Source: a virus (Duplodnaviria > Heunggongvirae > Uroviricota > Caudoviricetes). From it: DNA of 37,823 bases. Shown in pieces: positions 1 through 37,823 of the stretch. The position numbers were made by a program, and so were the translations under genes. Each line of letters starts with the position of its first letter. Within the stretch, counting starts at the first letter, position 1. The notes under the pieces are model-generated. The model had not been told where the DNA came from, did not search any database, and worked only from the letters and a program-made list of their open reading frames with translations. The stretch is taken from IMG/VR virus record IMGVR_UViG_2917855067_000005; one strand, given 5' to 3'.

Positions 1-774
<774 letters not shown>

Positions 775-831
775 ATCTTCATGTGGTAAGCATAAACCGC
801 AGTACGATCTTGCATACGACGTGCTACGGTT

Positions 832-1387
832 TCATTTATCTCCGACCGGAAACTTCTTATACAGTGTCGATATACCAACATCATAGATGATCGCCACCTT
901 CTGGCGAGGAACGCCTGATGCAATTAATCGCCCGGCCTGAACCCATTGTTCTGGTGTAAGTTTGGGACGACGTCCACCAATTCGTCCCTGTGCGCGAGCA
1001 GCTTCCAGTCCAGCTTTTGTTCGTTCAACAATCAGTTCTCGTTCCATTTCAGCCAAGGCCCCCATCACATGAAAGAAAAAACGTCCCATCGGTGTGCTGG
1101 TATCAATAGCATCCGTCAGGCTGCGAAAATTAACGCCACGTTCGCGCAACTCCTCAACCAGAATGACCAGATGCCGCATACTACGCCCCAGCCGATCCAG
1201 CTTCCAGACAACCAGAGTGTCACCTTCCGATAATGTCCTGAGCAGTTTTTTTCAGTCCCGGCCTTTCGGACTTTGTACCGCTTATCTTGTCTTCAAAAAT
1301 CAGCTCGCATCCTGCACAGTTCAGCGCATTACGTTGTAGATCTGTGTTCTGGTCATTTGTTGACACACGTACATAGCCAATAAGCAT
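832..1387 (-). CDS. Serine DNA invertase (Gin/Pin/Hin/Cin family), interrupted by a 1-nt frameshift in a T7 run (plus 1246..1252)
   Basis: Track ORFs 1220..1423 and 832..1179 together read MLIGYVRVSTNDQNTDLQRNAL ... GDTLVVWKLDRLGRSMRHL ... FFFHVMGALAEMERELI; removing one A from the run restores one frame. Confidence 0.88.
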
Positions 1388-1441
1388 GGTAGATCTCCCT
1401 GACAAAAGCAGGAATGATGCCATTTGCTCGTTATTTCTGCA

Positions 1442-1467
1442 TTTTCATAAACGTTGGTTTGGGAGAA
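1442..1467. other. Invertase crossover site (gix/pix/hix-like), core TT
   Basis: TTTTCATAAACG-TT-GGTTTGGGAGAA: two 12-bp imperfect inverted half-sites around a 2-bp core; right half is the reverse complement of the left half of the site at 3288..3313. Confidence 0.7.
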
Positions 1468-1812
1468 GCGGCAAAAAGGAATGTGGGGACAGGAGAAAAT
1501 CAGGTACCGGATATGAAGAGCTTTGGTAATTCATTGACCGCCAATGGATACCAGAAATTACCTGGGGGGATGATTATTCAATGGGGGAGTTTTTCTGTCT
1601 CACCAACCGGAGGAAGTGTTGGAACAGTTGATATAACATTACCTGTAGCTTTCCCTGCTGCTTGTCGTTCGGTAAACGCTCTTATTTCAACTAATGATCC
1701 TTCTGCCCGTTCTGTGGGCTTTGATATTGGAAGTACCAACAGAACTAAAATCAGATTTACTTACACTTCTGCTACAACAAATTCAATTTACTGGATGGCT
1801 GTGGGGTATTAA
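1456..1812 (+). CDS. Alternative tail-fibre C-terminal cassette (Sv'-like), promoterless in this orientation
   Basis: Frame through the crossover site encodes NVGLGEAAKR...; shares GLGE with the fibre gene at the other site, so inversion would fuse it to the constant N-terminus. Confidence 0.6.
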   Translation, partial: GLGEAAKRNVGTGENQVPDMKSFGNSLTANGYQKLPGGMIIQWGSFSVSPTGGSVGTVDITLPVAFPAACRSVNALISTNDPSARSVGFDIGSTNRTKIRFTYTSATTNSIYWMAVGY

Positions 1813-1814
1813 CT

Positions 1815-2246
1815 ATGGAAAAGACATATTATTTTAATCCCTCTGATTCGGGATTTTATATTTCACCAGATAGTCAAACCATTCCTGAGAACGCTACGAA
1901 AATAAACTTTACTATTTATTCTGAGTTCGCAGGAGTTGCATGGCCTGATGGTAAAATACTTGGTTCAGATAAAAATGGTTTTCCAGCATGGCAGGATGCG
2001 CCACCACTTACCAGCGAAGAATTAATCACAATCGCTGAATCAAATAAACAGCGATTAGTTAATCAGGCCAACGAATACATGAACAGTAAGCAATGGCCCG
2101 GTAAAGCCGCTATTGGTCGTCTGAAAGGCGAGGAACTGGCGCAATATAATCTGTGGCTGGATTATCTGGACGCACTGGAACTGATTGATACCTCCAGTGC
2201 TCCAGATATTGAATGGCCTACGCCCCCGGCAATTCAGGCCAGATGA
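1815..2246 (+). CDS. Alternative tail fibre assembly protein (Tfa')
   Basis: 143-aa ORF directly after the alternative fibre cassette; C-terminus ...DIEWPTPPAIQAR resembles the other Tfa C-terminus (DVIWPELPGA). Confidence 0.7.
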   Translation: MEKTYYFNPSDSGFYISPDSQTIPENATKINFTIYSEFAGVAWPDGKILGSDKNGFPAWQDAPPLTSEELITIAESNKQRLVNQANEYMNSKQWPGKAAIGRLKGEELAQYNLWLDYLDALELIDTSSAPDIEWPTPPAIQAR

Positions 2247-2820
2247 CATCCGGCGCTGTGCTGGTATCTGTTGCCGTCACCGCGTCAATGTAATCCAGCA
2301 CAGCGTTAAGTCTGGTTGTTTCTGCCTGCGTCAGTTTACGTCCGGCCTGCAATTTCAGTTGAATCAGACTGATGGAAGCCATTGCTGCATCAATCAGTGA
2401 CTGGCGCTGTGCTTCTGCCGCTTCTACTGCGGCACCGTGTTGTGCCTCAGTATCTGTCACCCATTTATCACCATCCCATTTATCGTATGGCGTTGACGGG
2501 GCGAGAGTGGTTGTATTTTCAGGGTAATCACCCGGAGTTTTGATTTCTTTTGATTCCCCTGTTTCGGTGCTATAGACAATTTCACCACGATGGTCTGACA
2601 CATATTCCCATGATTTTAAATCCACAGAACGGCAAATTGTATAACCAGCCTTATGTGTACCAGGAGCGTCTAAACAGGAATATGCCGGAATACCGACGCC
2701 CACAGCAAGATATTCAGTTGATGCAGAAATATATTCCCGCGTCTCACTGTCATAGTTGTAAACGATAATGTTTCCTTCCTGCACGGCAATAAGTTCGTTA
2801 TTTAATACCGCGTGATTCAT
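2218..2820 (-). CDS. Tail fibre assembly protein (Tfa/Mu U-like)
   Basis: 200-aa ORF immediately downstream of the fibre gene; conserved C-terminal ...TSTAPDVIWPELPGA. Confidence 0.82.
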   Translation of the reverse strand: MNHAVLNNELIAVQEGNIIVYNYDSETREYISASTEYLAVGVGIPAYSCLDAPGTHKAGYTICRSVDLKSWEYVSDHRGEIVYSTETGESKEIKTPGDYPENTTTLAPSTPYDKWDGDKWVTDTEAQHGAAVEAAEAQRQSLIDAAMASISLIQLKLQAGRKLTQAETTRLNAVLDYIDAVTATDTSTAPDVIWPELPGA

Positions 2821-3590
2821 TATGCTGCCCTCACAATAAAGTTAAATGCAATATTGCGCGGTCGTGTTTCGCTCCCGCCCGTGTTACCAATACTTCCTCG
2901 TGAATGCAACCTCGGAGCCGGAATAAGGGTTCCCCCTGTATAAACGGCGTCAAGCCCCCGACCTTGTGTGTATGTATTCTGAAAAATTGTAGCCAGCTCC
3001 CATTCTTCACCTGAATCATAACCATCGTTGGCAACAACAATATGGCGGTGCTTCTCCAGCATCCCAGCCTGAATGCTCAATAAAGCACGCCCTGCATCAA
3101 TACCACGTCCGTCATCCCATCCTCGAATAAACTCACCGCGTAAATCCAGCAGTTTCCCTGACGGGTATGCTTTGGCAAGGTTAGGATATTTCACCTTATC
3201 AAAGGCAGCACCATTGCATTTCAGCCAGCCTGTTGGCGGAGTGGCTGAAGGCCACGGAATCGGTACACCAACAGGCAATGCAGAGCCTTCTCCCAAACCA
3301 AGGTTTTCGAGAGCCGTTTTCACCGTGCCATCCGATTTGATATCACCAAACGGATTCTTGCGGCTTAACAGCAGCGCACGAAGCGCGGTAAGCAACTGGT
3401 CGTTTCGCCCCTTCTCCAGGCTGGCACCGGATGCCTCCACCACGCCACAAAGCTCTTCCTGCAACATGTCAAAGTAGTCATCATCCAGATCGGTAGCAGG
3501 CGTGCCGGTCTGGGGGTTACCACGGGTAAAACCGTTCTTACCCGCGCCGAACTTATCCTTCTGCGCGGTTTTCGTGTCTATACGATGCAT
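2820..3590 (-). CDS. Tail fibre protein (constant N-terminus plus currently expressed variable C-terminus)
   Basis: 256-aa [24 protein letters not shown]...; crossover site lies inside it at the GLGEG codons (3288..3313). Confidence 0.82.
3288..3313. other. Invertase crossover site, core AA (inverted relative to 1442..1467)
   Basis: TTCTCCCAAACC-AA-GGTTTTCGAGAG inside the tail-fibre gene. Confidence 0.7.
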
Positions 3591-3593
3591 GAA

Positions 3594-4179
3594 TTACTCC
3601 GGATATTTAAAAATTACGTAGGTATGCGACGGGCAGAGTTTGTTAAGCACACACTCGATAACGGTGTCGCCCCAGATACGCAGTGCGGAATCACAGGGAT
3701 CGCCACATGTCATCCAGGTGGTGTTGGTGGCGGCTGGCATGTTGACCTGCCAGTAATACCGCCATTCCGGGCGCATTCACCGCGTCAGTACAGGCAGATG
3801 AGCAGGTGAACGTGCTTTTGTCGTATCGCGTGATGGTGGCGTCTGGTCTGCCCAGGGCAGCAAGCTGTGCAAGGTAAAAATCCTCATTGATGCCGCCCGC
3901 CAGATTAACCTTCGCATCCAGCCGTTGCTGACGCTGGCGAAGGGTCTGCGTCCCTGCCGGAATACATTCATCCGGCAGGCCGCACAGACGCTCCCAGCGG
4001 TTTATCAGTTCGGTGGTTGTGCGCGGATCCAGCTCCCGCATCAGGGCATCCGCACGCTGATGAACGCGGGTTAATGACGGTGCCGCACCGGCAATCGCCG
4101 GATCGCTGGCTGACCACGCCGGACCGGGGGGCAACAGTGCCGACAACAGACGGATGTAATCATCGTTTGTCACGTCCAT
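3594..4179 (-). CDS. Mu gp48/YmfQ-like tail protein (DUF2313-like), interrupted by a 1-nt frameshift at GGG 3769..3771
   Basis: Track ORF 3691..4179 continues in another frame as ...[37 protein letters not shown] (3594..3776); dropping one C joins ...[13 protein letters not shown].... Confidence 0.72.
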
Positions 4180-5228
4180 GAAATCGTCCCCAGTACCGCC
4201 AGTTCATTTTTTGCAATGGAGATATTGTCCGCCGGTGCAAGCAACTGATGGCTGTATTCCCCGTTCGCACCGGAAATCGCTTCACTGATACGTGACACCT
4301 TCAGTTCTCCCTGCGGATAACCATCACGCAGCAGGAACGAACGCAACTCCGCGGTAATGGCAGCCCGTATTTCTGGTGTGTCCGGCGTCACGCGGATATG
4401 AAAATCCACCGTATGTGCCACCGGCCTGAATACATACAAATCAGAGCCTGCCACCGGGGCCAGTGGCCCGATATGTTGTCTTGCTGCCGTTTCCGTTGAT
4501 TCTTCCGGAATGGGATTAATCAGGTCACTGCTGGCAATCATCACACCGACAGTTCCCGTTCCCATCCAGTGACGGTATGTCCATGCGCGGGTAATGCCGG
4601 GCACTTCTTTAGCCCAGACGACATAGTCCCCGTCAGCCCCGCCCTGAGGCGTCCAGTAATACCGCTCAATGACGCGGGCGCGCCACGTGTCCAGCTCTTC
4701 AGTATCAAATCCACCTGTCAGGGTATCTGCCTCGCCAGAAGACGGCAGACCATTCACCGGCGTGACCAGGATTAATGACGTACCGTCGTCAGCATTACCG
4801 ACCGCGCCTGCACTTGAGCAGGCGATCGGCACGCGCAGGACACCACCTGTGCTGGTTGCATCGGCAGTTGCCGTGTACTGAACCAGGTCATCGCGCTGAA
4901 TAACACTTCCGGCGGTCACCTTCAGGCCATCGCTGACACCTTCCCAGCGCATATACCCGCTGGCAGCCGTGGCCCCCTTGCGCGGACACCGTTTCATCGC
5001 AGCATGTCGCGCCAGCCAGGACTCATCGCACAGGTCAGGCAGCATGTTCATTGCCAGATAATCGATGTACCCGTAAACCGTATGCAGCGCCGCCGCATAC
5101 ACCTTTGCCCGCACGTCTTCATCCATGCGCCGGAGCGTGTCGCTGACGTCCAGCCTGGCGAATAAATCGTTACGGAGCATACTGATATTTTCTGCCAGCG
5201 TCGGGCGCTGAAATTCACTGTCCGCCAT
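4170..5228 (-). CDS. Baseplate J-like protein (Mu gp47-like)
   Basis: 352-aa ORF in conserved position within the Mu-like baseplate gene order; family call from memory. Confidence 0.8.
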
Positions 5229-5643
5229 GCGTTATCGCACTCCACAGATCATCAAAAGAAATCATTACCGGTCCGTCACGACGCCAGAGAGTGATACTGT
5301 TACCCAGTTCATTAATTCCGGTGCGGCGGATATCCAGATCAATACGGGACACCACGCCGTCATCAATCATCCATTGCAGGCATTCGCGGATATACCCCCT
5401 TACCGTCTGCACCAGCTGATTGGTCAGTTTGCTGCGCTGAAGCAGCCACAGTCGGGAGCCGTAACGGTCATTCTGTACCGCAGGCCAGGTATCCCCCCAC
5501 CATCCCATCGGGACGTCGGCGTTGTCATCAGGCTCCGCCCGCCGCCAGGTAAACAGGGAAATCACCACGGCGCGGGTCAGCGGATCCAGCGGTGCGCTGG
5601 CGCAGGTGCGTTTACCGTTCACCGTCAGCCACAGTTCCATCAT
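5215..5643 (-). CDS. Phage GP46-family baseplate protein
   Basis: 142-aa ORF between baseplate V-like and J-like genes; overlapping starts and stops typical of the module. Confidence 0.65.
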   Translation of the reverse strand: MMELWLTVNGKRTCASAPLDPLTRAVVISLFTWRRAEPDDNADVPMGWWGDTWPAVQNDRYGSRLWLLQRSKLTNQLVQTVRGYIRECLQWMIDDGVVSRIDLDIRRTGINELGNSITLWRRDGPVMISFDDLWSAITHGGQ

Positions 5644-6188
5644 GCCTCCATCGCTTTATCAGGTTTGTCGGTGTTACTGCCCTGACCGTTCTCTCTGTGA
5701 CGATGCCCGTTATAGGCAAGCCGCATCGCTGACATGGTGGTGCCGGTAGAGTCGCACATGTCTTTCACCTGCCCCGTCACTTCCAGATCCATTTCAAAAC
5801 GTGCTTTAGGTGAATTGCGAAACGTGATCGTTTTACCTGCACCGTCCACCACGATCCCCTCCCGGGTCAGCGTCACGGACTGCCCCTGATCGTCATAGAC
5901 AGCCACCTCACCCGTATGCAGCCCTTTCAGGCGGTAGCGCCGGTCCGACACCGTAACAACCACCGCATGAGAACGGTCGCCATCCGGAAACAACACCACC
6001 GCTTCCGCACCGCTGTTTGCCCTTGCGGTAAAACCGTAGGGTTCAAGATGTTCAACCCCGGCTTTGGGTTCACCGGCAATCAGGGACACATCCACGGTCT
6101 GACATTTCGTGGCGGCACTGATGCTTTTCACCACTGCCCGCCCAATCAGGCCGAGGAGTTGTCGCTGCATGGCTTCAATCGTCCTCAT
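5640..6188 (-). CDS. Baseplate assembly protein V / spike (Mu gp45-like)
   Basis: Track ORF 5640..6278; likely start at MRTIEAMQRQLLG (6188) just after the upstream stop; position in module. Confidence 0.65.
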   Translation of the reverse strand: MRTIEAMQRQLLGLIGRAVVKSISAATKCQTVDVSLIAGEPKAGVEHLEPYGFTARANSGAEAVVLFPDGDRSHAVVVTVSDRRYRLKGLHTGEVAVYDDQGQSVTLTREGIVVDGAGKTITFRNSPKARFEMDLEVTGQVKDMCDSTGTTMSAMRLAYNGHRHRENGQGSNTDKPDKAMEA

Positions 6189-7266
6189 CAGAACGGGTCC
6201 TCCTGTACTCTGGCTTTTTTCTTTTTCCGCGCGCGGGGGCTTCGGGTTCAGGCAGATAAGCATCAGGCGGGCCGACACGGATTTCCGTCAGTGTGCCATT
6301 CTGGTCCTGAGTAAACGTGACTTCCGAGACAAGCAGTTCGGTATTGTCGAAACCACAGACCGGATCGAAGACAATCACCCGCTGGTTGGGCTGCCACAGC
6401 GTACCGTTACCCTGTCGCCAGCCCTGCACCACATAGGTGGTTTCATCCGTCCGCGCCGCCCGTTGCCGGGCTTCAAAGTCAGCACGCGCAATACAGCCTG
6501 CCCCCGTAGCCTGCCCTGTCTGCCTGATATACATCGGACGGTAACGGGCAATAAATGCGTCCTCTGTGCGGGCCCGCAGCGCGGTGGTGGTGGCCTCACC
6601 GAAATCATCGTCGTTTCCGGCACGCTGCCCCGCCACCTGGTAAACTGAAAACCGCTCCCGGATACTCTTCTCCGTATCACAGGAAAGGATGTTTTCCCCG
6701 AGTACCAGCGCGGTATGTGCCCGCGTTGAGCCAATACCGCCAATCACCAGCCTGCCGTGCGGGTCGTCATAAGCCAGCGCCTGCTGCTGACCGAGTATTT
6801 TGTTGATCACCTCGATCACCGTTTCACCGTGATCAGGCTGGACATCAGGAATAACACCCGACGGCGCACCGCTGTTCACCACCTCAATGCCGAAAGGCGC
6901 AGCAAGCGCCTGCGCAATCTGTACCAGCGATCGTCCGTTAAACTGTGTCGGTTCGGCTGCACAGTCAATCAGGTCAGCAGTCAGACTGCGCCCGGCAATA
7001 CCAGTGCTGACCGAACGGGCATCGTAACGGACGGGCGTCGCCTCCACCCAGCCGGTGATCACCAGCTCATCACCAATCAGCACTTCCACTTTTGAACCGT
7101 TTTTAATGCGCGGCTGAAGCGTGGTGATACCCTCATCTCCCGGCCACTGTCGGGTGATCTCCACACTGAAATCCCGCGCCAGCCGTTCAATACCGGCACC
7201 GATGCGCACCGATGTCCAGCCATTCCACTCCCGGCCATTTACCCGTAGCGTGACATTGTCGTTCAT
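6175..7266 (-). CDS. Mu gpP-like tail/baseplate protein
   Basis: 363-aa ORF between DNA-circulation-like and V-like genes. Confidence 0.65.
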   Translation of the reverse strand: MNDNVTLRVNGREWNGWTSVRIGAGIERLARDFSVEITRQWPGDEGITTLQPRIKNGSKVEVLIGDELVITGWVEATPVRYDARSVSTGIAGRSLTADLIDCAAEPTQFNGRSLVQIAQALAAPFGIEVVNSGAPSGVIPDVQPDHGETVIEVINKILGQQQALAYDDPHGRLVIGGIGSTRAHTALVLGENILSCDTEKSIRERFSVYQVAGQRAGNDDDFGEATTTALRARTEDAFIARYRPMYIRQTGQATGAGCIARADFEARQRAARTDETTYVVQGWRQGNGTLWQPNQRVIVFDPVCGFDNTELLVSEVTFTQDQNGTLTEIRVGPPDAYLPEPEAPARGKRKKPEYRRTRSDEDD

Positions 7267-8591
7267 TGCACTGGCACCTTCAGAGGGATCGCCGGCACAA
7301 AGCCGGGATGCATAATGGCATTACGCCGGATAATGTCCGCGTCACGCGCCGCGTTATCAAACCAGGTCGCCGCCAGCACCAGCGCGGGTAAAACCTCATC
7401 CGGCGTACGCTGAATGATCCGTGCAGACTGTTCAAGGCGCGTGTTGATATCCGCATTCAGATCTGCTTTCACCCGGCGCAGCGCCAGAAACAGCGCATCA
7501 CTGGTTGTACGGGACAACTCCTTATCAATTGCCGTATTCAGTGTGTTGCGAATATCAGTCAGTTCTTCCCACGTTGGCAGGTCAACCGTGTTTTTCACCG
7601 CCGGTGCATTGTTCAGTGCCGGATGCGTGACGGAAGGCCAGCCGGTGCTCTGCGCGGGTGTTGTTGACTGCCCCACTGCGGCATTCTGCATCACTGCAGA
7701 AGTTGTTGGCGCAGGCAATCGGGTGACGGCATACGCCGCTTCGCTGATTGCGGTCGTACGAAGGGTGCTGGCAACCACGTTACGCTGCTGCGTCGCCGTG
7801 GCGGTGGTTTTACTGTCCGTTTTCCAGACGCCGCGCGGTTGCAGATCGCTGCCGAGGCTGACACCGGAAAGCGTTTTGATCATGGTGACTAGGTCGCTGG
7901 CGTTACCATAAAGGCGTTTCCCGGTACGCCACATTTTCTGCACCTGCTCAACGAAATTTTTGCCTGACGATGGCGGCGGCAGAAGTACCGAGATATCCCC
8001 CTGCAACAGCCTGGCGGCATCCGATACGGCAGAATCCACCACGTTCATCGCATCAGAAACATACCCAAGCATTGTGCTGGCATTACCGACGACGTCGTTC
8101 TGCACAAAATCTGCCACGCCATCGATACTGAAACCACTGAAACTGTCACTGATGCAGTCATCCAGTGCAGAACAGGATGACATCAGCGTCTGCGCCGTCG
8201 CCGCGCCTGATGTGGGGTAAGAGAGTTCTCCCGCTTCGACAAACTTCAGGTCAAAGCGGACAATACGCCCTTCACTCTTCGATGTGCTGACCCGAACTTC
8301 CCCGTCAACACAGACTTTCAGCTCACCGTATGTCGGATGGACAAGCGTGCCGGGACCGGGTTTATTCAGCGCTTCAATCAGGCGATCGCGCTGGTTAAAG
8401 CAGTCATCCCCCACCACATAAGCCGTAATGGACGGTCGGAAAGTGACTTTTCCCAGATCTTCGGTATAGGGCTTGTCGCGGTTCGGGTATTCGTGTGTTT
8501 CCACACGGCGACCTGTTCCCGCACTTTCTTCTTCAACTTTAAACGGTACGCCGCGAAATGACGCGTCCTGAAGCCTGTCTTTCCACGTCAT
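7263..8591 (-). CDS. DNA circulation protein (Mu gpN-like)
   Basis: 442-aa ORF; N-terminus MTWKDRLQDASFRGVPFKVEEESAGTGRRVETHEYPNRDKPYTEDLG resembles the DNA-circulation N-terminal domain. Confidence 0.72.
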   Translation of the reverse strand: MTWKDRLQDASFRGVPFKVEEESAGTGRRVETHEYPNRDKPYTEDLGKVTFRPSITAYVVGDDCFNQRDRLIEALNKPGPGTLVHPTYGELKVCVDGEVRVSTSKSEGRIVRFDLKFVEAGELSYPTSGAATAQTLMSSCSALDDCISDSFSGFSIDGVADFVQNDVVGNASTMLGYVSDAMNVVDSAVSDAARLLQGDISVLLPPPSSGKNFVEQVQKMWRTGKRLYGNASDLVTMIKTLSGVSLGSDLQPRGVWKTDSKTTATATQQRNVVASTLRTTAISEAAYAVTRLPAPTTSAVMQNAAVGQSTTPAQSTGWPSVTHPALNNAPAVKNTVDLPTWEELTDIRNTLNTAIDKELSRTTSDALFLALRRVKADLNADINTRLEQSARIIQRTPDEVLPALVLAATWFDNAARDADIIRRNAIMHPGFVPAIPLKVPVQ

Positions 8592-8606
8592 ATAAACTCC
8601 GGATAT

Positions 8607-8632
8607 AAAAAAAACCCGCCGAAGCAGGTTTT
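8607..8632 (-). terminator. Intrinsic terminator downstream of the lipoprotein moron
   Basis: Minus-strand RNA AAAACCUGC-UUCG-GCGGGUUUU followed by more U: 9-bp stem with one G.U pair, UUCG tetraloop, U-tract. Confidence 0.7.
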
Positions 8633-8645
8633 AATAAATTATCTA

Positions 8646-9323
8646 TTATCTAAAGTTACTTATTACGCGATACCTTATGCTTTGGTTACTCGCATCAAGT
8701 ACTTCGAATTTAGCGCCTTTATAGCCAATTGTTTTAGACTCCGCGAGATCATACTCAACATCGTTGTTGAAGGCCGGGCGCGCTGTATTCGCTGAAAATT
8801 CACGATATCCAATGTTGATTTTGTTTCCGACCCTTCCGTTGTAAAGCAGAGCTTGCTGGAAAGATGAGTCACCACTGATGTTCAGATTAACCTTTTCGAT
8901 CGGCATGTTGGTTTCACAGGTGGTAGCGCCAAAAACTGTTATTACACATAAGGCATTATTTTTCTTTTCTACCATGATGCCCTGCCACATATCGGCAAGA
9001 GCTGCCTTTTCCACATTGGCTGAATCAGCACCGTTTGTGAGAAAGTAATAATCTGCCTTGTTATCCTCACCAACCTTTTTCAGCATCCCCGGAGTAATCG
9101 TATAAGCCCAGGAAACTCTCGCGGGAGCATTAACCTTCAAACCTTCGAACTTCTGTGACTCACCCTGCTTAATCATCGAATCACCGACATAAGCTGTATT
9201 AATGCTTCCTACAGGAGGCTCACTATAACTTTCTGTTTTTGGTAAATAATTATACTTCGGAGATGTACATCCCCCGAGTAAAAGAGCCATGCCGACAACT
9301 GAATAAATTGTTAGAATTTTCAT
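8646..9323 (-). CDS. Lipoprotein of unknown function (moron; candidate superinfection-exclusion or surface protein)
   Basis: Signal peptide MKILTIYSVVGMALLLGGC with lipobox-like LGGC (start chosen at this Met inside track ORF 8646..9365); visibly AT-rich; own terminator. Confidence 0.68.
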   Translation of the reverse strand: MKILTIYSVVGMALLLGGCTSPKYNYLPKTESYSEPPVGSINTAYVGDSMIKQGESQKFEGLKVNAPARVSWAYTITPGMLKKVGEDNKADYYFLTNGADSANVEKAALADMWQGIMVEKKNNALCVITVFGATTCETNMPIEKVNLNISGDSSFQQALLYNGRVGNKINIGYREFSANTARPAFNNDVEYDLAESKTIGYKGAKFEVLDASNQSIRYRVISNFR

Positions 9324-9404
9324 ATCCCTATTCCCATCATTAAATAATCGGACTAATCCTACCAAGAATCAGCAAAACGACAAAACCCGTACTTAAGCTG
9401 GCTA

Positions 9405-11185
9405 TTAGCCCCCCATACCAAACCGGGTGTAACCAACGTCGTGATTCACGTCGATACCACTGGAGCGGGTATCGGTCACCCGCATCCCGGGAGGCGCATC
9501 CTTAAACGAGACCGTAATCTCGCCTTCAGCCTTCTTCGGCGCAGCCTGAACTATCTGATACGGATTGTATCCCTGAGCAGAAACGCCTGTACCGTACGCC
9601 CCATAGCCACCGGTACCCCACTGAGTCGCATTGGCTGAAACCACCGTGTCGCTGGCACCATCAGTAAACCACTCAATAATTGGCTTCAGCTTGTCCCACA
9701 TATCCTGAAACCACTTAACAACCGGCCCCCAGTTATTGATCACCATCCCCAGCGGCGACCAGGCAAAAACTTTCTTAAGGAGTTCCCAGCCAGCCTCAAA
9801 ATAAGGACCAATGGTTTCCCAGAGTTTCTTAAAATAAGGCCCGACAACATCCCAGTTAGTGATAATTAATCCCGCAGCCAGGCTATCGCCGTCGCAATCA
9901 TGCCAATCGGCGTCATCGACATGCTCCTGCTGACAATACTGATGGCACCGCCAACGCCCATCAATCCCAGTTTCAGAATCGCAAGACCGGCAGCAAGCCC
10001 GACGACACCGCGAATAACCCGGGGATTTTCATCCGCAAACTTCGTGAATTTCTCCCCCAACTCCCCCAGCCATTGCGTGATATTTTTAGCGTCACCAGAA
10101 AATGCGCCGCCAATAGCCGCAAGGCCGTTAGTTGCGGTCCCCGTCATTGCCTCCCACAGGTTGGACAGCGTACCAAGCTGGGCCTGAACACGTTTATTCA
10201 GGCTGGCCTGTTTATTCATCTTCTGCTGGATCTGATCGTAGCCATCCTTTCCTTTATCGATTAGTGCATTGACCACCTGAAGGGTTTCGGCATCATCACC
10301 AAATATTGCCTTAAGTACACCTGTTCGCTTAACGTCGGTCAGTTTTCGCAGCTTTGCCAGTTGCCTGAACATGTTATCAAGACCGCCAAAACTTCCTTTG
10401 CCGTCAGTAAAATCGAGCTGTACCCCGAGTTTCTGGCGGGCCATGACTTTATTGACGTCCCTGATTTTCTTAACGCTTAATCCGGACTGGATAACTTTTC
10501 GCAGGGCGTTACCTGCCGACTCCCCGTTCATCCCCATCTGATCCATCATGACGCTGATGGGGGCAAGGCTCTGTGCAGCCTGAAGACCGTCCTTGTTCAC
10601 CATCTTCAGAACAGAGCTGGTTTTAGTGAAGAAGGACAACATGTTGGTATCGTCAACGCCCAGATAAAACGCCTTCTGGATAGTGTCGAACAGCCCCATC
10701 ATGTCTTCTGACGCCGTTCCGGTAGCATCCTGCATCTTTGCGGCAAACTCGGCAGCCGCTTCCGGTGTTTTTTTCAGTTGTACCGCAAGATAAGCTGTCG
10801 CTTTACCCACACCGCCAAGAATGTTTTCTGCCGGGATCCCCTGACGCACCAGCATCTGCATCATGTTCTGGAAATCAGCCGTTGTACCGGGTAGCTGGTT
10901 ACCCAGGCCAATAGCCAGTTTATTGATGTCCTGAAAGCTCTTTCCAACCTCGCCGTTCGCATCCATCATGGCGACTTTCAGCCCGGTGGCGGCGTTTTCC
11001 TGATCGGCATAAGATTTCAGGGAAAGCGTCAGACCCGCTGCCAGTCCGCCCCCAAGCGCCAGCCCACCCTGTGACGCTTCTTCCGCCTGGCGTTTAAATC
11101 CCCGGATTTTCTTTTGCATTTTCGACAGCGCGGGAGAAAGCCTGTCGACACCGGTGATCAACGCCTTAAGCTCAAATTCAGCCAT
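9405..11185 (-). CDS. Tail tape measure protein, interrupted by a 1-nt frameshift near 9881..9882
   Basis: Track ORFs 9866..11185 and 9405..9746; downstream frame stays open across the junction (...LAAGLIITNWDVVGPYFKKLW...) with repeated W-rich motifs; one extra C restores ...AIALAAGLIITNW.... Confidence 0.78.
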
Positions 11186-11345
11186 GTGTGCGTTTCTCCT
11201 GCTCTATCCTGTTTGCCTGACTGACCAGCAAGGGAATTTCACTGATCGGCATATTCAGCAATTCGAAGGGATTAATGCGCCAGTAGCTGGCGCAGTCAAA
11301 GAAGCGATCAGTGAGGTATTCAGCCGTCAGGCCTGGAGGAAAAAA
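11178..11345 (-). CDS. Frameshift extension of tail assembly chaperone (GT / E+E'-like product)
   Basis: 60-aa ORF in the -1 frame overlapping the chaperone 3' end; slippery heptamer T_TTT_TTC at plus 11339..11346. Confidence 0.55.
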   Translation of the reverse strand, partial: FFPPGLTAEYLTDRFFDCASYWRINPFELLNMPISEIPLLVSQANRIEQEKRTHG

Positions 11346-11596
11346 CCAGCCACAAGCCACGCCGCTGCATTCAGGTCTGCCGGAGACATCTGGTCGACAG
11401 AGCTTTGCGGCACTTTCGCCAGCCGCACAATGTATTTCGATACCACATGCGCCAGAAGTCTGACGGACTCATCCTGATTCATCTGGTAGGGATACCCCAG
11501 CTCGCGGACATCTTTCCCGGTGGGCTCATCAAACTCCAGTACGGAGAGTGTCTCGCCATGAGCGGTAATCGGTTTCTTTAACTCAAGCTCTTTCAT
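11327..11596 (-). CDS. Tail assembly chaperone (lambda G / P2 E-like)
   Basis: 89-aa ORF between tail tube and tape measure genes; ends at a TTTTTTC slippery site. Confidence 0.68.
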   Translation of the reverse strand: MKELELKKPITAHGETLSVLEFDEPTGKDVRELGYPYQMNQDESVRLLAHVVSKYIVRLAKVPQSSVDQMSPADLNAAAWLVAGFFLQA

Positions 11597-11952
11597 TACT
11601 GGTAATCCCCTTCTTCACCGTGGAACTCAATATCGACCGTGCCTTCTTCGGCATTATGGTTCGCTTCGCCGTGCAGCCAGGCAGACGACAGTACATAGAC
11701 CTGACCGTTCGCCAGCTCGGCAGTGATGGTCATCTCATCAGACGAGGTGATTTTGCTCACCGGAAAATTCTTCGGCACCTTGAAGGTCCCTTTAACATAA
11801 GGCGCACGGTGAGTTTCCTTGCGGTCCACTGAACCATCCAGGCCGATGATGTCATCATTGACCGTCCTGTTCATGGGCACCTCAATGCCGCCGGTCAGCG
11901 ATAGCTGCTGACCGTCAATTTTGAAATAACAGGTTCCCCCGATACGGGCCAT
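11596..11952 (-). CDS. Tail tube protein
   Basis: 118-aa ORF immediately after the sheath gene; size and position fit contractile-tail tube proteins. Confidence 0.72.
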   Translation of the reverse strand: MARIGGTCYFKIDGQQLSLTGGIEVPMNRTVNDDIIGLDGSVDRKETHRAPYVKGTFKVPKNFPVSKITSSDEMTITAELANGQVYVLSSAWLHGEANHNAEEGTVDIEFHGEEGDYQ

Positions 11953-13448
11953 TATGCAGACTCCTCTGAATACTGAAGACGGAACTGATTAACCACGGCA
12001 AAGACACGCAACTGGTTAACATAGTCAGGCGGGAACAGCGTGTTCAGGCGGTTCGGATCGCTGGCATCACGCTCCACAACCAGGTACTGCTTGAACAGTT
12101 CGTAGTTTTCCACGATCCCCGCACGCTCAAGCTGACGGTAGGTTGCCTGCAGTTCCCCTTTGATCACCGCCGGGGTGACAATCGCCTGACCGGGACCAAA
12201 GCGGGTACCGTCGCTGGCAAGCTTGTGACGCCCGTACTTACTGGTAATGACGGATTTCAGTTTGCGCAGTACATACGCACTGGTATGCAGCGTCTCGCTG
12301 TCGAGGTAGCTGTTATCCGCAACCCCGTAAGCGTTTTTCCTGTACGTGGTGACATCACGCTGAATGCGCAGCACCCCGCTTTCGACATACGCCGTTGCCA
12401 CGCCATGAGACAGCAGGATCTGCTGCTCGGTCATCGTGAACCGTTTCCCCTTCGGCGCAGGCAGCATACCCACCAGCTCACCGGTCTGCGTGGGACGTGC
12501 CGGATCGTTGCGAATAAACACCGCTGCGCGGGCGGTACGGCTTGCCGCCAGTTCGTCGGCAGGCGTCTGGGTCTCTTTTTCGTACCCCGCCAGGGTAATG
12601 TGCTGCTGGTTAAACTGGTCACCTGCGGTCACCAGTTCTGACAGCGTACCGGTCTTTGCCGTATACACATGACCATACAGCTGACGCGCATAGCTCCAGC
12701 GACCGCTGGTATCGTTCATCTCGGTCACCAGCGTGTTAACGGAGGCCGTGTCGTTGAACGGCAGGCCGATATAATCAAACGGCTCATCCGCCATTGCAGC
12801 CACCGCGCCGGTGAGAACCGGAGCGCCCGTTCCGGCGGTCCCCGTCGCCACGGCAATCTGTACGCCCGCTGGCAGCACTTCGCCCCCACCGAAGCCGTAG
12901 TAATTGAGGCTGACAGGAATTTCATTCCCGCAAAGCCCCTTATGACGCGCGGTCAGCGTGACCACACCAGCCGAAGATGAAGCTGTAAACGGCAGAGTCG
13001 GAACGGCATTGATGGCATCTTTGATACTGCTGGCAATGGTCGCGACGTTATCGCCGTTGGTCACCGGTGCCTGCACGCGGGTACGTCCCACATAAACATT
13101 CACCGTGCCGGTTTCGGTTGCCGCCCCGGTCACCGTCAGCGTAACTGTTGCCGCCGCGCCCGTGGATTCAGGAACGGCAATCACATACAGCTCACCAAAC
13201 GGGTCGGTCTGGCGATAAGCCTCAACCATACGCGCCAGCTGACTTCCCGCACCACAAATCTGGCGTGCATAGTCTGCCGACGGCATCAGCACCAGACTGT
13301 TGGCAACAATCTCTGCACCGTTATTGGCGTGACCAATCAGCAACGATGCCCCGCTGTCCTGTGCAGTATTCGCCGCCTGGTTATCCATTTCCGCATAAAA
13401 CAGCGGAACCAGCGTATTCGACGGAATGGTGTTAAAGCTTATCGTCAT
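11952..13448 (-). CDS. Tail sheath protein
   Basis: 498-aa ORF upstream of the tube gene; size and order typical of myovirus sheath proteins. Confidence 0.82.
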   Translation of the reverse strand: MTISFNTIPSNTLVPLFYAEMDNQAANTAQDSGASLLIGHANNGAEIVANSLVLMPSADYARQICGAGSQLARMVEAYRQTDPFGELYVIAVPESTGAAATVTLTVTGAATETGTVNVYVGRTRVQAPVTNGDNVATIASSIKDAINAVPTLPFTASSSAGVVTLTARHKGLCGNEIPVSLNYYGFGGGEVLPAGVQIAVATGTAGTGAPVLTGAVAAMADEPFDYIGLPFNDTASVNTLVTEMNDTSGRWSYARQLYGHVYTAKTGTLSELVTAGDQFNQQHITLAGYEKETQTPADELAASRTARAAVFIRNDPARPTQTGELVGMLPAPKGKRFTMTEQQILLSHGVATAYVESGVLRIQRDVTTYRKNAYGVADNSYLDSETLHTSAYVLRKLKSVITSKYGRHKLASDGTRFGPGQAIVTPAVIKGELQATYRQLERAGIVENYELFKQYLVVERDASDPNRLNTLFPPDYVNQLRVFAVVNQFRLQYSEESA

Positions 13449-13610
13449 CGGTGTTCACCTTTTTATTCACGCGCCGGATATCACCCGCTGCTTCACGGCG
13501 CAGCCAGTAGTTGTTCTCGTCAACATTTCGCCCTTCGGCGGGCAAAAAGTCACCGCGGGCAGGGTCAGGCACTGACCGCCCTTTAACAGGTTTCACAAAC
13601 ATGAAGATTC

Positions 13611-14171
13611 TCAGGAAGGAAGGGTTATTTCGGTGTGATGTTCGATATCGCCGTCAGGCCCGTTACCGGGATCGAGATAATCAACATCAATCGCCAGCGT
13701 TCGCAGTTCATCCAGACTGTTCAGGTCATCCTGCTGGCGGGTATCGTCTTCGGTCAGCTCGCTGATGACCGAAAAATCGAACTGATAAATCAGCTCATGA
13801 CGATTCAGATCCAGCAGCGTGCCGCCGTCATAGGTAATCGGGTTACCGCACGCTTCCGGGTTCCAGCCCAGCAGAGCCTTAAAGAGCATCTGCCGGACAT
13901 CGTCCACCACATCATACGAGGCAAACTGACCGCGCTCATCACGCCCGTTACTCAGTATGACAACCACGGAGAAGCACTCTTTCAGCTCCTGCCAGTAGTC
14001 GGTCTGGCTTTTGTTTTCTCCCGGAGAGTCATCACCCGGTACCACATATGCCGCCGGGAGCTTCAGCTTTCCGACCTCCGGCAGATTTTTGAACTGGGCC
14101 GCGCCTGCCACCCGGTTTTCAAAATACGGGCAGCGGGCACGCAGCGCAGCAATAACAGGCGTCAGTTTCAT
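13611..14171 (-). CDS. Mu-like gp37-family protein (head-tail joining / tail completion, putative)
   Basis: 186-aa ORF between head-completion genes and sheath; family call from memory, tentative. Confidence 0.5.
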   Translation of the reverse strand: MKLTPVIAALRARCPYFENRVAGAAQFKNLPEVGKLKLPAAYVVPGDDSPGENKSQTDYWQELKECFSVVVILSNGRDERGQFASYDVVDDVRQMLFKALLGWNPEACGNPITYDGGTLLDLNRHELIYQFDFSVISELTEDDTRQQDDLNSLDELRTLAIDVDYLDPGNGPDGDIEHHTEITLPS

Positions 14172-14674
14172 CTGTGTCGTCGCTCCGGCTTCAGTGATTT
14201 ACGCAATTCCCGCGCCAGAAAATAGCGTGTCCAGCTGCGGTTCTTTTCAAGAGTTTCCACCATGAAGTTATTACGTGGAGCCAGTCGCCAGCCGCTGCCA
14301 CCGGATGCACCACGATGATGACTGCGACGACGTTTTGCTCCTCCCCGGACACCAAAAAACAGAAACGCCGGATAGAAGTCACCAGAGATCATCCGGTTCC
14401 CCTTCCCGTTGCGCTGGTTAGGGGCAATGCGTGTCATAAAACCGGCTCGCTTTTTACTGGCTCTCGGCACCATGTAACCAATCGAACGAGCCAGGCGTCC
14501 GGTCTGATAACCGGGGTTTTCACCCGGTGCCGACCGCGCACGGCGCATCACCAGCCGACGGGCATCACGCATATGACGCTGCCCAATCGTGACAAACGCC
14601 CGCCGGACACGGGCGCGGTTAAAGCGCATCTCCGCGGGCTGCTGAACATCAACGTGAAAAAAGGGAGTCGCCAT
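14168..14674 (-). CDS. Virion morphogenesis protein (HK97 gp10-like, putative)
   Basis: 168-aa ORF in the head-tail joining block; basic low-complexity C-terminus could reflect another undetected frameshift. Confidence 0.45.
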   Translation of the reverse strand: MATPFFHVDVQQPAEMRFNRARVRRAFVTIGQRHMRDARRLVMRRARSAPGENPGYQTGRLARSIGYMVPRASKKRAGFMTRIAPNQRNGKGNRMISGDFYPAFLFFGVRGGAKRRRSHHRGASGGSGWRLAPRNNFMVETLEKNRSWTRYFLARELRKSLKPERRHR

Positions 14675-15059
14675 TGCTGCCTCCGTGACTCTGCGTAAAT
14701 TCGCCCAGCTCCGTACACTCCAGCAGCAGAAAGCGCCGCGCCCCGTTCAGATCGCGCTGACGTTTCACCCGGTACACACTGTCATCACAGACCACCTCAT
14801 AATCAGCAGTGATCCCCCGGCGGTAGCGAATGGTGATGTAATGGGTGATGGCGTCCCCGGTCTGCGCGGTTTCCTGCCAGGTGGTGGCACTGGTCTGGAT
14901 AACCTTCGCCCATGTCAGGAACGTAACCGGGTATTGAGGCTCCACGCCAAAGTTATCCGCGGGCATATCCACCCGCTGGCGGATCAGGACGCGTTTATTC
15001 AGTTCGCCGGGGTCCGGCAGAATGTAGGTTGCGCTGGTCTGCGCCTGACGAATTTTCAT
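14649..15059 (-). CDS. Head-tail adaptor / head closure protein (putative)
   Basis: 136-aa ORF in conserved position after the connector gene. Confidence 0.5.
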   Translation of the reverse strand: MKIRQAQTSATYILPDPGELNKRVLIRQRVDMPADNFGVEPQYPVTFLTWAKVIQTSATTWQETAQTGDAITHYITIRYRRGITADYEVVCDDSVYRVKRQRDLNGARRFLLLECTELGEFTQSHGGSNGDSLFSR

Positions 15060-15379
15060 TGCGGAAAGTACCTGTACGGGCCGACAAGCCAGCCAAAACT
15101 CTGCGGCATGTCGAGTTTCTCCACTTCCGTAACCGACGAGCGGTTTTCGTAAAAATGGCTGATAAGCATCAGCATCCCCAGACGAATATCATCCGGCAGG
15201 TGCAGCCCGTCCGGATCGCTGTCCGGAATGGTTTCATCCGGTGCATAGAGCTTCCGGTTCAGATACGTTTCCGTCCGCTTTTGTGCCGCACAGGCCAGCA
15301 GTTGCAGATGGCGGTCATCAGCATCGAAATCCTCATCCAGCCGGAGTTGGGCTTTAATCTCTTCCATTGTCAGAAGCAT
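15056..15379 (-). CDS. Head-tail connector protein (gp6-like)
   Basis: 107-aa acidic ORF downstream of the capsid gene; pattern resembles gp6-like connector proteins. Confidence 0.55.
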   Translation of the reverse strand: MLLTMEEIKAQLRLDEDFDADDRHLQLLACAAQKRTETYLNRKLYAPDETIPDSDPDGLHLPDDIRLGMLMLISHFYENRSSVTEVEKLDMPQSFGWLVGPYRYFPQ

Positions 15380-15381
15380 AC

Positions 15382-15582
15382 TCAGCCCTCTTTACTGGTC
15401 GTGGCTTTTTTCTCTTTTGCCGCTTTACTGCTTTTTGCACTGATTCCGCGCTCTGCTAACCCGGCCTGAAGTGCAATCTCCTGCACCCGGGCAGGAAGCG
15501 CCCCGTCGTCATACTCACCGGCCCGAATGACCTCAACACGCATACCGTCCGGTGACCATTTCAGATCTTGTTTCAGGATCAT
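15382..15582 (-). CDS. Small hypothetical head-module protein
   Basis: 66-aa ORF packed between capsid and connector genes. Confidence 0.45.
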   Translation of the reverse strand: MILKQDLKWSPDGMRVEVIRAGEYDDGALPARVQEIALQAGLAERGISAKSSKAAKEKKATTSKEG

Positions 15583-15631
15583 GATTCTTCACCCGTCAGA
15601 ACAGGTGGCGCGGTTCCGCGCCCCTGAATGA

Positions 15632-16837
15632 TTACGCCGCTGCAATCTTCAGCAGTTTGATGGCCTGCGAATCGACCAGCATCCCGCCGGTGCGCTTGGT
15701 GGTATAAAAACCGACAAACGGTTTATTGGTGTACGGATCACGCAGAATGCGGGTGCCGATACGGTCAACGATGGTGTAACCCCGTTTGAAGTTACCAAAT
15801 GCAATGGCTTTCGCATCAGCGGCGATATCCGGCATCTGTTCGTTTTCAGCGATACCGTAACCCGCCAGAGAGGACGGCTGCCCCAGTTCCAGCCCCGGAC
15901 GCCACAGATAGTTACCCTCGCTGTCTTTAAGCAGACGGATGGCAAACAGGCTGTTGTTGTTCATCATGAACTTCGCGCCAGTGCGGTGTGCCTTACGCAG
16001 CGTGTAAATCAGTTTGATAATGGCGTCTGCGGTCACCGCAGTCGCGTCGCCGGATACAATATGCTGAAGTTTGCCGAACGCCCGGACCTTATCGGTTTCA
16101 TCAGTGGTTTCATACGCCAGGAACCCTTTCGGCTTCTTGGTACCATCGCCAGTGGTAAAGGCAATTTCTTCCTGTTCGGCAAATTCGGTTGCCAGCTCGC
16201 TGTTGATCCATGCTTCCACGTTGAAAAAGGCATCATCCAGCATTTTCTGGGTGGCCTGCGGGTTACCGTAGATTTCCCCCATGAAAGGTTCAATCAGTCC
16301 CAGTTTTGAGGTGGCAGTCTGGGAGCGCTCGTCAGTCTCGCCAACCCATCCGGAAGCCGTGCCGCCCAGATTCACCAGTTTTTTGTAGTCGGAACCGCCA
16401 ACGGTGATCACCGTGGCTTCCTGGCGCATCACCACTTCATCTTTCAGCAGGGTGAGAATGTTGCGATCCAGTGCTTCCGGCACGGCATAGCCGCCGTCTT
16501 CATCGGTGCCCACCTGTAATGCCTTGCGCTCCAGATCGCGCAGACCGTCTTCACGGCCTTTACGCAGGAAGCCCACAAACGCTTCTTTATGCTCGGTGGC
16601 CAGTTTATTTTGCGCACCACCTGCCGGACGTTTCAGCTCAAGCAGCTCTTTTTCAAGATCGCTTTTGAGGTTTTCCAGCTCGCTGAGTTTCCCGTTCAGG
16701 GTTTCCACCTGCCCGGCAAGTTTGCCTTTTTCCTGCTCAATCGCATCCACGCGCTTGTCGTTCTTTGCTTTGAAGTCGTCAAACTTCTGCTGCAGCTCCT
16801 GCGCGACCTGTTCGACATCTTTAATATCTACCGCCAT
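15632..16837 (-). CDS. Major capsid protein, HK97 family
   Basis: 401-aa ORF with N-terminal coiled-coil delta domain (LQQKFDDFKAKNDKRVDAIEQEKGKLAGQVETLNGKLSELENL) followed by a capsid-like body; follows the protease gene. Confidence 0.85.
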   Translation of the reverse strand: MAVDIKDVEQVAQELQQKFDDFKAKNDKRVDAIEQEKGKLAGQVETLNGKLSELENLKSDLEKELLELKRPAGGAQNKLATEHKEAFVGFLRKGREDGLRDLERKALQVGTDEDGGYAVPEALDRNILTLLKDEVVMRQEATVITVGGSDYKKLVNLGGTASGWVGETDERSQTATSKLGLIEPFMGEIYGNPQATQKMLDDAFFNVEAWINSELATEFAEQEEIAFTTGDGTKKPKGFLAYETTDETDKVRAFGKLQHIVSGDATAVTADAIIKLIYTLRKAHRTGAKFMMNNNSLFAIRLLKDSEGNYLWRPGLELGQPSSLAGYGIAENEQMPDIAADAKAIAFGNFKRGYTIVDRIGTRILRDPYTNKPFVGFYTTKRTGGMLVDSQAIKLLKIAAA

Positions 16838-16851
16838 CGTATTTCTCCTGA

Positions 16852-17538
16852 TTAGAAGTTCAGATTTTTCAGTGCATTCAGTGCAGAGCCCACATCCTCA
16901 GCGTCGCGCAGGGACAGTGCGCCATAGCCCCCGGCCATGAATGCTTTGGCCTGGGTACGGGAGAGTCCGACATCACGCAGGACTCTTTCGATTTTTTTCT
17001 GTTCGGGGATTTCCCCGCGGGCCAGCGCGTTCTTGACGTTGCTGATCCGCGCCTCGTCGTTAGACGGGAACGTCACCAGACTGACTTCCCAGAGGTCGAT
17101 TTCTTTCAACAGAAAGGCTTCTTTGCTCCGGTCGTATTCCCAGTCTTTCAGGACGTACCCAATAGAAAGGCCGGTTAACGAACCGGCCTTCATGTGTGCA
17201 TGTGCGCGTTTTGCGAGGGGATCATCATCAATGAGCAACCGTCCCCTGACGTAAAGCCCGACATCGTCTTCCTTCATTTCGGTGTAAACACCGATGGGTT
17301 CATCCATGCGGTGCTGCCAGAGCAGCGCAGGTAACGTTTTTCTGTCACTCCACGCCCGCAGGGAAGCAGCAAATGCCCCGGACATCACCACATCATCGTG
17401 GCTATCCTTTACACCAAAGACGGAGCCATACCCTTCAAACTCACCGGAGTCACTGACAGATTTCAGACTCAGCGGTACATCAAGACGTTGTTTCGTCTGC
17501 ATTGGCGTTATCCTTCTGCTTACCGGCTTTACTGCCAT
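16852..17538 (-). CDS. Prohead protease, HK97 family
   Basis: 228-aa ORF between portal and capsid genes; EFEGYGSVFGVKDSHDDVVMSGAF resembles HK97-type prohead proteases. Confidence 0.78.
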   Translation of the reverse strand: MAVKPVSRRITPMQTKQRLDVPLSLKSVSDSGEFEGYGSVFGVKDSHDDVVMSGAFAASLRAWSDRKTLPALLWQHRMDEPIGVYTEMKEDDVGLYVRGRLLIDDDPLAKRAHAHMKAGSLTGLSIGYVLKDWEYDRSKEAFLLKEIDLWEVSLVTFPSNDEARISNVKNALARGEIPEQKKIERVLRDVGLSRTQAKAFMAGGYGALSLRDAEDVGSALNALKNLNF

Positions 17539-18721
17539 CGGAGGGTTTCGTGGTCATGTTCATCGGTGTGAGATAGACATCACCACCGGGACGCGGATTC
17601 ATATCTTCCAGGTCGCGGCAGTCATTGGGAGAGTAAATTCCCCAGTTGATCCCGGTGGCGTAGGCTTCAAAACGGGACTTCATATCCCCGCGCAGTAACG
17701 CCCCGGCGTTAAATTTGGCGTAATAAACGCCCTGCTTACTTTTTCGTACCAGTCCGGTGTTGATCCGCTGCTCAATGCGGGTCAGATACGGCACCAGTGA
17801 ATAGTTGATAAATCCCAGCCCCAGCTCTTCGATATTGTTGAAGGTGGCGCGATCGGTGTTCTGCACCATGTGCAATGGCACACGGAACAGACGACAGATT
17901 TCTTCAAGCTGAAACTTGCGGGTTTCCAGGAACTGGCTGTCCTCGGCGTTCAGCGCCATCGACTTCCAGTCCAGCCCCATCTCAAGGATCATCGGGCGGT
18001 GAGCATTGCCAAGCCCGGTGTGACGCTCCTCAAAATCTTTCTTCAGGCGCTCATAAGCCTGATCTGACAGCGTCTGCTCTGTACGCAACACACCCGACGT
18101 CACCGCGCCATTGCTGAACAGTCTGGCCCCGTGCTCTTCGGTCGCTGCCGCCAGCGATATTGCCTCGCGGGCATAGGCGATAGGATTCAGCCCCACCAGT
18201 CCGTCCAGCGTCAGCGTGCGCACATGCCAGATATCCTCCTGGCTCAGTACATCCGTGGAGCCATCCGGGAATGTGACCTGATAGACCGGCTCCCAGCTAC
18301 TGTTAAGCTTCGGTACCACACAGCCGGGATCGACGGGCAGCAGTTCAGCCACTTCGCCAAATGCTTTCACTTTGTAGGCGTAAAAGTTGCCCCGCAGGCA
18401 CAGACAGGTGACCACCAGCTCCCAGAACTCCTGCGGCGTCATATAGCCATTAGGATGCGAGGAGATCAGCTTATGCAGACGTTCGCCAGTGGCTCTCTGC
18501 TTCAGACTGCCATTCAGGTGATACAGGTTGCAGGGCAACATCCCGACCGACTCCGCCAGCACCCTGACGCAGGAAAAAACCGCCGTCAGTCGCATGGCCC
18601 GCTGACTGCTGATCTGCTTTCCGGTATAGGTGTCGTAGGACAACCCGATAGCATCCGCCAGCTCTGCTGGCGTGGTCACCGGTGCGTCACTTTTTCGTTG
18701 AAATAATCCCGAAAAGAACAC
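17480..18721 (-). CDS. Portal protein, HK97 family
   Basis: 413-aa ORF downstream of the large terminase. Confidence 0.82.
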   Translation of the reverse strand: MFFSGLFQRKSDAPVTTPAELADAIGLSYDTYTGKQISSQRAMRLTAVFSCVRVLAESVGMLPCNLYHLNGSLKQRATGERLHKLISSHPNGYMTPQEFWELVVTCLCLRGNFYAYKVKAFGEVAELLPVDPGCVVPKLNSSWEPVYQVTFPDGSTDVLSQEDIWHVRTLTLDGLVGLNPIAYAREAISLAAATEEHGARLFSNGAVTSGVLRTEQTLSDQAYERLKKDFEERHTGLGNAHRPMILEMGLDWKSMALNAEDSQFLETRKFQLEEICRLFRVPLHMVQNTDRATFNNIEELGLGFINYSLVPYLTRIEQRINTGLVRKSKQGVYYAKFNAGALLRGDMKSRFEAYATGINWGIYSPNDCRDLEDMNPRPGGDVYLTPMNMTTKPSDGSKAGKQKDNANADETTS

Positions 18722-18903
18722 TATTTACCTCCACCATCAGACAGCTGTGTACGGTCGAGATATCGCGCCACCAGCCACGACCAGAACAGACACAACGCCC
18801 CGGCAACAACAAAACCCACCGGGGGATAAATCAGCCAGGCACCATACGCCAGCAAAAGCGCCCCCAGCACGCCTACCAGAGGCGCGAGAATCAGCATGAT
18901 CAT
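18721..18903 (-). CDS. Small hydrophobic protein (hypothetical)
   Basis: 60-aa ORF, strongly hydrophobic ([23 protein letters not shown]), between terminase and portal. Confidence 0.4.
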
Positions 18904-18914
18904 AATTACCTCAG

Positions 18915-20647
18915 TTAAAGCGAGCGGATCCCGTAGGACTCAATGTGGTCAGACAGCGTGTCTTCTTTCTCGTACAGCATGGCTCTGCCAACCGCCATAA
19001 TCAGCGCAACTGCACCATCGATTTTGTTTTCCGCCTGCTCTTTGACGGGTTTCACCACATCATCGTTACCCGGAATGGTTTTTCCGACCACGTTGCCGAT
19101 ACACCAGGTCATGATGGGATTGCCATCATGATGAAAGCGCCCCGATTCAATTGCCGCTTCCAGCTCTTTCATCGGGTCGGACATGTTGGTGTAGTTCTGA
19201 ATGATGGTGACGGGGTTCAGGTCTTCATCAGCAAGGTCATGTGACAACCCGGTCGCCCCGAAGGGGTCGATGGGTGACTCGCTGACCGGGCTGATTTTGT
19301 TCGCCGCTTTGGCCTCTTCGAGGATGTAGCGATAATCCACCTCTGCACCATCGGTAACGGTCAGGACGCCCATTTCCACCCATTTCTGAAAGCGTTCGGC
19401 TGTCCGGCGATCTTCATTTTTCTCGACGCTATACACCGTGTCATACGGTACCCAGAAACGCGGGGCCACACTGTAGTAATGCGTTTTACCGTCAATCTCG
19501 CGGGTATAAAGTCGCGCCATGCTGTTCATATCCAGCTTACGCGCCAGGTCAAAGGCCAGAATGCACGGCTGCCCCTCGAACTGCTCAAGAGTCAGTGATT
19601 TATCCTCGCAGCTCTGCCAGCTCACCAGGTTGAAATACGCCGAACGCGCCGACACCCAGATATTGAGGTGTTTTGTTTTAAAGACGTTTGCCAGACGGGC
19701 GTTATTTTTCGCACGCTGCTGCTGACTTAACAAAAATTCGCGATAAACCGACACGCCAATATTTGGATTGGCTTTTTCCAGCACCTGCGGGTCGGTCCAG
19801 TCGTCACCTTCATCAACGGTATAGATGATCCCGAACAGTTCATCGTTAGGCACCGAGCCGTTGAGCATCTCGATGACTTCCCGCCGTTTGTCGTAGCACG
19901 GCCCCTCAATGTTGTACCCGGCGGTAGTGATAGCCCACATCAGTGGCTGACGTCGCGCCCCCATCCCGGTAAGCATCGTGGTGTAAAGCGCATCTGTGGC
20001 GTGCTCGTGATATTCATCCACCACCGCACAGTGGGGTGATGAACCATCACCGGGGTTACCGATCAGCGGTTCAAAACGCGCACCATCCTCCGGACGGTTC
20101 ATGTTTGAGGCGTTAACCTCAATCCCGAACGCTTCCGTCAGCATGGGTGTGCGTTTACACATCAGTCTTGCCGGACGAAAGACTTCCCATGCCTGTTTCT
20201 CCGTCGTGGCACCGGAATACACTTCCGCGCCGAACTCGTTATCACAGGCAAAACAATACAGGCGACACCGGCAGAGATTGCCGATTTGCCGTTCTTACGG
20301 GGGATTTCGGTATACACCTCCCGGAAGCGGCGCAGCCGGGAGCCTTTATTGACCCAGCCAAACGCGCAGCAGATCACAAAGAGCTGCCACGGCTCCAGCG
20401 TGATGGGCATCCTCTTAAATGCCCACTCACCCTTGGTGTGCGGCAACAGCTGAATAAATTTGGCGGCCCGTTCAGCCAGGTCCTTGTCGAAGCGGTAACG
20501 AAACGACTTACTTTTTTCCGCCATCAGGTCATCAAGATGGCGCTGGCAGGCCTGAATCACAAACTGGCAGGCCACAATCTTTCCGCGCACGACATCCCGG
20601 GCATACTGATTGGCAGCATTTACGTTGGGGTAAGATTTCCGGCTCAT
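18915..20647 (-). CDS. Terminase large subunit, interrupted by a 1-nt frameshift in an A4/T4 run (plus 20250..20253)
   Basis: Track ORFs 20162..20647 (N-terminal, [12 protein letters not shown]) and 18915..20222; adding one T gives a continuous ...[21 protein letters not shown].... Confidence 0.85.
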
Positions 20648-21137
20648 GATTCGATGATTTTCAGAAACGGGTTAGTGGCTTTCTTCTTCCCCGCCAGGCC
20701 AATCAGACGCTGGCGGCTGCTGGGGTCGAGTCCGAGCATTGCCCCCGTACTGCTCATCTCGGACTCCTGTTCTTTTTGGCGGTCAGCTCCGGATTTTTGA
20801 CCATACCGCCCATTGCACCGGTGATGGTGTTGCCCTGTCTGGCAATATTTTTCACGGCACGTCGCCAGAACTCGTAGGCCACGCACCACCGCTCAAGCAC
20901 CGCGAGGTCAGTCACGCACAGCAGGCCCTGACCGCAGAGTTCTTTAGTTGTCAGTTGCCACATGATCGTAGCGAGAGGGAGATCTTCTTCAGCGAACCAC
21001 TCCGGTGGCTCAACACCTTTGATGGGCGTAAAAACAGGTTCATCTTTATTCAGGGCTCGCTTGCCGGGGTTTCCGGCCAGCGCCTTGCGCGCCGTTGGCT
21101 TGGGGCGACGCCCGGAACGCCCCGCCGTTCCAGCCAT
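20644..21137 (-). CDS. Terminase small subunit (P27 family), interrupted by a 1-nt frameshift in a T5 run (plus 20773..20777)
   Basis: N-terminus [30 protein letters not shown] with AGGAG RBS; C-terminal ...[11 protein letters not shown]... lies in the other frame (20644..20889); one extra A joins ...TAKKEQESEM.... Confidence 0.75.
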
Positions 21138-21261
21138 ATGCGGCACTCCTGGTTAAATTTCATTTTTCGCGGGTATAAAAAAACGATGGGGCGGGCAGTC
21201 CTGAAGGCGTCAGGTCACAGGGATTTGACCCGCCCACCCCTCTGGCAGTGGAAACTGGTTC

Positions 21262-21612
21262 TTACTTCAGCCGTTCACGGGCCGTCTTCGCCTTATGACA
21301 CGGCCAGCACAGACTCTGCAGATTACTGTCGGCATCAGAGCCGCCATGCGCTTTAGGGATGATGTGGTCAACAGTTTTCGCCTCACGCGCCACACCGGCA
21401 CGCAGACATAACTGACACAGGCCTTTGTCACGCTTGAGCACACGTTCACGGATAACATCCCATTTCGAACCATAACCGCGCTGGTGACGGGACAGGCCGC
21501 GTTGATATTGGATCCATCCTTCATCACGATGTTTAACACAATACCCAGAATTGTCTGTTGTAGTCCCCGCACACCCGTGCTTACGACATGCTCGGGGAAT
21601 TCGTGACGCCAT
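21262..21612 (-). CDS. HNH endonuclease (packaging-associated)
   Basis: 116-aa ORF with Cys/His pattern CQLC ... DHIIPKAHGG ... N ... CWPCH; directly upstream of the small terminase. Confidence 0.8.
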   Translation of the reverse strand: MASRIPRACRKHGCAGTTTDNSGYCVKHRDEGWIQYQRGLSRHQRGYGSKWDVIRERVLKRDKGLCQLCLRAGVAREAKTVDHIIPKAHGGSDADSNLQSLCWPCHKAKTARERLK

Positions 21613-21624
21613 ATTATCTCCAAT

Positions 21625-21644
21625 AAAAAACCCGCTAAAGCGGG
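21625..21644 (-). terminator. Intrinsic terminator after the 141-aa moron gene
   Basis: Minus-strand CCCGC-UUUA-GCGGG then UUUUUU, starting 5 nt after the stop codon and just before the HNH RBS. Confidence 0.65.
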
Positions 21645-21649
21645 TCTTG

Positions 21650-22075
21650 TTAGCAACTTATTAACATTGCATGGTTATTTAGCATCCAGTCGTTTAACTC
21701 ATTTTCTGCCCATTCTACGTCTATAAGCACTTTGCATAAATTCGAAGGTTTAAGAAGTTCACCTGCTGACGCCCCTGAAGGCCAAAAATGCACAGCTACA
21801 TAATTTTGAGTTACATATGTTTTTTTTATAGTTTGTCGTGTTTCGATTGAGACAATCACATCCGATATTTTACATTTTCTTTTTTTGACCAAAAAATCAT
21901 GAATTCGCTCCCCAACAGCTTCCTTAAAAATAGTTGAGTTAGCATGTTGATTAAATGTTGCAAAAATAAGTTTAAGTTCGCAATTTAAAGCCTTAGCTTT
22001 TGATATTCCTAATTGCATAGCCTTGTGAGCAGCAAGTATATGATTGCTATTTGCCCTGATTACATACTTTTCCAT
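21650..22075 (-). CDS. Hypothetical protein (AT-rich moron)
   Basis: 141-aa ORF in a visibly AT-rich block with its own terminator and an AT-rich 375-nt upstream region; no family recognised. Confidence 0.6.
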   Translation of the reverse strand: MEKYVIRANSNHILAAHKAMQLGISKAKALNCELKLIFATFNQHANSTIFKEAVGERIHDFLVKKRKCKISDVIVSIETRQTIKKTYVTQNYVAVHFWPSGASAGELLKPSNLCKVLIDVEWAENELNDWMLNNHAMLISC

Positions 22076-22449
22076 ATTCGCTCTCCCAAAAAATCAGAGG
22101 TATATAATAAGAACATAGAAAAATTTATCAATAAAATCAGCAACAAAAGTAGCTCATCAGCATTACTGACTAAAAGTTCTAATATCATTAACAAACGAGT
22201 ATTGCACTGTACACTTTTTCAAAACGGACAAGTCTTTCAGATACTCACATCGACAACCAATAAAGAACACCAATTGTACTCATCTCGCGTCAATTCATTG
22301 TAGCCTGTGAGCCTATGCTTTCTGATCACAACGCTACCAGTATTATCGCTTCAAGCAGGAATGAACTCCGTATTTTAGCATCCAAAGGAATTAGCTGTCC
22401 CCAAACAGGGTATTAGAACGTAACAATATCACTTTACTAATATAATCAG

Positions 22450-22911
22450 CTAGTTAACACACTGCGCTCTAATGTATTCCTGTAGGTAATTAACCTGTGC
22501 AGTTATCTTGTCGATTCCACTTCGGAGGCGGTAATAATTGAGTTCAGAATCTGCTGTAAGTCTTGGGCTTTCTCCATCGCCCATGCCGCTGGCTCTGGTC
22601 GTTGATTTTGCACAGGTGGCGGCGACTTGCAGGCGCTTACGCCCAGCAGAAACATCAGCACGGAGGCTTTCGATAGTCGCGTTAGCATCAGCAAGCTCCT
22701 TTGTGTATCTGGCGTCAAGTTCTGCTACGTCACGTTGACGCTTCTGCATATCAGAAATGGTCGCCATAGCCGAATCTAATGCCATAGCATTCTCATCACG
22801 CTGCTTTTTGTATTCAATAACTTTATTGTGGTAATGATTCGCTGAACAGATAGAAGAACCGATGACAGTAAAGAAGAATGCAGAGATAGCCAGCTTATAG
22901 CTCAACTTCAT
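22450..22911 (-). CDS. Rz: i-spanin Rz
   Basis: 153-aa ORF resembling lambda Rz (N-terminal TM, ...YKKQRDENA...MQKRQRDVAELDARYTKELADA...). Confidence 0.85.
   Translation of the reverse strand: MKLSYKLAISAFFFTVIGSSICSANHYHNKVIEYKKQRDENAMALDSAMATISDMQKRQRDVAELDARYTKELADANATIESLRADVSAGRKRLQVAATCAKSTTRASGMGDGESPRLTADSELNYYRLRSGIDKITAQVNYLQEYIRAQCVN
22503..22688 (-). CDS. Rz1: o-spanin Rz1 (lipoprotein embedded in Rz in the +1 frame)
   Basis: Embedded ORF with lipobox LLGVSAC and proline-rich stretch KSPPPVQNQRPEP; start chosen at MLTRLSKASV. Confidence 0.6.
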   Translation of the reverse strand: MLTRLSKASVLMFLLGVSACKSPPPVQNQRPEPAAWAMEKAQDLQQILNSIITASEVESTR

Positions 22912-23371
22912 TTACCACCCCACCAGCCTCTTTAAACCGGGAAATCAGGTCACCGATTTTATGTTCATACTGACCGTAACCTGCACCAGGTAACGACGCC
23001 CAGATATTGCTGCAACGATCGATAGCCTGACGAATATCGCCGCGATCAATCATCGGTAAAGCGCCACGCTCTTTAATCTGCTGTAATGCAACAGCATCCT
23101 GGCTTTTAGGAGAGAAGTCTGTCAGCCCTAACTGCTTGCGGTAAGCATCCCACCAGCGCGAAAGAAGTTGATAACGGCCTGCAGCTGTTGATTTGAGTTT
23201 CGGGTTTAGCGTGACAAGCTTGCGAGGGTGATCGGAGTAATCAGTGAAGAGTTCTCCACCGACAATAACATCATAACCGTGGTTACGTGTCGGTTGTCGC
23301 CCGTTATCCGTTCCTTCTGACCATGCCACCATATCGAGGAAAGCTTTACGCTGGGAATTTAGTACCTGCAT
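22895..23371 (-). CDS. R: Endolysin, lambda R-type lytic transglycosylase
   Basis: 158-aa ORF closely matching my recollection of lambda R (NSQRKAFLDMVAWSEGTDNGRQPTRNHGYDVIVGGELFTDYSDHPRKLVTLNPKLKST). Confidence 0.9.
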   Translation of the reverse strand: MQVLNSQRKAFLDMVAWSEGTDNGRQPTRNHGYDVIVGGELFTDYSDHPRKLVTLNPKLKSTAAGRYQLLSRWWDAYRKQLGLTDFSPKSQDAVALQQIKERGALPMIDRGDIRQAIDRCSNIWASLPGAGYGQYEHKIGDLISRFKEAGGVVNEVEL

Positions 23372-23374
23372 AAA

Positions 23375-23701
23375 TTACTCCTTAGAGCCACCAAACTTGT
23401 TACCGATTACTCGCATTGCAGCCCCACGAATAGCATCGACACCGATCAGCCCCACCCCACCACCAATGGCAACAGATAGTGATTTAGGCCATCCGACATA
23501 CTCAAGCGCGGATGCAAATGTCAGCGTCAGAGCGCCACAGAGTAAAATCTCAAGCGTTTTTCGCTTCCAGCCACCACCACCGCCAAAATAGGCAATGCGC
23601 AAGCCAGCCATAACGATCGACATAATCACTGCGCCCAGTGGTGTGTCTCCACGCCACCAGCTCTGGACCAACTCCAGCCAGGTATTTGGGTTATGAGGCA
23701 T
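23375..23701 (-). CDS. Holin (three predicted TM segments)
   Basis: 108-aa ORF immediately upstream of the endolysin with three hydrophobic stretches and a charged C-terminal tail. Confidence 0.7.
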   Translation of the reverse strand: MPHNPNTWLELVQSWWRGDTPLGAVIMSIVMAGLRIAYFGGGGGWKRKTLEILLCGALTLTFASALEYVGWPKSLSVAIGGGVGLIGVDAIRGAAMRVIGNKFGGSKE

Positions 23702-23852
23702 TTGTAGTTATCTCTCACCTCGCTGATACAGCAGGTGCAAATTGAGGGAACATCATGTACAGCAAATTAGAAGCGGAAACGTCAAAGAAGCCGAACCAAT
23801 GGATAACTGCGGAATAGACCAGGACCAACGAATCCCCAGCCCCAGAAACGAC

Positions 23853-23876
23853 AAAACCCGCTCAACGGCGGGTTTA
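23853..23876 (-). terminator. Hairpin with U-rich tail upstream of the lysis genes (possible tR'-like late terminator)
   Basis: Minus-strand AAACCCGC-CGUUGA-GCGGGUUU followed by UGUCGUUUCU. Confidence 0.4.
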
Positions 23877-23991
23877 AGCTGTGTGGCGAAGTAACCACTC
23901 TTAACAGAGTACTGTATTTTTTGCGTACGCATTAGTATTTTTTGAAGTATTATCAACACCAATTGTTCAAAACCATTAAAAGGATGTTGTT

Positions 23992-25026
23992 ATGACTGCA
24001 TCAGCGACCCCCACTAATATCACTCATAAGTTTATTGTTCACATTATGAACAAGGAACAACAGGGGTTAGCCACCATTATTCCTTGTCCTTCAGAAAAAC
24101 CTGTTCAGCAAGCATCAAAAGACCTCTCTAACGCACTTACTGAAAGGTACTCTGGGAGAGCAGGTAAAGGATATGGGAAATTTGAAGATGACCGCGATAG
24201 TTACCCTATGGGTAATATCGTTGATGATTATTTCGTAAATAAAACACATAGTTTTTATGATACTAGTATCCGAATGATCAATCATTTAAAAGCCAGAGCC
24301 GATGATGAATCAATGTCTACTGGTGGTTATGTAATAATTGCCCATAATGAGGTAAATGGAAATCATTATTTGATGGTTGCAATCCTAACTTCAGCAGTTG
24401 GCTCTTCAGTCCACGATTTTGAAATTCAAGAAAGTGAATATCTAGACATTGCTAAACTTCGAGTAGCGGGACGAATTGACTTAACTGGGCGCCAGAATGG
24501 CAAAGAGAGATATATTAGCTTTCTAAAGGGGCAAAATTCAGTAGCAGGTTATTTCAAAAAGTTTTTAGGTTGCAACGATATTCTAATTGCCAAACAAGAA
24601 ACAACAAAATTACGGAATGCACTTTTAGAATTTGCTACTGAAAGAGGTTTTGAACCAGAGGCACGTGAAGAGTTCCTAAATAAGGCTCATGAAAAATTAA
24701 AAAATTTAAATCGTTCTGGTGAAACTTTCGACACTCAAATTTTTGCAAACGAGATATGGCCAACTGCTCCTGAGTTGTTAGTTGAAAAGTTAACCAATGA
24801 CGATCTGGAGTTCTCTGATGGGTTCGTGCCTGATGGCAACGTTATACGTGGGCTTGTTAGTTTCAAAGGAAAGTCCAAACATTGGTCTCTGAAATTCGAG
24901 CGTGCGGCCTTGCATGATGGCAGCGTTCTTTATGATTCAGAAAACGATAAATTGATACTTACCGAGATTCCGGATACGCTAAGATCAGAGATTTTATCAG
25001 AATTAGGTGAAGAGGATGAGCAGTAA
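23992..25026 (+). CDS. Nucleoid-associated protein YejK/NdpA-like (NA37 family) homolog, phage-borne
   Basis: 344-aa ORF with AAGGA RBS; central region GGYVIIAHNEVNGNHYLMVAILTSAVG ... YLDIAKLRVAGRIDLTGRQNGKERYISFLKGQNSVAGYFKKFLG parallels my recollection of E. coli YejK; visibly AT-rich. Confidence 0.68.
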   Translation: MTASATPTNITHKFIVHIMNKEQQGLATIIPCPSEKPVQQASKDLSNALTERYSGRAGKGYGKFEDDRDSYPMGNIVDDYFVNKTHSFYDTSIRMINHLKARADDESMSTGGYVIIAHNEVNGNHYLMVAILTSAVGSSVHDFEIQESEYLDIAKLRVAGRIDLTGRQNGKERYISFLKGQNSVAGYFKKFLGCNDILIAKQETTKLRNALLEFATERGFEPEAREEFLNKAHEKLKNLNRSGETFDTQIFANEIWPTAPELLVEKLTNDDLEFSDGFVPDGNVIRGLVSFKGKSKHWSLKFERAALHDGSVLYDSENDKLILTEIPDTLRSEILSELGEEDEQ

Positions 25027-26194
25027 AAATCAGAGAACCTTCAAAGACTTAGTGACTATTTACAAGGCCGCTACATTTGCAGGTACCCTATCTGAAGCAT
25101 CACTCATTCTTTCAAACGAGGAGCTCTGTGACATCATCAACGATATCACAGAGAATCCCCATGATTTTGGCATCACCCTTGAATCTGGCAACATTGAGTT
25201 AGGCCAAACTATAACCTTACATATAACCCCCCCCAAATTACGATTGGGGCAGCTACATTTCTCTTTTAATGAGTATTTAAAAAATCCTAAAAATAGGATA
25301 AAGGAAGCCAGTAACTTCTTTATAATCGAACTTAATTATCACAACAGGGATAAAAAGTCGCCTGCTATTATATCCAAGTACAGAGATGTTTTGAGCTTAA
25401 TTACTTTATTCAAAGATTGTTCTGCTTATTTAGATGAAACAAATTTTGAATTGGTATTCGTCGAATCCAACGTACTAAAAATTCCAGTAAATTATTCTAG
25501 CGATGATCTTATGAATGTTAATGGAGATCTGATTCATAATTTGATCGCAAACTTTGCAGAAGATACGCATAAAGATCAAAAACTTACTATTTTAGCAAGT
25601 AGTATAAAATCATCATGTGAATCTAAAACTAAAGAAACCTCTTTTTCCTTCATGTTAAGGGATTTAGGACAACTTTATGAAAGTTATCAAAAAGGATACA
25701 AAGTATTCGTTTCTGGTTTTTCTTACGAGAAAATACTGGATCAGTTACGAGTAGCCAAAATAGAAGAGATGGGGAAAATACATAAAGTATTCAGTGACAT
25801 ACAAAAATCAGATATTAGGTATCCCCTCGCAACAATTATCGTTGCGACTCAAATGAAGCAGGCTAATGGTTGGGATAGTCAAGCATTAATAAACACAGCT
25901 GTAGTGTTGGGTGCATTGTTCTTCACTATTATGATTATATTTGTTCTATTTAATCAATGGCAAACTTTAACAGCAATAAATGATGAGTTAAATCATAAAA
26001 AACAACAAGCAGAATATAACTTCAAGGCTATTTACGAAGATATAAAGGATACATTTGATAGTTTAACCACAAGATTGCTTGTTCAGAAAGTTGTTTTTGC
26101 CTCATTAGGAATTATAGTTTTATGTGGCTTATATCTTACATTTAGATTCTACTTTTTACTTACACCTTATGCTATTACATATTTATTTATCTGA
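25016..26194 (+). CDS. Hypothetical protein with two C-terminal transmembrane helices (partner of the YejK-like gene)
   Basis: Track ORF from GTG 25007; ATG at 25016 has AGGTGA 6 nt upstream; overlaps the upstream gene; hydrophobic segments NTAVVLGALFFTIMIIFVLF and VVFASLGIIVLCGLYLTFRFYFLL; AT-rich. Confidence 0.65.
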   Translation: MSSKNQRTFKDLVTIYKAATFAGTLSEASLILSNEELCDIINDITENPHDFGITLESGNIELGQTITLHITPPKLRLGQLHFSFNEYLKNPKNRIKEASNFFIIELNYHNRDKKSPAIISKYRDVLSLITLFKDCSAYLDETNFELVFVESNVLKIPVNYSSDDLMNVNGDLIHNLIANFAEDTHKDQKLTILASSIKSSCESKTKETSFSFMLRDLGQLYESYQKGYKVFVSGFSYEKILDQLRVAKIEEMGKIHKVFSDIQKSDIRYPLATIIVATQMKQANGWDSQALINTAVVLGALFFTIMIIFVLFNQWQTLTAINDELNHKKQQAEYNFKAIYEDIKDTFDSLTTRLLVQKVVFASLGIIVLCGLYLTFRFYFLLTPYAITYLFI

Positions 26195-26218
26195 CGGCCA
26201 ATATGGCCGTCTAATAAA

Positions 26219-26567
26219 TTACCCATGTATTATATATATAACTGCATCAATAAATCCCAATGCAGCTTGCAACTTTTTTCTTATAGTCCCATCAGAGCAT
26301 TTTCTCTTCTTCGCAATAGTGCGTAATGAGATACCGATAACAAAGTGAGCAATGATTAGCTCATATTCTTCAGGCCTATATTTACGCAACCGAGCCACAC
26401 AACTGTCTATCATAATGCCTTCGTCATCATCACACTGAATCCGGGACTTTTTTGCCATGAGGTAAAAGTCCCTTGAAGCCAGCGGCTACCGGTTGCCAGT
26501 CCACTCCGCTATTGTCTGAAGCAGCCCAAGCTCCCCAACGATCCATTACTTCATACATATCACGCAT
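26219..26567 (-). CDS. Q: Late-gene antiterminator Q-like protein, interrupted by a 1-nt frameshift in a T6 run (plus 26448..26453)
   Basis: Upstream frame [40 protein letters not shown] continues in track ORF 26219..26458 ([21 protein letters not shown]...); GGAGAAAG RBS before the ATG at 26567. Confidence 0.68.
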
Positions 26568-26584
26568 CAACTTTCTCCACAAAA

Positions 26585-27580
26585 TCAGGCCAGCACACCA
26601 ATTGCCAGCGCACGATCGATAAAACGAAATATCAGCTCCAGCTGGGAGCCATACATCTCTTCAAATGCCACGGTATCCGCATGCAGCTCGTCGTGATGCT
26701 TTCTGCACAAAGGCAACACAAAGAGGTCATGCGCTTTTGTCCCCATTCCACCCTGACCATGGCCTATCAGGTGGTGGGGATCATCAGCGGGCTTTCCACA
26801 ACATGCACACGGCTGTGTCTTAACCCAGCGCGTGTACTTTTCATTAACCCAGCGGCGACGTTTTGGGCGTAACATAAAAGACTCCGGTGACTCCGGATCC
26901 ACTTTCAGCGCCAGCACCTTTTTCGCCTTATCTTGGATGATGCTGGTGGCAGGAACCGAAGGCACAAGGTCACTTTCCCGGGTGACAGACGGCACAACAG
27001 GCTTCGGTAATCTCAGTGCCTTACGGGCTGCACTTTCCGGTAAGGCATCCGCCAGGTCATTACGAATCAGCCACCAGCACAGTTCCGGCATTGTCACAAC
27101 GTGACTATCATCAAAACCGAGATCCCGACGCACGACAGACAACACCCAGCGGGCACAGTTATCCGTTGCCATTGATTCCAGCCGTTCCGTGAACTGGTCA
27201 CGCAGCTGGTTATCGCAGTGCCAGCACAGACGAATTGCTCCCGGAGCGTGCCGCATTGTGGTCATGTTCTCGCTGTGCCAGTCAGAATGAGGCCACTGAC
27301 AGCCCTTTTCACGAAGTAACCAGCTTTCAAGACATTCCACGCCACCAGCACGACGGATCACTGCCTCATTGCGGAACACGGTCCGAACGGCAGGATCATC
27401 CGCCAACGGTTGTGATGCCGCCGGAACGGCACCACTGGCGAAAGATGAATAACGTTCCGGCTCTGGCTCCAGCAGGACACGCCCCTGCATAAACAGGGGC
27501 ATCAGCTCTGAACCTGGCCTGAACAATACGATCCCCATACGCGGGGCAATTTCAGGGGTCAGTAGTGCTCTCACGGTCAC
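26585..27580 (-). CDS. DUF968-like protein with C-terminal Cys/His (HNH-like) motif
   Basis: 331-aa ORF; C-terminus [14 protein letters not shown] ... [12 protein letters not shown]; typical lambdoid nin-region position. Confidence 0.6.
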
Positions 27581-27581
27581 C

Positions 27582-28379
27582 TCAATGAACGGTATCGAGC
27601 AGCTTTAACAGCTCAGGGAATCGGGATTCGAAGAAATGCGGCTGCGTCTCGCGCGGATTTGCGGGACTGGTGATGTTCTTGCCGAACATGCAGCCTTTCG
27701 CTGTCAGCGACCAGAATTTTTTGATGTTGTTAATCGCGGTACGGCTGTATCGTTCGCGCTGCTCGACGATCCCCAGCTTCACCATCTGGTGATATGCCTG
27801 ATTAGCCGTCAGGCGGATACCATACTGTTTCAACAGTGCACTCAGTGACAGTGTCGGGCGACTTGAGCCATCGTGTGCATCAGCAGGAGCATCAATGGCA
27901 TAGCGGGGTGCCAGATTCGGTAAGCCAACAGCCTCCTGGAGTTTCTGACAGGCACCAAGCACTGATGAGTTAGACAGGTTTAATTCCCGGCGCATAAAGT
28001 CCAGCAGGATCACACCAGCCTGCATCTTGTCAGCAGCCTGCCCGGATAATTTTTCCGGTGCGCTGGTTACCATATCGAAAGTACGGATCACCTTCAGATG
28101 GAATGACGGGCTGATCCACATTGCATAGGCATACACCAGTTCTTTGCAGACATACGTCCCTTGGTTATTTCCGCCACGAATAACGTTAACTGACTCTATA
28201 TTGACCGAGTTGCAAATCTGCAACTCGCTTATTAAACGTTCAGTTTGCTCATTGCGGAGCCAGAATGCAGGCTTATGCTTATCCAGAGAACCGGCAGCCC
28301 TGTGTAGATCGTTCAGGCTGTAACGCCCATAAGCATCACGACGAACTTCAATACCATCAATGACCATCAGATTATTCAT
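27582..28379 (-). CDS. KilA-N domain protein (putative antirepressor-type)
   Basis: 265-aa ORF; N-terminus MVIDGIEVRRDAYGRYSLNDLHRAAG resembles KilA-N domains. Confidence 0.6.
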   Translation of the reverse strand: MNNLMVIDGIEVRRDAYGRYSLNDLHRAAGSLDKHKPAFWLRNEQTERLISELQICNSVNIESVNVIRGGNNQGTYVCKELVYAYAMWISPSFHLKVIRTFDMVTSAPEKLSGQAADKMQAGVILLDFMRRELNLSNSSVLGACQKLQEAVGLPNLAPRYAIDAPADAHDGSSRPTLSLSALLKQYGIRLTANQAYHQMVKLGIVEQRERYSRTAINNIKKFWSLTAKGCMFGKNITSPANPRETQPHFFESRFPELLKLLDTVH

Positions 28380-28398
28380 ACTTCGTTTCTCCTTTTAA

Positions 28399-28788
28399 TC
28401 AGGCGGCTGCACCCGCCGTTTTCTCGTACTTACTGATAGTGATCTCGACCTTCCCTTCCGGGATAACCGGTCCCCACTCCACCAGCATTCTTTTCACCTG
28501 ACTGTCGTCTTCCCACACACCCGCGTGGGTCAGGGCGTCAAACAGCGCCTTGTTATAGTTGTCCAGATCGCGGATCCGGTTATCCGGTGGAAACAACACG
28601 ATCTCCACTGCAGCAGGTGCCGACGTTGGTTTCGGCAGACGACGTAACTGTTCAACTATTGCTGCGCACGCCGCGCTCTGGAATTTTCGCCCCGCCGCGC
28701 TTATCAGGCTCTTACCTGCAAACGCCCCTTTGTTGGGGTGTCGCCAGTACGTGTTCACGCTGGGCGGAAACGGCAGAATCAGCTTCAT
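28399..28788 (-). CDS. rusA: Holliday junction resolvase RusA
   Basis: 129-aa ORF; PPSVNTYWRH ... RDLDNYNKALFDALTHAGVWEDDSQV matches the RusA pattern. Confidence 0.8.
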   Translation of the reverse strand: MKLILPFPPSVNTYWRHPNKGAFAGKSLISAAGRKFQSAACAAIVEQLRRLPKPTSAPAAVEIVLFPPDNRIRDLDNYNKALFDALTHAGVWEDDSQVKRMLVEWGPVIPEGKVEITISKYEKTAGAAA

Positions 28789-29111
28789 ACTTTCAGGCCC
28801 CTCTCATGTAACCAGTGGGCTGCACGCAGCCTGGCGTTTTCCTCACCGGCAAGCAGTGAGCGGATAATCCCGGCCGCCTCGCTGTCGTCGTCCTTCACCG
28901 CGGTATGAAGAGTGATACCCCGGGCCACGCCACGCTTTATCGTGATGACGCCTTTTTTCTCCAGTGCGCGAAGATGCTCCACCGCTGCATTCACTGAACG
29001 GTATCCCAGCATGGTTGCCACCTCCTGATTGGTTGGCGGAAAGCCACGCTCTTTCTGGTAAGAAATCAGCATATCCAGCACCTGCTGCTGGCATTGAGTT
29101 AACGTCGTCAT
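28785..29111 (-). CDS. LexA N-terminal DNA-binding-domain protein lacking the S24 peptidase domain
   Basis: 108-aa ORF; QQQVLDMLISYQKERGFPPTNQEVATMLGYRSVNAAVEHLRALEKKGVITIKRGVARGITL parallels the LexA N-terminal domain. Confidence 0.7.
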   Translation of the reverse strand: MTTLTQCQQQVLDMLISYQKERGFPPTNQEVATMLGYRSVNAAVEHLRALEKKGVITIKRGVARGITLHTAVKDDDSEAAGIIRSLLAGEENARLRAAHWLHERGLKV

Positions 29112-29760
29112 GCCGCCATCTCCCTGACCAGTTTTTCTGCCTGCTGGCGAACCTGCGCCAGAAAGGCCTCACCACATGCCTCAAGTTCATCGCGCCCGAT
29201 GTAGCTGATTGCCGCTCCCTTCCAGGTCTTATCGAAAACAGCAATAGCACCAGCGAAGAACGCTCCTGTCGGCACCTGCTTCTCATCCTTCGGGATAAAC
29301 CAGACAGGCAGTTCAAAACCAATACGCCCGCGAATAAAAGCAATATGGTCCGCATCTTCCGGCCACCACACTTCGCTGGTGGCAGCTTTGATCAGGAAAA
29401 CATAGCGCCCGCCCTTATCACGCATGGAACTGGCATGTTTCATGATGTAACGCATGCCGGTGATGTATTGCCCCTCATGCTGACTGGCGCGGCTGTATGG
29501 GGGATTACCAAAGGCAGCACCTTTAAGCTCCGCAAGACGTTCTGACCAGTCATGCGCCAGCGCGTTATCTTCCGCCGTGTAATACGCGGCACATTTGGCG
29601 TTATCACCGTCAGTAAACAGATCCAGAACAAACGGGCCAAACAGGGTGTTAATTCCCCAGAAAATGTTGTCCGGCGTGCGCCACTGATCGCCCACTTCCT
29701 TCAGTTCATGGGCTGGTTTGTTCCGCAGTTCCACCAGCGCCTGGCAATATTTATTACTCA
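29108..29760 (-). CDS. Phage DNA N6-adenine methyltransferase (Dam-like)
   Basis: Contains NPPY motif (AFGNPPYSR); start chosen at ATG 29760 directly abutting the upstream stop (TAATG), track ORF extends to 29794. Confidence 0.78.
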
Positions 29761-30249
29761 TTAAGCCCCCACGTAATTCCCTGACAGATACCACTCTTCA
29801 CCCGATGCAGCGCGCTTGCTGCTTTTCCGTAAGCACCGCTCACGACGCGTCAGAAAATTGTTTCGTTCTGGCTGGGAGTGGCTTTCACGGAATGCCGCCA
29901 TCCACACGGTTGCAGCACGACGGTATAAGCCCCTTGACTCCAGTTCTTCAGCCTGGCGGGTCAGGCACAAAATCACCCGGGGATCGTTAGTGCCGACATA
30001 GAAATTGCGCACAGGTCTGGTTTCTCGAACTGGTTGTGGTTCCGGTTCCTGCGCTCTCTCAGTCAGGCGCGGGAAATGTCTGCGTGTATCTCCTTCACAA
30101 CGGTGAGCCACACGCCCACTCTGACGTAACTTGCTTGCTGACTGCAGAACGCGCTGCCGTGAGTAACCAGCAAAAGCATCCGCAATGTCTCCGGAAGTGC
30201 ACCCCGGATGGGCTTCAATGAATTTCTGAACGTCATTTAACAGACTCAT
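29761..30249 (-). CDS. Putative transcriptional regulator (PerC/ANR-like, tentative)
   Basis: ORF with LYRRAATVWMAAF motif; ATG at 30249 overlaps the upstream stop; family call tentative. Confidence 0.42.
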   Translation of the reverse strand: MSLLNDVQKFIEAHPGCTSGDIADAFAGYSRQRVLQSASKLRQSGRVAHRCEGDTRRHFPRLTERAQEPEPQPVRETRPVRNFYVGTNDPRVILCLTRQAEELESRGLYRRAATVWMAAFRESHSQPERNNFLTRRERCLRKSSKRAASGEEWYLSGNYVGA

Positions 30250-30251
30250 GA

Positions 30252-31193
30252 TCACCCCCTAAATCCTGCCGGGATCTGGCTGTAGTCCACGTTGTCGTAA
30301 CTGGCTTTGAAGTACGGGTCTTCACGTTTTTCTGTGTGCGTGCTGACGGACGGCGATAAGCGCAGGGAAAGCTCATCCCATTTTTCCCGCAACTTCGACG
30401 GGCTGAGCACGTTACGGCACCAGAACGGATCGCGGCTGACGCGGCTGTACATCTCGCAGATTTGTTTGTGAGTACGACCATCCTGCACACACATCAGGCG
30501 AATTTCGTTTGCCCAGGCTGTCCAGTTAGGTTCTTTGGGACGAACCACCTCGCCGTCACATTCGGCGGCCTGCTCGTACAGGGCGATGATTTTTTTCCAA
30601 AGCCACTGTGCGCAGGTCAAATCATCCTGCGTCCCCCACTGGCGCTTTTTAGGGCTGAATACAACCGCATCAGGATGGCGAGTTAAAAAATCCTGTTCAT
30701 CCGTCTGCGTGTCCGGTTGCGAAGCGTCCGGACGAGAAGGTTTTTTATCTGACGGATCATGTTTTGATTTTACTGACGGATCCCCGCCAGATTCTGACGG
30801 GTGAAAACCCGCTTTTTTGCCAGATTTCGACGCATCAAATTTTGACGGGTCAGATTTTGATGCGTCAGATTTTGACGGGTCAGAATCTGACAGTTGAGAA
30901 AATGCCGCTGCCTGAAGCTTCGCAACGTTAAGCTGATAAACATTCGACGCATTGCGGTTACCCTGGCGACGCGCCTTACGCGTTAACCAGCCTTCTGCTT
31001 CCAGCCGTGCGATAGCCGTCCTGACGGTACTCATCCCCGCGCCAATCTGACGGGCAATGGTTTCAATTGATGGCCAGCACACGCCTTCGTCATTACTGAA
31101 ATCAGCTAGGCGGGCCATAATTGCCACGCTGGATAATTTCATGCCTGACGCTGCGCAACCATCCCATACATAGCCGGTTAATTTAGTGCTCAT
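30252..31193 (-). CDS. Replication initiator (lambda O-like; N-terminal HTH, repeat-encoded linker, C-terminal domain)
   Basis: 313-aa ORF; N-terminal HTH (SIETIARQIGAGMSTVRTAIARLEAEGWL); central SDPSKSDASKSDPSKFDASKS linker encoded by iterons. Confidence 0.7.
   Translation of the reverse strand: MSTKLTGYVWDGCAASGMKLSSVAIMARLADFSNDEGVCWPSIETIARQIGAGMSTVRTAIARLEAEGWLTRKARRQGNRNASNVYQLNVAKLQAAAFSQLSDSDPSKSDASKSDPSKFDASKSGKKAGFHPSESGGDPSVKSKHDPSDKKPSRPDASQPDTQTDEQDFLTRHPDAVVFSPKKRQWGTQDDLTCAQWLWKKIIALYEQAAECDGEVVRPKEPNWTAWANEIRLMCVQDGRTHKQICEMYSRVSRDPFWCRNVLSPSKLREKWDELSLRLSPSVSTHTEKREDPYFKASYDNVDYSQIPAGFRG
30745..30895. repeat. Iteron array inside the initiator gene (candidate origin of replication)
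   Basis: At least five tandem approximately 16-bp repeats of the form TCAGATTTTGACGGG / TCAGATTTTGATGCG / TCAGAATCTGACAG. Confidence 0.65.
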
Positions 31194-31541
31194 GACCGAC
31201 CTCTATTTCCCTGAATTTACGACGAAACTGTTCGAGCGGGCTGAAGCACTCATGCTCATAGCCTTCACGGAGGTAGATAACCCGTTGTGTTTCCGGCTCC
31301 CAACGAATGACTCTGACGGGCACTCCGTAGTGATCTTTGAACCAGCGGTTAACTTGTCGCAAAGGACTGTCTCCTTCTGCCGGTTGAAATCACCCACAGC
31401 CCACTCAGCAAAGCTGTGGGTTACAATTTCCCTGTCACCTGGTACATTCACTGCATAGCAATACTCCACCTTCGCTTTTCCACCCGGTACAGGAAGCGCA
31501 ATCAGTTGCGAGCGACGGTAGTGTGTTGTTAAACTGTTCAT
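31183..31541 (-). CDS. Hypothetical early protein, apparently frameshifted near 31355..31400
   Basis: Track ORF 31203..31541 degenerates into S-rich low-complexity text while the -1 frame reads protein-like [42 protein letters not shown]... ending 11 nt into the initiator gene. Confidence 0.5.
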
Positions 31542-31610
31542 GCGTTAGTTTCTCCACAACCAGAAGCAATCGACGCCACGACGCCCGGAGCTGCACACTC
31601 GCGGGCGTCA

Positions 31611-32108
31611 TTACTTTCTGAAATGCAAAAAAATTTTGTAGACAAGTGCTGCATGCTCCTGCAGCTTCGAAATTGAGAGGTACAGCTCGTCGTTAATTGC
31701 TGTCTTCTCATGCGGTTCCACTACACCGTCTTCGATTGCTGAACGAATCTGTTTTGAATAACTGCCGATCTGTTCAATGACTTCCAGCAGACGCTGGTTA
31801 ATATCGGCGTTGTCCACATCCTCGACGTCAGGAAGAGACACAAAGACGCCATTTGCAGACTGCGCCACAGCATCAGCAATGAAGTGAGTGCCACCAGCAC
31901 GCTGTAAAACCATTGCCCATCCCAGCGGGAAAATCTGATCGCCATCTGCACGAAGGCGGTTGAATAAAGCGTTTTCTGTTACATCGAGCCAGTCAGCCGC
32001 TTCAGCGTAACCACCCGGCAACGCCGCGATAGTTTTTCTGACAGCTTTCACGTACCACTCAGGCTGTTTTTCTATTTTCCAGTGATGCTTACCCACGATT
32101 AGCCTCAT
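31611..32108 (-). CDS. Early regulatory protein in the cII position (CII/YmfL-like, tentative)
   Basis: 165-aa ORF immediately downstream of cro; function inferred from position only. Confidence 0.4.
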   Translation of the reverse strand: MRLIVGKHHWKIEKQPEWYVKAVRKTIAALPGGYAEAADWLDVTENALFNRLRADGDQIFPLGWAMVLQRAGGTHFIADAVAQSANGVFVSLPDVEDVDNADINQRLLEVIEQIGSYSKQIRSAIEDGVVEPHEKTAINDELYLSISKLQEHAALVYKIFLHFRK

Positions 32109-32139
32109 CGTTCTGTGGTTAAAAATTGAAAGTGTTTTG

Positions 32140-32340
32140 CTAATCTTTCGGATAGATATCCGGTCTTAAGTCAGATTTCGTAATTGCACCTGACGTGCAT
32201 TGCTCAAGTTTTTTAGCCAGCACAAAACTGGCTTTTTTATAGCCATTGAAAACCAGCCGTAAGTAGCCAGGTGTTGAGCCAACTTTTCCGGCCAACTCGC
32301 CCTGCTGTTCTTTGGTTAAAGAGTCCCAATACGCTTTCAT
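32140..32340 (-). CDS. cro: Cro-like repressor
   Basis: 66-aa product MKAYWDSLTKEQQGELAGKVGSTPGYLRLVFNGY... with GGAGG RBS; divergent from cI across operators; track ORF is an upstream extension. Confidence 0.65.
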   Translation of the reverse strand: MKAYWDSLTKEQQGELAGKVGSTPGYLRLVFNGYKKASFVLAKKLEQCTSGAITKSDLRPDIYPKD

Positions 32341-32342
32341 AC

Positions 32343-32415
32343 AATATGTACCTCCGGTATACATATTACATGATTGAAATGAACCTTCAAGATACTTGTA
32401 CCTTAACGGTACAAG
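32343..32415. promoter_or_regulatory. Right operator region with divergent promoters for cro and cI
   Basis: Two palindromes with TGTACC half-sites: AATATGTACCTCCGGTATACATATT (32343..32367) and CTTGTACCTTAACGGTACAAG (32395..32415); minus-strand TTGAAG-16 nt-TAATAT overlaps the first. Confidence 0.65.
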
Positions 32416-32430
32416 GGTTTTAATTTCGTT

Positions 32431-33105
32431 ATGAAAACAATCCATGACATCCGGCGGTCTAACGCCAGAAAACTGAGAGATGGTGTTGGCGGGAATTCTT
32501 CCTTTGCCACTATGATTGATCGCGAGCCAACCCAGACCAGCAGGTTTATGGGAGATGGTGCTACTAAAAATATCGGTGACAGCATGGCACGACACATCGA
32601 AAAATGTTTCGACCTGCCTGTCGGATGGCTCGATCAAGAACACCAGACAACGAACATCACAAAAAAACCTGATGTTTCAATCACTAATAAACAAATCACA
32701 TTAGTCCCTGTCATATCATGGGTACAGGCCGGAGCATGGAAAGAAGTTGGATATTCTGAGGTTGATTTGAGCACAGCAGAAACGTATCCCTGCCCTGTAC
32801 CCTGTGGGGAAATGACTTATATCTTGCGGGTGATAGGTGATTCAATGATTGATGAGTACCGCCCGGGAGACATGATTTTTGTCGATCCTGAAGTACCTGC
32901 CTGCCACGGTGACGACGTTATTGCATTGATGCACGATACAGGTGAAACCACCTTCAAAAGGTTGATAGAAGATGGGACACAGCGTTATCTCAAAGCGTTA
33001 AACCCAAACTGGCCTGAGCCTTACATTAAGATCAACGGTAATTGCTCTATAATTGGAACTGTGATTTTCTCAGGAAAACCAAGAAGATACAAAATCAAAG
33101 CCTAA
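32431..33105 (+). CDS. cI: CI-type prophage repressor (HTH plus S24/LexA-like peptidase domain)
   Basis: 224-aa ORF; C-terminal LRVIGDSMIDEYRPGDMIFVDPE ... resembles the autocleavage domain; divergent from cro. Confidence 0.85.
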   Translation: MKTIHDIRRSNARKLRDGVGGNSSFATMIDREPTQTSRFMGDGATKNIGDSMARHIEKCFDLPVGWLDQEHQTTNITKKPDVSITNKQITLVPVISWVQAGAWKEVGYSEVDLSTAETYPCPVPCGEMTYILRVIGDSMIDEYRPGDMIFVDPEVPACHGDDVIALMHDTGETTFKRLIEDGTQRYLKALNPNWPEPYIKINGNCSIIGTVIFSGKPRRYKIKA

Positions 33106-33117
33106 TCAATGTTTATG

Positions 33118-33140
33118 AACCTGCTTCGGCAGGTTTTTTT
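33118..33140 (+). terminator. Intrinsic terminator after cI
   Basis: AACCTGC-TTCG-GCAGG followed by TTTTTTT; perfect stem with UUCG tetraloop, 13 nt after the cI stop. Confidence 0.75.
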
Positions 33141-33144
33141 ATAC

Positions 33145-33172
33145 TTGACAATGTACCATTGAGATACATAAT
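33145..33172 (+). promoter_or_regulatory. pL-like promoter with operator half-sites
   Basis: TTGACA - 16 nt - CATAAT, with TGTACC operator half-sites overlapping the spacer and -10. Confidence 0.55.
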
Positions 33173-33339
33173 GTACCCAAGAGAAACAACAAACAGGCAG
33201 GACGCCCACGAAGTAGCCGCCTGGGGCATATGAAGTCCAGGATGATTCGTTAGCAACAAAAAAGCACCCTACAGGACGCTTAGCTCTTTAACAATCTGGT
33301 CCCCATCAACAAGTAACTGATAACTTGAGGAGGTGTGAA

Positions 33340-33546
33340 ATGCACAAAACAGAACCAAAAATCGTCGCGCCCGGATACACAAATGAGGAAATTTACGAGT
33401 GGATGGCAAAGAAGCTGGCAGCTATAAACCAGCTTCGTGAAGTGCTGTCTTATCGACAGGAAACAATAGACTCCTTAAAAAAACTGGATCAGGAAATCAC
33501 GGTTTTATCACAGGATGTTACTTTAGATATTGTGCAGACAAATTAG
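33340..33546 (+). CDS. Small hypothetical protein, first gene of the leftward early operon
   Basis: ATG at 33340 preceded by GAGGAGG RBS; the track's 33325 start is a TTG inside the RBS; 68 aa. Confidence 0.45.
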   Translation: MHKTEPKIVAPGYTNEEIYEWMAKKLAAINQLREVLSYRQETIDSLKKLDQEITVLSQDVTLDIVQTN

Positions 33547-33952
33547 GATCCCATTCATTTTCGTCAAAATCATCAAAGTGATGAATTTGTGATCTCCAGT
33601 CTCGATAATCTAAAAATTTCTGGGCGGTTACGCTTATTTTATCAAGCGTGAGTTCATCCTGAATTGAAAGAAGAAGTTCATCAAATTTCATCTCATTAAT
33701 CTGTTTTGGCATCCAGTGATGCTTCATCAGAATAAGGTGAACCAGAGCTTTTTTCCCATTCAACTGATTATAGGGAGTGCCGAATTTCTTCCGGTGCTCA
33801 TGTAAGACAAGGTCCAGAAGAGTAAGTAATGTTGCCCTTGATTCAACTTTGCTTATTTCGACTGATGACACTACCCCACTGATTTCAATGCCCCGATACT
33901 TTCCAACATTTTCACAGTGGGATTTGTACAGCGTATAGATATTACCGGACAT
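33518..33952 (-). CDS. Hypothetical protein (AT-rich moron, antisense to the pL operon)
   Basis: 144-aa ORF, visibly AT-rich, convergent with and overlapping the 3' end of the small plus-strand gene; no family recognised. Confidence 0.55.
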   Translation of the reverse strand: MSGNIYTLYKSHCENVGKYRGIEISGVVSSVEISKVESRATLLTLLDLVLHEHRKKFGTPYNQLNGKKALVHLILMKHHWMPKQINEMKFDELLLSIQDELTLDKISVTAQKFLDYRDWRSQIHHFDDFDENEWDPNLSAQYLK

Positions 33953-34238
33953 TTCTTTTCCTTTTGCGTTGTTGGGGATAACCAGATTAACCGAATCCTT
34001 GTTGTTGGGGAATAACCAGGTCCACCTCGCCTGATGTGGCTAAAAGCAGGCACATAACTGCTAAGTATTTTCAACCAGAGAGAATCCTTAGCGTTGTGGT
34101 GAATGCGGCTCAGCGCACGCGGGTTAAGGTTGAGGCTGACAGTCGACCTTCTGTGGATACCCACCCGTCTGGTGTGCAACCTTCGCCAGGCACCGGGAGG
34201 CACCCGGCACCACAACTTTATGCTGTGTGTAGTCTTGA

Positions 34239-34373
34239 CGGTACCAGTTTGTACCCTTGCTTCCGGCTGGTACCGTCCTTTTTACAAAACAGAGAAGAGC
34301 ATCACCGGACGACGGGCTCATAACCCAATCCATCCGGGGCGGCAGTCATCGCAGGTGTTCTTCTCTGTTTTGT
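34239..34373. other. GC-rich non-coding region with two strong inverted repeats (candidate structured RNA or recombination accessory element)
   Basis: Perfect 9-bp inverted repeat CGGTACCAG / CTGGTACCG (34239..34275) and a 16-bp arm pair ACAAAACAGAGAAGAG / TTCTTCTCTGTTTTGT (34284..34299, 34358..34373); only junk-like overlapping ORFs. Confidence 0.4.
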
Positions 34374-34446
34374 GGAGAAACTAACCGACCTTGCAGGGTC
34401 GATATGCAGAGACTGAACAGTTATTGAAGTAATAAGGTGATCGCAT

Positions 34447-34692
34447 ATGCTTCAAATGTTAACTCTTGAAGAATGGGCTTCTGAAAAATACAGAAGTAAT
34501 CCTCCAAGCGTTTCCACGTTGCGTCGTTATGCTAAGCAGAATTTGTTTTGTCCACCGGCAATGAAACAAGGTCGGTTATGGCGAGTGCGTGAGGACGCCG
34601 AGTTAGTTGGAGAGCTGGTAACACCAGTAATTAAGAAAAATGACTCATTACTTTTGCAACGGATTTTGAGTGATGGCAGCCAGACCGCGTAA
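34447..34692 (+). CDS. xis: Excisionase
   Basis: 81-aa ORF immediately upstream of and overlapping int; MLTLEEWASEKYRSNPPSVSTLRRYAK pattern of lambdoid excisionase-like proteins. Confidence 0.7.
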   Translation: MLQMLTLEEWASEKYRSNPPSVSTLRRYAKQNLFCPPAMKQGRLWRVREDAELVGELVTPVIKKNDSLLLQRILSDGSQTA

Positions 34693-35801
34693 GAATAATG
34701 TTTCAGTCCCTAACTTATATCCGCTTTATAGCCGAAAGGTAAATAAAGTCTATTGGCGGTATAAGCATCCAATAACAGGGAAATTCCATGCTTTGGGAAC
34801 AAACGAAACTGAAGCTATCGCTATTGCCACTGAAGCCAATACGCGCCTGGCTGAACAAAGAACCCGGCAGATTCTGGCCATCAGTGACAGGATCGCAACC
34901 AGCAAAGGGAAAGCAATCACAACGTCAACTTGGTTAGATCGCTATCAAGCGATCCAGAATGACAGGCTGAAAAAGTGGTGATATAAAGCTCAACACCTAC
35001 AAGCAGAAAGCCAAACCTGTCTCCTTACTTAGAGAACGGGCAGGATTGAAGCTAATTTCAGCTGTTGATGTCCGGGATATTGCACAATTACTTGATGAGT
35101 ATATTGCCGCTGGGCAACCGAGAATGGCACAAGTAGTTCGCTCCGTCCTGATTGATGTTTTCAAAGAGGCGCAGCACTACGGAGAAGTACCTCCTGGCTA
35201 TAACCCTGCATTAGCTACTAAACAGCCAAGAAGAAAAATTACCCGACAAAGGCTGAGCCTCGAAGAATGGAAAAAAATATTCGATATCGCAGATGCCAGC
35301 CATCGTTACATGGGAAATGCCATGCTGCTAGCCTTGGTTACTGGTCAGCGGTTAGGCGATATTTCACGTATGAAATTTAGCGATATTTGGGATGATCATC
35401 TGCATGTCATTCAGGAAAAAACCGGGAGCAAAATCGCCATCCCGCTTTCCCTGCGCCTCAATGCGATTAACTGGAGTTTGCGCGATGTAGTAGCCCGTTG
35501 CCGTGACTATGCTGTCAGCCCATACCTTGTACATTTTTTTCGTACTACTTCACAGGCTGAACGCGGCGCACAGGTTAAAGCCAATACCTTGACTATGAAT
35601 TTCAGTAAAGCAAGAGATTTAGCAGGAATTGACTGGGGTGAAGGTTCTCCCGCAACATTTCATGAACAAAGGTCTTTATCAGAACGTTTGTATAAAGAAC
35701 AGGGTTTAAATACACAAAAATTACTTGGTCATAAAACACAACAACAAACCGATCGTTATCATGACGATCGAGGCAAGGGATGGAGCAAAGTAGCGTTGTG
35801 A
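34670..35801 (+). CDS. int: Tyrosine integrase (lambda Int family), interrupted by a 1-nt frameshift in an A5 run (34980..34984)
   Basis: Track ORFs 34670..34981 (arm-binding N-terminus) and 35046..35801 (catalytic domain ... HEQRSLSERLYKEQ ... LLGHK ... DRYHDDRG); removing one A gives ...NDRLKSGDIKLNTYKQ.... Confidence 0.85.
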
Positions 35802-35951
35802 AAATTTAACATTAATATTAGATAAAAGTCTCTAGTAGTTCTTCAACGTCGAAAGCTAACCACCGAAATCAAATATGATAACGGTGGTCATTCGATACTA
35901 AAATGTCAAGCTTTTATCGGTAACAAAAATTCAATAAAAGTGAATCGGCCC

Positions 35952-37823
35952 TTAAACCACGATTCCTAAATGGCATGGTTGCTCACCTTCAAGAGAGGCT
36001 CTCATTAAGGTCAGGAATTGGGATAAATTATTTCTAAAATCAGAACCACTATCTTCCGCCATTCCTGGAGCTAACGAACTTACTAATAAAGCAGGTGTGA
36101 TAGGTCTTGTTCCGTAAATACTATATTTCTCATGATGGAAATGACGAGTCTCGCAAGATTCACTTGGATTTACAATCATCAGCCCAGAAGACAAACTTTT
36201 TCCAGTATTTTTTTCATGTATACCATGAAGGTATTTCATAGTGAGTTCGGGGAGGTAATGTGTAAACGCTTTTTTACTGGTAGTATACTTTGCATCTAGG
36301 ATTAATTGCCTTTGTTCACCCGTAGGCGTTGAAATGCAAACTATCATGTCTGGTGATCGATTAGCATTAGGACCTTGCTGCCCTCTAGGCTTCAATTTAC
36401 CTTTCACGGTGTCTAGAGTCCACCCTTCGGAGTTAATTAGGGAAGCCCCAAAAGAGCTTGCATGATCATGAGTCCAAATTTTCATCTCATAGATAAGCTG
36501 TACAGTAAAACCTCCCCAGTCATACTCAAAATTATTCCGTTCTATTACAGGGCCATTCACTAGCTCAAACTTCATGCCCAATAGCCGTACGTTGTCAAAG
36601 TGATACTTAATTAAAAATAATAGGTAGTATTCAAAAAGTTTTGGGATACTTTGTATCGAAAATAGCTCTTCCTGTACGCTCCAATCAGGTGCGCCGAATC
36701 TATGCCAAGCAATTATTTTATGAAAAACCTTCTGATAATGAAGGTTGTATCTAGCTTTTCTTGTGAATTGCGGAGTGCCAATGATAATATTAGTTACAGG
36801 AACCCGCTCATCAAAAGTTCGTTTCAAACGCTGTAGATTAATAATCAATTCTTTACATCGTGAAACTTTATTTTTATTTACAACCTTTGCAAACTTACTT
36901 AGCTGTGCAAAAAATGAAATATACCCGGATATGCTCGACTGTTCACGAATTCTGGAAGAAGGATACTCTTCAAGCCGACTCAAGATCTCCGATGCAGCAC
37001 GCATTAGGGATACTATAAAGCCATGGACAACTTGATTTTCATAAATATTCAAATCCTCTTTTAGATGATTTTCTAATATTCGTTCCGATGAATAATATGT
37101 GCCATCTAGTTCCAATATTGCGCGGGTCTGATCATTAACTGGATAAAGGTTGTCAGAGTTTTCTGAAATCCAAGCTAAAGTGGTGTCATCGATAACAGAG
37201 TTTTCGGATACTACGACAACTTTAGTCACTGGTGTAAGTTTTGCGATTGGCCTGGAATAGATATTTGGAATCTCGGTCATTAACAATAAAACATTTCGTT
37301 CGAGTTGTTCAATCAAAAAGCTAACCGATCTTTCTCCTTCTTTGAATCCTGCATTTATACGAGTTACTCTAAAAAATGCTGCTAGAGCATCATTATCATG
37401 ACACGCTAAGAAATCGAGCATTTTTTCTGCCCGTTCAGCATTCAATTTTTTGGCAAATACTTCAACCGGAGAATATTGTTCAATAATAACTCTTTCGCCA
37501 ACTCCATCGATTTTTGTTACTATCGATAGCTCTGCCATACCATAATAGTTATGAAAAAAGCATTCGTATGTTGATCGATATATAGATTTTGGTTTCCATT
37601 CGTAAATCCATAGGCCATCGTATTCTTTGCTAGAAGTTATTCCTATTTCATTTTCATGAAGACATAAAAAAACATCATCCAACGGAACAGATGCTTCCAG
37701 CCTAAACTCTAGAGCTTCGTCTTCCAGAAAATAAATCTGATTAGAGGACTGAAGACCAAAGGGAGTCAACCCTATCTCTAGACCACTTCTCCTGCCGTTT
37801 ATTATCTTCGCAGTAAACCTCAT
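35952..37823 (-). CDS. Large hypothetical protein with C-terminal PD-(D/E)xK-like nuclease motif (candidate restriction/defence component)
   Basis: 623-aa intact ORF starting at the last three bases of the window; visibly AT-rich; motif SPDMIVCISTPTGEQRQLILDAKY fits PD ... (D/E)xK spacing. Confidence 0.65.
   Translation of the reverse strand: MRFTAKIINGRRSGLEIGLTPFGLQSSNQIYFLEDEALEFRLEASVPLDDVFLCLHENEIGITSSKEYDGLWIYEWKPKSIYRSTYECFFHNYYGMAELSIVTKIDGVGERVIIEQYSPVEVFAKKLNAERAEKMLDFLACHDNDALAAFFRVTRINAGFKEGERSVSFLIEQLERNVLLLMTEIPNIYSRPIAKLTPVTKVVVVSENSVIDDTTLAWISENSDNLYPVNDQTRAILELDGTYYSSERILENHLKEDLNIYENQVVHGFIVSLMRAASEILSRLEEYPSSRIREQSSISGYISFFAQLSKFAKVVNKNKVSRCKELIINLQRLKRTFDERVPVTNIIIGTPQFTRKARYNLHYQKVFHKIIAWHRFGAPDWSVQEELFSIQSIPKLFEYYLLFLIKYHFDNVRLLGMKFELVNGPVIERNNFEYDWGGFTVQLIYEMKIWTHDHASSFGASLINSEGWTLDTVKGKLKPRGQQGPNANRSPDMIVCISTPTGEQRQLILDAKYTTSKKAFTHYLPELTMKYLHGIHEKNTGKSLSSGLMIVNPSESCETRHFHHEKYSIYGTRPITPALLVSSLAPGMAEDSGSDFRNNLSQFLTLMRASLEGEQPCHLGIVV

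Follow-up and report, generated by a model that had tools for sequence, protein, structure and literature searches.

Single-base gene interruptions in an icd-integrated SfV/e14-type prophage of Escherichia cryptic clade II strain E3356 are probably sequencing errors

We analyzed a stretch of 37,823 nucleotides (here called the window, 37.8 kb) that is identical (100%) to contig PDIE01000019.1 of GCA_004745295.1, the draft genome of Escherichia cryptic clade II strain E3356. It holds a prophage integrated at icd. The integrase and excisionase genes intE and xisE lie beside icd, which is located beyond the int end of the window (locus L018), and a duplicated 3' fragment of icd, encoding 54 amino acids, occurs at the far end, about 700 nt before window position 1 (locus L006). 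Genes for an HK97-type head are found together with genes for a Mu-type sheath, tube and baseplate, as judged from Pfam, from the annotation of homologous loci and from 97% identity to the phages SfII, SfV and vB_EcoM-689R6. All 53 genes that we mapped are present and, apart from one-base indels, full length; their order and length are those seen in intact relatives.

In the head and tail module (window positions ~3100-21500), nucleotide identity to the Shigella phages SfV, SfII, SfI and SfIV and to Escherichia phage vB_EcoM-689R6 is 96.7-97.4%, and the order of the genes for the HK97-like head and the Mu-like contractile tail is the same. Those phages have all of their genes intact, use other integration sites and carry O-antigen modification genes, whereas this element has integration genes of the e14 type at icd and different cargo. 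It shares with e14 of E. coli K-12 the icd site, the integrase, the excisionase, the ymfK-ymfT-ymfL immunity region and the Pin invertase (pinE) with an invertible tail-fibre segment. In contrast to e14, a true deletion remnant of 15 kb, this element has its full length (~41 kb), and its lesions are one-base indels only.

Eight genes (pinE, ymfQ, the tape measure gene TMP, the terminase genes TerL and TerS, the antiterminator gene Q, ymfL and intE) are each split across two frames by a 1-nt indel (Table 1). The splits were detected by a tblastn search with 53 reference proteins of intact relatives and by nucleotide alignments to at least four intact relatives. A preliminary description of the window had counted at least eight broken genes, with indels in both directions, and both statements hold: there are twelve private one-base indels (seven insertions and five deletions), or about one per 3 kb. 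Its sites for pinE, ymfQ, TMP, TerS and Q were exact. The missing base of TerL had been assigned to the A4 run at 20250-20253, 8 nt from its actual position, and the extra base of intE to 34980-34984, which is 10 nt off and approximates the premature stop. At about 31355-31400, where a lesion in an early gene had been proposed, there is no indel in comparison with relatives and the DUF4222 gene (31183-31362) is intact; the early gene that is frameshifted is its neighbour, ymfL.

Table 1. Differences between the window and intact relatives, with the products obtained when the frame is restored.
Feature	Position	Strand	Difference	Repaired product
pinE DNA invertase	832..1387	-	extra T, T7 run 1246-1252 vs T6 in relatives (L001, L007, L022, L023); frames -2/-3	184 aa
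ymfQ / Mu gp48-like baseplate gene	3594..4179	-	extra G, GGG 3769-3771 vs GG in relatives	194 aa; identical to protein on 852 contigs
Mu gp44/P-like baseplate gene	6175..7266	-	one C fewer at 6234; last ~17 codons changed; product 363 aa instead of 359	
Intergenic A8 run	8607..8614		A7 in the sole alignable relative; also A8 in Logan assembly	
Tail tape measure gene (TMP)	9405..11185	-	missing G, GG 9881-9882 vs GGG or GAG in relatives	593 aa; same length as in E. coli PigCaeca_1
Large terminase gene (TerL)	18915..20647	-	missing base, GG 20261-20262 vs GGG or GAG	577 aa; identical to protein on at least 1000 contigs
Small terminase gene (TerS)	20644..21137	-	missing T, T5 run 20773-20777 vs T6 in relatives	164 aa; identical to protein on at least 1000 contigs
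Intergenic CCC run	21233..21235		CCCC in nearly all relatives	
392-aa hypothetical cargo gene	25016..26194	+	two compensating indels 20 nt apart: extra A in run 25803-25807, G lost after C-run 25823-25826 (vs L001, vs Logan assembly)	
Antiterminator Q gene	26219..26567	-	extra T, T6 run 26448-26453 vs T5 in relatives	115 aa; identical to protein on 256 contigs
ymfL early gene	31538..32096	-	extra A, A7 run 31627-31633 vs A6 in relatives	185 aa; identical to protein on at least 1000 contigs
intE integrase gene	34673..35801	+	extra A, A5 run 34970-34974 vs A4 in relatives	375 aa; on 4 contigs; identical to ENR7872374.1 and EOV4411119.1

Four further features in Table 1 had not been listed before: the compensating indels in the 392-aa gene, the A8 run at 8607-8614, the CCC run at 21233-21235 and the baseplate change at 6234. 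We rejected the last of these as a disruption. It is a natural allele; the exact 363-aa protein exists elsewhere, and near-identical 363-aa baseplate proteins are present in RefSeq (WP_223571428.1, WP_005134763.1, and WP_408627968.1). The A8 run could be either an error or the true length.

Eleven of the twelve private indels are in runs of 2-8 nt and the other is beside a C4 run. They are spread across the element, and the number within coding sequence (ten) is about what random placement would give. The count in the window exceeds the background: among high-quality relatives of comparable divergence, pairwise differences amount to 0-1 one-base indels per 11.5 kb, and these do not split any conserved gene. 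Mapping of the 53 reference proteins to the window revealed neither nonsense codons nor IS elements nor any larger indel that breaks a frame. The remaining genes are full length with 92-100% identity, the exceptions being a small number of variable genes for tail fibres, HNH proteins and lysis. The mixed spectrum of deletions, IS insertions and nonsense codons that a degraded prophage should have is not present.

The window comes from a flow-based platform, Ion Torrent, and was not polished with accurate reads. On this platform the length of a run is read from a pH signal; homopolymer lengths are mis-called, and site-specific "high-frequency indels" also arise. The E3356 draft (PDIE00000000) was assembled with MIRA plus SPAdes from single-end reads of 35-400 nt at 40x, with no other platform (PMC6639607). 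Bragg and coworkers found high-frequency indels about every 1-2 kb in Ion Torrent data, most of them single-base, and described them as "insertions of A/T or deletions of C/G", with most of the strand-asymmetric ones located in runs of 2-3 (Bragg et al. 2013, PMC3623719). In the window, six of the seven insertions are of A or T and four of the five deletions are of C or G (two shorten runs of 3 nt, one shortens a run of 4 nt, and in one a lone G next to a C-run is lost). This skew (one-sided Fisher P ~0.045) agrees with the signature of Bragg et al. RefSeq exclusions for "many frameshifted proteins" also contain a disproportionate share of Ion Torrent genomes.

For this strain there is a second assembly, the Logan contigs of SRR6148328, a run from E3356 that probably consists of the same Ion Torrent reads (SRX3260348) as the deposited draft. 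Over 33.7 kb it has no mismatches with the window and eight one-base differences, seven of them in run length. At five of these positions it is the window that differs from all intact relatives, and at the other three it is the Logan contig, which indicates that both assemblers mis-call runs in these data. In the Logan assembly pinE, ymfQ and ymfL are intact, with products of 184, 194 and 185 aa, and neither indel of the 392-aa gene is present, so that five of the twelve private indels are absent and seven remain, with read sets that are probably shared. The lesions in TMP, TerL, TerS, Q and intE are among the seven. If the Logan library were independent, this agreement would favour real mutations.

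A single base added or removed restores all eight genes to open reading frames of exactly the reference lengths, in line with the preliminary description, which had reconstructed full-length proteins in this way. Of the eight repaired proteins, seven match proteins from other genomes at every residue, with no private amino acid changes alongside the frameshifts. Private substitutions, which the inactivated genes of a degraded prophage would be expected to gather, are not seen in them. A housekeeping gene of the host is hit as well. On the same contig, purB has a T5 to T4 deletion relative to nine of nine comparators and was not called as a gene; its repaired product is exactly WP_130205591.1. 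This is the only frameshift in ~13 kb of coding sequence in the host flanks, where about four would be expected at the prophage rate (Poisson P ~0.07), and the prophage may carry an excess of lesions over the flanks.

Most likely the interruptions are consensus errors of the Ion Torrent draft assembly and not biology. The preliminary description had preferred homopolymer sequencing error to real inactivation, and the platform, the second assembly, the repaired proteins and purB all support that preference. At 40x single-end coverage some mis-called indels would win the consensus; each would shift a reading frame, and the annotation pipeline would then drop the gene as a pseudogene. The seven indels found in both assemblies would also be errors, borne by the majority of the same reads. 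Since the lesions in TMP, TerL, TerS, Q and intE occur in both assemblies, which probably share reads, we infer rather than observe that these five are errors.

Published Ion Torrent consensus errors (PMC3623719, PMC12046094) resemble the present case in being single-base indels only, in which A/T is inserted and C/G deleted, often within runs of 2-4 nt, and in producing frameshifts, pseudogene calls and assembler-dependent outcomes. The present case is unlike them in that 7/12 indels were reproduced by a second assembler and one recurs in a second run, while most published errors are not repeated from run to run. The density is also far higher than in recent SPAdes assemblies of Listeria, in which ~0.8% of loci were affected (PMC12046094). 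The recurrent indel is that of TerL. It is also present in a different prophage (L024, 98% identical) from SRR6148342, a run numbered 14 after SRR6148328, but in none of about 14 other relatives, and its recurrence sits uneasily with the published run-specificity of errors. Further downstream, 12 sites distinguish the two TerL alleles that bear the lesion. For TMP, Q and intE, the truncated products are confined to SRR6148328.

The lesions could also be of mixed origin, with errors in pinE, ymfQ, ymfL, the 392-aa gene and purB and genuine, very recent slippage mutations in TMP, TerL, TerS, Q and intE. The prophage would then be grounded, unable to excise, activate its late genes, package DNA or build tails. 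The reproduction of those five lesions in both assemblies would fit such an origin, although both most likely derive from the same Ion Torrent reads and their agreement is not independent. The rate of window-only indels (5 per 33.7 kb) already covers the single host frameshift, which would leave the shared lesions as a possible prophage-specific excess; yet in type they match the demonstrably discordant indels, with A or T gained and C or G lost in short runs. The TerL lesion, common to another strain of the same sediment study, could be one allele spread by recombination, but the downstream differences between the two alleles count against this. The repaired TerL, TerS, Q and intE match intact proteins exactly, so that four to six independent frameshifts would be needed without any substitution, and neither nonsense codons nor deletions accompany them. 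In E. coli, base substitutions reportedly outnumber indels by ~10:1. We consider a mixed origin unlikely, and there is only a small chance that the lesions common to both assemblies are genuine. It is similarly doubtful, and if anything slightly more so, that a full-length prophage was immobilised very recently by a substitution-free burst of slippage, with a defective TerL allele shared between prophages of co-occurring sediment strains.

That all of the lesions are genuine, through decay of a cryptic prophage or through homopolymer indels gathered in a mismatch-repair-deficient mutator host, is very improbable. Cryptic prophages at icd do exist, e14 being one, and the lesions are spread over the element, with a coding share (10/12) close to that of random placement. 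However, at the sites of five lesions the second assembly agrees with the intact relatives and contradicts the window. The spectrum is indel-only and the repaired proteins are without private substitutions, whereas a mutator would give several transitions per indel. A real purB frameshift would also mean that the isolate is a purine auxotroph. Functional frame changes, by programmed ribosomal frameshifts or phase-variable homopolymer switches, are hardly credible: the sites are homopolymers, and switching is associated with Pin-type systems and tail fibres, but the runs, at 2-7 nt, are short, the sites fall midway in enzyme genes, and instead of a conserved two-frame layout all relatives, with the isolated phages SfII, SfV and vB_EcoM-689R6 among them, have one continuous open reading frame for each of the eight genes.

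With sequencing error as the preferred explanation, all but a few of the broken genes are probably the result of one-base errors in an intact prophage, and the interruptions are probably not a real feature of the element, which makes this an ordinary finding. Judged from its genes, the repaired element is predicted to be a complete SfV/e14-type phage with a PD-T4-3 defence gene, and E3356 would carry in icd a complete, probably inducible, temperate prophage of ~41 kb.

The exact truncated products of TerS (127 aa) and Pin (55 aa) are each present on ~30 public contigs (at least 29 for TerS, where among the matches listed 6/10 places adjoin other broken genes). This recurrence suggests that mis-calling may repeatedly affect particular short runs of common phage genes; if so, false fragments would contaminate protein databases. 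Pseudogene counts of the 16 clade II genomes in PRJNA412557 are likely inflated in the same way. The main value of the analysis is as a caution: this assembly gives no grounds for calling the prophage, whose host lineage has yielded very few sequenced phages, defective, cryptic or "domesticated".

Fifty-three proteins translated from two intact relatives were placed on the window by tblastn. Leaving aside a few variable tail-fibre, HNH and lysis genes, forty-odd genes each aligned in one piece over the full length (92-100% identity), while eight (pinE, ymfQ, the tape measure gene, the large and small terminase genes TerL and TerS, Q, ymfL and intE) gave two abutting matches in different frames. 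Nucleotide alignments to the related prophages L001, L002, L022, L023 and L011-L017 resolved each break to one single-base indel, and one base added or removed per site produced open reading frames of exactly the reference lengths. The eight interruptions of the preliminary description, and its claim that one base restores each protein, therefore hold for the deposited sequence. Five of its eight positions were exact; the TerL lesion lies 8 nt from the A4 run to which it had been assigned, and that of intE lies 10 nt away. The site proposed for an early gene, 31355-31400, carries no indel relative to any relative, the actual lesion being in ymfL. In total the window has 12 private one-base indels in 37.8 kb. 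Between high-quality relatives at 2-3% divergence there are 0-1 such indels per 11.5 kb, and none of these splits a conserved gene.

Positions of the single-base lesions and of other features discussed in the text
Feature	Window coordinates	Change or sequence	Repaired product (aa)	Remark
pinE	1246-1252		184	
ymfQ			194	
Tape measure			593	
TerL	20261-20262	missing base in GG	577	from alignments to relatives
TerS	20773-20777		164	
Q			115	
ymfL	31627-31633	A7 run	185	from alignments to relatives
intE	34970-34974	A5	375	from alignments to relatives
392-aa gene	25803-25807 and 25826/7	two compensating indels		absent from preliminary description
Intergenic, two indels	8607-8614 and 21233-21235			absent from preliminary description
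257-aa protein	1-774 (+)			prophage end
20-nt inverted repeat	1449-1468 / 3287-3306	AAACGTTGGTTTGGGAGAAG / CTTCTCCCAAACCAAGGTTT		95% complementary
225-aa ORF	8646-9323			
113-aa ORF	9405-9746			
60-aa ORF	11178-11360 (-)			
Tail assembly chaperone gene	11327-11596 (-)			
Low-GC block	23992-26194 (+)			
Small hypothetical ORF	34036-34384 (+)	G3/G4 run at 34336-34339		
DUF2357 and 848-aa proteins	35952-37823 (-) onward			7445-9991 in L018, the icd-side stretch of the source contig

Three further candidates were considered and rejected. The frame change at 6234 in the gpP baseplate gene is confined to the last 17 codons, and the resulting 363-aa protein occurs as a RefSeq allele in several genomes, of E. 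coli and Shigella; it is natural variation and not a ninth disruption. The G4 run in the small hypothetical ORF appeared private to the window against L001 and L002. It is shared with L011, L014 and L015, and this G3/G4 site is a natural polymorphism among relatives; the ORF that spans it carries the label "frameshifted" in the annotation of two complete E. coli genomes and may not be a real gene. The 225-aa and 113-aa ORFs are not additional pieces of the tape measure, because E. coli PigCaeca_1 likewise has a separate 225-aa gene as well as a tape measure of 593 aa. The 60-aa ORF overlaps the 3' end of the tail assembly chaperone gene in another frame, an arrangement also found in relatives and annotated as separate genes in ON470584. 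This is where the conserved programmed frameshift of tail chaperones is expected, and it is unrelated to the artefacts.

An exact-protein look-up with the 392-aa gene led to NCBI assembly GCA_004745295.1, contig PDIE01000019.1, which matches the window without a difference over 21 kb (100% identity). [quoted passage not shown] The contig reaches host DNA on both sides of the prophage, and these flanks, 87-96% identical to E. coli, fit a non-coli Escherichia. Against 5,426 complete E. coli genomes, the min-side flank (positions 1-9300 of L006, the contig stretch on that side) reaches an identity of only about 87%, and it does not contain the ycgH/bluF/bluR/iraM block that the examined E. coli comparators carry, which agrees with a host from cryptic clade II.

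A single temperate prophage accounts for nearly all recognisable genes at 832-35801. Across its head and tail module (about 3100-21500) it shares 96.7-97.4% identity with the Shigella phages SfII, SfI, SfIV and SfV and with Escherichia phage vB_EcoM-689R6; prophages of many E. coli chromosomes match the element as a whole at 96-98%. In annotated relatives the order is pinE, tail fibres, Mu-like baseplate, tape measure, sheath and tube, HK97-like head, terminase, lysis, Q, replication, ymfL/T/K immunity, xisE and intE, with icd adjoining. From this order and these identities, the element is an SfV-type virion module joined to an e14-type integration module.

Several other features of the element were observed. 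At the prophage end, an intact LEM-3-like GIY-YIG protein of 257 aa gives a full-length hit (E = 2.4e-137) to PD-T4-3, a PADLOC model of anti-phage defence. The inverted repeat flanks a 1.86-kb segment adjoining pinE, with two alternative tail-fibre C-termini and assembly chaperones; the segment is reversed in the alignments to the relatives L007 and L023 and looks like an invertible host-range segment of the kind found in e14, Mu or P1. A block of 36-39% GC (flanks about 55%), located on the opposite strand between the lysis cassette and Q, encodes a nucleoid-associated NA37-family protein and the 392-aa protein, the latter with no Pfam or PADLOC match; the block varies among relatives and is probably a moron or cargo insertion. 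Inside the element between intE and icd are a 623-aa DUF2357 protein, for which no PADLOC match was found, and, next to it, a protein of 848 aa. In many E. coli the two are 100% conserved, and some relatives have a McrB-like AAA protein nearby.

A protein look-up found the truncated tape measure and integrase products in one other place only, the Logan contigs of run SRR6148328; an exact-pattern search with the tape measure site had no match among species-representative genomes. Over 33.7 kb the Logan contigs show no substitution against the window; they differ from it by one base at eight positions, in seven cases through run length. At five of the eight positions (pinE, ymfQ, both indels of the 392-aa gene, and ymfL) the Logan contigs agree with all intact relatives and the window departs; at the other three, which are T-runs (4212, 20513 and 26280), it is the Logan contigs that depart and the window that follows the relatives. 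The private one-base run errors of the Logan contigs alter the C-terminus of baseplate protein J and introduce new breaks into TerL and Q. Run length thus differs between the two assemblers about every 4 kb, with no base in dispute, and this is how reads behave whose weakness lies specifically in run length. The disruptions of pinE, ymfQ and the early gene (ymfL), three of the eight originally listed, are directly shown to be unsupported by the data.

The lesions present in both assemblies are those of the tape measure, TerL, TerS, Q and intE and the sites at 21233 and 8614. Their concordance is weak evidence, because the run number and the match without substitutions indicate the same project as E3356 and almost certainly the same reads; the link of run to strain is a probable one. 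These lesions are of the same kinds as the demonstrably discordant ones. After repair, TerL and TerS are each identical, residue for residue, to an intact protein found on at least 1000 contigs of other genomes, Q to one on 256 and intE to one on 4; repaired ymfQ and ymfL also have exactly identical intact counterparts in other genomes. Genuine frameshifts would have to be so recent that about 1800 codons show no amino-acid substitution. Substitutions in E. coli are said, on the account attributed to Lee et al. 2012, normally to outnumber indels about tenfold. No nonsense codons, deletions or IS insertions were seen with the 53 reference proteins in tblastn.

Six of the seven insertions are of A or T, and four of the five deletions are of C or G; of these four, two shorten 3-nt runs, one shortens a 4-nt run and one removes a lone G that flanks a C-run. 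Bragg et al. (PMC3623719) described Ion Torrent "high-frequency indels" every 1-2 kb or so of reference, mostly single-base, as "insertions of A/T or deletions of C/G"; strand-asymmetric ones were concentrated in runs of 2-3, and such indels cause frameshifts in assemblies. Among about 15 billion proteins, the 161-aa N-terminal TerL fragment occurs in one other place only, run SRR6148342, numbered 14 after that of E3356. The prophage there is a different one with TerS intact; its identity to the window is 98% and to E. coli strain 20 99.3%. The extra TerL base is present in all of about 14 relatives sequenced elsewhere. A context-specific platform error most simply explains this recurrence, the alternative being a locally circulating defective allele.

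The host genes bear on whether the lesions common to both assemblies could be genuine. On the icd side, the purine-biosynthesis gene purB has T4 (L018, about 2509-2512) where nine E. coli comparators have T5, and no gene was called; after a one-base repair it is identical to WP_130205591.1 of Escherichia sp. E14S1. A look-up in the Logan assembly found no truncated purB fragments and found the intact protein, which suggests that purB is intact there. Roughly 21 other host genes checked are intact, those of the min-side flank at the protein level instead of by DNA indel count, given its low identity to E. coli. Host coding sequence thus has one frameshift in about 13 kb where the prophage rate predicts about four (P ~0.07); the single host frameshift does match the rate of window-only errors. 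This shortfall is the main reason for keeping a small share of belief in a mixed origin, with the subset found in both assemblies genuine. That reading is unlikely, set against the identity of the repaired proteins to intact ones, the lack of other lesion types and the error signature.

Preference for homopolymer sequencing error over selection, as first proposed, is supported by the discordance of the assemblies, the exactness of the repaired proteins, the lesion type, the error signature, the TerL recurrence and purB. Essentially all of the disruptions are very probably Ion Torrent artefacts, and the prophage intact.

Similar fragments recur in public data. Truncated TerS (127 aa, T6 read as T5 at the equivalent position) is found in at least 29 contigs, and six of ten places among the matches listed are in assemblies where further genes are broken within a few kb, and one of the ten is a 2010 run. 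The 55-aa Pin fragment (T6 read as T7, again at the equivalent position) occurs in 30 contigs. Many of the contigs with either fragment come from assemblies in which several more genes are disrupted close by. A T6 run of TerL at 20512 is shortened in five of the assemblies with truncated TerS and in the Logan contig. Short T-runs in TerS, Pin and TerL appear to be generic error hotspots, and recurrent mis-calls at such runs seem to seed false protein fragments in databases. The interruptions are not a biological feature of this prophage. Further core genes of the E3356 assembly are likely to be affected as purB is, and the practical value of the finding is as a warning on pseudogene calls in the clade II genome set to which E3356 belongs.

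Follow-up and report, generated by a model that had tools for sequence, protein, structure and literature searches.

The DNA inversion systems of the Din family (Hin, Gin, Cin and Pin) are built from a common set of elements. Each acts on two inverted 26-bp sites, which are imperfect palindromes sharing a central 2-bp crossover dinucleotide, and each encodes a serine recombinase of about 180-190 amino acids with a resolvase catalytic domain at the N-terminus (catalytic serine at about position 9-10) and an HTH at the C-terminus. The 5' part of the invertase gene also contains a recombinational enhancer that acts in cis and depends on Fis. The Pin system of the e14 prophage in Escherichia coli K-12 (pinE, stfP-tfaP / tfaE-stfE) is carried on a 15-kb remnant, and inversion of its segment has been documented experimentally (PMC4272514, PMC12529663).

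The locus at positions 832-3590 of the window, the whole stretch of 37,823 nucleotides that was analysed, is very probably the Pin/P-segment tail-fibre inversion module of an e14-type prophage. More specifically, all the traits of an e14-type Pin module were found: the crossover sites, a pinE orthologue, a constant fibre part that follows ymfQ, and two cassettes each consisting of a fibre tip and a Tfa gene. The initial annotation had described a Gin/Pin-type invertible fibre switch, and its sites, its invertase, its two opposed cassettes and an in-frame fusion in either orientation were all recovered. A Pin-type switch that exchanges the tail-fibre tip is a phage DNA switch of an already known kind, that of the e14 prophage family, and the locus opens no new question; its value lies mostly in annotation, in that it is orthologous to the classic e14 Pin switch and belongs to a nearly complete e14-type prophage from the rarely sequenced cryptic clade II. 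The host strain, E3356, belongs to Escherichia cryptic clade II. The prophage spans intE to pinE and is adjoined by an icd fragment, as is e14, and it contains the e14-type genes intE, xisE and ymfK/L/T/Q/R; RefSeq uses the names pinE, tfaE, ymfQ and intE at orthologous loci. Its baseplate and sheath are Mu-like and its head is HK97-like.

Likeness to K-12 e14 extends to gene order and spacing, which are equal, and to the sequences of Pin (94% identity), YmfQ (98%), the constant fibre part (95%) and TfaE (85%). In contrast to the e14 remnant, the prophage described here is full-length, with head, tail and lysis genes. The tips have diverged from those of K-12 (56% identity for the E-type, 33% for the P-type), the neighbour of pin is PD-T4-3 rather than mcrA, the orientation in the window is the 'inverted' one relative to the MG1655 reference, and pin is frameshifted as deposited.

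The pin-proximal crossover site occupies positions 1442-1467 (26 bp, TTTTCATAAACGTTGGTTTGGGAGAA, core TT at 1454-1455) and precedes the start codon of pin by 55 bp; the fibre-proximal site, within the fibre gene, occupies positions 3288-3313 (26 bp, TTCTCCCAAACCAAGGTTTTCGAGAG, core AA at 3300-3301). Both sites, their cores and the approximately 1.87 kb that they bracket had been placed correctly in the initial annotation, and the imperfect dyad symmetry noted there amounts to 16 of 26 positions in the pin-proximal site and 18 of 26 in the fibre-proximal one. Compared as inverted repeats, the two sites match at 21 of 26 positions, with identical inner halves and different outer halves. Their outer span is 1872 bp and the distance from core to core is 1844 bp. 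A 19-nt core pattern allowing up to three mismatches occurs exactly twice in the 37.8 kb, against 0.01 occurrences expected by chance, and two loose AAACCNNGGTTT-like matches elsewhere in the window are at chance level. A multi-segment system of the Min or shufflon-like type was rejected because only two crossover sites turned up.

For the alignment with known sites, which had been proposed as a check on this assignment, the two sites were compared directly with those in the records of K-12, P1 and Mu. The pin-proximal site is identical at 26 of 26 positions to the pinE-proximal site of K-12 e14, and the fibre-proximal site is likewise identical (26/26) to the site inside stfP. Matches to P1 cix are lower (19/26 for the pin-proximal site; 20/26 for the fibre-proximal site with cixR), and those to Mu gix are lower again (17-18/26 over both sites, 18/26 for the fibre-proximal one). 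Both sites are in register with P1 cixL and cixR as well as with Mu gix, and the crossover annotated in P1 falls at the same central dinucleotide.

The fibre gene (2820-3590, minus strand, start codon beginning at 3590) encodes 256 amino acids with a Pfam Collar domain. Its constant N-terminal part (3300-3590, minus; residues 1-97) is fixed behind ymfQ and the baseplate genes and has 95% identity to residues 1-105 of K-12 StfP. Fused to it at present is a variable C-terminus of the Collar type (2820-3299, minus), which is StfE-like and 56% identical to the K-12 stfE product. The silent alternative C-terminus (1456-1812, plus; Pfam Gp53-like_C, E = 1e-18) shows 33% identity to the StfP tip of K-12, and belongs to a C-terminal ORF (1414-1812, plus) in which the first 14 codons are fixed DNA outside the segment. 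Each tip is paired with its own Tfa gene, and both Tfa products match Pfam Caudo_TAP. That of the presently fused tip (2218-2820, minus; 200 aa, E = 4e-33) is 85% identical to K-12 TfaE, and that of the silent tip (1815-2246, plus; 143 aa, E = 9e-30) shares 65% identity with K-12 TfaP over the C-terminal half of the latter; the 3' end of the gene for the 200-aa Tfa overlaps the other Tfa gene by 29 bp. The two cassettes are thus opposed, with the fused tip and its Tfa on the minus strand and the silent set on the plus strand, as originally read.

The first 97 fibre codons are not part of the segment and stay behind the late operon, so each orientation yields a different in-frame tip fusion. 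Flipping the segment in silico produced an in-frame fibre of 215 amino acids with the gp53-like tip, and the same protein is found in public assemblies, which bears out the earlier proposal that inversion swaps the fibre end in frame. The crossover had further been placed within GLGE codons shared by both fibre versions. These codons are indeed shared, but the core dinucleotide corresponds to positions 2-3 of the Leu97 codon (CTT, 3302-3300), directly 5' of them. Since the G-L-G-E codons lie in the identical inner half-sites, the first 101 fibre residues, ending ...ENLGLGE, are common to both orientations.

The serine DNA invertase gene pin (832-1387, minus; ATG at 1387, stop at 832) adjoins the segment. 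In the deposited sequence a +1 frameshift breaks the gene at codon 47, leaving a 55-codon reading, of which 47 residues (the catalytic Ser9 among them) are native, and a downstream ORF of 115 amino acids. Pfam detects Resolvase on each fragment and, on the downstream one, HTH_7 as well. Removal of one A restores a protein of 184 amino acids with 94% identity to K-12 PinE, which also matches the structures of Gin, 3UJ3/4M6F, at E = 7e-94; membership in the Gin/Pin family, as first assigned, is supported for this corrected reading, and pinE is also the RefSeq label of its orthologues. Within the 5' part of pin, positions 1298-1369 (minus; pin nt 19-90) form the putative Fis-dependent recombinational enhancer. 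The P1 record annotates its enhancer at cin nt 19-90, and the two stretches align without gaps; across pin, cin and gin the mean column identity of the region is 89%. Over its first 120 nt, pin is identical to K-12 pinE at 118 positions.

The segment occurs in both orientations across this family of E. coli loci. Among complete E. coli genomes, 63 carry the orientation of the window and 53 match the version flipped in silico. In each of two near-clonal pairs of E. coli (strains 113 and 119; LCP30S3_I5 and HCP5S3_I2), the two members are related by an exact inversion and show 0 mismatches, and the breakpoint interval is a 16-nt stretch beginning at the core TT. The predicted flipped fibre of 215 amino acids is present in E. 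coli assemblies, as protein P0001, at 100% identity and coverage and with neighbours in mirror image.

By analogy with related invertases, Pin dimers would bind the two inverted 26-bp sites and, together with an enhancer occupied by Fis at the 5' end of pin itself, make 2-bp staggered cuts at the central TT/AA. Half of the complex would then rotate by 180 degrees, and religation would leave the 1.84-kb segment flipped. Either orientation joins the constant fibre part in frame to a different receptor-binding C-terminus with its own Tfa downstream: in the state of the window this is the StfE-like/Collar tip (256 aa), and in the flipped state it would be the gp53-like tip (215 aa). We infer the cleavage chemistry, the dependence on the enhancer and Fis, and the consequence for host range from the family to which the invertase belongs.

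Other inversion systems share parts of this arrangement. The Cin/C-segment system of P1 has the 26-bp sites with an AA/TT core, opposed cassettes of fibre tip and Tfa, and the enhancer-homologous region at nt 19-90 of the invertase gene. However, its segment is 4.2 kb, its fibre is much longer, the tips are unrelated, and cin has its 3' end at the site whereas pin has its 5' end there. The Gin/G-segment system of Mu (S/U, S'/U') is similar in its baseplate context, with gp45-gp48 homologues upstream of the fibre, and in an invertase gene that starts 55 bp beyond the site, in addition to the structural match of corrected Pin to Gin. It differs in a gix core of GA rather than AA, in a G segment of 3 kb, and in a constant S part of 169 codons compared with 97 here. 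In the P2-like 'Peduovirus magyaro' (KC618326), an invertase and cassettes with approximately 89% nucleotide identity to those of the window are joined to a P2-type fibre. The stf tip and tfa presently in use are approximately 87% identical in nucleotide sequence to those of the side tail fibres of HK97 and HK106, which have neither an invertase nor a second cassette. Fibre shafts and virion types differ in all three of these phages.

The frameshift in pin, which the initial annotation had reported, is present in the deposited sequence as a run of seven A in place of six (1246-1252, minus, codons L-K-K-L; read as T7 on the plus strand); the corresponding tract in E. coli relatives is A6 or A5G. 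It is probably an Ion Torrent homopolymer error rather than a real lesion. The source genome of E3356 is an Ion Torrent draft at 40x (PMC6639607), and approximately 11 single-base indels relative to relatives are found across the window in other genes, most of them changes in run length; the window contains no IS element or large deletion. Supporting this conclusion, an independent assembly, SRR6148328_109 (perhaps another isolate), agrees with the window over 22.6 kb with 0 mismatches, the differences being confined to four homopolymers. At two of these its genes are intact: pin has A6 and encodes an intact protein of 184 amino acids, and ymfQ is intact at 194 amino acids. At the other two (4212 and 20517) the window agrees with relatives and SRR6148328_109 does not, so neither assembly is simply 'correct'. 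The 'pseudogenes' of this prophage are not to be trusted without better reads.

A real frameshift in E3356, which would leave the switch locked in the StfE-like state or flipped only by a related invertase in trans, is unlikely given these data and was kept as a rival; real frameshifting by decay was set aside as the default in view of the sequencing platform and the discordant second assembly. In its favour are the A7 of the deposited assembly itself and the frameshifts that both assemblies have in the genes for the tape measure, TerL and TerS, which would fit a prophage in decay. If the prophage is truly defective, as it may be, there would be no virion for fibre switching to act on. The earlier suggestion that the switch may be locked unless the frameshift is a sequencing error needs softening on the side of locking, since K-12 PinQ, an invertase from a different prophage, inverts the e14 segment if provided in trans (PMC12529663). 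As to the reservation about sequencing error, the evidence leans toward such an error.

It is less probable still that the module is kept for the benefit of the bacterium rather than for phage host range, with ORF 1414-1812 as the positional counterpart of K-12 StfE2, a protein reported to block adsorption of phage T2 (PMC12529663). The orientation in the window is that called 'inverted' in K-12, in which the constant part carries the E-type tip and the pin-proximal leader the P-type tip; the known defence gene PD-T4-3 directly adjoins pin, and RefSeq calls ORF 1414-1812 a CDS in relatives. Its product, if expressed, might shield a surface receptor from incoming phages, alongside PD-T4-3. Against this, the tip is only 33% identical to that of K-12 StfP, and in the alignment the leader differs between the window and O157 relatives at five of nine comparable residues, which argues against selection on the leader as a protein. 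In addition, the scan for sigma-70 promoters of pin or ORF 1414-1812 gave counts not above shuffled controls, and the set of virion genes in the window is complete except for single-base indels. PADLOC returned no matches for the other cargo-like genes (the NA37 protein, a 395-aa ORF, the DUF2357 protein and a 144-aa ORF). That the switch would serve as a host-side defence toggle, beyond its role as a phage host-range device, is slightly more doubtful again; as a weaker variant of the same idea, the A6/A7 tract in pin may be a true slippage site that turns the invertase on and off.

The view that the inverted repeats are coincidental or a relic, with no site-specific inversion at such loci, has almost no probability left. 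Two matches observed where 0.01 were expected and the identity of the sites to experimentally inverted e14 sites speak against it, and for the family it is refuted by the occurrence of both orientations, by exact inversions between near-clonal genomes and by the existence of the flipped fibre as a real gene. The roughly 1:1 split of orientations, together with exact inversions between near-clonal isolates, provides a reusable illustration of a switch that is active in natural E. coli populations.

The two crossover sites of 26 bp, at 1442-1467 and 3288-3313, bracket two opposed fibre/Tfa cassettes. Minus-strand genes encode a fibre (3590 to 2820; 256 aa, Pfam Collar) and, downstream of it, a Tfa chaperone of 200 aa (2820 to 2218); the plus strand has a C-terminal fibre ORF (1414-1812; Pfam Gp53-like_C) and, again downstream, the gene of a Tfa of 143 aa (1815-2246). 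The resolvase/invertase gene pin, on the minus strand and in two pieces, adjoins the cassettes. The sites are inverted repeats of one another (21/26 match) with identical inner halves and different outer halves, and their 19-nt core pattern, allowing up to 3 mismatches, has exactly two occurrences in the 37.8 kb of the window, versus 0.01 expected by chance. All gene and site coordinates of the initial annotation are found in the sequence, as is the imperfect dyad symmetry that it ascribed to the sites (16/26 around the central TT at 1454-1455 and 18/26 around the central AA at 3300-3301). Its placement of the crossover within shared G-L-G-E codons needs adjustment: the codons are indeed shared, being encoded by the identical inner half-sites, but the core dinucleotide occupies positions 2-3 of the Leu97 codon, immediately 5' of them. 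The opposed Tfa genes share 29 bp at their 3' ends (2218-2246), and the conserved Tfa C-termini produce an inverted repeat (2156-2173 and 2282-2299) detected by a repeat finder.

Comparison with known systems is revealing of the identity of this locus. Complete E. coli genomes of the same architecture carry the RefSeq names pinE, tfaE and ymfQ, with intE and xisE at the opposite prophage end, all of which are names used for genes of e14, a cryptic prophage of K-12. Both K-12 e14 sites, which lie inside stfP and between stfE and pinE, are identical to those of the window (26/26), and identity is 94% between PinE and the window Pin (one base removed, 184 aa), 98% for the likewise corrected YmfQ, 95% for the constant fibre part and 85% for the 200-aa Tfa. 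More distantly, the P1 sites cixL and cixR align in register at 19-20/26 with the same AA/TT core, annotated as the crossover point in the P1 record, while Mu gix, with a GA core, aligns at 17-18/26; crystal structures of Mu Gin, 3UJ3 and 4M6F, are matched by the corrected Pin at E = 7e-94, and the enhancer annotated within P1 cin has an ungapped alignment to nucleotides 19-90 of pin (window 1369-1298). The Gin/Pin-type switch proposed by the initial annotation is thus borne out by the invertase, the site alignments and the opposed cassettes, and the locus is the e14 Pin/P-segment system itself, in an e14-type, uncrippled-looking prophage of another Escherichia lineage. The system is already known and no departure from its kind was seen, although the variable tips have diverged from those of K-12 (56% and 33% identity) and the neighbouring cargo gene is different. 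Directly beside pin, a gene at 1-774 (plus strand) encodes a LEM-3-like GIY-YIG protein with a full-length match to PADLOC PD-T4-3 (E = 2e-137); it occupies the place of mcrA in K-12 e14 and some relatives (L009, L021).

Both orientations of the segment occur among relatives. Counting complete E. coli genomes that match 80% or more of the query at a single place, 63 have the window orientation and 53 the orientation flipped in silico. Two near-clonal chromosome pairs, strains 113 and 119 and the pig isolates LCP30S3_I5 and HCP5S3_I2, share the position of the locus and are set apart over 4.1 and 5.5 kb by nothing but an exact inversion, with 0 mismatches. The exchange interval in these pairs is the 16-nt stretch TTGGTTTGGGAGAAG(+1); since the two sites carry different bases immediately outside the core, the start of this interval falls exactly on the core TT. 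The e14 segment itself has been found in both orientations side by side within clonal K-12 cultures (PMC4272514), and both PinE and, acting in trans, the PinQ invertase of a different prophage invert it (PMC12529663).

An in-frame swap of the receptor-binding end, as initially proposed, is what the flipped product displays. Reverse complementing 1454-3301 in silico leaves the first 101 fibre residues (...ENLGLGE) unchanged and joins them in frame to the gp53-like tip; the result is a fibre of 215 aa with the 143-aa Tfa next downstream. This exact protein (100% identity and coverage) is a called gene on at least 10 public E. coli contigs, whose gene order mirrors the window: ymfQ, the 215-aa fibre and the 143-aa Tfa, then on the other strand the 200-aa Tfa and a silent Collar-type tip, and then an intact invertase of 184 aa. 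By analogy with the invertase family, Pin dimers would bind both sites, the invertasome would be assembled by an enhancer that lies within the 5' portion of pin and is bound by Fis, Ser9 would make 2-bp staggered cuts at the central TT/AA, and the 1.84-kb segment would be inverted through subunit rotation and religation. Inversion would leave in place the distant upstream late promoter and the first 97 codons of the fibre, so that each orientation would express one receptor-binding tip with its cognate Tfa and leave the alternate pair without promoter or N-terminus.

It is very improbable that ORF 1414-1812 acts in the present orientation as a host-side defence toggle: it is the positional analogue of the K-12 StfE2 chimera, recently reported to block phage T2 adsorption (PMC12529663), and a bona fide defence gene, PD-T4-3, adjoins pin, but its tip is only 33% identical to that of K-12, the protein sequence of its short leader shows poor conservation as read from the alignment, and a scan detected no promoter for it.

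The initial annotation correctly saw a frameshift in pin: the run at 1246-1252 is A7 in the deposited sequence versus A6 or A5G in relatives, and the reading frame consequently ends after 47 native residues. Its suggestion that the switch may be locked unless this is a sequencing error resolves towards error. Relative to E. coli, the window has about 11 single-base indels, mostly run-length changes, which break ymfQ (3769), a gp44-like baseplate gene (6234), the tape measure gene (9881), TerL (20262), TerS (20773), antiterminator Q (26448), ymfL (31627) and intE (34971); others lie at 21237 and 34336. No IS elements or large deletions were found in the window in this comparison. Ion Torrent chemistry is prone to homopolymer-length errors. 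GenBank contig PDIE01000019.1, which matches the window at 100% identity, belongs to the draft genome of strain E3356 (Escherichia cryptic clade II), built from 40x single-end Ion Torrent reads (PMC6639607). An independent Logan assembly (run SRR6148328, SRR6148328_109) overlaps the window by 22.6 kb with 0 mismatches and differs solely at four homopolymers. In it the pin and ymfQ runs are shorter and both genes are intact (184 and 194 aa), while at 4212 and 20517 it is SRR6148328_109 that falls one base short and the window that has the run length of relatives, which is what noisy homopolymer calling would produce; judged from these alignments, both assemblies evidently miscall run lengths. 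Taken together, these observations make the pin frameshift a probable sequencing artefact. Frameshifts common to both assemblies could reflect either systematic error or genuine decay. Given the Ion Torrent source, many or all of the gene-breaking indels may be artefacts, and caution is advisable with the gene calls of this contig.

The prophage covers nearly the whole window, with a Mu-like baseplate and sheath, HK97-like head, lambdoid lysis/early region and intE, and an icd fragment lies just past the left end in the source contig. The same invertase and cassette module also occurs on a P2-like phage, and HK97 and HK106 have a side tail fibre end about 87% identical to the tip and Tfa now fused in the window; this sharing is ordinary fibre-tip mosaicism. 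Homology to the HK97/HK106 stf-tfa genes (2166-3311) and to the P2-like module (1001-3312) stops within about 10 bp of the fibre-proximal site, and thus the ...ENLGLGE junction also looks like a boundary for horizontal tip exchange between unrelated phages. In the tape measure region (8612-9643), about 700 bp are absent from the closest complete E. coli relative, strain 20 (1031 versus 332 bp), a length polymorphism of that gene besides its frameshift. Between the lysis genes and Q, the opposite strand (23992-26194, plus) carries a gene for a nucleoid-associated protein of the NA37 family (344 aa) and, overlapping it, an ORF of 395 aa that has no match in Pfam or PADLOC; the two look like a moron or cargo pair of no assigned role. 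Just past intE, a DUF2357-domain protein of at least 623 aa (35952-37823, minus strand; no PADLOC match) continues beyond the window end; the same neighbour is present in E. coli H22, and the gene may be cargo or part of a flanking island.

Follow-up and report, generated by a model that had tools for sequence, protein, structure and literature searches.

A probable moron cassette with a very rare 141-aa protein in the Rz-to-HNH cargo slot of an HK97-type lambdoid prophage

The segment at about 21523-22460 of the window, by which we mean the whole 37,823-nt stretch of viral DNA analysed here, is in our reading an autonomous moron cassette that occupies the cargo slot between Rz and HNH in a lambdoid prophage of the HK97 type and carries a single small gene with an accessory, non-structural role, and we put the probability of this reading at roughly 85%. 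A moron is defined by a GC content unlike that of the neighbouring genes, by a promoter and a terminator of its own, and by expression from the repressed prophage (PMC3594210). Like the lambdoid morons HK97 gene 15, lambda bor and lom, the cassette is extra DNA in comparison to sister phages, deviates in GC, and has its own promoter-like site and predicted terminator within the late operon.

Results

The cassette gene

The 141-aa open reading frame (Table 1) is a true coding gene under purifying selection. Compared to its homologue in Citrobacter portucalensis, which is ~76-78% identical (76% for the protein), it shows 77 differences, with 20, 16 and 41 at the first, second and third codon positions, respectively, and a dN/dS of 0.25. 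In Citrobacter, GAGGAGGGA is found at the position equivalent to the GGGAGA of the gene. The first-pass annotation had described an AT-rich 141-aa gene between Rz and the HNH and terminase genes, and the composition is as described: the ORF has 34.0% GC and the intergenic stretch 22076-22449 has 35.6%, against ~54-55% downstream (HNH 54.1%, terS-terL 55.2%), 46.3% for Rz and 49.9% over the window as a whole. Only 2.3% of segments of equal size are equally AT-rich, and nearly all of these fall within the cassette region or within an island at 23.9-26.2 kb.

Table 1. Features of the cassette, its flanks and other elements discussed in the text (positions refer to the window unless a locus or accession is given)
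Feature	Position	Strand	Remarks
Rz (i-spanin), upstream flank	22450-22911	minus	PF03245, E 1.5e-38
Rz1, embedded in Rz	22503-22718	minus	lipobox LLGVSAC; from the ORF list
Exchangeable cassette	21523-22460	minus	first ~30 HNH codons to last Rz codons; 36.5% GC
Distal spacer	22193-22449	minus	between Rz stop and gene module; no detectable function
Proximal upstream region	22076-22192	minus	travels with gene; candidate promoter and 5'UTR; 28% GC
Putative sigma-70-like promoter, TTGATA-16 nt-TATTAT	22104-22131	minus	29 nt before ATG; best site, 10/12 matches
Shine-Dalgarno, GGGAGA	22082-22087	minus	6 nt before ATG, from sequence
141-aa gene	21650-22075	minus	ATG start, TAA stop (21652-21650); predicted soluble alpha/beta protein of an unannotated, very rare family
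Predicted intrinsic terminator of cassette	21625-21645	minus	stem A-CCCGC (21645-21640) / GCGGG-T (21635-21630), loop TTTA
HNH endonuclease, downstream flank	21262-21612	minus	PF01844, E 7e-16; first gene of HK97-type packaging module
Split terS	20644-20889 / 20754-21146		
Split terL	18915-20222 / 20162-20647		
Split Q	26430-26582 / 26219-26458		
Second-island genes	23992-25026, 25007-26194	plus	
Palindromic element, related loci	L006 7945 and 9033; L009 7945; L010 1681; L012 58; L017 7945; L018 1245		
Palindromic element, phages	phi80 NC_021190 44298-44337; ZF40 NC_019522 21739-21779		

Flanks and cassette exchange

The prophage of E. coli H22 is 97.8% identical, and in its annotation HNH is followed by P27-family TerS, TerL and then the portal gene. 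When a 2.5-kb query across the slot was compared to 5,426 complete E. coli genomes, the flanks were matched in 3,498 and the 141-aa gene in one, namely H22. Sister prophages, in which Rz and HNH are 92-95% identical, carry different AT-rich cargo on the same strand, and homology to them ends at 21522 and restarts at 22460-22475. Their cargo consists of a 229-aa hypothetical protein, a 287-aa DUF6236 protein (the commonest cargo among the matches listed), or two small ORFs of 74 and 50 aa; the loci concerned (L020, L021 and L022) belong to E. coli FDAARGOS_1262, GPEC1209 and 20KM0223N, respectively. These inserts have 33-40% GC, and two of the three end in a hairpin and T run of their own before HNH. 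The alternative cargoes gave no PADLOC match, and a Pfam match was obtained for the DUF6236 protein only, which belongs to a family of unknown function; the N-terminus of the 229-aa protein looks hydrophobic by eye. The Rz-to-HNH junction of this very common E. coli prophage lineage is a cargo-exchange hotspot, and the earlier proposal of a moron in a post-Rz cargo site is supported, as sister prophages swap other AT-rich cargo between the same flanks.

The post-Rz slot is the position of bor in lambda, where bor lies on the strand opposite to the late operon, whereas the 141-aa gene is on the same strand. Variable prophage hotspots with antiviral cargo have been described in P2-like phages and P4-like satellites (PMC9122126). 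The present slot resembles them in its fixed location between conserved core genes and in the mutually exclusive cargo of close relatives; unlike them, it is found in an HK97-like lambdoid phage, holds a single small gene here, and has no cargo matching a known defence model.

Two other features of the prophage were recorded. A second AT-rich cargo island (23937-26246, 35% GC) lies between holin and Q on the opposite strand. One of its ORFs encodes an NA37/YejK-like nucleoid-associated protein of 344 aa (PF04245, E 8e-69), and another, of 395 aa, has a hydrophobic C-terminus and matched no family; because other cargo is present at the holin-Q site in H22 and in the IMG/VR relative, this is a second exchange hotspot. 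The window also has single-base deletions at 20260, 20772, 21232 and 26219-26582, each of which falls in a short homopolymer run. Comparison to H22, an IMG/VR contig and a Logan contig shows that two of these deletions split terL and terS; a third (21232) is in the HNH-terS intergenic region, where the Logan contig has the same state; and Q is split as well. Either this is a cryptic, decaying prophage in which the cargo gene is intact, or these are homopolymer assembly errors.

Terminator and HNH junction

Downstream of the stop codon, CAAGA is followed by CCCGC (21644-21640), TTTA, GCGGG (21635-21631) and T6 (21630-21625), so that the hairpin begins 5 nt past the stop, exactly as had been noted at first reading. 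The 51-nt stretch containing it has a folding energy of -15.3 kcal/mol (z = -3.15), which was matched by 2 of 200 shuffles. The stem is invariant in Citrobacter, with changes confined to the loop, and a hairpin and T run are found 3' of the stop in 7 of 9 distinct family loci. On these sequence features, the 141-aa gene is predicted to have its own terminator. A consensus terminator scanner listed none after the gene, which we regard as an artefact of the tool, probably due to a possible extension of the stem into the T run. The HNH gene has no promoter of its own past the terminator, and because its GGAG ribosome-binding site and ATG (21612) directly adjoin the T run, it can be reached by read-through alone.

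The upstream stretch

The first-pass annotation also reported a long AT-rich leader of about 375 nt upstream of the gene. The non-coding and AT-rich part of this description stands, as 374 nt without coding capacity (22076-22449) separate the Rz stop from the gene, but the word leader is not supported: the promoter-like site is 29 nt from the ATG, 225 nt of the stretch are absent in H22, and no structure, repeats or homology speak for a functional leader, so that most of it is spacer. Promoter-like sites in the AT-rich region numbered 5, against 3.7 +/- 2.2 expected from shuffles, and are therefore not above chance. Support for the putative promoter comes instead from conservation, because its -35 lies within TGATTTTATTGATAAAT, a block of 17 nt in which E. 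coli and Citrobacter do not differ at all, in surroundings that are ~73% identical. DNA similarity to the Citrobacter locus covers the proximal 117 nt only, ending at 22192. H22 lacks 22186-22410, in the alignment a 225-nt deletion with a 3-nt microhomology, while one IMG/VR contig and one Logan contig keep this segment; searches of E. coli genomes and of phages returned nothing that matched the distal spacer. With the putative promoter near the ATG and much of the distal stretch missing in H22, the 5'UTR of the moron itself would be a few tens of nt long, and the rest of the upstream stretch would be filler, present only in the late read-through transcript.

Other identities considered for the upstream stretch were rejected. 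A structured RNA or riboswitch is not indicated by its folding (z +0.34), and the Rfam matches were sub-threshold and traceable to the terminator hairpin. Tandem repeats were absent and such repeats as were found were short and in two copies, which disposes of a ToxI-like repeat array or a mobile element, and tblastx and blastn against the fetched loci and the rest of the window gave nothing past the proximal 117 nt that would identify a decayed gene. An 18-nt imperfect direct repeat (83% identical) is formed by TTTATCAATAAAATCAGC and TTTACTAATATAATCAGC, at 22124-22141 and 22433-22450. One copy lies over the promoter -35 block and the other adjoins the Rz stop, so that the two bracket the distal spacer; the repeat could be a trace of cassette insertion, or due to chance.

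Predicted structure and biochemical character

AlphaFold2, run on the family alignment, returned a model of alternating strands and helices (pLDDT 89.8, pTM 0.88), according to which the protein is a generic RecA-like alpha/beta domain. Its pI is 9.1 (6-9 across the family), no transmembrane segment or lipobox was detected, the top 19-residue hydropathy is 0.75, and the protein is predicted to be soluble and cytoplasmic. Foldseek searches of viral models (BFVD) retrieved mostly large terminases (E ~4e-4, TM 0.55-0.6), and searches of the PDB retrieved the packaging ATPases of phi29, Sf6 and P74-26, all with E >= 0.01. We treat this resemblance between models as a lead, not as evidence of membership in the TerL family. 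Homology to TerL was rejected on an hhalign probability of 0.1% against TerL of H22 and of three relatives' loci, and the remote-homology check proposed at the outset has accordingly turned up no relationship to a packaging protein, just a generic likeness of fold.

Set beside ASCE/RecA-like domains such as the large-terminase ATPase, helicase RecA2 and thymidine kinase, the protein is short (~140 aa) and has no Walker A motif (GxxxxGK[ST]); the loop past strand 1 reads RANSNH and is variable in the family. Its VEW strand is not a conserved Walker B with catalytic Glu, as the Glu is replaced by Q or S in some members, and there is no profile similarity to these domains. Only G23, A27, three Trp and L127 are near-invariant in the family. 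Given that there is neither a P-loop nor conserved catalytic residues, stoichiometric binding is the most likely mode of action rather than catalysis, and the model would most likely represent a non-enzymatic binding domain.

A toxin, as initially suggested, or a toxin-antitoxin or abortive-infection module would be in keeping with a small gene that stands alone, is AT-rich, has moved horizontally and brings its own transcription signals. The cassette, however, has no conserved adjacent partner ORF and no tandem repeats for a ToxI-like RNA antitoxin, the protein shows no PADLOC or Pfam toxin domain and no hydrophobic peptide character, and a toxin expressed by itself from a sigma-70 promoter would not be kept. 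Among the explanations considered here, we believe this to be the most improbable.

The protein family and its genomic contexts

No Pfam, PHROGs, PADLOC or NCBIfam family was matched by the protein, in accordance with the statement at first reading that it had no recognisable family, and a PDB sequence-profile search with the family gave noise only. Two profile iterations over 5.8 billion proteins yielded ~15 clusters with no annotated member, and an exhaustive phmmer scan of 1.84 billion representatives yielded 10 family matches. The family was found in none of 50,697 sequenced phages, 72,556 plasmids or the GTDB species representatives, and in IMG/VR the gene was present in one contig, of the same prophage lineage. 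Distant relatives align end to end with the window protein at 22-39% identity, and full-length members measure 139-142 aa. Such extreme rarity might suggest a functionless passenger, that is, an ORF carried along at a recombination hotspot and not selected for any role in this prophage, all the more if the window prophage is decaying, as the frameshifts in Q, terS and terL may indicate. The purifying selection on the gene, the length kept in spite of such low identity, a confident and well-packed model and the conservation of the transcription signals all argue against this possibility, which we hold to be very unlikely.

In every informative context the family gene is found past the lysis cassette and ahead of the packaging genes, on the late-operon strand, in enterobacterial prophages. 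This position recurs in 8 further lineages, which include Citrobacter, Serratia, Buttiauxella and metagenomic prophages, and the neighbours comprise unrelated lysis enzymes (GH24, GH108, M15, CHAP) and either HNH/P27 or Terminase_2 packaging modules. All family genes are more AT-rich than their flanks. In a lineage made of Serratia marcescens and a related contig (L007, L008 and L011), the family gene lies 84 nt past an Acb2/Tad1-hairpin gene (E 6e-14); no terminator was seen in this gap, one is found after the pair, and genes for Mom and a ParB-methyltransferase are nearby.

This neighbourhood raises the possibility of counter-defence, in which the protein would bind a signalling nucleotide or an immune protein of the host as a small inhibitor or sponge, and would be made together with the late genes, perhaps with some low expression in the lysogen as well. 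Besides the shared neighbourhood in that lineage, the protein resembles Acb2/Tad1 sponges in being a small, non-enzymatic phage accessory protein; it is fast-evolving (22-39% identity) and has no catalytic residues, which is typical of inhibitors, its gene is always on the late-operon strand, and in our inference from the model its conserved Trp, Ser and Glu follow predicted beta-strands. On the other hand, adjacency to Acb2 is seen in just 1 of ~8 lineages, no known anti-defence fold is among the top PDB or BFVD matches, and the gene is absent from all of the sequenced phages and plasmids searched. The PF24729 hairpin domain had no match in the nine family members scanned, and the predicted fold, with its alternating strands and helices, looks unrelated to that of Acb2/Tad1. 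Furthermore, the protein is not acidic and hence not a DNA mimic, and a promoter-plus-terminator layout is more typical of lysogen-expressed genes. All in all, we consider counter-defence unlikely, if by no means far-fetched.

A separate observation concerns a palindromic element of ~40 nt, GGCATTACAGCAGGCAyTCAnnGAGTGyCTG(T/C)GATAATG, which is highly conserved in related loci and is not in the window. Its 9-bp stem encloses a loop of 3 variable nt, after which comes TGTGATAAT, resembling an extended -10, and it was found in at least 120 IMG/VR contigs (L023-L142). The element begins 0-7 nt past the stop of varied upstream genes (DUF2560 in 41 loci, Acb2/Tad1-hairpin in 9, rha in phi80, a Mom-like gene in ZF40), and directly past it the sequences diverge into unrelated cargo genes, which form 52 clusters among 104 and include HNH and lipoproteins; in four lineages it stands ahead of the 141-aa family gene. 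The annotation of phi80 does not mark it, Rfam gave no match, and its sequence was not found in the literature. It may be a shared moron promoter or operator, or a recombination boundary for cassette exchange.

The Citrobacter portucalensis copy

The Citrobacter portucalensis copy (L002, JABVAY010000005.1, ~1-13765) belongs to a prophage remnant adjoining a genomic island. What is left of the prophage is part of an endolysin gene, the 141-aa gene itself, HNH, and 72 nt of the spacer between HNH and terS, with no terminase or head genes. The upstream gene is reduced to a C-terminal fragment of a PG_binding_3 endolysin, and HNH has a stop at codon 4 (CGA to TGA); in spite of such decay in its neighbours, the 141-aa gene, the promoter-like block and the terminator are all intact. 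The endolysin fragment and the HNH nonsense codon rule out that this copy is a satellite with an ORF141-HNH-cos arrangement. Synonymous divergence between the window and Citrobacter is 0.55 for the cargo gene and 1.6 for HNH, and these two genes therefore have different histories. The adjoining island carries genes for a DUF927 primase, SSB, ProQ, PerC, a DNA methylase and a GmrSD + HEPN defence pair, and lies next to tRNA-Met, mug and rpoD.

The position of the gene between lysis and packaging genes, invariant in all informative contexts, would be explained if the product were a helper of either process, such as a regulator or adaptor of HNH and terminase or of lysis timing. Dispensability argues otherwise, given that the flanks occur in 3,498 E. 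coli genomes and the gene in 1 of 5,426, and so do the association with unrelated lysis cassettes and with both types of packaging module, the intact copy in a Citrobacter remnant devoid of terminase, the gene's own predicted terminator ahead of HNH, and the hhalign result against TerL. A helper role is, in our opinion, improbable.

Discussion

The moron reading brings these results together in the following way. In the lysogen, the gene would be transcribed from its own sigma-70 promoter, and the transcript would end at its own terminator, while during lytic growth a Q-modified late transcript would read through the cassette to HNH and terminase. The product would be a cytoplasmic RecA-like domain that lost, or never had, its P-loop and that binds a partner stoichiometrically, and it would act independently of lysis and packaging. 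This independence is suggested by the intact Citrobacter copy in a remnant with no terminase or head genes, although that copy may be intact just because the remnant is recent.

As to what the binding achieves, the protein may be of benefit to the lysogen or the prophage against other phages with which it is in conflict, or may modulate the host, as an exclusion factor or as an inhibitor of a host factor. We propose this role only tentatively, at well below even odds and just ahead of counter-defence. The promoter is a consensus match of a kind not enriched over shuffles, the 141-aa protein has no PADLOC defence model match, and its late-operon strand in every context is what would be expected of a plain late gene as well. 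The lineage in which the gene comes right after that for the Acb2 anti-CBASS sponge points to counter-defence instead. Known exclusion morons, moreover, are usually membrane proteins or lipoproteins, and the 141-aa protein is neither: a signal peptide with lipobox and transmembrane helices, as in Bor- or Sie-like envelope morons, were not found in it, and unlike the products of HK97 gene 15, lambda bor and lom it is predicted to be a soluble cytoplasmic alpha/beta protein.

The unannotated protein family reported here is new, while the type of element that carries it, a moron in a prophage cargo hotspot, is well known and will come as no surprise to phage biologists. The 141-aa moron is nonetheless a useful candidate for screening, and the Rz-HNH hotspot, with at least four alternative cassettes of unknown function, could be mined systematically. 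To our knowledge, P-loop-less RecA-like domains have no link to exclusion or counter-defence; should the 141-aa protein turn out to act in exclusion or as a counter-defence inhibitor, it would represent a new family in which a P-loop-less RecA-like fold serves in such a role.

Follow-up and report, generated by a model that had tools for sequence, protein, structure and literature searches.

The window analysed here is a 37,823-nt stretch of Caudoviricetes DNA (IMG/VR record IMGVR_UViG_2917855067_000005), and the carrier of the gene cassette described below is an E. coli prophage. Positions 23702–26218 of the window form the exact gap from the start of the holin gene to the stop codon of the antiterminator gene Q, and two overlapping plus-strand open reading frames occupy this gap. 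On one side lies the lysis cassette, in which the first gene encodes a lambda-family holin (23375–23701, minus strand; Pfam Phage_holin_3_1, E=5.7e-25) and is accompanied by the endolysin (22895–23371) and Rz (22450–22911; Pfam Phage_lysis, E=1.5e-38) genes, with RefSeq annotation of relatives as evidence for all three. On the other side lies Q (26219–26567, minus strand), which is split in the window; its Phage_antitermQ match in Pfam (E=2e-24) is confined to a C-terminal ORF of 79 aa, and the intact gene, annotated in E. coli 50EVA, is 348 nt long. Gene 1 (23992–25026, plus strand) encodes 344 aa and gene 2 (25016–26194, plus strand) 392 aa. The start of gene 2 is either the ATG at 25016, as in the RefSeq annotation of near-identical copies, or a GTG at 25007, giving an overlap with gene 1 of 11 nt or 20 nt, respectively. 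The GC content of the cassette was 35.4%, compared with 50.9% for the remaining window, and the cassette was the 2.2-kb stretch with the lowest GC content in the window. The ORFs, the Pfam matches of the flanking genes and the GC content hence confirm the two-gene, AT-rich plus-strand cassette between Q and the lysis genes that the initial annotation had described.

The holin-proximal end of the gap (23702–23956) was 94.9% identical to Shigella phage SfII, whose cargo differs, and positions 23853–23943 were homologous to a segment of phage 1720a-02 that directly follows the stop codon of Q. From homology to both phages, and from its position beside differing cargo in related phages, a putative late-promoter leader of the pR' type was assigned to 23853–23956 (minus strand), with a terminator-like hairpin at its end (23875–23854, minus strand; hairpin search). 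A consensus scan of the Q-to-holin gap matched no late-promoter hexamers. Because 23853–23943 matches the post-Q segment of 1720a-02 and ends in a hairpin, the holin side of the cassette is the most likely location of the late promoter and its leader. The two genes would then diverge from the late operon and converge on Q. Given their placement between Q and the putative late promoter, late transcripts probably do not run across them, and the earlier description of the two genes as antisense to late transcription is probably wrong. For the pair itself, a relaxed hexamer scan gave a candidate weak sigma-70 promoter (TACGCA, 16-nt spacer, TATTAT, with the −10 element at 23948–23953) which, together with a candidate ribosome-binding site (AAGGA) 5' of the gene 1 ATG, spans 23926–23991 on the plus strand; a stricter promoter scan of the same gap returned none on either strand. 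At the other end, a perfect hairpin (GACGGCC-AATAT-GGCCGTC, 26193–26211), read directly from the sequence, lies where gene 2 and Q converge, in the 24 nt that separate them. It is not followed by a T-run, and we infer that it could act as a bidirectional terminator.

Gene 1 encodes a YejK-like nucleoid-associated protein, identified by profile and structure matches. Its match to Pfam NA37 (PF04245; E=8.3e-69, 232.9 bits against a cut-off of 24.6) runs end to end, with residues 15–330 aligned to profile positions 1–324 of 325, so that the NA37/YejK membership initially proposed holds over the full length of the protein. Further matches were obtained with PHROG 3767 'nucleoid associated protein' (E=4e-80), with the solved E. 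coli YejK structure 9be2 (E=1.7e-19) and with the NCBIfam model DS1_1_antiphage (E=2.8e-15). The protein begins with MTASATPTNITHKF, contains no cysteine pairs and is 100% identical to WP_000127202.1 in RefSeq, the common allele. Gene 1 shares its fold family with chromosomal YejK/NdpA (9be2, NF001557) from end to end, but differs from it in being AT-rich, prophage-borne and always accompanied by a membrane partner. Because gene 1 scored 164.8 bits with the NCBIfam YejK equivalog model (NF001557), far below the cut-off of 341, it is, on this score, a diverged YejK paralogue and not the housekeeping protein, in line with the divergence from chromosomal YejK that had been suggested.

Gene 2 is a candidate membrane effector, characterised by PHROG, NCBIfam, profile alignment and AF2 modelling. 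It matched PHROG 5023 (E=1e-72) and NCBIfam DS1_2_antiphage (E=3e-15). The AF2 model (mean pLDDT 83) comprises an alpha/beta domain (residues 1–215), a long helix (217–266) and a helical hairpin (288–335/337–382). The soluble N-terminal alpha/beta domain, delimited by the AF2 secondary structure, corresponds to 25016–25660 (plus strand); it had been called unrecognised, and Pfam indeed contains no family for gene 2, a scan of 70 family members giving noise only. The pre-membrane region is mildly acidic, with a net charge of −4 in the window, −6 in the intact E. coli allele and a median of −9 in the family (pI ~5.3), compared with −8 in DS-1B, the second protein of the DS-1 system discussed below. 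The two C-terminal membrane helices claimed for gene 2 were also recovered. Helix 1 is predicted at residues 288–316 (25877–25963, plus strand; Kyte-Doolittle hydropathy above 1.6, helical in AF2) and helix 2 at residues 350–384 (26063–26167, plus strand; hydrophobicity and AF2). Hydrophobic segments near both positions were present in 70 of 70 aligned family members. In the topology that we infer, the approximately 35 polar helical residues linking the helices would form the tip of a periplasmic hairpin.

The most conserved motif of the family, FSDIQNQxLGIPVATIIVATQMK, lies just 5' of membrane helix 1 (25790–25858, plus strand), and in the 70-sequence alignment its columns are either invariant or reach a conservation of 90% or more. 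Searches for known effectors returned little: the gene 2 family profile matched nothing among PDB sequences, and the AF2 model had no Foldseek match at E<=1e-3 in PDB or BFVD. A CorA-type ion channel was rejected as a candidate, as there was no significant match to the CorA fold or the CorA sequence family, and so was a SLATT two-helix pore effector, no SLATT-named family being matched in the 70-member Pfam scan. In that scan, one of the 70 members matched DUF4231, which we take to be SLATT-related, at E=0.02.

The gene 2 family comprises 1322 cluster representatives at 50% identity. At all 80 loci examined, which span Gamma-, Beta- and Alphaproteobacteria and a few other phyla, the gene 2 family member lay directly downstream of a same-strand NA37 ORF; pairing of the NA37 gene with the membrane partner is thus obligate at these loci. 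In most of the 80, start and stop codons overlapped by 8, 11 or 14 nt, and the two genes are probably translationally coupled. Pairwise identities of the first and second proteins were correlated (r=0.89).

The pair occurs in unrelated genomic contexts, a check that had been suggested at the outset. Relatives were found in prophages, between a type I restriction system and GmrSD, in Tn7-like cargo adjoining TIR, BrxR and an Eco57I-like methylase, and on an island flanked by serine recombinases. Relatives in the same Q-to-holin slot were found in Raoultella, Serratia and Klebsiella phages with differing remaining gene sets. A survey of neighbouring genes (138 ORFs at 23 loci, searched against Pfam and PADLOC) gave heterogeneous phage, conjugative-element and defence matches and, having no control set, is used qualitatively. 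The cassette was carried by 16 of 5426 complete E. coli genomes, compared with approximately 900 for the neighbouring promoter-leader segment; among these ~900 genomes, only 16 contain the cassette. The pair is therefore, judging from its distribution, accessory cargo and not core phage equipment; whether it might be a conserved core phage set had been raised as a point against the initial proposal, and its rarity speaks otherwise.

Other cargo occupies the same position in related phages. Shigella phage SfII carries a PADLOC candidate (PDC-M53A/B) and phiP27 a PD-Lambda-1-like gene, both inserted, as here, between the Q stop codon and the late-promoter leader, although the proteins are unrelated to those of the cassette; the SfII pair is likewise opposite in strand to the late genes. 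These occupants mark the slot between Q and the late promoter as a defence hotspot. In Stx phages, the Shiga toxin genes are Q-dependent and lie downstream of the late promoter. The present cassette differs in position, being upstream of the likely late promoter region, and the proteins are unrelated.

The closest described system is DS-1, a YejK-domain protein with a membrane protein, validated as phage-blocking (DefensePredictor; bioRxiv January 2025; Science April 2026, PMC13092281). DS-1 has the working name D390 and consists of DS-1A (WP_000355468.1; NCBIfam NF053868) and DS-1B (WP_000150292.1; NF053869). By BLASTP, gene 1 was 25% identical to DS-1A over 197 aa (E=3e-10), and gene 2 was collinear with DS-1B at 26% identity (E=1e-5); comparison of the gene 2 family profile with DS-1B by hhalign gave a probability of 95.8% (E=6.8e-9, 265 columns). 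DS-1 is likewise an E. coli two-gene operon in which an NA37/YejK protein is followed by a protein of ~400 aa, and DS-1B resembles gene 2 in that a soluble N-terminal part is followed by membrane segments at the C terminus. The core of the juxtamembrane motif, S..NQ...L.IP.A, is kept in DS-1B and stands before membrane helix 1 in both. The systems differ in that identity is only ~25%, that gene 1 is nearer to chromosomal YejK (164.8 bits) than to DS-1A (56.2 bits), and that gene 1 lacks the zinc ribbon by which DS-1A is extended at its N terminus (MDITCLECG...CDKCG; residues 3–26 give a weak NinF-like HHpred match at probability 86.1). The window proteins scored 56.2 bits each, far below the DS1_1 and DS1_2 equivalog cut-offs of 330 and 315 bits. 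By sequence comparison, the window pair and DS-1 belong to one superfamily but to different subfamilies.

The gene 1 protein itself appears, as WP_000127202.1, in DefensePredictor Table S10 as a 'predicted novel defense gene' with log-odds of 9.1 (PMC13092281). The window's subfamily is not among the 94 units tested in that study, where Table S6 holds one 'nucleoid' entry (PMC13092281), and we found no experiments on this subfamily in the literature. No model of PADLOC v2 (2023), a library older than the DS-1 and PANGU reports, matched gene 1 or gene 2.

A second comparison is provided by type II PANGU, in which a nucleoid protein (Pag2A) is paired with a transmembrane effector (Pag2B), and of which PANGU-Ecu originates from uropathogenic E. 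coli (bioRxiv April 2026, 10.64898/2026.04.06.716658). Both genes are required and the phenotype is abortive infection; the nucleoid protein leaves the nucleoid upon T4 infection, is released when host DNA is degraded and binds the N-terminal domain of its partner tightly (10.64898/2026.04.06.716658). Compared by description, type II PANGU and the window pair are both bicistronic, occur in E. coli, and combine a YejK-like protein with a partner that has a soluble N-terminal and a membrane C-terminal domain. The features of type II PANGU include an intergenic gap of <40 bp, for which the window pair has an 11-nt overlap; a C-terminal transmembrane domain on the partner, for which gene 2 has its predicted helices; and linkage to known defence genes, found here in relatives (restriction, GmrSD, TIR, BrxR, methylase). 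The N-terminal domain of Pag2B is described as densely acidic and DNA-like ('DMK'), whereas that of gene 2 is mildly acidic, with a net charge of −4. PANGU-Ecu could belong to the window's subfamily, to the DS-1 subfamily or to a third one. Type I PANGU pairs Pag1A with Pag1B, a toxin of the GRel alarmone-synthetase type (10.64898/2026.04.06.716658). The proposed sensor logic is the same, with a YejK-like protein freed from degraded DNA binding the partner's acidic domain, but its effector, instead of being membrane-bound, is a soluble enzyme that modifies nucleotides and is not homologous to gene 2.

On sequence grounds, the cassette is a subfamily of an already known kind of defence, reported independently by two groups in 2025–2026. 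The view that no YejK-based defence system had been described is refuted by DS-1 (PMC13092281), the type II PANGU preprint and the NCBIfam models DS1_1_antiphage and DS1_2_antiphage. Yet the guess of a defence or abortive-infection role has fared well: it is by far the best-supported function, given the DS-1 homology, the PANGU-like architecture, the defence contexts and the DefensePredictor score. We consider it likely that the cassette is a prophage-borne two-gene anti-phage module of the DS-1/type II PANGU kind, expressed in the lysogen against other phages. The assignment is built on the gene 1 family, the homology to DS-1, the membrane architecture of gene 2, and the pairing, mobility and defence slot; the proposed trigger, the binding of the two proteins and the action at the membrane come from the literature. 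Points against it are the low DS-1 equivalog scores, the missing zinc ribbon, the only mild acidity of the gene 2 N-terminal domain, the negative PADLOC and Foldseek searches, the failure of the scans to find a strong promoter, and eight altered residues in the signature motif of the window copy. Gene 1 is presumed to be the sensor, equivalent to DS-1A or Pag2A, and gene 2 is the candidate effector, equivalent to DS-1B or Pag2B, with its N-terminal domain presumed to offer the docking surface for the nucleoid protein. By analogy with PANGU, the YejK-like protein would be retained on chromosomal DNA in a healthy cell, while the gene 2 protein would wait inactive in the inner membrane, its mildly acidic N-terminal domain facing the cytoplasm. 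Entry of a lytic phage and degradation of the host chromosome would release the nucleoid protein, which would then bind the N-terminal domain of the effector. The activated effector would harm membrane integrity, and the infected cell would no longer support phage growth (abortive infection).

Of the other explanations, the one that survives best concerns the functional state of the window copy and is compatible with a defence function as to kind. Base-by-base comparison with E. coli 50EVA revealed a compensated double frameshift within the conserved motif (25803–25828, plus strand), consisting of an additional A in the A-run at ~25803 and an absent G at ~25826. Residues 264–271 consequently read KSDIRYPL in the window and NQILGIPV in the intact allele, for which E. 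coli 50EVA provides the example WP_052516676.1; four of these positions are conserved at 90% or more across the family, and part of the motif is kept even in DS-1B. Because the most conserved motif is scrambled, the window copy may be non-functional. Elsewhere, Q is split by a surplus base in a homopolymer run at ~26448, and one-base indels split the large terminase at ~20260 and alter the small terminase at ~20772. The indels in gene 2, Q and both terminase genes therefore reflect either decay of the prophage or errors in sequencing. Disrupted alleles elsewhere are suggested by a cluster in which 30 E. coli sequences comprise only the C-terminal 267 residues of gene 2. Against decay, the isolated one-base indels are nearly all in or beside homopolymer runs (with an exception at 33966), the usual signature of sequencing or assembly error; the frame of gene 2 is regained after eight residues, gene 1 is identical to the common allele, and three complete genomes contain intact copies to which the cassette is 99.8% identical. 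A dead or decaying defence system, with gene 2 inactivated in a defective prophage, is thus possible but the less probable state of this copy.

It is rather unlikely that the subfamily is a functionally distinct branch with its own trigger or phage spectrum, in which placement is part of the mechanism. If this were so, the cassette, convergent with Q and separated from it by the 19-nt hairpin, would be expressed in the lysogen; at induction, antiterminated early transcription passing Q would run into the cassette and shut it down, and the phage would turn off its own suicide system in the lytic cycle. In this phage group, the gap between Q and the late promoter would then serve as a dedicated hotspot for exchangeable defence cargo of constrained orientation.

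We regard it as improbable that the pair serves the phage itself, by remodelling the nucleoid, by timing lysis from the membrane or by blocking DNA entry without cell death (superinfection exclusion). The pair does adjoin Q and the lysis genes in several temperate phages, PHROG families exist for both proteins, reverse-oriented NdpA/YejK genes without assigned function have been noted in Pseudomonas temperate phages, and a membrane protein might in principle act at the cell envelope. However, the pair is also found outside phages (between restriction systems, in Tn7-like cargo and on the recombinase island), is carried by few of the E. coli genomes with a related promoter-leader segment (16 of ~900), and has the orientation and AT-richness typical of accessory prophage cargo ('morons'). 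Moreover, the homologous DS-1 pair protects when cloned alone with its native promoter, apart from any phage (PMC13092281). A toxin-antitoxin addiction module, with gene 2 as membrane toxin, gene 1 as antidote and the prophage stabilised, is more improbable still: the tight coupling and overlap of the genes, their co-inheritance as a unit and the membrane nature of one product would fit, but the PANGU single-gene constructs are non-toxic and both genes are needed for defence, which its authors regard as speaking against a toxin-antitoxin system of the classical type (10.64898/2026.04.06.716658), the nucleoid protein is encoded upstream of the putative toxin and is as large, unlike typical antitoxins, and no toxin-antitoxin family was matched in Pfam, PADLOC or NCBIfam.

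Returning to the anti-phage module, its subfamily is widespread, ~25% identical to DS-1 and always paired, and hence offers a natural test of whether sensing through a nucleoid protein set free by DNA damage is a general principle. The juxtamembrane motif is now defined, and the window provides a natural scrambled allele for studying the effector. For P27/SfII-like prophages, three differing defence-type cargoes at one position add the gap between Q and the late-promoter region to the list of hotspots for defence cargo.

The stretch at 23702-26218 is the entire gap from the start of the lambda-family holin gene (23375-23701, minus strand) to the stop of the Q antiterminator gene (stop at 26219, minus strand). 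It holds two plus-strand genes: gene 1 (23992-25026), an ORF of 344 aa, and gene 2 (25016-26194), of 392 aa when counted from the ATG that RefSeq uses as the start in near-identical genomes; a GTG at 25007 is a further possible start. With the ATG start, the two genes overlap by 11 nt. The GC content of this cassette is 35.4%, compared with 50.9% in the remaining window, and is the minimum among stretches of equal length in the window. These reading frames and GC values agree with the initial annotation, which had described an AT-rich plus-strand gene pair between Q and holin. A good ribosome-binding site precedes gene 1, and the only promoter candidate 5' of the gene is a weak one (TACGCA, 16-nt spacer, TATTAT). 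The cassette is convergent with Q at a distance of 24 nt, most of which is taken up by a perfect hairpin with a 7-bp stem (GACGGCC-AATAT-GGCCGTC, 26193-26211); no T-run follows the hairpin on either strand.

The gene 1 protein gave a full-length match to Pfam NA37 (E = 8.3e-69), together with matches to PHROG 3767 and to the YejK structure solved as 9be2 (E = 1.7e-19). Against the NCBI YejK equivalog it scored 164.8 bits, well under the cut-off of 341; the strong NA37 match together with the missed equivalog cut-off upholds the earlier reading of gene 1 as a diverged YejK paralogue. For gene 2, a Pfam scan of the protein alone and of 70 relatives found no family; among PHROGs the protein matched PHROG 5023, which carries no functional assignment. 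In the AlphaFold2 model of gene 2, built from a 70-sequence alignment (mean pLDDT 83), an alpha/beta domain (residues 1-215) leads into a long helix (217-266), which is followed by a short hydrophobic helix and an extended helical hairpin with arms at 288-335 and 337-382. The two hydrophobic segments of the protein make up the outer halves of this hairpin. The N-terminal domain is no more than mildly acidic, with a net charge of -4 in the window and a family median of -9.

Defence systems built on YejK-like proteins, of which the initial annotation knew none, have since been reported. Of the 42 new defence units of E. coli that were validated in the DefensePredictor study (bioRxiv January 2025; Science April 2026, PMC13092281), one carries a 'YejK nucleoid-associated domain'. 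This unit, DS-1 (working ID D390), is composed of WP_000355468.1 (NA37, 391 aa; DS-1A) and, downstream of it, the 404-aa WP_000150292.1 with its membrane region at 269-404 (DS-1B) (PMC13092281). The gene 1 product is identical to RefSeq WP_000127202.1, to which Table S10 of the same study gives the label 'predicted novel defense gene' and a log-odds of 9.1 (PMC13092281). Since Table S6 contains just one nucleoid-protein unit among those tested, the window subfamily apparently lay outside the tested set. PANGU, defined in a preprint, likewise comprises two-gene systems based on YejK-like proteins; type II PANGU pairs the nucleoid protein Pag2A with the transmembrane effector Pag2B, which has an acidic 'DNA-mimic' domain at its N-terminus and a membrane domain at its C-terminus (10.64898/2026.04.06.716658).

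Both window proteins are homologous to those of DS-1. Gene 1 aligned with DS-1A at 25% identity across 197 aa (E = 3e-10), and gene 2 was collinear with DS-1B at 26% identity (E = 1e-5). The gene 2 family profile matched DS-1B with a probability of 95.8% (E = 6.8e-9, 265 columns), and this match takes in the motif preceding the first membrane helix. Both proteins also matched the NCBIfam models DS1_1_antiphage and DS1_2_antiphage (E of about 3e-15 each), but at 56 bits they fell below the equivalog cut-offs of 330 and 315; moreover, DS-1A has an N-terminal zinc ribbon that gene 1 lacks. The homology, the low scores and the zinc-ribbon difference together place the window pair in the superfamily and architecture of DS-1 and in a separate subfamily. 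The cassette probably represents a distinct subfamily of an already known kind of system. PANGU-Ecu, the E. coli example of type II PANGU, might itself belong to the window subfamily, type II PANGU being compared here by description only.

The cassette is 99.8% identical to the intact one in E. coli 50EVA, whose gene 2 product is WP_052516676.1. Relative to this strain, an A-run at about 25803 is one base longer in gene 2 of the window, and a G is missing at about 25826. These +1/-1 indels (25803-25828, beside homopolymer runs) change residues 264-271 from NQILGIPV to KSDIRYPL, after which the reading frame is regained. The altered residues, four of them at positions of 90% conservation or more, form the core of the most conserved motif of the family, and DS-1B keeps part of it, so that the window copy could be dead. 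Comparison with E. coli 50EVA also revealed one-base indels in homopolymers at about 26448, where Q is split, at about 20260, where the large terminase is split into 18915-20222 and 20162-20647, at about 20772, where the small terminase is altered, and at 21236 and 31627. As judged from sequence, this pattern leans towards homopolymer errors in the assembly, with a decaying prophage as the alternative. Separately, a common gene call in E. coli, represented by the 267-aa protein cluster P0020 (30 member sequences, 11 contigs), spans no more than the C-terminal two thirds of gene 2, which suggests alleles disrupted upstream in some strains.

The position of the cassette was compared with that of related phages. 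Shigella phage SfII shares 95% identity with the window over 23702-23956, and its equivalent gap is filled by another two-gene cassette, which has the same orientation as that of the window. The SfII genes 50 and 49 (2786-4400 of the SfII comparison locus L013) match the PADLOC candidate PDC-M53A/B (E = 2e-32 and 3e-54), and at the equivalent position in phiP27, L22 (1592-2821 of the comparison locus L015) encodes a GIY-YIG protein matching PD-Lambda-1 (E = 2e-89). With a PDC-M53A/B-like pair and a PD-Lambda-1-like gene at one position, the interval from Q to the late-promoter leader seems to serve this phage group as a hotspot for defence cargo. Within the window, 23853-23943 matches the stretch of phage 1720a-02 that directly follows the stop codon of Q, and on the late strand it ends in a hairpin resembling a terminator. 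The late promoter, with its leader, is most likely situated on the holin side of the cassette; a scan for consensus hexamers found none for this promoter. A cassette between Q and the late promoter would not be crossed by the late transcript, and the earlier description of the pair as antisense to late transcription therefore does not hold under this placement.

Upstream of Q are a DUF968/HNH-like protein (331 aa, 26585-27580) and a KilA-N protein (27582-28379), an arrangement conserved in related E. coli, Raoultella and SfII prophages. A second AT-rich cargo slot (21500-22450, 36.7% GC) lies between Rz and the HNH/terminase genes. It contains a 141-aa ORF (21650-22075, minus strand) that had no match in Pfam, PADLOC, PHROGs or NCBIfam, and its content is common to one complete E. 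coli genome only, that of strain H22; in related prophages the position is occupied by iss/bor, a DUF6236 protein or a different hypothetical protein.

Relatives of gene 2 were abundant. A word-indexed search gave 85 clusters, nearly all of 380-420 aa, in which no Pfam domain was found, and an exhaustive profile search gave 1322 representatives at E<=1e-3, of which 437 reach E<=1e-30. When one genome per species was scanned, an NA37 ORF was located directly upstream on the same strand at 80 of 80 loci, as it was directly upstream in six hand-checked contexts. Such loci occur in Gamma-, Beta- and Alphaproteobacteria, and in one bin each of Thermoanaerobaculia (L054) and Candidatus Yonathbacteria, of the candidate phyla radiation (L048); these copies beyond Proteobacteria could reflect horizontal transfer or binning contamination. 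Stop/start overlaps were mostly of 8, 11 or 14 nt, seen at 38, 15 and 6 loci, respectively, and the pairwise identities of gene 1 and gene 2 relatives were correlated (r = 0.89). The gene pair behaves as a single mobile unit. On the chromosome of Jeongeupia wiesaeckerbachi, the pair is present at two sites (L025 and L026) whose flanking ORFs appear to be identical; a prophage or mobile element has probably been duplicated there.

A phage-serving function, though unlikely, could be read from the phage settings of the pair: all three inspected E. coli copies occupy the Q-to-holin slot, relatives fill this slot in temperate phages of Raoultella, Serratia and Klebsiella that otherwise have different gene sets, and one lies in a phage-like region with an adjacent lysozyme gene. 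It fits less well with the unrelated contexts that the initial annotation had proposed to look for, in which relatives are flanked by a type I restriction system and GmrSD, travel as cargo of a Tn7-like element adjoining TIR, BrxR and an Eco57I-like methylase, or sit in an island with serine recombinases at its borders. A wider survey of neighbouring genes, made without a control set and thus of qualitative use only, had a mixed outcome. Among 5426 complete E. coli genomes the cassette was present in 16, and the adjacent promoter-leader segment in about 900.

In PANGU-Ecu, defence needs both genes and each gene alone is non-toxic (10.64898/2026.04.06.716658), which gives little encouragement to reading the overlapping pair as an addiction module. 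The phenotype against T4 is abortive infection; Pag2A binds the N-terminal domain of Pag2B with a KD of 19 nM, Pag2A-GFP departs the nucleoid upon T4 infection, and T4 escapers are mutated in EndoII, a host-DNA nuclease (10.64898/2026.04.06.716658). By analogy, we infer a stepwise mechanism for the window subfamily, in which degradation of host DNA would release the nucleoid protein encoded by gene 1, the released protein would bind the N-terminal domain of the gene 2 effector, and membrane damage followed by abortive infection would result. The earlier guess at defence or abortive infection was a good one, given the homology to DS-1 and the shared architecture. In its intact form, the cassette is probably a defence module of the DS-1 / type II PANGU kind that protects the lysogen.

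Follow-up and report, generated by a model that had tools for sequence, protein, structure and literature searches.

What kind of unit is formed by two genes that lie on opposite strands beside a phage repressor gene and overlap at their 3' ends? The question is raised by a stretch of 37,823 nucleotides (hereafter the window; IMG/VR record IMGVR_UViG_2917855067_000005), which represents an e14/SfIV-like lambdoid prophage of E. coli. An initial annotation had pointed to such a pair next to cI, and every feature it described is found in place, in the order cI, terminator, pL, small gene and convergent AT-rich gene:

32431-33105, plus strand: cI/YmfK-type S24 repressor gene, with a terminator, an operator-bearing pL-like promoter and the gene pair downstream
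33117-33136, plus strand: intrinsic terminator of the cI (ymfK-type) gene, from a terminator scan; identical in K-12 e14
33145-33172, plus strand: pL-like sigma-70 promoter, TTGACA-16-CATAAT, from a promoter scan (11/12 matches)
33152-33168 and 33172-33188, plus strand: two operator-like sites, TGTACC-N7-TACA, in or just after the pL-like promoter, from a pattern search
33327-33333, plus strand: Shine-Dalgarno sequence GAGGAGG of the 68-aa gene, read from the sequence
33340-33546, plus strand: 68-aa gene assigned to the YdfC family by its phrog_1744 match
33518-33952, minus strand: 144-aa gene assigned to the ECs1072 family by its NF033230 and phrog_5286 matches
33518-33546, both strands: antiparallel overlap of the 3' ends of the two coding sequences, 29 nt, read from the sequence

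Homology and structure searches, which had been suggested at the outset, place the two proteins in families that are both uncharacterised, and coding signal and conservation are present for both. The 68-aa protein is aligned over residues 1-68 of 68 with phrog_1744 (E 4.8e-34, profile search), and in tblastn its residues 1-66 are 37.9-39.4% identical to YdfC of Qin-type phages (E 1e-8 to 2e-8). A profile search with the family, which comprises more than 400 clusters, also brings up proteins named YdfC. On this full-length similarity the gene is classed as a member of the YdfC family. Its position is of the YdfC type as well, i.e. it is the first gene after an operator-bearing pL-like promoter and has an STnc100/DicF-like RNA downstream. 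Structural modelling predicts an unstructured N-terminus, which carries the conserved motif EP..P..T.EE..W, followed by a single long helix at residues 15-67 (AF2 mean pLDDT 85).

The 144-aa protein scores 157.8 bits (cutoff 70) against NCBIfam NF033230, the ECs1072 family of phage-associated proteins, with residues 4-144 on profile positions 2-142, and it matches phrog_5286 over residues 1-144 of 144 (E 1.5e-90). By these matches it is a full-length member, above the curated cutoff, of the ECs1072 family (NF033230 and phrog_5286 being one family), and the Sakai namesake ECs1072 matches the profile built in the present analysis too. The family forms 76 clusters at 50% identity, and its alignment shows conserved residues R39, D47, H53-R54, G66, H72, W80 and W134. 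The protein is predicted to be all-helical and cytoplasmic (AF2 pLDDT 77.7, pTM 0.78).

Both genes are annotated CDSs in RefSeq genomes. The dN/dS ratio is 0.23 for the 144-aa gene (the window against E. albertii) and 0.27 for the 68-aa gene (the window against the metagenomic locus L017), and from these values both genes are judged to be under purifying selection. The two reading frames can be regarded as real genes because of the end-to-end profile matches, the dN/dS ratios of 0.23-0.27 and the RefSeq annotation.

For both proteins, searches of Pfam, NCBIfam, PADLOC and PDB sequences return only the names of uncharacterised families. The 144-aa protein has no Pfam, PADLOC or PDB match, its predicted fold has no significant structural match, and neither protein matches a known or candidate defence model of PADLOC-DB v2 at E <= 0.1. 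No Pfam, PHROG or PADLOC match to the RexA/RexB or SieB families was found. The initial annotation proposed an exclusion function for the 144-aa gene, and this gains no support from the PADLOC, Pfam, PDB or fold searches. Membership of the HD, HD-GYP or HDOD superfamily was also considered and rejected, as an HD-type fold with the H...HD...D metal-binding motif is absent.

Because the TGTACC-N7-TACA motif is confined to the pL-like promoter and the cro-cI intergenic region (positions 32347 and 32397), and its count was reached by 0 of 100 shuffles, the predicted control of the pL-like promoter by the repressor is well supported at the sequence level. The svsR sRNA (PMC12803456) was rejected as an explanation of the locus, since it maps to the 3' end of cI, outside the gene cassette whose limits and associated elements are as follows:

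33256-34021: swappable cassette of 766 bp, defined by pairwise alignment with K-12 e14, where the interior is unrelated and both flanks are near-identical
33262-33281, minus strand: hairpin and T-run, a terminator candidate from a terminator scan, about 60 nt beyond the start codon of the 68-aa gene
33969-34021, minus strand: 5' leader of the 144-aa gene; it carries two tandem copies of a CTGGTTAT(T)CCCCAACAAC element (families D2 and I4 of the repeat finder; upstream-region comparison)
34022-34051, minus strand: conserved inverted repeat with interleaved arms (GCCTG..CCAC..CAGGC..GTGG), which lies at the edge of the cassette, upstream of the 144-aa gene
34063-34286, plus strand: STnc100-like RNA region of the pL transcript
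34237-34277, plus strand: strong intrinsic terminator ending the STnc100-like region (-21.1 kcal/mol, z -2.8)

The cassette follows directly on the pL promoter and its leader. In K-12 e14 the slot holds ymfJ/ymfI, an unrelated and equally convergent pair, and in SfV, mEp460 and PhiR29 the flanks surround different cargo. The cassette is thus an insertion of the moron type, i.e. one whose flanks are contiguous or enclose other cargo in relatives. The GC content is 34-43% in the cassette versus 53-56% in the conserved downstream region (34000-34400). The exact cassette is present in 408 of 5,426 complete E. coli genomes (about 7.5%), and relatives are found in prophages of Shigella, Salmonella, Klebsiella, Citrobacter, Enterobacter, Serratia, Proteus, Pantoea and Pectobacterium, including ST64B, Sakai Sp4 and SfIV, all of them well studied.

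The signals within and around the cassette outline two opposed transcripts. The hairpin at 33262-33281 is of modest stability (-6.7 kcal/mol), and its position is kept, with stem changes, in the cassettes of E. albertii (L016) and of the metagenomic locus. It is likely to form the 3' end of the 144-aa gene transcript, which would therefore be antisense to the entire 68-aa gene. Upstream of the 68-aa gene, at 33293-33312, there is a third copy of the leader element, in inverted orientation. A scan of the window shows no consensus promoter for the 144-aa gene; a conserved upstream element in relatives contains a possible extended -10. The interleaved inverted repeat occurs once in the window versus zero matches expected (pattern search) and is found at 13 loci, among them the region upstream of the unrelated K-12 ymfI and other contexts. 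Read as an RNA pseudoknot, its pairing holds in 97.5% of cells, with two compensatory changes that are both in one sequence, and folding energies are unremarkable. The element could be a promoter with an operator, or it could be an RNA element. On the other strand, the match to STnc100 (Rfam RF02076) is 44.7 bits against a gathering score of 47 (E 1.2e-7), and similarity to DicF at the terminator region is weak (19.9 bits). The STnc100-like region marks the downstream end of a pL-proximal unit that reads antisense through the 144-aa gene.

That the two genes belong together is indicated by other prophages. Searches were begun from the large protein and, independently, from the small protein, and neighbourhoods were obtained by exact-protein look-ups. 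YdfC-like and ECs1072-like families were found convergent and overlapping at their 3' ends in 12 distinct contexts, which represent four types of lytic operon: pL operons, the pR operon of Sakai Sp4 (which has the weakest small-protein match of the 12), a P2-like early operon, and the region from Q to the holin gene in ST64B and in Klebsiella, Serratia, Citrobacter, Enterobacter and Kluyvera prophages. The pairing spans at least nine genera, with protein identity of only about 30%. Look-ups begun from divergent small proteins gave an ECs1072-like partner in all four cases, and hhalign shows homology between the small proteins of the two groups (probability 90.8%, E 1.2e-6). In pL, pR, P2-like early and late operons alike, the small gene always runs along the lytic operon and the large gene always opposes it. 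Proximity to cI does not define the locus, since the pair is also present between Q and holin and in P2-like early and pR operons. Rather than as independent neighbours, the two genes are better described as a co-inherited module, the small gene of which is a YdfC homologue.

The overlap of the coding sequences ranges from 29 to 110 nt across the 12 contexts. It is in register, such that both strands encode W-D-P from the palindrome TGGGATCCCA. In the window the stop codon of the 68-aa gene, TAG (33544-33546), lies at the place where relatives read TGG within this palindrome. Terminators on the strand of the large gene are conserved, within or past the small gene.

Comparison with known systems helps to place the module. 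K-12 e14 ymfJ/ymfI occupies exactly the same slot, with near-identical flanks on both sides, and has a small gene on the pL strand, a convergent overlapping gene opposite and the GCCTG..CCAC..CAGGC..GTGG repeat upstream of the antisense gene. However, neither of its proteins has detectable sequence or profile similarity to the cassette proteins, and BLAST and hhalign rule out that ymfJ/ymfI are diverged homologues of the pair. As a positional analogue, ymfJ and its protein show late SOS induction, which fits cI-type control (PMC11002266). In the cassette as in the dicBF operon of Qin (ydfA-ydfB-ydfC-dicF-dicB), the gene of the YdfC type (39% identity between the two proteins) stands close to the promoter of a pL-type operon under repressor control, and behind it comes untranslated sequence, at the end of which there is a DicF/STnc100-like RNA and its terminator. 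In contrast to the cassette, Qin has no ECs1072-like antisense gene, and its YdfC is 72 aa in length.

The closest data on expression are from ST64B. STMMW_20121 is likewise 144 aa long, belongs to the same family (profile E 1e-41), has a 71-nt overlap with the YdfC-like gene sb50/STMMW_20131 and runs antisense to the lytic genes, although it is found between Q and holin and not beside cI. Owen et al. 2020 (PMC7067206) put it forward as a candidate accessory gene that has a promoter of its own; the partner gene and the family are not described there. This homologue has its own transcription start site and is expressed at 60-270 TPM in almost all lysogen conditions (PMC7067206), which supports indirectly the suggestion that the 144-aa gene is expressed in the lysogen. 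In addition, arrays detected ECs1072 in uninduced Sakai (PMC2241611). Ahead of the ST64B holin gene, a pR'-like promoter is followed by the gene pair and then by a terminator on the lytic strand, and the partner gene, unlike what is predicted for that of the window, is transcribed in the lysogen, probably from a constitutive pR'-type promoter. The published values put both ST64B genes at about 100 TPM under lysogen conditions (Spearman rho +0.37, not significant).

These data bear on whether the pair is an excludon. Excludons as catalogued with ExcludonFinder (PMC12288877) include ymfI-ymfJ as a convergent example. They resemble the cassette in having convergent genes with overlapping coding sequences and overlapping predicted transcripts, each of which would be antisense to the other gene. 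Here the coding sequences share 29 nt, a figure that rises to as much as 110 nt in relatives, and a long overlap of transcripts is predicted from where the terminators lie. The cassette differs from excludons in that its overlap is dual-coding and is kept within a mobile cassette, and in that mutually exclusive expression is not seen for the ST64B pair. A strict on/off excludon is not supported in ST64B, given the lack of anticorrelation in the lysogen TPM values, which are bulk data from a different operon context and are still compatible with a switch upon induction. The view that the convergent overlap matters is supported by its conservation over 29-110 nt in twelve contexts, but mutually exclusive antisense regulation is not evident in the bulk ST64B data.

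Lambda rexAB, sieB of lambda and P22, and BstA are expressed in the lysogen from positions adjacent to the repressor gene and exclude other phages, and sieB/esc and BstA/aba include a means of sparing the resident phage. The cassette proteins, in contrast, have no sequence, profile or fold similarity to any of these. In addition, rexAB and bstA are co-transcribed with cI, whereas the 144-aa gene is antisense to pL.

The reading we prefer, with a confidence that falls somewhat short of even, is that the pair is a portable two-gene accessory ('moron') module in which the small partner and convergent transcription both modulate a large protein made in the lysogen. The best guess for the large protein is an accessory or exclusion function that is exerted by the lysogen. 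The 144-aa protein would be produced in the lysogenic state and would have an accessory role, most likely interference with incoming phages or with phage development, while its transcript would cross the small gene in antisense and end at 33262-33281, where the terminator lies. Once the repressor has been cleaved and the upstream lytic promoter (here pL) becomes active, the small protein would be made, and polymerase from pL would then traverse the whole 144-aa gene in antisense up to the STnc100-like terminator. The small protein may bind and modulate the 144-aa protein, and convergent transcription together with RNA duplexes may lower the level of 144-aa mRNA. The activity of a lysogen-phase protein would thereby be coupled to the state of the lytic programme of the phage.

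Other explanations have to be weighed against this one. That one or both reading frames are spurious, chance products of AT-rich DNA, has a negligible probability; the GenBank record of SfIV does leave the 68-aa ORF unannotated and gives a dubious overlapping ORF, SfIV_35, instead, but the profile matches and dN/dS ratios given above, hundreds of homologues, the RefSeq annotation and RNA-seq of a homologue refute the idea through conservation. A more serious alternative, though an unlikely one, is that a YdfC-like gene of the lytic operon and an unrelated moron inserted beside it are independent neighbours, with an overlap that has no functional coupling beyond the shared DNA. The two genes are indeed not always found together: Qin and PPompW have YdfC without the other gene, an ECs1072-like gene is found without a recognisable partner in a Pectobacterium prophage and in locus L015, an extra gene separates the two in Proteus, and unrelated cargo fills the same slot in other phages. 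Recovery of the pair in 12 contexts and four operon types, across at least nine genera at such low identity, the partner found in four of four look-ups and the in-register W-D-P overlap from one palindrome all argue against mere adjacency.

Quite unlikely is a toxin-antitoxin-like abortive infection system, where the 144-aa protein would be a growth-arresting effector that is restrained by the small protein and freed when a phage shuts off host expression. The similar transcript levels of the ST64B pair in the lysogen would fit such a system, and a small helical protein together with a protein of about 145 aa with conserved His/Arg resembles small toxin-antitoxin modules. There is also a Foldseek likeness to the HEPN toxins of HEPN-MNT, which is weak and not significant (E > 2, TM about 0.25); the HEPN Rx4-6H motif is absent from the family alignment, and PADLOC gives no match. 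The genes do not have a type II arrangement, as they are convergent and not co-transcribed and the small gene stands behind a repressor-controlled promoter. Where the small gene stands behind pL, as it does in the window and in contexts of the K-12 type, a lysogen should express the large gene but not the small one, and a toxic effector that needs a continuous antidote is therefore incompatible with this layout. The occurrence of ECs1072-like genes without a partner also speaks against it. Very unlikely, finally, is a cis-acting device, in which convergent transcription shields the lytic genes further along (here xis/int, in other contexts those for lysis) against leakage from pL or pR' and the proteins are secondary. 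The cassette is always promoter-proximal in a lytic operon and always opposes it, the unrelated ymfJ/ymfI shares the geometry and the upstream motif, and the serial arrangement before the ST64B holin gene could be viewed in the same way. However, purifying selection acts on both proteins and they remain conserved across wide distances, for which a purely cis-acting role has no need.

The moron module as preferred here can be extended to a more specific form, which is doubtful, i.e. that it is an unrecognised, widely mobile, self-sparing exclusion module. The effector, expressed in the lysogen, would guard the host or the prophage against other phages, the small protein, in a dose set by the lytic promoter, would disable or retarget the effector, and the dual-coding overlap would keep the genes inseparable, in a unit that fits any lytic operon.

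Both families have been annotated solely as hypothetical proteins, and they are recognised here as a single conserved convergent overlapping unit, which turns two orphan genes into a testable system. The finding offers a possible role for the uncharacterised YdfC family of the classic dicBF operon. The cassette is also a compact model, provided by nature, for how gene geometry might let a prophage tie a lysogen-phase function to its own lytic switch, and, if the large protein is an exclusion factor, it would represent a type of defence that is missed by current detectors.

The window is a lambdoid E. coli prophage of the e14/SfIV type. Its segment 33100–34450 is 98% identical to Shigella phage SfIV; several E. 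coli chromosomes have prophages that match it at 99.7% identity, in which the annotated neighbours are ymfT (cro-like), ymfK (LexA/cI-like repressor), xisE and intE. The SfIV record lacks the 68-aa gene and annotates a doubtful overlapping ORF, SfIV_35, in its place. The gene layout was taken from an ORF listing and Pfam:

32143–32343, − strand, cro-like gene
32431–33105, + strand, cI-type S24 repressor
33117–33136, cI terminator
33145–33172, near-consensus pL-like promoter
33340–33546, + strand, 68-aa ORF with a GAGGAGG ribosome-binding site
33518–33952, − strand, 144-aa ORF
34447–34692, excisionase
from 34670, + strand, integrase

The terminator and pL-like promoter are both present where the initial annotation had placed them, as is its convergent gene pair, whose coding sequences share 29 nt. 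The AT-richness it described is likewise seen, the pair lying in 34–43% GC and the sequence just downstream in 53–56% GC. The place equivalent to that of svsR, an sRNA limiting phage adsorption that was reported in 2026 at the 3′ end of cI in the icd-integrated prophage NC-SV (PMC12803456), is about 33030–33141.

The intE-type integrase gene (34670–35801, +) is split into ORFs of 103 and 251 aa by a 1-nt insertion: compared with strain 82.0311, whose 375-aa intE is intact, it has one additional A near 34970. The insertion may have cost the prophage its ability to excise; alternatively, it may reflect a sequencing error. Beyond int, at the place of lit in K-12 e14, a 623-aa DUF2357 protein with a PD-(D/E)xK-like DAKY motif is encoded at 35952–37823 (−) and extends past the window end; in related genomes its gene adjoins a large hypothetical gene. 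This protein has no match in PADLOC or NCBIfam. The region looks like a second variable cargo slot, and its cargo is probably a defence system.

The motif TGTACC-N7-TACA occurs four times in the 37.8 kb, a count reached by no shuffle. Two copies are in the cro-cI intergenic region (32347 and 32397), a third (33152) is in the −35/−10 spacer of the pL-like promoter, and the fourth (33172) is just past this promoter. The motif pattern gives good sequence support for control of the promoter by the repressor. The cI gene, terminator, promoter and leader of K-12 e14 are almost identical in alignment, and ymfJ, at the equivalent position there, and its protein show late SOS induction, ascribed to cI-type control (PMC11002266).

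This near-identity with e14 continues through about 100 nt of leader to about 33255, is followed by 766 unrelated nt, and resumes at 34022. Judged by alignment, the 68-aa/144-aa pair is an exchangeable cassette, and the slot that it occupies is variable. In the same slot K-12 e14 has ymfJ (102 aa, pL strand) and ymfI (113 aa, opposite strand), likewise convergent and overlapping and among listed convergent excludons (PMC12288877); similarity between these and the window's two proteins is not detectable. Between the same flanks, SfV carries orf33 on the pL strand, mEp460 an HTH_17 protein and PhiR29 a 242-aa antisense gene; none of this cargo matches known defence models, except for a weak mad1 match of the mEp460 protein. 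Part of the query is matched by 2,816 of 5,426 complete E. coli genomes, and this cassette, taken as a match to at least 80% of the query, is present in 408. Elsewhere, a 77-aa antisense gene follows ydfC in PPompW (L007 3242–3860), and Citrobacter and Enterobacter prophages (L018 1424–2832, L021 2114–2860) encode DUF6731 and DUF6650 proteins in the Q-holin region. With such uncharacterised antisense genes beside the module or in equivalent positions, the slots thus gather several kinds of uncharacterised cargo.

Both ORFs are genes. The 68-aa protein aligns with phrog_1744 over its entire length (E 4.8e-34), and the 144-aa protein matches phrog_5286 (E 1.5e-90) and scores 157.8 bits (cutoff 70) against the NCBIfam ‘ECs1072 family phage-associated protein’. 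The dN/dS ratio between the window and an E. albertii copy of the large gene (72% identity) is 0.23, and that between the window and a metagenomic copy of the small gene (50% identity) is 0.27; between more remote pairs, synonymous sites are saturated. An exhaustive profile search puts the large family at 76 clusters at 50% identity, nearly all members being single-domain proteins of 145–155 aa, and a profile search gives 434 clusters at 90% identity for the small family.

The 68-aa protein is a homologue of YdfC, with 37.9–39.4% identity along its full length; YdfC is encoded third in the dicBF operon of the Qin prophage (PMC5069750). In the AF2 model (pLDDT 85) the N-terminus is disordered and residues 15–67 form one long helix. 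The 144-aa protein is predicted to be all-helical (pLDDT 77.7, pTM 0.78), and no Pfam, PADLOC or PDB sequence match was found for it, including in a scan of all 44 aligned relatives. Residues conserved in the ECs1072 family are R39, D/E47, H53-R54, G66, H72, W80 and W134. An assignment as an HD protein was rejected, HR being at the HD position of that domain.

The key result is that the YdfC-like and ECs1072-like families travel together. Relatives of the large protein with about 30–35% identity, located by tblastn and exact-protein look-ups, are found in Salmonella phage ST64B, Klebsiella phages and a Serratia quinivorans prophage. All are between the Q antiterminator and holin, opposite to the late-gene strand, and each time a convergent small gene overlaps the 3′ end of the large gene. 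By profile-profile comparison these small proteins are homologues of the YdfC group (probability 90.8%, E 1.2e-6, aligned from residue 1). The pair is inside the early operon of a Pantoea P2-like prophage, and beside cI in E. albertii, a metagenomic contig and Proteus, where an extra gene separates the partners. In Sakai Sp4 (L030 4168–4816) the family namesake ECs1072, now ECs_5703, is antisense between cII-like and replication genes of the pR operon, and is convergent with an unannotated YdfC-like ORF (profile E 5.7e-5). An independent start from four divergent small proteins (Citrobacter, Enterobacter, Serratia marcescens and Kluyvera) led at all four loci to a convergent ECs1072-family gene, with overlaps of 74–110 nt. 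The directly overlapping pair is thus present in 12 distinct contexts and partners separated by another gene in one; the large gene is without partner in two (a Pectobacterium prophage and locus L015), and YdfC is without the large gene in two (Qin and PPompW). In all cases the small gene lies along the lytic operon and the large gene opposes it.

The ECs1072-family gene is absent from the annotation of ST64B (L005 2845–3279, AY055382) and of Klebsiella phage KPP5665-2 (L006 2845–3291). The ST64B record has only the partner, sb50, whose annotated N-terminus is probably over-extended.

In the Q-holin relatives one palindrome, TGGGATCCCA, encodes W-D-P in both proteins, within ...DWDPxEN... of the large protein and ...SFPWDPSP... 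of the small one. The stop codon TAG of the window's small gene is at the exact position of the relatives' TGG, a change that is synonymous in the large-gene frame (CCC to CCT); compared with these relatives, the 68-aa protein is thus truncated at its C-terminus. The position of terminator-like hairpins on the strand of the large gene is also conserved. In the Q-holin group they are about 50 nt beyond the large gene's stop, within the small gene, and in the cI-adjacent group about 75 nt past the small gene's start. The window's hairpin (33262–33281) is just within the cassette edge, and the large-gene transcript would then cover the small gene completely in antisense. Conversely, the first strong pL-strand terminator past the cassette is at 34237–34277 (−21 kcal/mol), at the end of an STnc100-like region, and the pL transcript would therefore run antisense through the entire 144-aa gene.

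That STnc100-like region (34063–34286, +; Rfam RF02076) scores 44.7 bits against a gathering score of 47; its terminator has weak DicF similarity, and some genomes annotate a frameshifted ymfH/YfdP-like ORF there. Qin has an STnc100-like match directly after dicF, so the order ydfC, untranslated stretch, sRNA is common to both prophages. At 34022–34051 (−) is a conserved interleaved inverted repeat, GCCTG-N7-9-CCAC-NT-CAGGC-N3-4-GTGG, often followed by TATCTT. Among the compared loci it recurs at L003 5426–5449, L007 2954–2977, L010–L013, L016, L017 and L022, upstream of antisense genes in unrelated cassettes (ECs1072-like, K-12 ymfI) and different operon contexts, and the Pantoea copy has a compensatory change in both stems. 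Candidate readings of the repeat are a promoter with an operator and an RNA pseudoknot. Another element, CTGGT(TAT)CCCCA(T)CAACAA, occurs once before the 68-aa gene (33293–33312) and twice in tandem before the 144-aa gene (33969–33988, 34003–34021), each copy being oriented alike with respect to the gene downstream of it; the element may serve both genes in regulation or translation.

Expression data exist for the ST64B homologue. STMMW_20121 (435 bp) adjoins the ST64B holin and overlaps STMMW_20131 by 71 nt (Owen et al. 2020, supplementary table, PMC7067206), which is exactly the geometry of the ST64B pair located here. It has its own promoter, is transcribed in almost all conditions, and is described as antisense to lytic genes and as a candidate accessory gene (PMC7067206). 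In the lysogen its TPM is about 60–270 in 16 of 17 conditions and 4.9 in one; values are 22–258 for STMMW_20131, 2–7 for Q and 0.3–33 for holin (PMC7067206). At least one relative thus expresses the large gene in the lysogen. A constitutive pR′-type leader transcript would fit two features of this locus, namely a promoter-like site that separates Q from the small gene and a lytic-strand terminator past the large gene. The initial annotation had proposed antisense regulation: convergent transcription across the pair does occur in ST64B, but strict mutual exclusion fails there, the TPM values of the partners showing no anticorrelation across lysogen conditions (rho +0.37). Since the window's small gene is dependent on pL, which is repressed, the balance there should shift only on induction.

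We conclude that the pair is a portable two-gene accessory module. The data establish its anatomy (cassette, families, pairing, orientation and conserved overlap) and, for one homologue, expression in the lysogen. As to mechanism, the 144-aa protein would act in the lysogen, most plausibly by interfering with other phages or phage development. This role is suggested by the moron-like placement and by the precedent of immunity-region exclusion genes. The small helical protein, produced when the upstream lytic promoter is active, may bind or modulate the 144-aa protein, and convergent transcription may reduce the mRNA of the 144-aa gene. Module and mechanism taken jointly are the best explanation, at somewhat below an even chance.

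That the two genes are simply independent neighbours is rather unlikely. A toxin-antitoxin-like abortive-infection pair, which would be consistent with the ST64B co-expression, is improbable, given that the small gene is repressed in the window and that large genes without partner occur elsewhere. Slightly less probable again is a mainly cis-acting transcriptional insulator; the geometry common to ymfJ/ymfI agrees with it, but purifying selection on both proteins would be left unexplained.

Existing catalogues list both families as hypothetical proteins, and the gene of the ST64B member had been put forward as a candidate accessory gene. The literature searched contained no description of the pairing of ECs1072-family with YdfC-like genes, of their conserved dual-coding overlap, or of movement of the unit among pL, pR, P2-like early and late operons. 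We rate the pair as a prophage moron or excludon-like pair, and the module is common, compact and directly testable.

Follow-up and report, generated by a model that had tools for sequence, protein, structure and literature searches.

A probable compound structured RNA with an STnc100-type core ahead of xis in an e14/SfV-type prophage

Results

The window analyzed here, the whole stretch of 37,823 nucleotides of IMG/VR virus record IMGVR_UViG_2917855067_000005 (Caudoviricetes), carries at positions 33953-34446 an interval of 494 nt, which a preliminary description had presented as GC-rich, non-coding and containing two stable stem-loops. On its left it borders the start of a divergent gene of the ECs1072 family (33518-33952, minus strand), and on its right lies xisE (34447-34692, plus strand; Pfam Exc PF07825, E=6e-12; annotated under this name in the closest genome), which is the first gene to follow the RNA unit described below. 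Further upstream, the terminator of the repressor gene (33117-33136, plus strand) stands just ahead of a candidate pL (TTGACA-16-CATAAT, 33145-33172, plus strand), which with 11 of 12 matches is the best promoter-like site of the region and is located about 0.9 kb upstream of the unit; ST64B displays the same order, a terminator followed by TTGAC. The repeat CTTGTACC-N5-GGTACAAG between cro and the repressor gene was discarded as a repressor operator of the element, since it does not recur near it. The GC content amounts to 0.53-0.56 across 34000-34400 versus 0.34-0.47 in the flanks, and the fold of the whole 494 nt has a z-score of -4.4, with none of 100 shuffles being equally stable.

Both stem-loops were found where they had been described, and both are real and non-random (z=-3.9 for the first and z=-7.2 for the second, each with 0 of 200 shuffles). 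For the first, hairpin 1, the inverted repeat is indeed perfect with a spacing of 19 nt, its arms (34237-34247 with 34267-34277) being 11 bp and not 9 bp long. The imperfect stem of the second, hairpin 2, is likewise present at a size different from the 16-bp stem and 58-nt loop first given, with arms of 18 nt at 34284-34301 and 34356-34373 that are 54 nt apart and 94% complementary. Rather than two isolated stem-loops, they are parts of one conserved plus-strand RNA unit, 34063-34378, in which part 1 (34063-34283) comprises a 5' hairpin, a five-helix core, a linker of 20 nt and hairpin 1, and part 2 (34279-34378) is hairpin 2. The plus strand is identified as the RNA strand by the U-tract following hairpin 1, by G-U pairs and by the fold of part 2, for which the plus-strand z-score compares with -4.3 on the minus strand.

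Between the ECs1072-family gene and the unit, a repeat search revealed two direct repeats GTTGTTGGGGA(A)TAACCAG (33963-34026, 34 nt from start to start), with a third, weak copy at 34082-34104 overlapping the 5' strand of the core. They are present in SfIV and Kati and absent from SfV, SfII and K-12 e14, the homology of the latter three to the interval beginning at 34022; the repeats went undetected by our core model R1, and their motif has no other relevant occurrence. They may represent degenerate core fragments or part of the promoter or 5'UTR of the ECs1072-family gene. The left edge of the conserved unit is the block CTCGCCTGATGTGGCTAAAAGCAGGCACATAAC (34026-34058, plus strand), which includes an inverted repeat GCCTG-N13-CAGGC (34029-34051) and precedes the core in identical form in 53 SfV-like loci and also in Cronobacter phiES15-like loci, there about 30 nt further from the core. 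Judged by eye, it resembles a sigma-54 site (GG-N10-GC) and a sigma-70 site, both only weakly, and it could be a promoter, an operator or the 5' end of the RNA. A consensus sigma-70 scan of 33953-34062 returned no promoter-like site. Because the core is not immediately preceded by a consensus sigma-70 promoter in the window, in ST64B or in phiES15, unlike in canonical copies such as L133 with its own promoter TTGATA-N16-TACAAT, the RNA may exist only within a longer transcript.

The 5' hairpin AAGUAUUUUC...GAGAAUCCUU (34063-34089, plus strand) marks the start of the Rfam match reported below, and a hairpin of other sequence takes its position in the homologues of ST64B, phiES15 and P1. At the opposite end, a small hairpin CGACCUUGCAGGGUCG (34386-34401, plus strand) is located just before the downstream gene, with the variants ACCGCCCCUACGGGGGCA and UGGCGGUGGCAACCCGCCA in the same position in other lineages. 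Homology of the SfV/SfIV type ends at 34406/34407, where an e14-type xis leader begins; the same junction was seen in K-12 e14 and several IMG/VR contigs, and SfV/SfIV-type phages continue past it into yfdP-like genes.

The core itself (34093-34216, plus strand), delimited by Rfam RF02076 and covariation, consists of a closing stem GUUGUGGUG/CACCACAAC (34093-34101 with 34208-34216), a junction AAU, helix H1 (34105-34120), a stem GGGU/ACCC around variable hairpins, H4 (34164-34191) and the invariant H5, CCGGG-AGGCA-CCCGG (34193-34207). A covariance-model scan with folding, and a look for compensatory changes in related prophages, had been proposed as checks in the preliminary description, and both yielded evidence of a structured RNA. 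At the gathering threshold no Rfam family matched anywhere in the window; just below it, STnc100 (RF02076) aligned over model positions 1-206 of 206 to 34063-34286 on the plus strand, terminal hairpin and U-tract included, with 44.7 bits (E=4e-8 for 1.3 kb searched) against a cutoff of 47, other A-type copies scoring 29-41 bits. Paired cells reached 99.2% in the A-type alignment A1. In the family alignment A4 (93 sequences), compensatory changes were found in 17 of the 27 core pairs, and 95.8% of cells were paired versus 81.8% in shuffled and at most 49% in slid controls. Canonical STnc100 cores score 40-70 bits with model R1, which was built on A-type cores only.

We assign part 1 to the prophage sRNA family STnc100/PasD/EcOnc27, in which it represents a divergent ("A-type") form. 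Besides the full-length alignment, it shares with STnc100 the motifs GGUGAAU and CACCGGGAGGCACCCGGCACC, a closing stem and helices H1, H4 and H5 that covariation maintains, the succession of core, linker and intrinsic terminator, and its residence in enterobacterial prophages (PMC12711010). It differs in the sequence of H1 (GCGGC...GC-CGC here, CCCCC...GGGGG in canonical members), the pairing of which is nevertheless preserved (CG in 77 sequences, GC in 14), and in its place in an early-left operon or the P1 ban operon, whereas canonical copies stand in the late region, where as many as four can be arrayed, every one of them under its own promoter; here, no own consensus promoter was seen, and a companion CAU module is present. 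STnc100 overlaps the Hfq-bound EcOnc27 (sRNA103 in EDL933), downstream of stx2B (PMC12711010). A relation to STnc100 has also been reported for PasD1 and PasD2 (EcOnc13) of EPEC (bioRxiv 10.64898/2026.05.13.724894), which are about 173 nt long, Hfq-dependent, Northern-validated and equipped with a seed directly 5' of the terminator (PMC8550237), yet differ from the present unit in being located near Q, lpxR and lysis genes and expressed in lysogens. Of the options first put forward for the interval, a structured small RNA is thus the one favored by the full-length sub-threshold match, the covarying five-helix core and the plus-strand polarity, as well as by relatives that bind Hfq and appear on Northern blots (PMC8550237, PMC12711010). 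Further candidates were set aside as relatives: IpeX or the nmpC-essD region of DLP12, where no STnc100-type match occurs, and two published prophage sRNAs that represent different loci, svsR, from the 3' end of cI of the NC-SV prophage, which integrates in icd, and HnrS, which is 66 nt long and belongs to late genes.

The same covariation bears on whether the interval acts as DNA, be it through accessory sites for Int, Xis or IHF, through operators or as recombination hot spots at mosaic boundaries. The region is modular, different phages sharing the sub-blocks 34022-34406, 34077-34385 or only 34235-34406, and the direct repeats and the inverted repeat of the block at 34026-34058 would suit such sites. 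Compensatory changes and G-U pairs, however, maintain the stems and matter only in plus-strand RNA, which argues for RNA rather than DNA-binding sites; moreover, attP is expected downstream of int and not here, and further copies of the unit, in the P1 ban operon and beside kil-gam, are far from any int. We regard a function at the DNA level as very improbable, and the accessory recombination sites once suggested for these stems find no backing.

Following the core, the linker UUUAUGCUGUGUGUAGUCUU (34217-34236, plus strand) is largely unpaired in the predicted fold. By analogy with PasD1, GCUGUGUGUAGUC at 34222-34234 is a candidate seed, different from the UGUGAG of PasD1, whose tail also differs (position of that seed and RIL-seq chimera coordinates in the supplement of PMC8550237). 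A motif GCUGUGUG(U/A)AGUCUU is common to the linkers of the versions from E. coli, Salmonella ST64B and Cronobacter phiES15, their terminators being different, and over the whole homologue set the linker varies at several positions. When the window was searched for targets complementary to the candidate seed, only the element itself was returned.

Hairpin 1, GACGGUACCAG/CUGGUACCGUC with its 19-nt loop and C-UUUUU (34237-34283, plus strand), looks like an intrinsic (Rho-independent) terminator, having a G+C-rich stem of 11-13 bp followed by C-UUUUU and a loop that is unusually large. The statement that neither hairpin is followed by a U-tract was mistaken here, C-TTTTT-AC lying directly 3' at 34278-34285, and a consensus terminator scan missed the hairpin because it permits loops of only 3-8 nt. 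Homologues carry other hairpin-plus-U-tract terminators at this position, for example GCCCGC...GGGCGGGC-CUUUUUUU in phiES15. The 5' arm also resembles DicF, a small RNA that is likewise encoded within a lambdoid early-left operon just downstream of the immunity region (Qin dicBF) and is set free by termination or through processing by RNase E/III; in the mEp460 variant, UUUGGCGGUACCAGUUU agrees at 16 of 17 positions with UUUGGCGGUAUCAGUUU of DicF. The loop and 3' arm are unlike those of DicF, however, DicF has no STnc100-type core, and the scores against its model (RF00039; 19.9 bits here, 28.5 in K-12 e14) are below the cutoff of 48.

Hairpin 2, referred to here as the CAU module (34279-34378, plus strand), forms as RNA a 25-bp stem (34279-34303 with 34354-34378) capped by a three-way junction, in which arm a ends in GGG-CUCAUAA-CCC (34314-34326; CAU at 34319-34321) and arm b is a short variable hairpin. 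No family in Rfam 15 matches this companion module, which was found only alongside A-type cores, at +200, -60 or -340 nt. Its architecture is repeated in two P1 units with unrelated stem sequences. Both arm a and the outer stem show compensatory changes. Since the lambdoid copies by themselves covary weakly, with 2 compensatory pairs at a mean identity of 95%, the structural argument for the module rests mainly on the P1 units. The conserved tip CGGGCUCAUAACCC is identical over 14 nt to positions 29-42 of the initiator tRNA metZ, i.e., to its anticodon arm including three G-C pairs and CAU, an identity reached by 0 of 2000 shuffles. In contrast to the tRNA, it keeps 3 of the 5 anticodon-stem base pairs and has no tRNA fold around it: ARAGORN found no tRNA or tmRNA in the window, and the Rfam tRNA model gave no match at E<=10 in 33500-34800.

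The interval has been annotated as coding by others, namely as ymfH in K-12 e14 (b1142, 103 aa), as gp34 and gp35 in SfIV and as a frameshifted hypothetical protein in the closest genome. Seeing only junk-like ORFs was right in substance and overlooked that annotators do call genes here. A genuine YmfH protein, frameshifted in the window, would account for those annotations, including the pseudogene. Yet the frame is not preserved across homologues: 78 loci have an equivalent ORF of 75 aa, just 4 reach the 103 aa of K-12, and the remaining ones range over 12-120 aa; variable sites are spread evenly over the codon positions (45/44/44) with no 3-nt periodicity, length variants among homologues are not multiples of 3, and the ORFs of the interval match no family in Pfam or NCBIfam. 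Furthermore, the GUG start codon of K-12 ymfH lies inside the closing stem of the core, and SfIV gp34 is a read-through fusion onto a yfdP-like gene of 120 aa. A protein-coding ymfH is largely refuted by these features, and we find a real protein gene hardly credible.

Discussion

Here, we describe an interval that probably, on balance, constitutes a compound structured RNA, encoded on the plus strand in the direction of xis-int within the early-left transcription unit of an e14/SfV-type prophage, part 1 of it being of the STnc100/PasD type. Its position is conserved, with a pL-like promoter 0.4-0.9 kb upstream and the first early-left genes following it in SfIV, ST64B, phiES15 and K-12 e14. 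It was found in the early-left region of phages of the SfV, e14 and ST64B types and, in tandem, in the P1 ban operon. The genes that follow are yfdP-like in SfV, SfIV and ST64B; phiES15 has kil in that place, and P1-like plasmids have tciA, genes for small membrane proteins or ban. K-12 CPS-53 was considered as a carrier (yfdP upstream region), and the element is absent there.

This arrangement could also point to a mainly cis-acting leader, an attenuator, a riboswitch-like element or a put-like antiterminator, for the downstream early-left genes, here xis-int, the core, possibly together with the CAU module, sensing a factor or modifying RNA polymerase or ribosomes and thereby deciding on passage of the terminator or on the start of translation. 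The unit always follows a pL-like promoter and precedes the first downstream genes, ending in the first terminator of the operon, and the succession of a conserved core of several helices and a terminator that varies looks like an aptamer with its expression platform. Copies of the P1 type have no terminator and abut start codons, with cores 36-40 nt before those of tciA, small membrane proteins and ban, so for them a cis role fits better than a trans-acting sRNA. By eye, a hairpin AACCUUAUU...AAUGAGGUU that covers the Shine-Dalgarno sequence of tciA overlaps with the 3' side of the closing stem, and in tandem copies neighboring closing-stem strands can pair around the CAU module. On the other hand, the unrelatedness of the downstream genes speaks against a metabolite riboswitch, a clear antiterminator pairing for hairpin 1 was not found, and the canonical relatives are stand-alone RNAs with own promoter and terminator that bind Hfq and targets. 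As in HK022 put and lambda nut, a structured RNA is situated just downstream of pL and before terminators, but no boxA or boxB is present here, and the HK022 genome, which carries putL and putR, gave no match to model R1 at E<=1 and only chance words of 12-17 nt by blastn. Altogether, we judge a predominantly cis-acting leader to be unlikely, and the antitermination or retroregulatory element for int-xis envisaged in the preliminary description is unsupported as it was put, given that the unit precedes unrelated genes elsewhere and lacks similarity to HK022. A weaker version is plausible, in which both read-through and processing are necessarily influenced by the terminator and the long duplex 164 nt upstream of xis. 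In lambda, the hairpins of the N leader and of sib mediate RNase III-dependent control, of which the long duplex near int and xis is reminiscent, sib being downstream of int and the unit here upstream of xis.

The tip of the CAU module raises a different idea, that the phage RNA acts on host defense or translation factors, either by imitating the anticodon arm of the initiator tRNA, as a mimic or decoy (candidate examples being a decoy against VapC-type nucleases that cleave tRNA-fMet, or binding to the 30S P site or IF3) or as a trigger of defense. In line with it, apart from the metZ identity, GGG/CCC and UCAU are invariant while the supporting stems covary, and by eye H5 exposes a Shine-Dalgarno-like GGAGG; in addition, overexpressed K-12 ymfH has been listed as a trigger of the retron-Sen2 toxin RcaT (bioRxiv 10.1101/2020.06.22.160242). 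Against this, the tRNA match was noticed after the fact, with many tRNAs available for comparison, homologues differ at loop positions 32, 37 and 38 (A37 being U in ST64B), unlike in a strict anticodon-loop mimic, no tRNA-like fold was predicted, the retron trigger could be an artificial peptide instead, and a literature search on initiator-tRNA anticodon-arm mimics in phages brought up nothing relevant. Such an action on host factors therefore seems quite doubtful to us, and so, to a similar degree, does a modular phage RNA device, as opposed to an ordinary sRNA that works by base pairing, in which the STnc100-type core and the initiator-tRNA-like CAU hairpin together engage the translation and tRNA machinery or anti-phage defense. 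If that device were real, the triggering of retron-Sen2 by "ymfH" would be due to the RNA, as a decoy for a defense system or as the molecule that such a system senses, and the widespread STnc100 family would gain a function.

Most likely, the unit serves as a terminated or processed Hfq-type sRNA, the terminator of which would also limit read-through into xis-int. Upon prophage induction, transcripts from the pL-like promoter at 33145-33172, or alternatively from a local promoter, would stop at the terminator at 34283 and give rise to a structured RNA that is stable, or else, through processing, to a shorter 3' fragment, as with DicF. This RNA may then act in trans with Hfq through the linker seed, while read-through transcripts would carry the CAU module, the 25-bp duplex of which is a plausible RNase III substrate and would probably separate the sRNA from the downstream mRNA. 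Stopping at the terminator and cleavage of the duplex would thus both also set the amount of xis-int message.

The STnc100/PasD family, previously described in late regions of Stx-type and Fels-type prophages, is extended by an A-type subfamily that escapes the Rfam threshold, heads early-left operons of e14/SfV/ST64B-type phages and occurs in tandem in the P1 ban operon, and a companion RNA module with an initiator-tRNA-like loop is newly defined. The K-12 "y-gene" can be re-read accordingly, ymfH and the SfIV ORFs looking like annotation artefacts over a structured RNA. In K-12, the ymfH RNA shows bulk SOS induction (PMC11228462), and as the K-12 copy is SOS-induced and its clone has been listed as a retron toxin trigger, the function of the family is directly testable in this standard laboratory strain. 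Sequences matching the interval were detected in 2781 of 5426 complete E. coli genomes, about half.

Structure of the interval upstream of xisE

The stem-loops preceding xis are real, and the interval that carries them (33953-34446) has a GC content of 0.53-0.56 as against 0.34-0.47 in its flanks. Both inverted repeats of the preliminary description are present and fold far more stably than shuffled sequence (z=-7.2 for hairpin 2, -3.9 for hairpin 1); the interval taken as a whole reaches z=-4.4. Hairpin 1, however, is an 11-bp and not a 9-bp repeat (34237-34247 with 34267-34277, 19-nt loop), and the claim that neither hairpin has a U-tract fails here, C-TTTTT lying directly 3' of it. Hairpin 2 has arms of 18 nt each with 54 nt between them, reaching 25 bp when extended as RNA.

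A divergent STnc100 subfamily

The first half of the unit belongs to the STnc100 prophage RNA family, as a divergent subfamily that is at present mis-annotated. In a permissive Rfam scan, STnc100 (RF02076) matched 34063-34286 on the plus strand over its full length (model positions 1-206 of 206), but the 44.7 bits (E=4e-8) lie below the cutoff of 47, and the scan at the curated threshold gave no match. Homologues gathered from annotated phages, and from IMG/VR by two motif scans, fall into two subfamilies with CACCGGGAGGCACCCGGCACC as common 3' motif: the canonical B-type, starting with GGUGAAUCCCCCUGUGCGGNGGGG, and the A-type, which includes the window copy and starts with GGUGAAUGCGGCUMAGCGCACGCGGG. 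A covariance model (R1, from alignment A1) with 39 distinct A-type cores alone as input recovers canonical cores at 40-70 bits, so that both types form one family. In a 93-sequence alignment, which was fitted to the covariance model and is hence biased toward structure, 95.8% of cells were paired, compared with 81.8% after shuffling and at most 49% with the partners slid, and 17 of the 27 pairs revealed compensatory changes, helix H1 included despite its subfamily-specific sequence. An independent MAFFT alignment of the A-type cores gave 99.2% pairing and five compensatory pairs. Full-length match, compensatory pairs and plus-strand polarity all favor a structured small RNA, one of the options raised in the preliminary description.

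The first half comprises a 5' hairpin (34063-34089), a core (34093-34216) with the closing stem GUUGUGGUG/CACCACAAC, a linker (34217-34236), and the putative terminator, hairpin 1 (34237-34283). Counterparts of the closing stem, GUUGCGGUG/CACCGCAAC in P1 and AUUGUGGUG/CACCACAAU in phiES15, are both compensatory. The core is the least polymorphic part, the 5' hairpin and the tail the most polymorphic. The linker motif GCUGUGUG(U/A)AGUCUU is common to the copies of E. coli, Salmonella ST64B, and Cronobacter phiES15, whose terminators differ. Likeness to DicF lies in the 5' arm of the window unit's terminator, the DicF model scoring far under threshold (19.9 bits in the window, 28.5 bits in K-12 e14). 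Direct repeats of GTTGTTGGGGA(A)TAACCAG at 33963-34026 and 34082-34104 look like the 5' strand of the core (GCGUUGUGGUG) fused to the P1-type H4 loop (GGAUAACCAG); they may be either remnants of further copies of the RNA unit or part of the promoter of the divergently oriented ECs1072-family gene.

STnc100 is a known, functionally uncharacterised prophage sRNA. Downstream of stx2B it overlaps with EcOnc27/sRNA103, an RNA bound by Hfq (PMC12711010), and was reported to share common ancestry with PasD1/2 (bioRxiv 10.64898/2026.05.13.724894), which are Hfq-dependent, validated by Northern blot, and carry a seed adjoining the terminator (PMC8550237).

The annotated ymfH reading frame

K-12 e14 has the same RNA unit, with 91.5% identity across window positions 34022-34700, annotated there as ymfH (b1142; NC_000913.3 1201069-1201380, minus strand; element at about 1201192-1201413). 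A protein gene was rejected: its start codon would be a GUG within the core closing stem, its frame stops after 75 codons in 78 homologous loci and extends to 103 codons in only 4, the 133 variable sites are spread 45/44/44 across the three codon positions, lengths differ by numbers not divisible by three, and no ORF of the interval matched Pfam or NCBIfam. The preliminary description of the ORFs as junk-like was upheld in substance. SfIV gp34 is a read-through fusion with a 120-aa yfdP-like gene, and a 'frameshift' reported by PGAP is a single extra G within hairpin 2. In the K-12 e14 copy, helix H5 is damaged (CACCGGGGGCACCCGACACC) and STnc100 scores just 29.2 bits.

The K-12 unit is induced in bulk, ymfH being listed as SOS/AZT-induced in published screens. 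Of the Reg-Seq replicates, a single one, with gentamicin, showed an active start site of the intE-xisE-ymfH operon (PMC12132413), and ymfH, when overexpressed, is one of the prophage triggers listed for the retron-Sen2 toxin (bioRxiv 10.1101/2020.06.22.160242).

The CAU module

Hairpin 2 is a separate conserved module (34279-34378), a companion matched by no Rfam family in the permissive scan. This CAU module consists of a stem of 25 bp with two arms, one short and variable, the other with GGG-CUCAUAA-CCC at its end; its plus strand folds much better than the minus strand because of G-U pairs. Among the loci fetched, it was found with A-type cores only: SfV/e14/ST64B-type phages carry it about 200 nt downstream of the core, P1-like plasmids 60 or 340 nt upstream. 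The stems of the two P1 units are unrelated in sequence yet form the same three-way junction, and arm a covaries (CCGGA/UCCGG, CCUGUA/UACAGG, CGUA/UACG); the lambdoid copies by themselves show thin covariation, with two compensatory pairs.

The tip CGGGCUCAUAACCC, that is CGGGCTCATAACCC (34313-34326), is identical to positions 29-42, the anticodon arm, of initiator tRNA metZ, a 14-nt identity reached by 0 of 2000 shuffles of the interval in a post hoc comparison. Every variant of the module keeps GGG/CCC and UCAU; homologues differ at loop positions 32, 37, and 38, and no tRNA-like fold was found around the CAU hairpin. A defence- or translation-related role of the CAU module and ymfH is speculative.

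A small hairpin of lineage-specific sequence lies 3' of the module. SfV-type homology ends at 34406/34407: the SfV-type phages have a yfdP-like gene next, and in the e14 lineage, to which the window belongs, xis follows. Records of mEp460 (L003 2353-2493) and other phages match only 34235-34406, the terminator hairpin and CAU module, at about 95% identity, and this group has a decayed core remnant (27.8 bits) upstream of the terminator; both elements are thus kept in phages that have lost the core.

Position and possible function

The end of the window falls within an E. coli lambdoid prophage of the e14/SfV type, in its right arm; the last 7.9 kb of the window are 99.3% identical to NZ_CP122454. 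The cro-like ymfT (minus strand) lies left of the LexA-like repressor gene ymfK/cohE (32431-33105, plus strand), whose terminator and, directly after it, the region's best promoter-like site (33117-33172 together) are followed by a 68-aa ORF, the ECs1072-family gene (33518-33952, minus strand), the structured interval, xisE (34447-34692, Pfam Exc match), intE (34670-35801), and, outside the prophage, a DUF2357 gene. In SfIV, mEp460, ST64B, 118970_sal3, phiES15, and e14, too, the unit (or what remains of it) is placed after the immunity region and before the first genes of the early-left operon; a pL-like promoter, directly after the repressor terminator, lies 0.4-0.9 kb upstream of it. The sequence just ahead of the A-type core has no consensus sigma-70 promoter. 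The left edge of the unit is marked by a conserved block (34026-34058) that could serve as a promoter of a weak or specialised kind.

The best-supported explanation is, by analogy, a DicF-like situation, with a structured sRNA lying inside the early-left operon, at its front end. The analysis establishes structure, family, strand, non-coding nature and position of the unit, and published K-12 data its bulk induction. The sRNA would be made upon transcription of this operon; termination at hairpin 1, together with processing, would free it, and it would probably act via Hfq with the linker as a PasD-like seed. Since the terminator and the long CAU-module duplex necessarily lie between pL and xis-int, they would also limit and process the xis-int message. 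The main rival, a cis-acting leader, draws on the missing dedicated promoter of the A-type core and on the P1-like plasmids, where cores without a terminator abut start codons at 36-40 nt (tciA, small membrane proteins, ban). These positions, and that before a yfdP-like gene in SfV-type phages, contradict an element specific to int-xis, as had been proposed; in the genome of HK022, which carries put, neither sequence nor model similarity to the unit was found.

The P1 ban operon contains two to three tandem units of CAU module and STnc100-type core between upl and tciA, adjoining the P1 tRNA genes (L004 2100-2660, NC_005856 about 69.7-70.2 kb; also L095 2108-2591). The upl ORF as annotated, along with its predicted promoters, runs across these units on the other strand; the record lists no RNA feature there. 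Canonical B-type copies can occur as arrays of three or four within about 1-1.4 kb: locus L133 has four cores (2322-3354, minus strand) and L218 three (12193-13544). Their 3' tails all differ. Promoter-like sequences precede the L133 copies, most clearly copy 3 (TTGATA-N16-TACAAT), and two of these copies end in clear terminators. On either side of the L133 array lie a gene for a DNA methyltransferase and a long ORF, a putative sialate esterase by its sequence. ST64B (L005 21-97, minus strand) also revealed a match to the Hfq-binding RNA isrK (64.3 bits, cutoff 50) within or beside the sb41 regulator gene.

In the window, a perfect operator-like palindrome, CTTGTACC-TTAAC-GGTACAAG, at 32395-32415 between ymfT and the repressor gene, and two copies of ATGTACC in the pL-like promoter region (33145-33185) are probably repressor operators. 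Compared with NZ_CP122454, one additional A in an A-run near 34970 (34965-34981) breaks intE into ORFs 34670-34981 and 35046-35801; either the integrase gene is truly a pseudogene or the homopolymer was misread in sequencing. Directly outside intE, the gene of the 623-aa DUF2357 protein and another large ORF (35952-37823 and beyond, minus strand) may be a pair of defence-type genes where prophage and host DNA meet.

What the first reader, a model, noticed from the sequence alone, without database searches (positions are those of the whole stretch)
35952..37823. 623-aa AT-rich gene next to the integrase with a PD-(D/E)xK-like motif
This large gene lies 150 bp beyond the int stop on the opposite strand, begins exactly at the window edge, and is visibly more AT-rich than the prophage core. 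The C-terminal third contains PDMIV ... LDAKY, the spacing and chemistry of a PD-(D/E)xK nuclease core as seen in McrC-type proteins. A large nuclease-domain protein at an integrase-proximal position suggests a restriction or defence component whose partner gene may lie just outside the window.
Basis: partly seen in the sequence, partly recalled or inferred. Interest (0 to 1): 0.6.

Follow-up and report, generated by a model that had tools for sequence, protein, structure and literature searches.

The report
Prophage-borne McrC-like restriction nuclease gene
The 623-aa gene encodes the nuclease half of a two-gene McrBC-type restriction/defence system carried as cargo by an e14-like E. coli prophage; it belongs to a variant class already described by computation, so it is a useful example but not a new kind of system.

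The parts
35952..37823 (-). Complete coding sequence (623 aa plus stop) of the McrC-like (CnuC-like) nuclease subunit
37449..37823 (-). aa 1-125: N-terminal all-beta, Ig-like sandwich domain, which E. coli K-12 McrC lacks
36591..37448 (-). aa 126-411: McrC N-terminal (DUF2357) helical bundle with an inserted beta element (aa 195-257). I infer this to be the part that engages the NTPase hexamer.
   Evidence: Pfam DUF2357 on aa 90-292, E 2.2e-9; secondary structure of the model; role of DUF2357 in McrC as described in PMC11090510
35988..36566 (-). aa 420-612: C-terminal alpha/beta PD-(D/E)xK nuclease domain
36348..36353 (-). Codons for P491-D492, the first acidic residue of the catalytic core
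   Evidence: Invariant in 37 homologues; position checked against the sequence
36288..36296 (-). Codons for D510-A511-K512, the (D/E)xK of the catalytic core
   Evidence: Invariant in 37 homologues; aligned with D257-A258-K259 of E. coli K-12 McrC by hhalign
35802..35951 (.). 150-bp convergent spacer between the integrase stop and the nuclease stop. This is where homology to other e14-like prophages ends.
   Evidence: In 467 E. coli genomes the match to intE stops at about window 35803-35813, and only 3 continue.
34670..35801 (+). intE-type integrase, the neighbour that marks the attL-proximal end of the prophage. In this window it is split by one extra A near 34970.

Best explanation
The gene encodes the nuclease subunit (McrC/CnuC homologue) of a two-gene, NTP-driven McrBC-type restriction system. 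An e14-like prophage carries the system as accessory cargo in the variable slot between attL (inside icd) and the integrase. The partner gene starts the operon and lies just beyond the window edge. It encodes an 848-aa McrB-like AAA+ NTPase with the shortened NxD signature, a long helical (coiled-coil-like) segment and an N-terminal beta-rich, probably nucleic-acid-binding region. The rest is inferred by analogy with McrBC structures. The NTPase would form hexamers. The DUF2357 part of the 623-aa protein would insert into the ring and stimulate hydrolysis. The N-terminal domains of the partner would pick the target. The invariant D492 / D510-x-K512 site would cut the bound nucleic acid and so protect the lysogen from other phages or invading DNA. 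The architecture fits the Type I-C CoCoNuT class (Bell et al. 2024). What is shown: domain content, catalytic motif conservation, fold, operon partner, NxD motif and cargo position. What is inferred: complex formation, substrate and defence phenotype.
Confidence: 0.8

Rival explanations
1. The proteins are the same, but the system works mainly on RNA (tRNA, tmRNA, rRNA or phage transcripts) and acts as an abortive-infection or dormancy module, not as a DNA restriction enzyme. This is what Bell et al. hypothesise for CoCoNuTs.
For: The partner is in the NxD / coiled-coil branch, for which RNA targeting was proposed. Its N-terminal region gives weak matches to RNA-binding OB/S1 folds. These include exosome chain 5c0w_I, which is the entry Bell et al. 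list for the Type I-C CnuB OB fold, Rrp44 and Lin28. The same prophage slot in K-12 holds Lit, an abortive-infection protease. A Type II CoCoNuT-like locus blocks RNA phages.
Against: The nuclease is an intact PD-(D/E)xK of McrC type, a fold that typically cuts DNA. No HEPN or other RNase gene is adjacent in any of the seven contexts read. No CSD, YTH or EVE domain is detectable by Pfam. The fold matches are below significance and also include dsDNA-binding HIN-200 tandem OB folds.
Confidence: 0.2
2. The gene is a host-island or housekeeping gene that merely sits next to the prophage and is not part of the mobile element.
For: It is at the extreme edge of the window, beyond the integrase, next to the chromosomal gene icd.
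Against: The 3' end of icd is duplicated at both ends of the element, over about 165 bp with a stretch of about 115 identical bases. The intact icd flanks the cassette, so the cassette is inside the att boundaries. RefSeq annotates K-12 e14 as starting inside icd, with lit, ymfE and ymfD in the same place. GC is 37-38% against 50% for icd. Only 3 of 5426 E. coli genomes have the gene. Homologues sit in other integrase-bearing islands and on plasmids.
Confidence: 0.03
3. The protein is a stand-alone nuclease with a phage-own role (recombination, homing or host DNA degradation during lytic growth), and its pairing with the AAA+ gene is incidental.
For: PD-(D/E)xK nucleases serve many phage functions. 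The gene is in a prophage.
Against: A large upstream partner gene, with gaps of 2-50 bp, is present in all seven contexts read. These cover Escherichia, Pseudomonas, Acinetobacter, Vibrio and a metagenome, down to 33% identity. The DUF2357 domain is specific to McrC-type partners of McrB NTPases. There is no homologue in 50,697 phage genomes. The gene is oriented against the int/xis unit and sits in the accessory slot.
Confidence: 0.04

Closest known systems
Type I-C CoCoNuT (CnuB + CnuC), Bell, Sahakyan, Makarova, Wolf & Koonin, eLife 2024 (PMC11090510). Defined computationally; no member characterised.
   Same: A two-gene operon in the order NTPase then nuclease. The NTPase has the NxD signature, an N-terminal beta-rich region and a long helical segment before the AAA+ domain. 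The nuclease subunit has the layout Ig-like domain, McrC_N (DUF2357), intact PD-DxK, about 600 aa. It occurs mostly in Gammaproteobacteria.
   Different: Clade membership in their GTPase tree was not verified. CSD and YTH domains were not demonstrated here (weak OB-like fold matches only). The NxD is followed by Ala, not the usual Glu/Asp. The setting here is the attL-int cargo slot of an e14-like prophage.
E. coli K-12 McrBC (EcoKMcrBC), Type IV methyl-directed restriction enzyme; structures 6hz4 and 6ut5
   Same: An AAA+ NTPase gene followed by a DUF2357 plus PD-(D/E)xK nuclease gene. The DAK catalytic motif aligns with McrC D257-A258-K259. Walker A, Walker B and the sensor Asn align with McrB.
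   Different: NxD, not NxxD. No DUF3578/ADAM 5mC-reading domain. The partner is 848 aa against 459 aa, with a long helical insert. The nuclease subunit is 623 aa against 348 aa, with an extra N-terminal Ig-like domain. Sequence similarity is very low: BLASTP 1e-4 for McrB, and hhalign probability 9.8% for McrC.
Type I-A CoCoNuT of E. coli and Klebsiella (e.g. AZU78436.1/AZU78437.1 and SQC41356.1 in the eLife supplement)
   Same: The GTPase domains are clearly related (BLASTP 7e-12 and 3e-6), and NND aligns with NID.
   Different: Type I-A has a helical insert between Walker B and NxD: about 124 aa in SQC41356.1 against 50 aa here. Its CnuC carries coiled-coil, CSD and zinc-ribbon additions that the 623-aa protein lacks.
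Lit / ymfE / ymfD of cryptic prophage e14 (E. coli K-12)
   Same: The same chromosomal and prophage position, between the phage-supplied 3' end of icd and intE. This is accessory cargo with a known exclusion function (Lit).
   Different: The proteins and mechanisms are unrelated. The analogy is one of position only.
PADLOC candidate system PDC-M26
   Same: The partner hits model PDC-M26A at E 1.3e-16 over aa 310-652.
   Different: The match is partial. The nuclease subunit hits no PADLOC model. No description of PDC-M26 could be found in the library.

Membership tests
McrC family (nuclease subunit of McrBC-type systems) | McrC N-terminal domain (Pfam PF09823, DUF2357) | tested here: met
   37.4 bits against a gathering score of 23.3, E 2.2e-9, aa 90-292
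McrC family (nuclease subunit of McrBC-type systems) | C-terminal PD-(D/E)xK nuclease with intact D...(D/E)xK | tested here: met
   PDDEXK_7 is below threshold (19.2 against 22.1 bits). However, P491, D492, D510, A511 and K512 are invariant in 37 homologues, and DAK aligns with McrC D257-A258-K259.
McrC family (nuclease subunit of McrBC-type systems) | Fold similarity to solved McrC structures | tested here: met
McrC family (nuclease subunit of McrBC-type systems) | Encoded next to, and co-directional with, a McrB-type AAA+ NTPase gene | tested here: met
   An 848-aa AAA+ gene lies 9 bp upstream. hhalign against K-12 McrB gives probability 93%. A large upstream co-directional ORF is present in all seven contexts read, and the partner motifs were confirmed by alignment in six of them.
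McrC family (nuclease subunit of McrBC-type systems) | Stimulates the partner's NTPase and cleaves nucleic acid in an NTP-dependent way | not testable with these tools
   Needs biochemistry
Canonical McrBC (NxxD clade, modified-cytosine restriction) | NxxD signature motif in the NTPase | tested here: not met
   T673-I674-N675-N676-D677 is invariant. The Asp is one residue closer to the Asn than in McrB N-T-A-D.
Canonical McrBC (NxxD clade, modified-cytosine restriction) | N-terminal 5mC-reading domain (DUF3578/ADAM or equivalent small DNA-binding module) | tested here: not met
   No such Pfam hit in the partner. The N-terminal 210 aa are beta-rich with only weak OB-like fold matches.
CoCoNuT Type I-C (Bell et al. 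2024) | NxD variant of the GTPase signature | tested here: met
CoCoNuT Type I-C (Bell et al. 2024) | Long coiled coil fused N-terminally to the GTPase domain | tested here: inconclusive
   About aa 300-455 has no Pro or Gly and 50-57% charged or polar residues, and gives a weak hit to the SMC-like LmuB model. No dedicated coiled-coil predictor or structure model was run for this segment, and the heptad Fourier signal is weak.
CoCoNuT Type I-C (Bell et al. 2024) | CSD-like OB fold (and often a YTH-like domain) at the CnuB N-terminus | tested here: inconclusive
CoCoNuT Type I-C (Bell et al. 2024) | CnuC with an N-terminal Ig-like beta-sandwich, then McrC_N, then an active PD-DxK | tested here: met
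CoCoNuT Type I-C (Bell et al. 2024) | Only two genes (no CnuA, CnuH, CnuE or HEPN), and no helical insert between Walker B and NxD (which would make it Type I-A) | tested here: met
   The neighbourhoods differ outside the pair. Walker B to NxD is 50 aa here, against about 124 aa in a Type I-A CnuB.
CoCoNuT Type I-C (Bell et al. 2024) | Position inside the Type I-C clade of the published GTPase phylogeny | not tested
   The Type I-C sheets of the supplement are truncated in the stored copy, and the representative sequences GFD85286.1 and MBV0932851.1 were not retrievable.
PADLOC PDC-M26 candidate system | Matches to all component models | tested here: inconclusive
   The A component hits the partner (E 1.3e-16, partial). 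The 623-aa protein hits no model.

The most novel reading that the evidence does not exclude
This may be a naturally mobile, two-gene Type I CoCoNuT in an E. coli prophage. In that reading its OB-like sensor domains recognise RNA or a translation-linked signal, not modified DNA. It would then act as a prophage-encoded abortive-infection or RNA-directed restriction system, and would be the simplest genetically tractable model for the uncharacterised NxD branch of McrBC.
Probability: 0.2. Interest if true: 0.6.

Novelty: new member of a known kind. Interest (0 to 1): 0.3.

Why it matters
The NxD / coiled-coil branch of McrBC systems was described from genomes in 2024. As far as the searched literature shows, no Type I member has been tested. 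The only experimental report found concerns a seven-gene Type II-like locus in Pseudomonas. This is a compact two-gene member in E. coli, sitting in the same prophage slot as the classic Lit exclusion gene. That makes it an easy test case for three questions: what the shortened NxD motif does to NTPase control, what the partner's N-terminal domains recognise, and whether such systems cut DNA or RNA. The locus also documents the attL-int slot of e14-like prophages as a swap site for defence cargo. None of this changes current concepts, because the family and its likely role were already predicted.

Tried and rejected
- PADLOC, NCBIfam and PHROGs scans of the 623-aa protein gave no hits.
- A profile search of PDB sequences gave only chance hits.
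- hhalign of the family profile against single sequences was weak. E. coli McrC gave probability 9.8%, although it aligned the catalytic motif. A truncated Type I-A CnuC gave 0.7%.
- I tried to find the proteins in the CoCoNuT supplements by accession and by peptide words. The stored files hold only Type I-A rows, with sequences cut at about 400 residues.
- A PDB sequence search with the helical segment gave nothing, and a simple heptad Fourier analysis was not striking.
- The promoter and terminator scan around the operon was not above shuffled expectation.
- A literature search for PDC-M26 returned nothing.
- I rejected a host island or housekeeping operon because of the att duplication and slot variability.
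- I rejected canonical McrBC membership because the NxxD motif is absent.
- I rejected Type I-A because there is no helical insert, Type I-B because the helical segment is fused and there is no CnuA gene, and Types II and III because the nuclease is intact and there are no helicase or HEPN genes.

Full report
**Observation**

The window holds a 623-codon ORF on the minus strand at 35952-37823. Its ATG is the last three bases of the window. The integrase ORF on the plus strand ends at 35801, so the two genes converge across a 150-bp spacer. The ORF is 37.7% GC. The structural core of the prophage is 55.0% and the whole window is 49.9%. PDMIV begins at residue 491 and LDAKY at residue 509.

The ORF is a real gene. 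One database search returned 119 clusters with 30-100% identity, nearly all 590-645 aa long. A profile search of 1.84 billion cluster representatives found 1035 relatives at E <= 1e-3 and 240 at E <= 1e-30.

**What the protein is**

Pfam assigns DUF2357 to aa 90-292 at 37.4 bits, above the curated cutoff of 23.3. It also gives a sub-threshold PDDEXK_7 (PF04411) match to aa 482-516. In the McrBC census of Bell et al. (PMC11090510), DUF2357 is the N-terminal domain of McrC that binds and activates the McrB GTPase, and PF04411 is one of the models of the McrC nuclease.

In an alignment of 37 homologues at 26-87% identity, E466, P491, D492, D510, A511, K512 and Y513 are invariant. Profile comparison with E. 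coli K-12 McrC is weak overall (probability 9.8%). It does, however, place ILDAKY on IVDAKY, that is D257-A258-K259 of McrC.

An AlphaFold2 model built on this alignment has mean pLDDT 82.6 and three parts:
- an all-beta N-terminal domain, aa 1-125;
- a helical bundle with an inserted beta element, aa 126-411;
- an alpha/beta domain, aa 420-612.

**The partner outside the window**

Three complete E. coli genomes carry the region at 99.8-99.9% identity. In strain 82.0312 the gene (WP_053270794.1, annotated as a DUF2357 domain-containing protein) is preceded on the same strand by an 848-aa 'hypothetical protein' (WP_053270793.1). The gap is 9 bp, and a Shine-Dalgarno-like AAGGTG overlaps the upstream stop codon.

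This partner has weak hits to many AAA models, including AAA_5. It also hits the PADLOC candidate model PDC-M26A at E 1.3e-16. In its homologues GPPGTGKT (538-545), LLDEAN (621-626) and T-I-N-N-D (673-677) are invariant.

hhalign against K-12 McrB gives probability 93%. It aligns N675 with the McrB sensor asparagine and puts the aspartate one residue earlier than in N-T-A-D. The motif is therefore NxD, not NxxD.

BLASTP against the GTPase part of a Type I-A CoCoNuT CnuB, taken from the paper's supplement, gives 7e-12 and 3e-6, with NND aligned to NID. K-12 McrB gives only 1e-4, confined to Walker A. The Walker B to NxD distance is 50 aa here and about 124 aa in the Type I-A protein, so the Type I-A insert is absent.

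**Conservation of the pair**

In every context read, the DUF2357 gene is immediately preceded, on the same strand, by a gene of 821-865 codons. The surrounding genes differ. The contexts are:
- the e14-like prophage;
- a small E. coli island with integrase, AlpA and Rep genes;
- two Pseudomonas chromosomal sites;
- an Acinetobacter integrase island, next to helicase, PLD and kinase-helicase genes;
- a Vibrio island with integrase, AlpA and primase-polymerase genes;
- a metagenomic contig.

Relatives occur on 28 plasmids, but not in 50,697 phage genome records.

**Cargo status**

About 165 bp of the 3' end of icd is present at both ends of the element, with a stretch of about 115 identical bases. 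The intact icd gene directly flanks the two-gene cassette. RefSeq annotates K-12 e14 as starting inside icd, and there the same interval up to intE holds ymfD, ymfE and lit.

Homology to intE is found in 467 of 5426 E. coli genomes and stops about 10 bp after the integrase stop. Only the three genomes above continue into the nuclease gene. In other strains the slot holds an AAA ATPase plus an HNH endonuclease, or an Sll1717-family P-loop ATPase. The pair is therefore variable accessory cargo of the prophage. It is about 37% GC like its intergenic surroundings, against 50% for icd.

**Mechanism**

Shown:
- McrC-type domain content;
- an intact and invariant catalytic triad;
- an McrC-like fold;
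- a large co-directional upstream gene in every context read, shown to be a McrB-type NTPase with an NxD signature in the six contexts where it was aligned;
- location in a defence-type cargo slot.

Inferred from McrBC structures, as summarised in PMC11090510: the NTPase hexamerises, the DUF2357 part of the 623-aa protein enters the ring and stimulates hydrolysis, the partner's N-terminal domains select the target, and the PD-DxK site cleaves it.

Whether the substrate is modified DNA, unmodified foreign DNA or RNA is open. Bell et al. argue for RNA involvement in CoCoNuTs. The intact McrC-type nuclease and the absence of any RNase gene argue for DNA. The only experimental datum found is a 2026 preprint, in which a seven-gene Type II CoCoNuT-like locus protected P. 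aeruginosa against two RNA phages and one DNA phage.

**Comparison and novelty**

The system works like McrBC and passes the McrC membership tests. It fails the canonical NxxD and 5mC-reader tests, so it is not EcoKMcrBC-like in the strict sense.

Its architecture matches Type I-C CoCoNuT on several points: the NxD motif, a fused helical segment, an Ig-McrC_N-PD-DxK nuclease subunit, only two genes, and no Type I-A insert. The CSD/YTH content and the phylogenetic placement could not be confirmed.

I rate it a new member of a known, computationally defined kind. Interest is modest (0.3). Its value is as a compact E. coli test case for the uncharacterised NxD branch, and as evidence that the attL-int slot of e14-like prophages exchanges defence cargo.

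Noticed in passing
window 1-774 (+): The first gene of the window is a 257-aa GIY-YIG protein. It matches the PADLOC model for the defence gene PD-T4-3 end to end (E 2.4e-137) and Pfam LEM-3_GIY-YIG. Both ends of this prophage therefore carry defence-type cargo. In strain 82.0312 an mcrA remnant and the icd' fragment lie just beyond it.
   Followed up: partly
window 34670-35801, around 34970: Relative to intE of strain 82.0312, the integrase has one extra A in an A-run (CTGAAAAAGTGG against CTGAAAAGTGG). This splits it into a 103-aa ORF and a 251-aa ORF. It is either a real frameshift, in which case the prophage may be unable to excise, or a sequencing error.
   Followed up: partly
window 23992-26194 (+): An AT-rich (34-38% GC) two-ORF insert lies between the lysis genes and the Q antiterminator. 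It encodes a 344-aa NA37/YejK-like nucleoid-associated protein (Pfam E 8.3e-69) and an overlapping 395-aa protein with no Pfam or PADLOC hit. The content differs from strain 82.0312, which has genes of 340 and 194 aa at this position. It may be a second cargo slot.
   Followed up: partly
L006 (NZ_CP122451.1 2874000-2884200), outside the window: In strain 82.0312 a second, lambda-like prophage with its own integrase abuts the icd' fragment, so two prophages sit in tandem at icd. Next to its repressor it carries a Ser/Thr kinase plus PP2C phosphatase gene pair.
   Followed up: no
L018 8069-10443 and L019 8208-9491 (other E. coli strains), outside the window: The same icd-intE slot holds an AAA family ATPase plus an HNH endonuclease in strain 5132. 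That is a Septu-like architecture judged from the annotation only. In strain MS1657 it holds an Sll1717-family P-loop ATPase. The slot behaves as a defence-cargo hotspot.
   Followed up: no
L002 4327-13575 (E. coli GCA_024585525.1), outside the window: A 40%-identical paralogous pair (849 aa plus 618 aa; the nuclease cluster has 119 member sequences) sits in a small island with integrase, AlpA and Rep-like genes between xseA and der. This looks like a satellite-type element carrying the same kind of system.
   Followed up: partly
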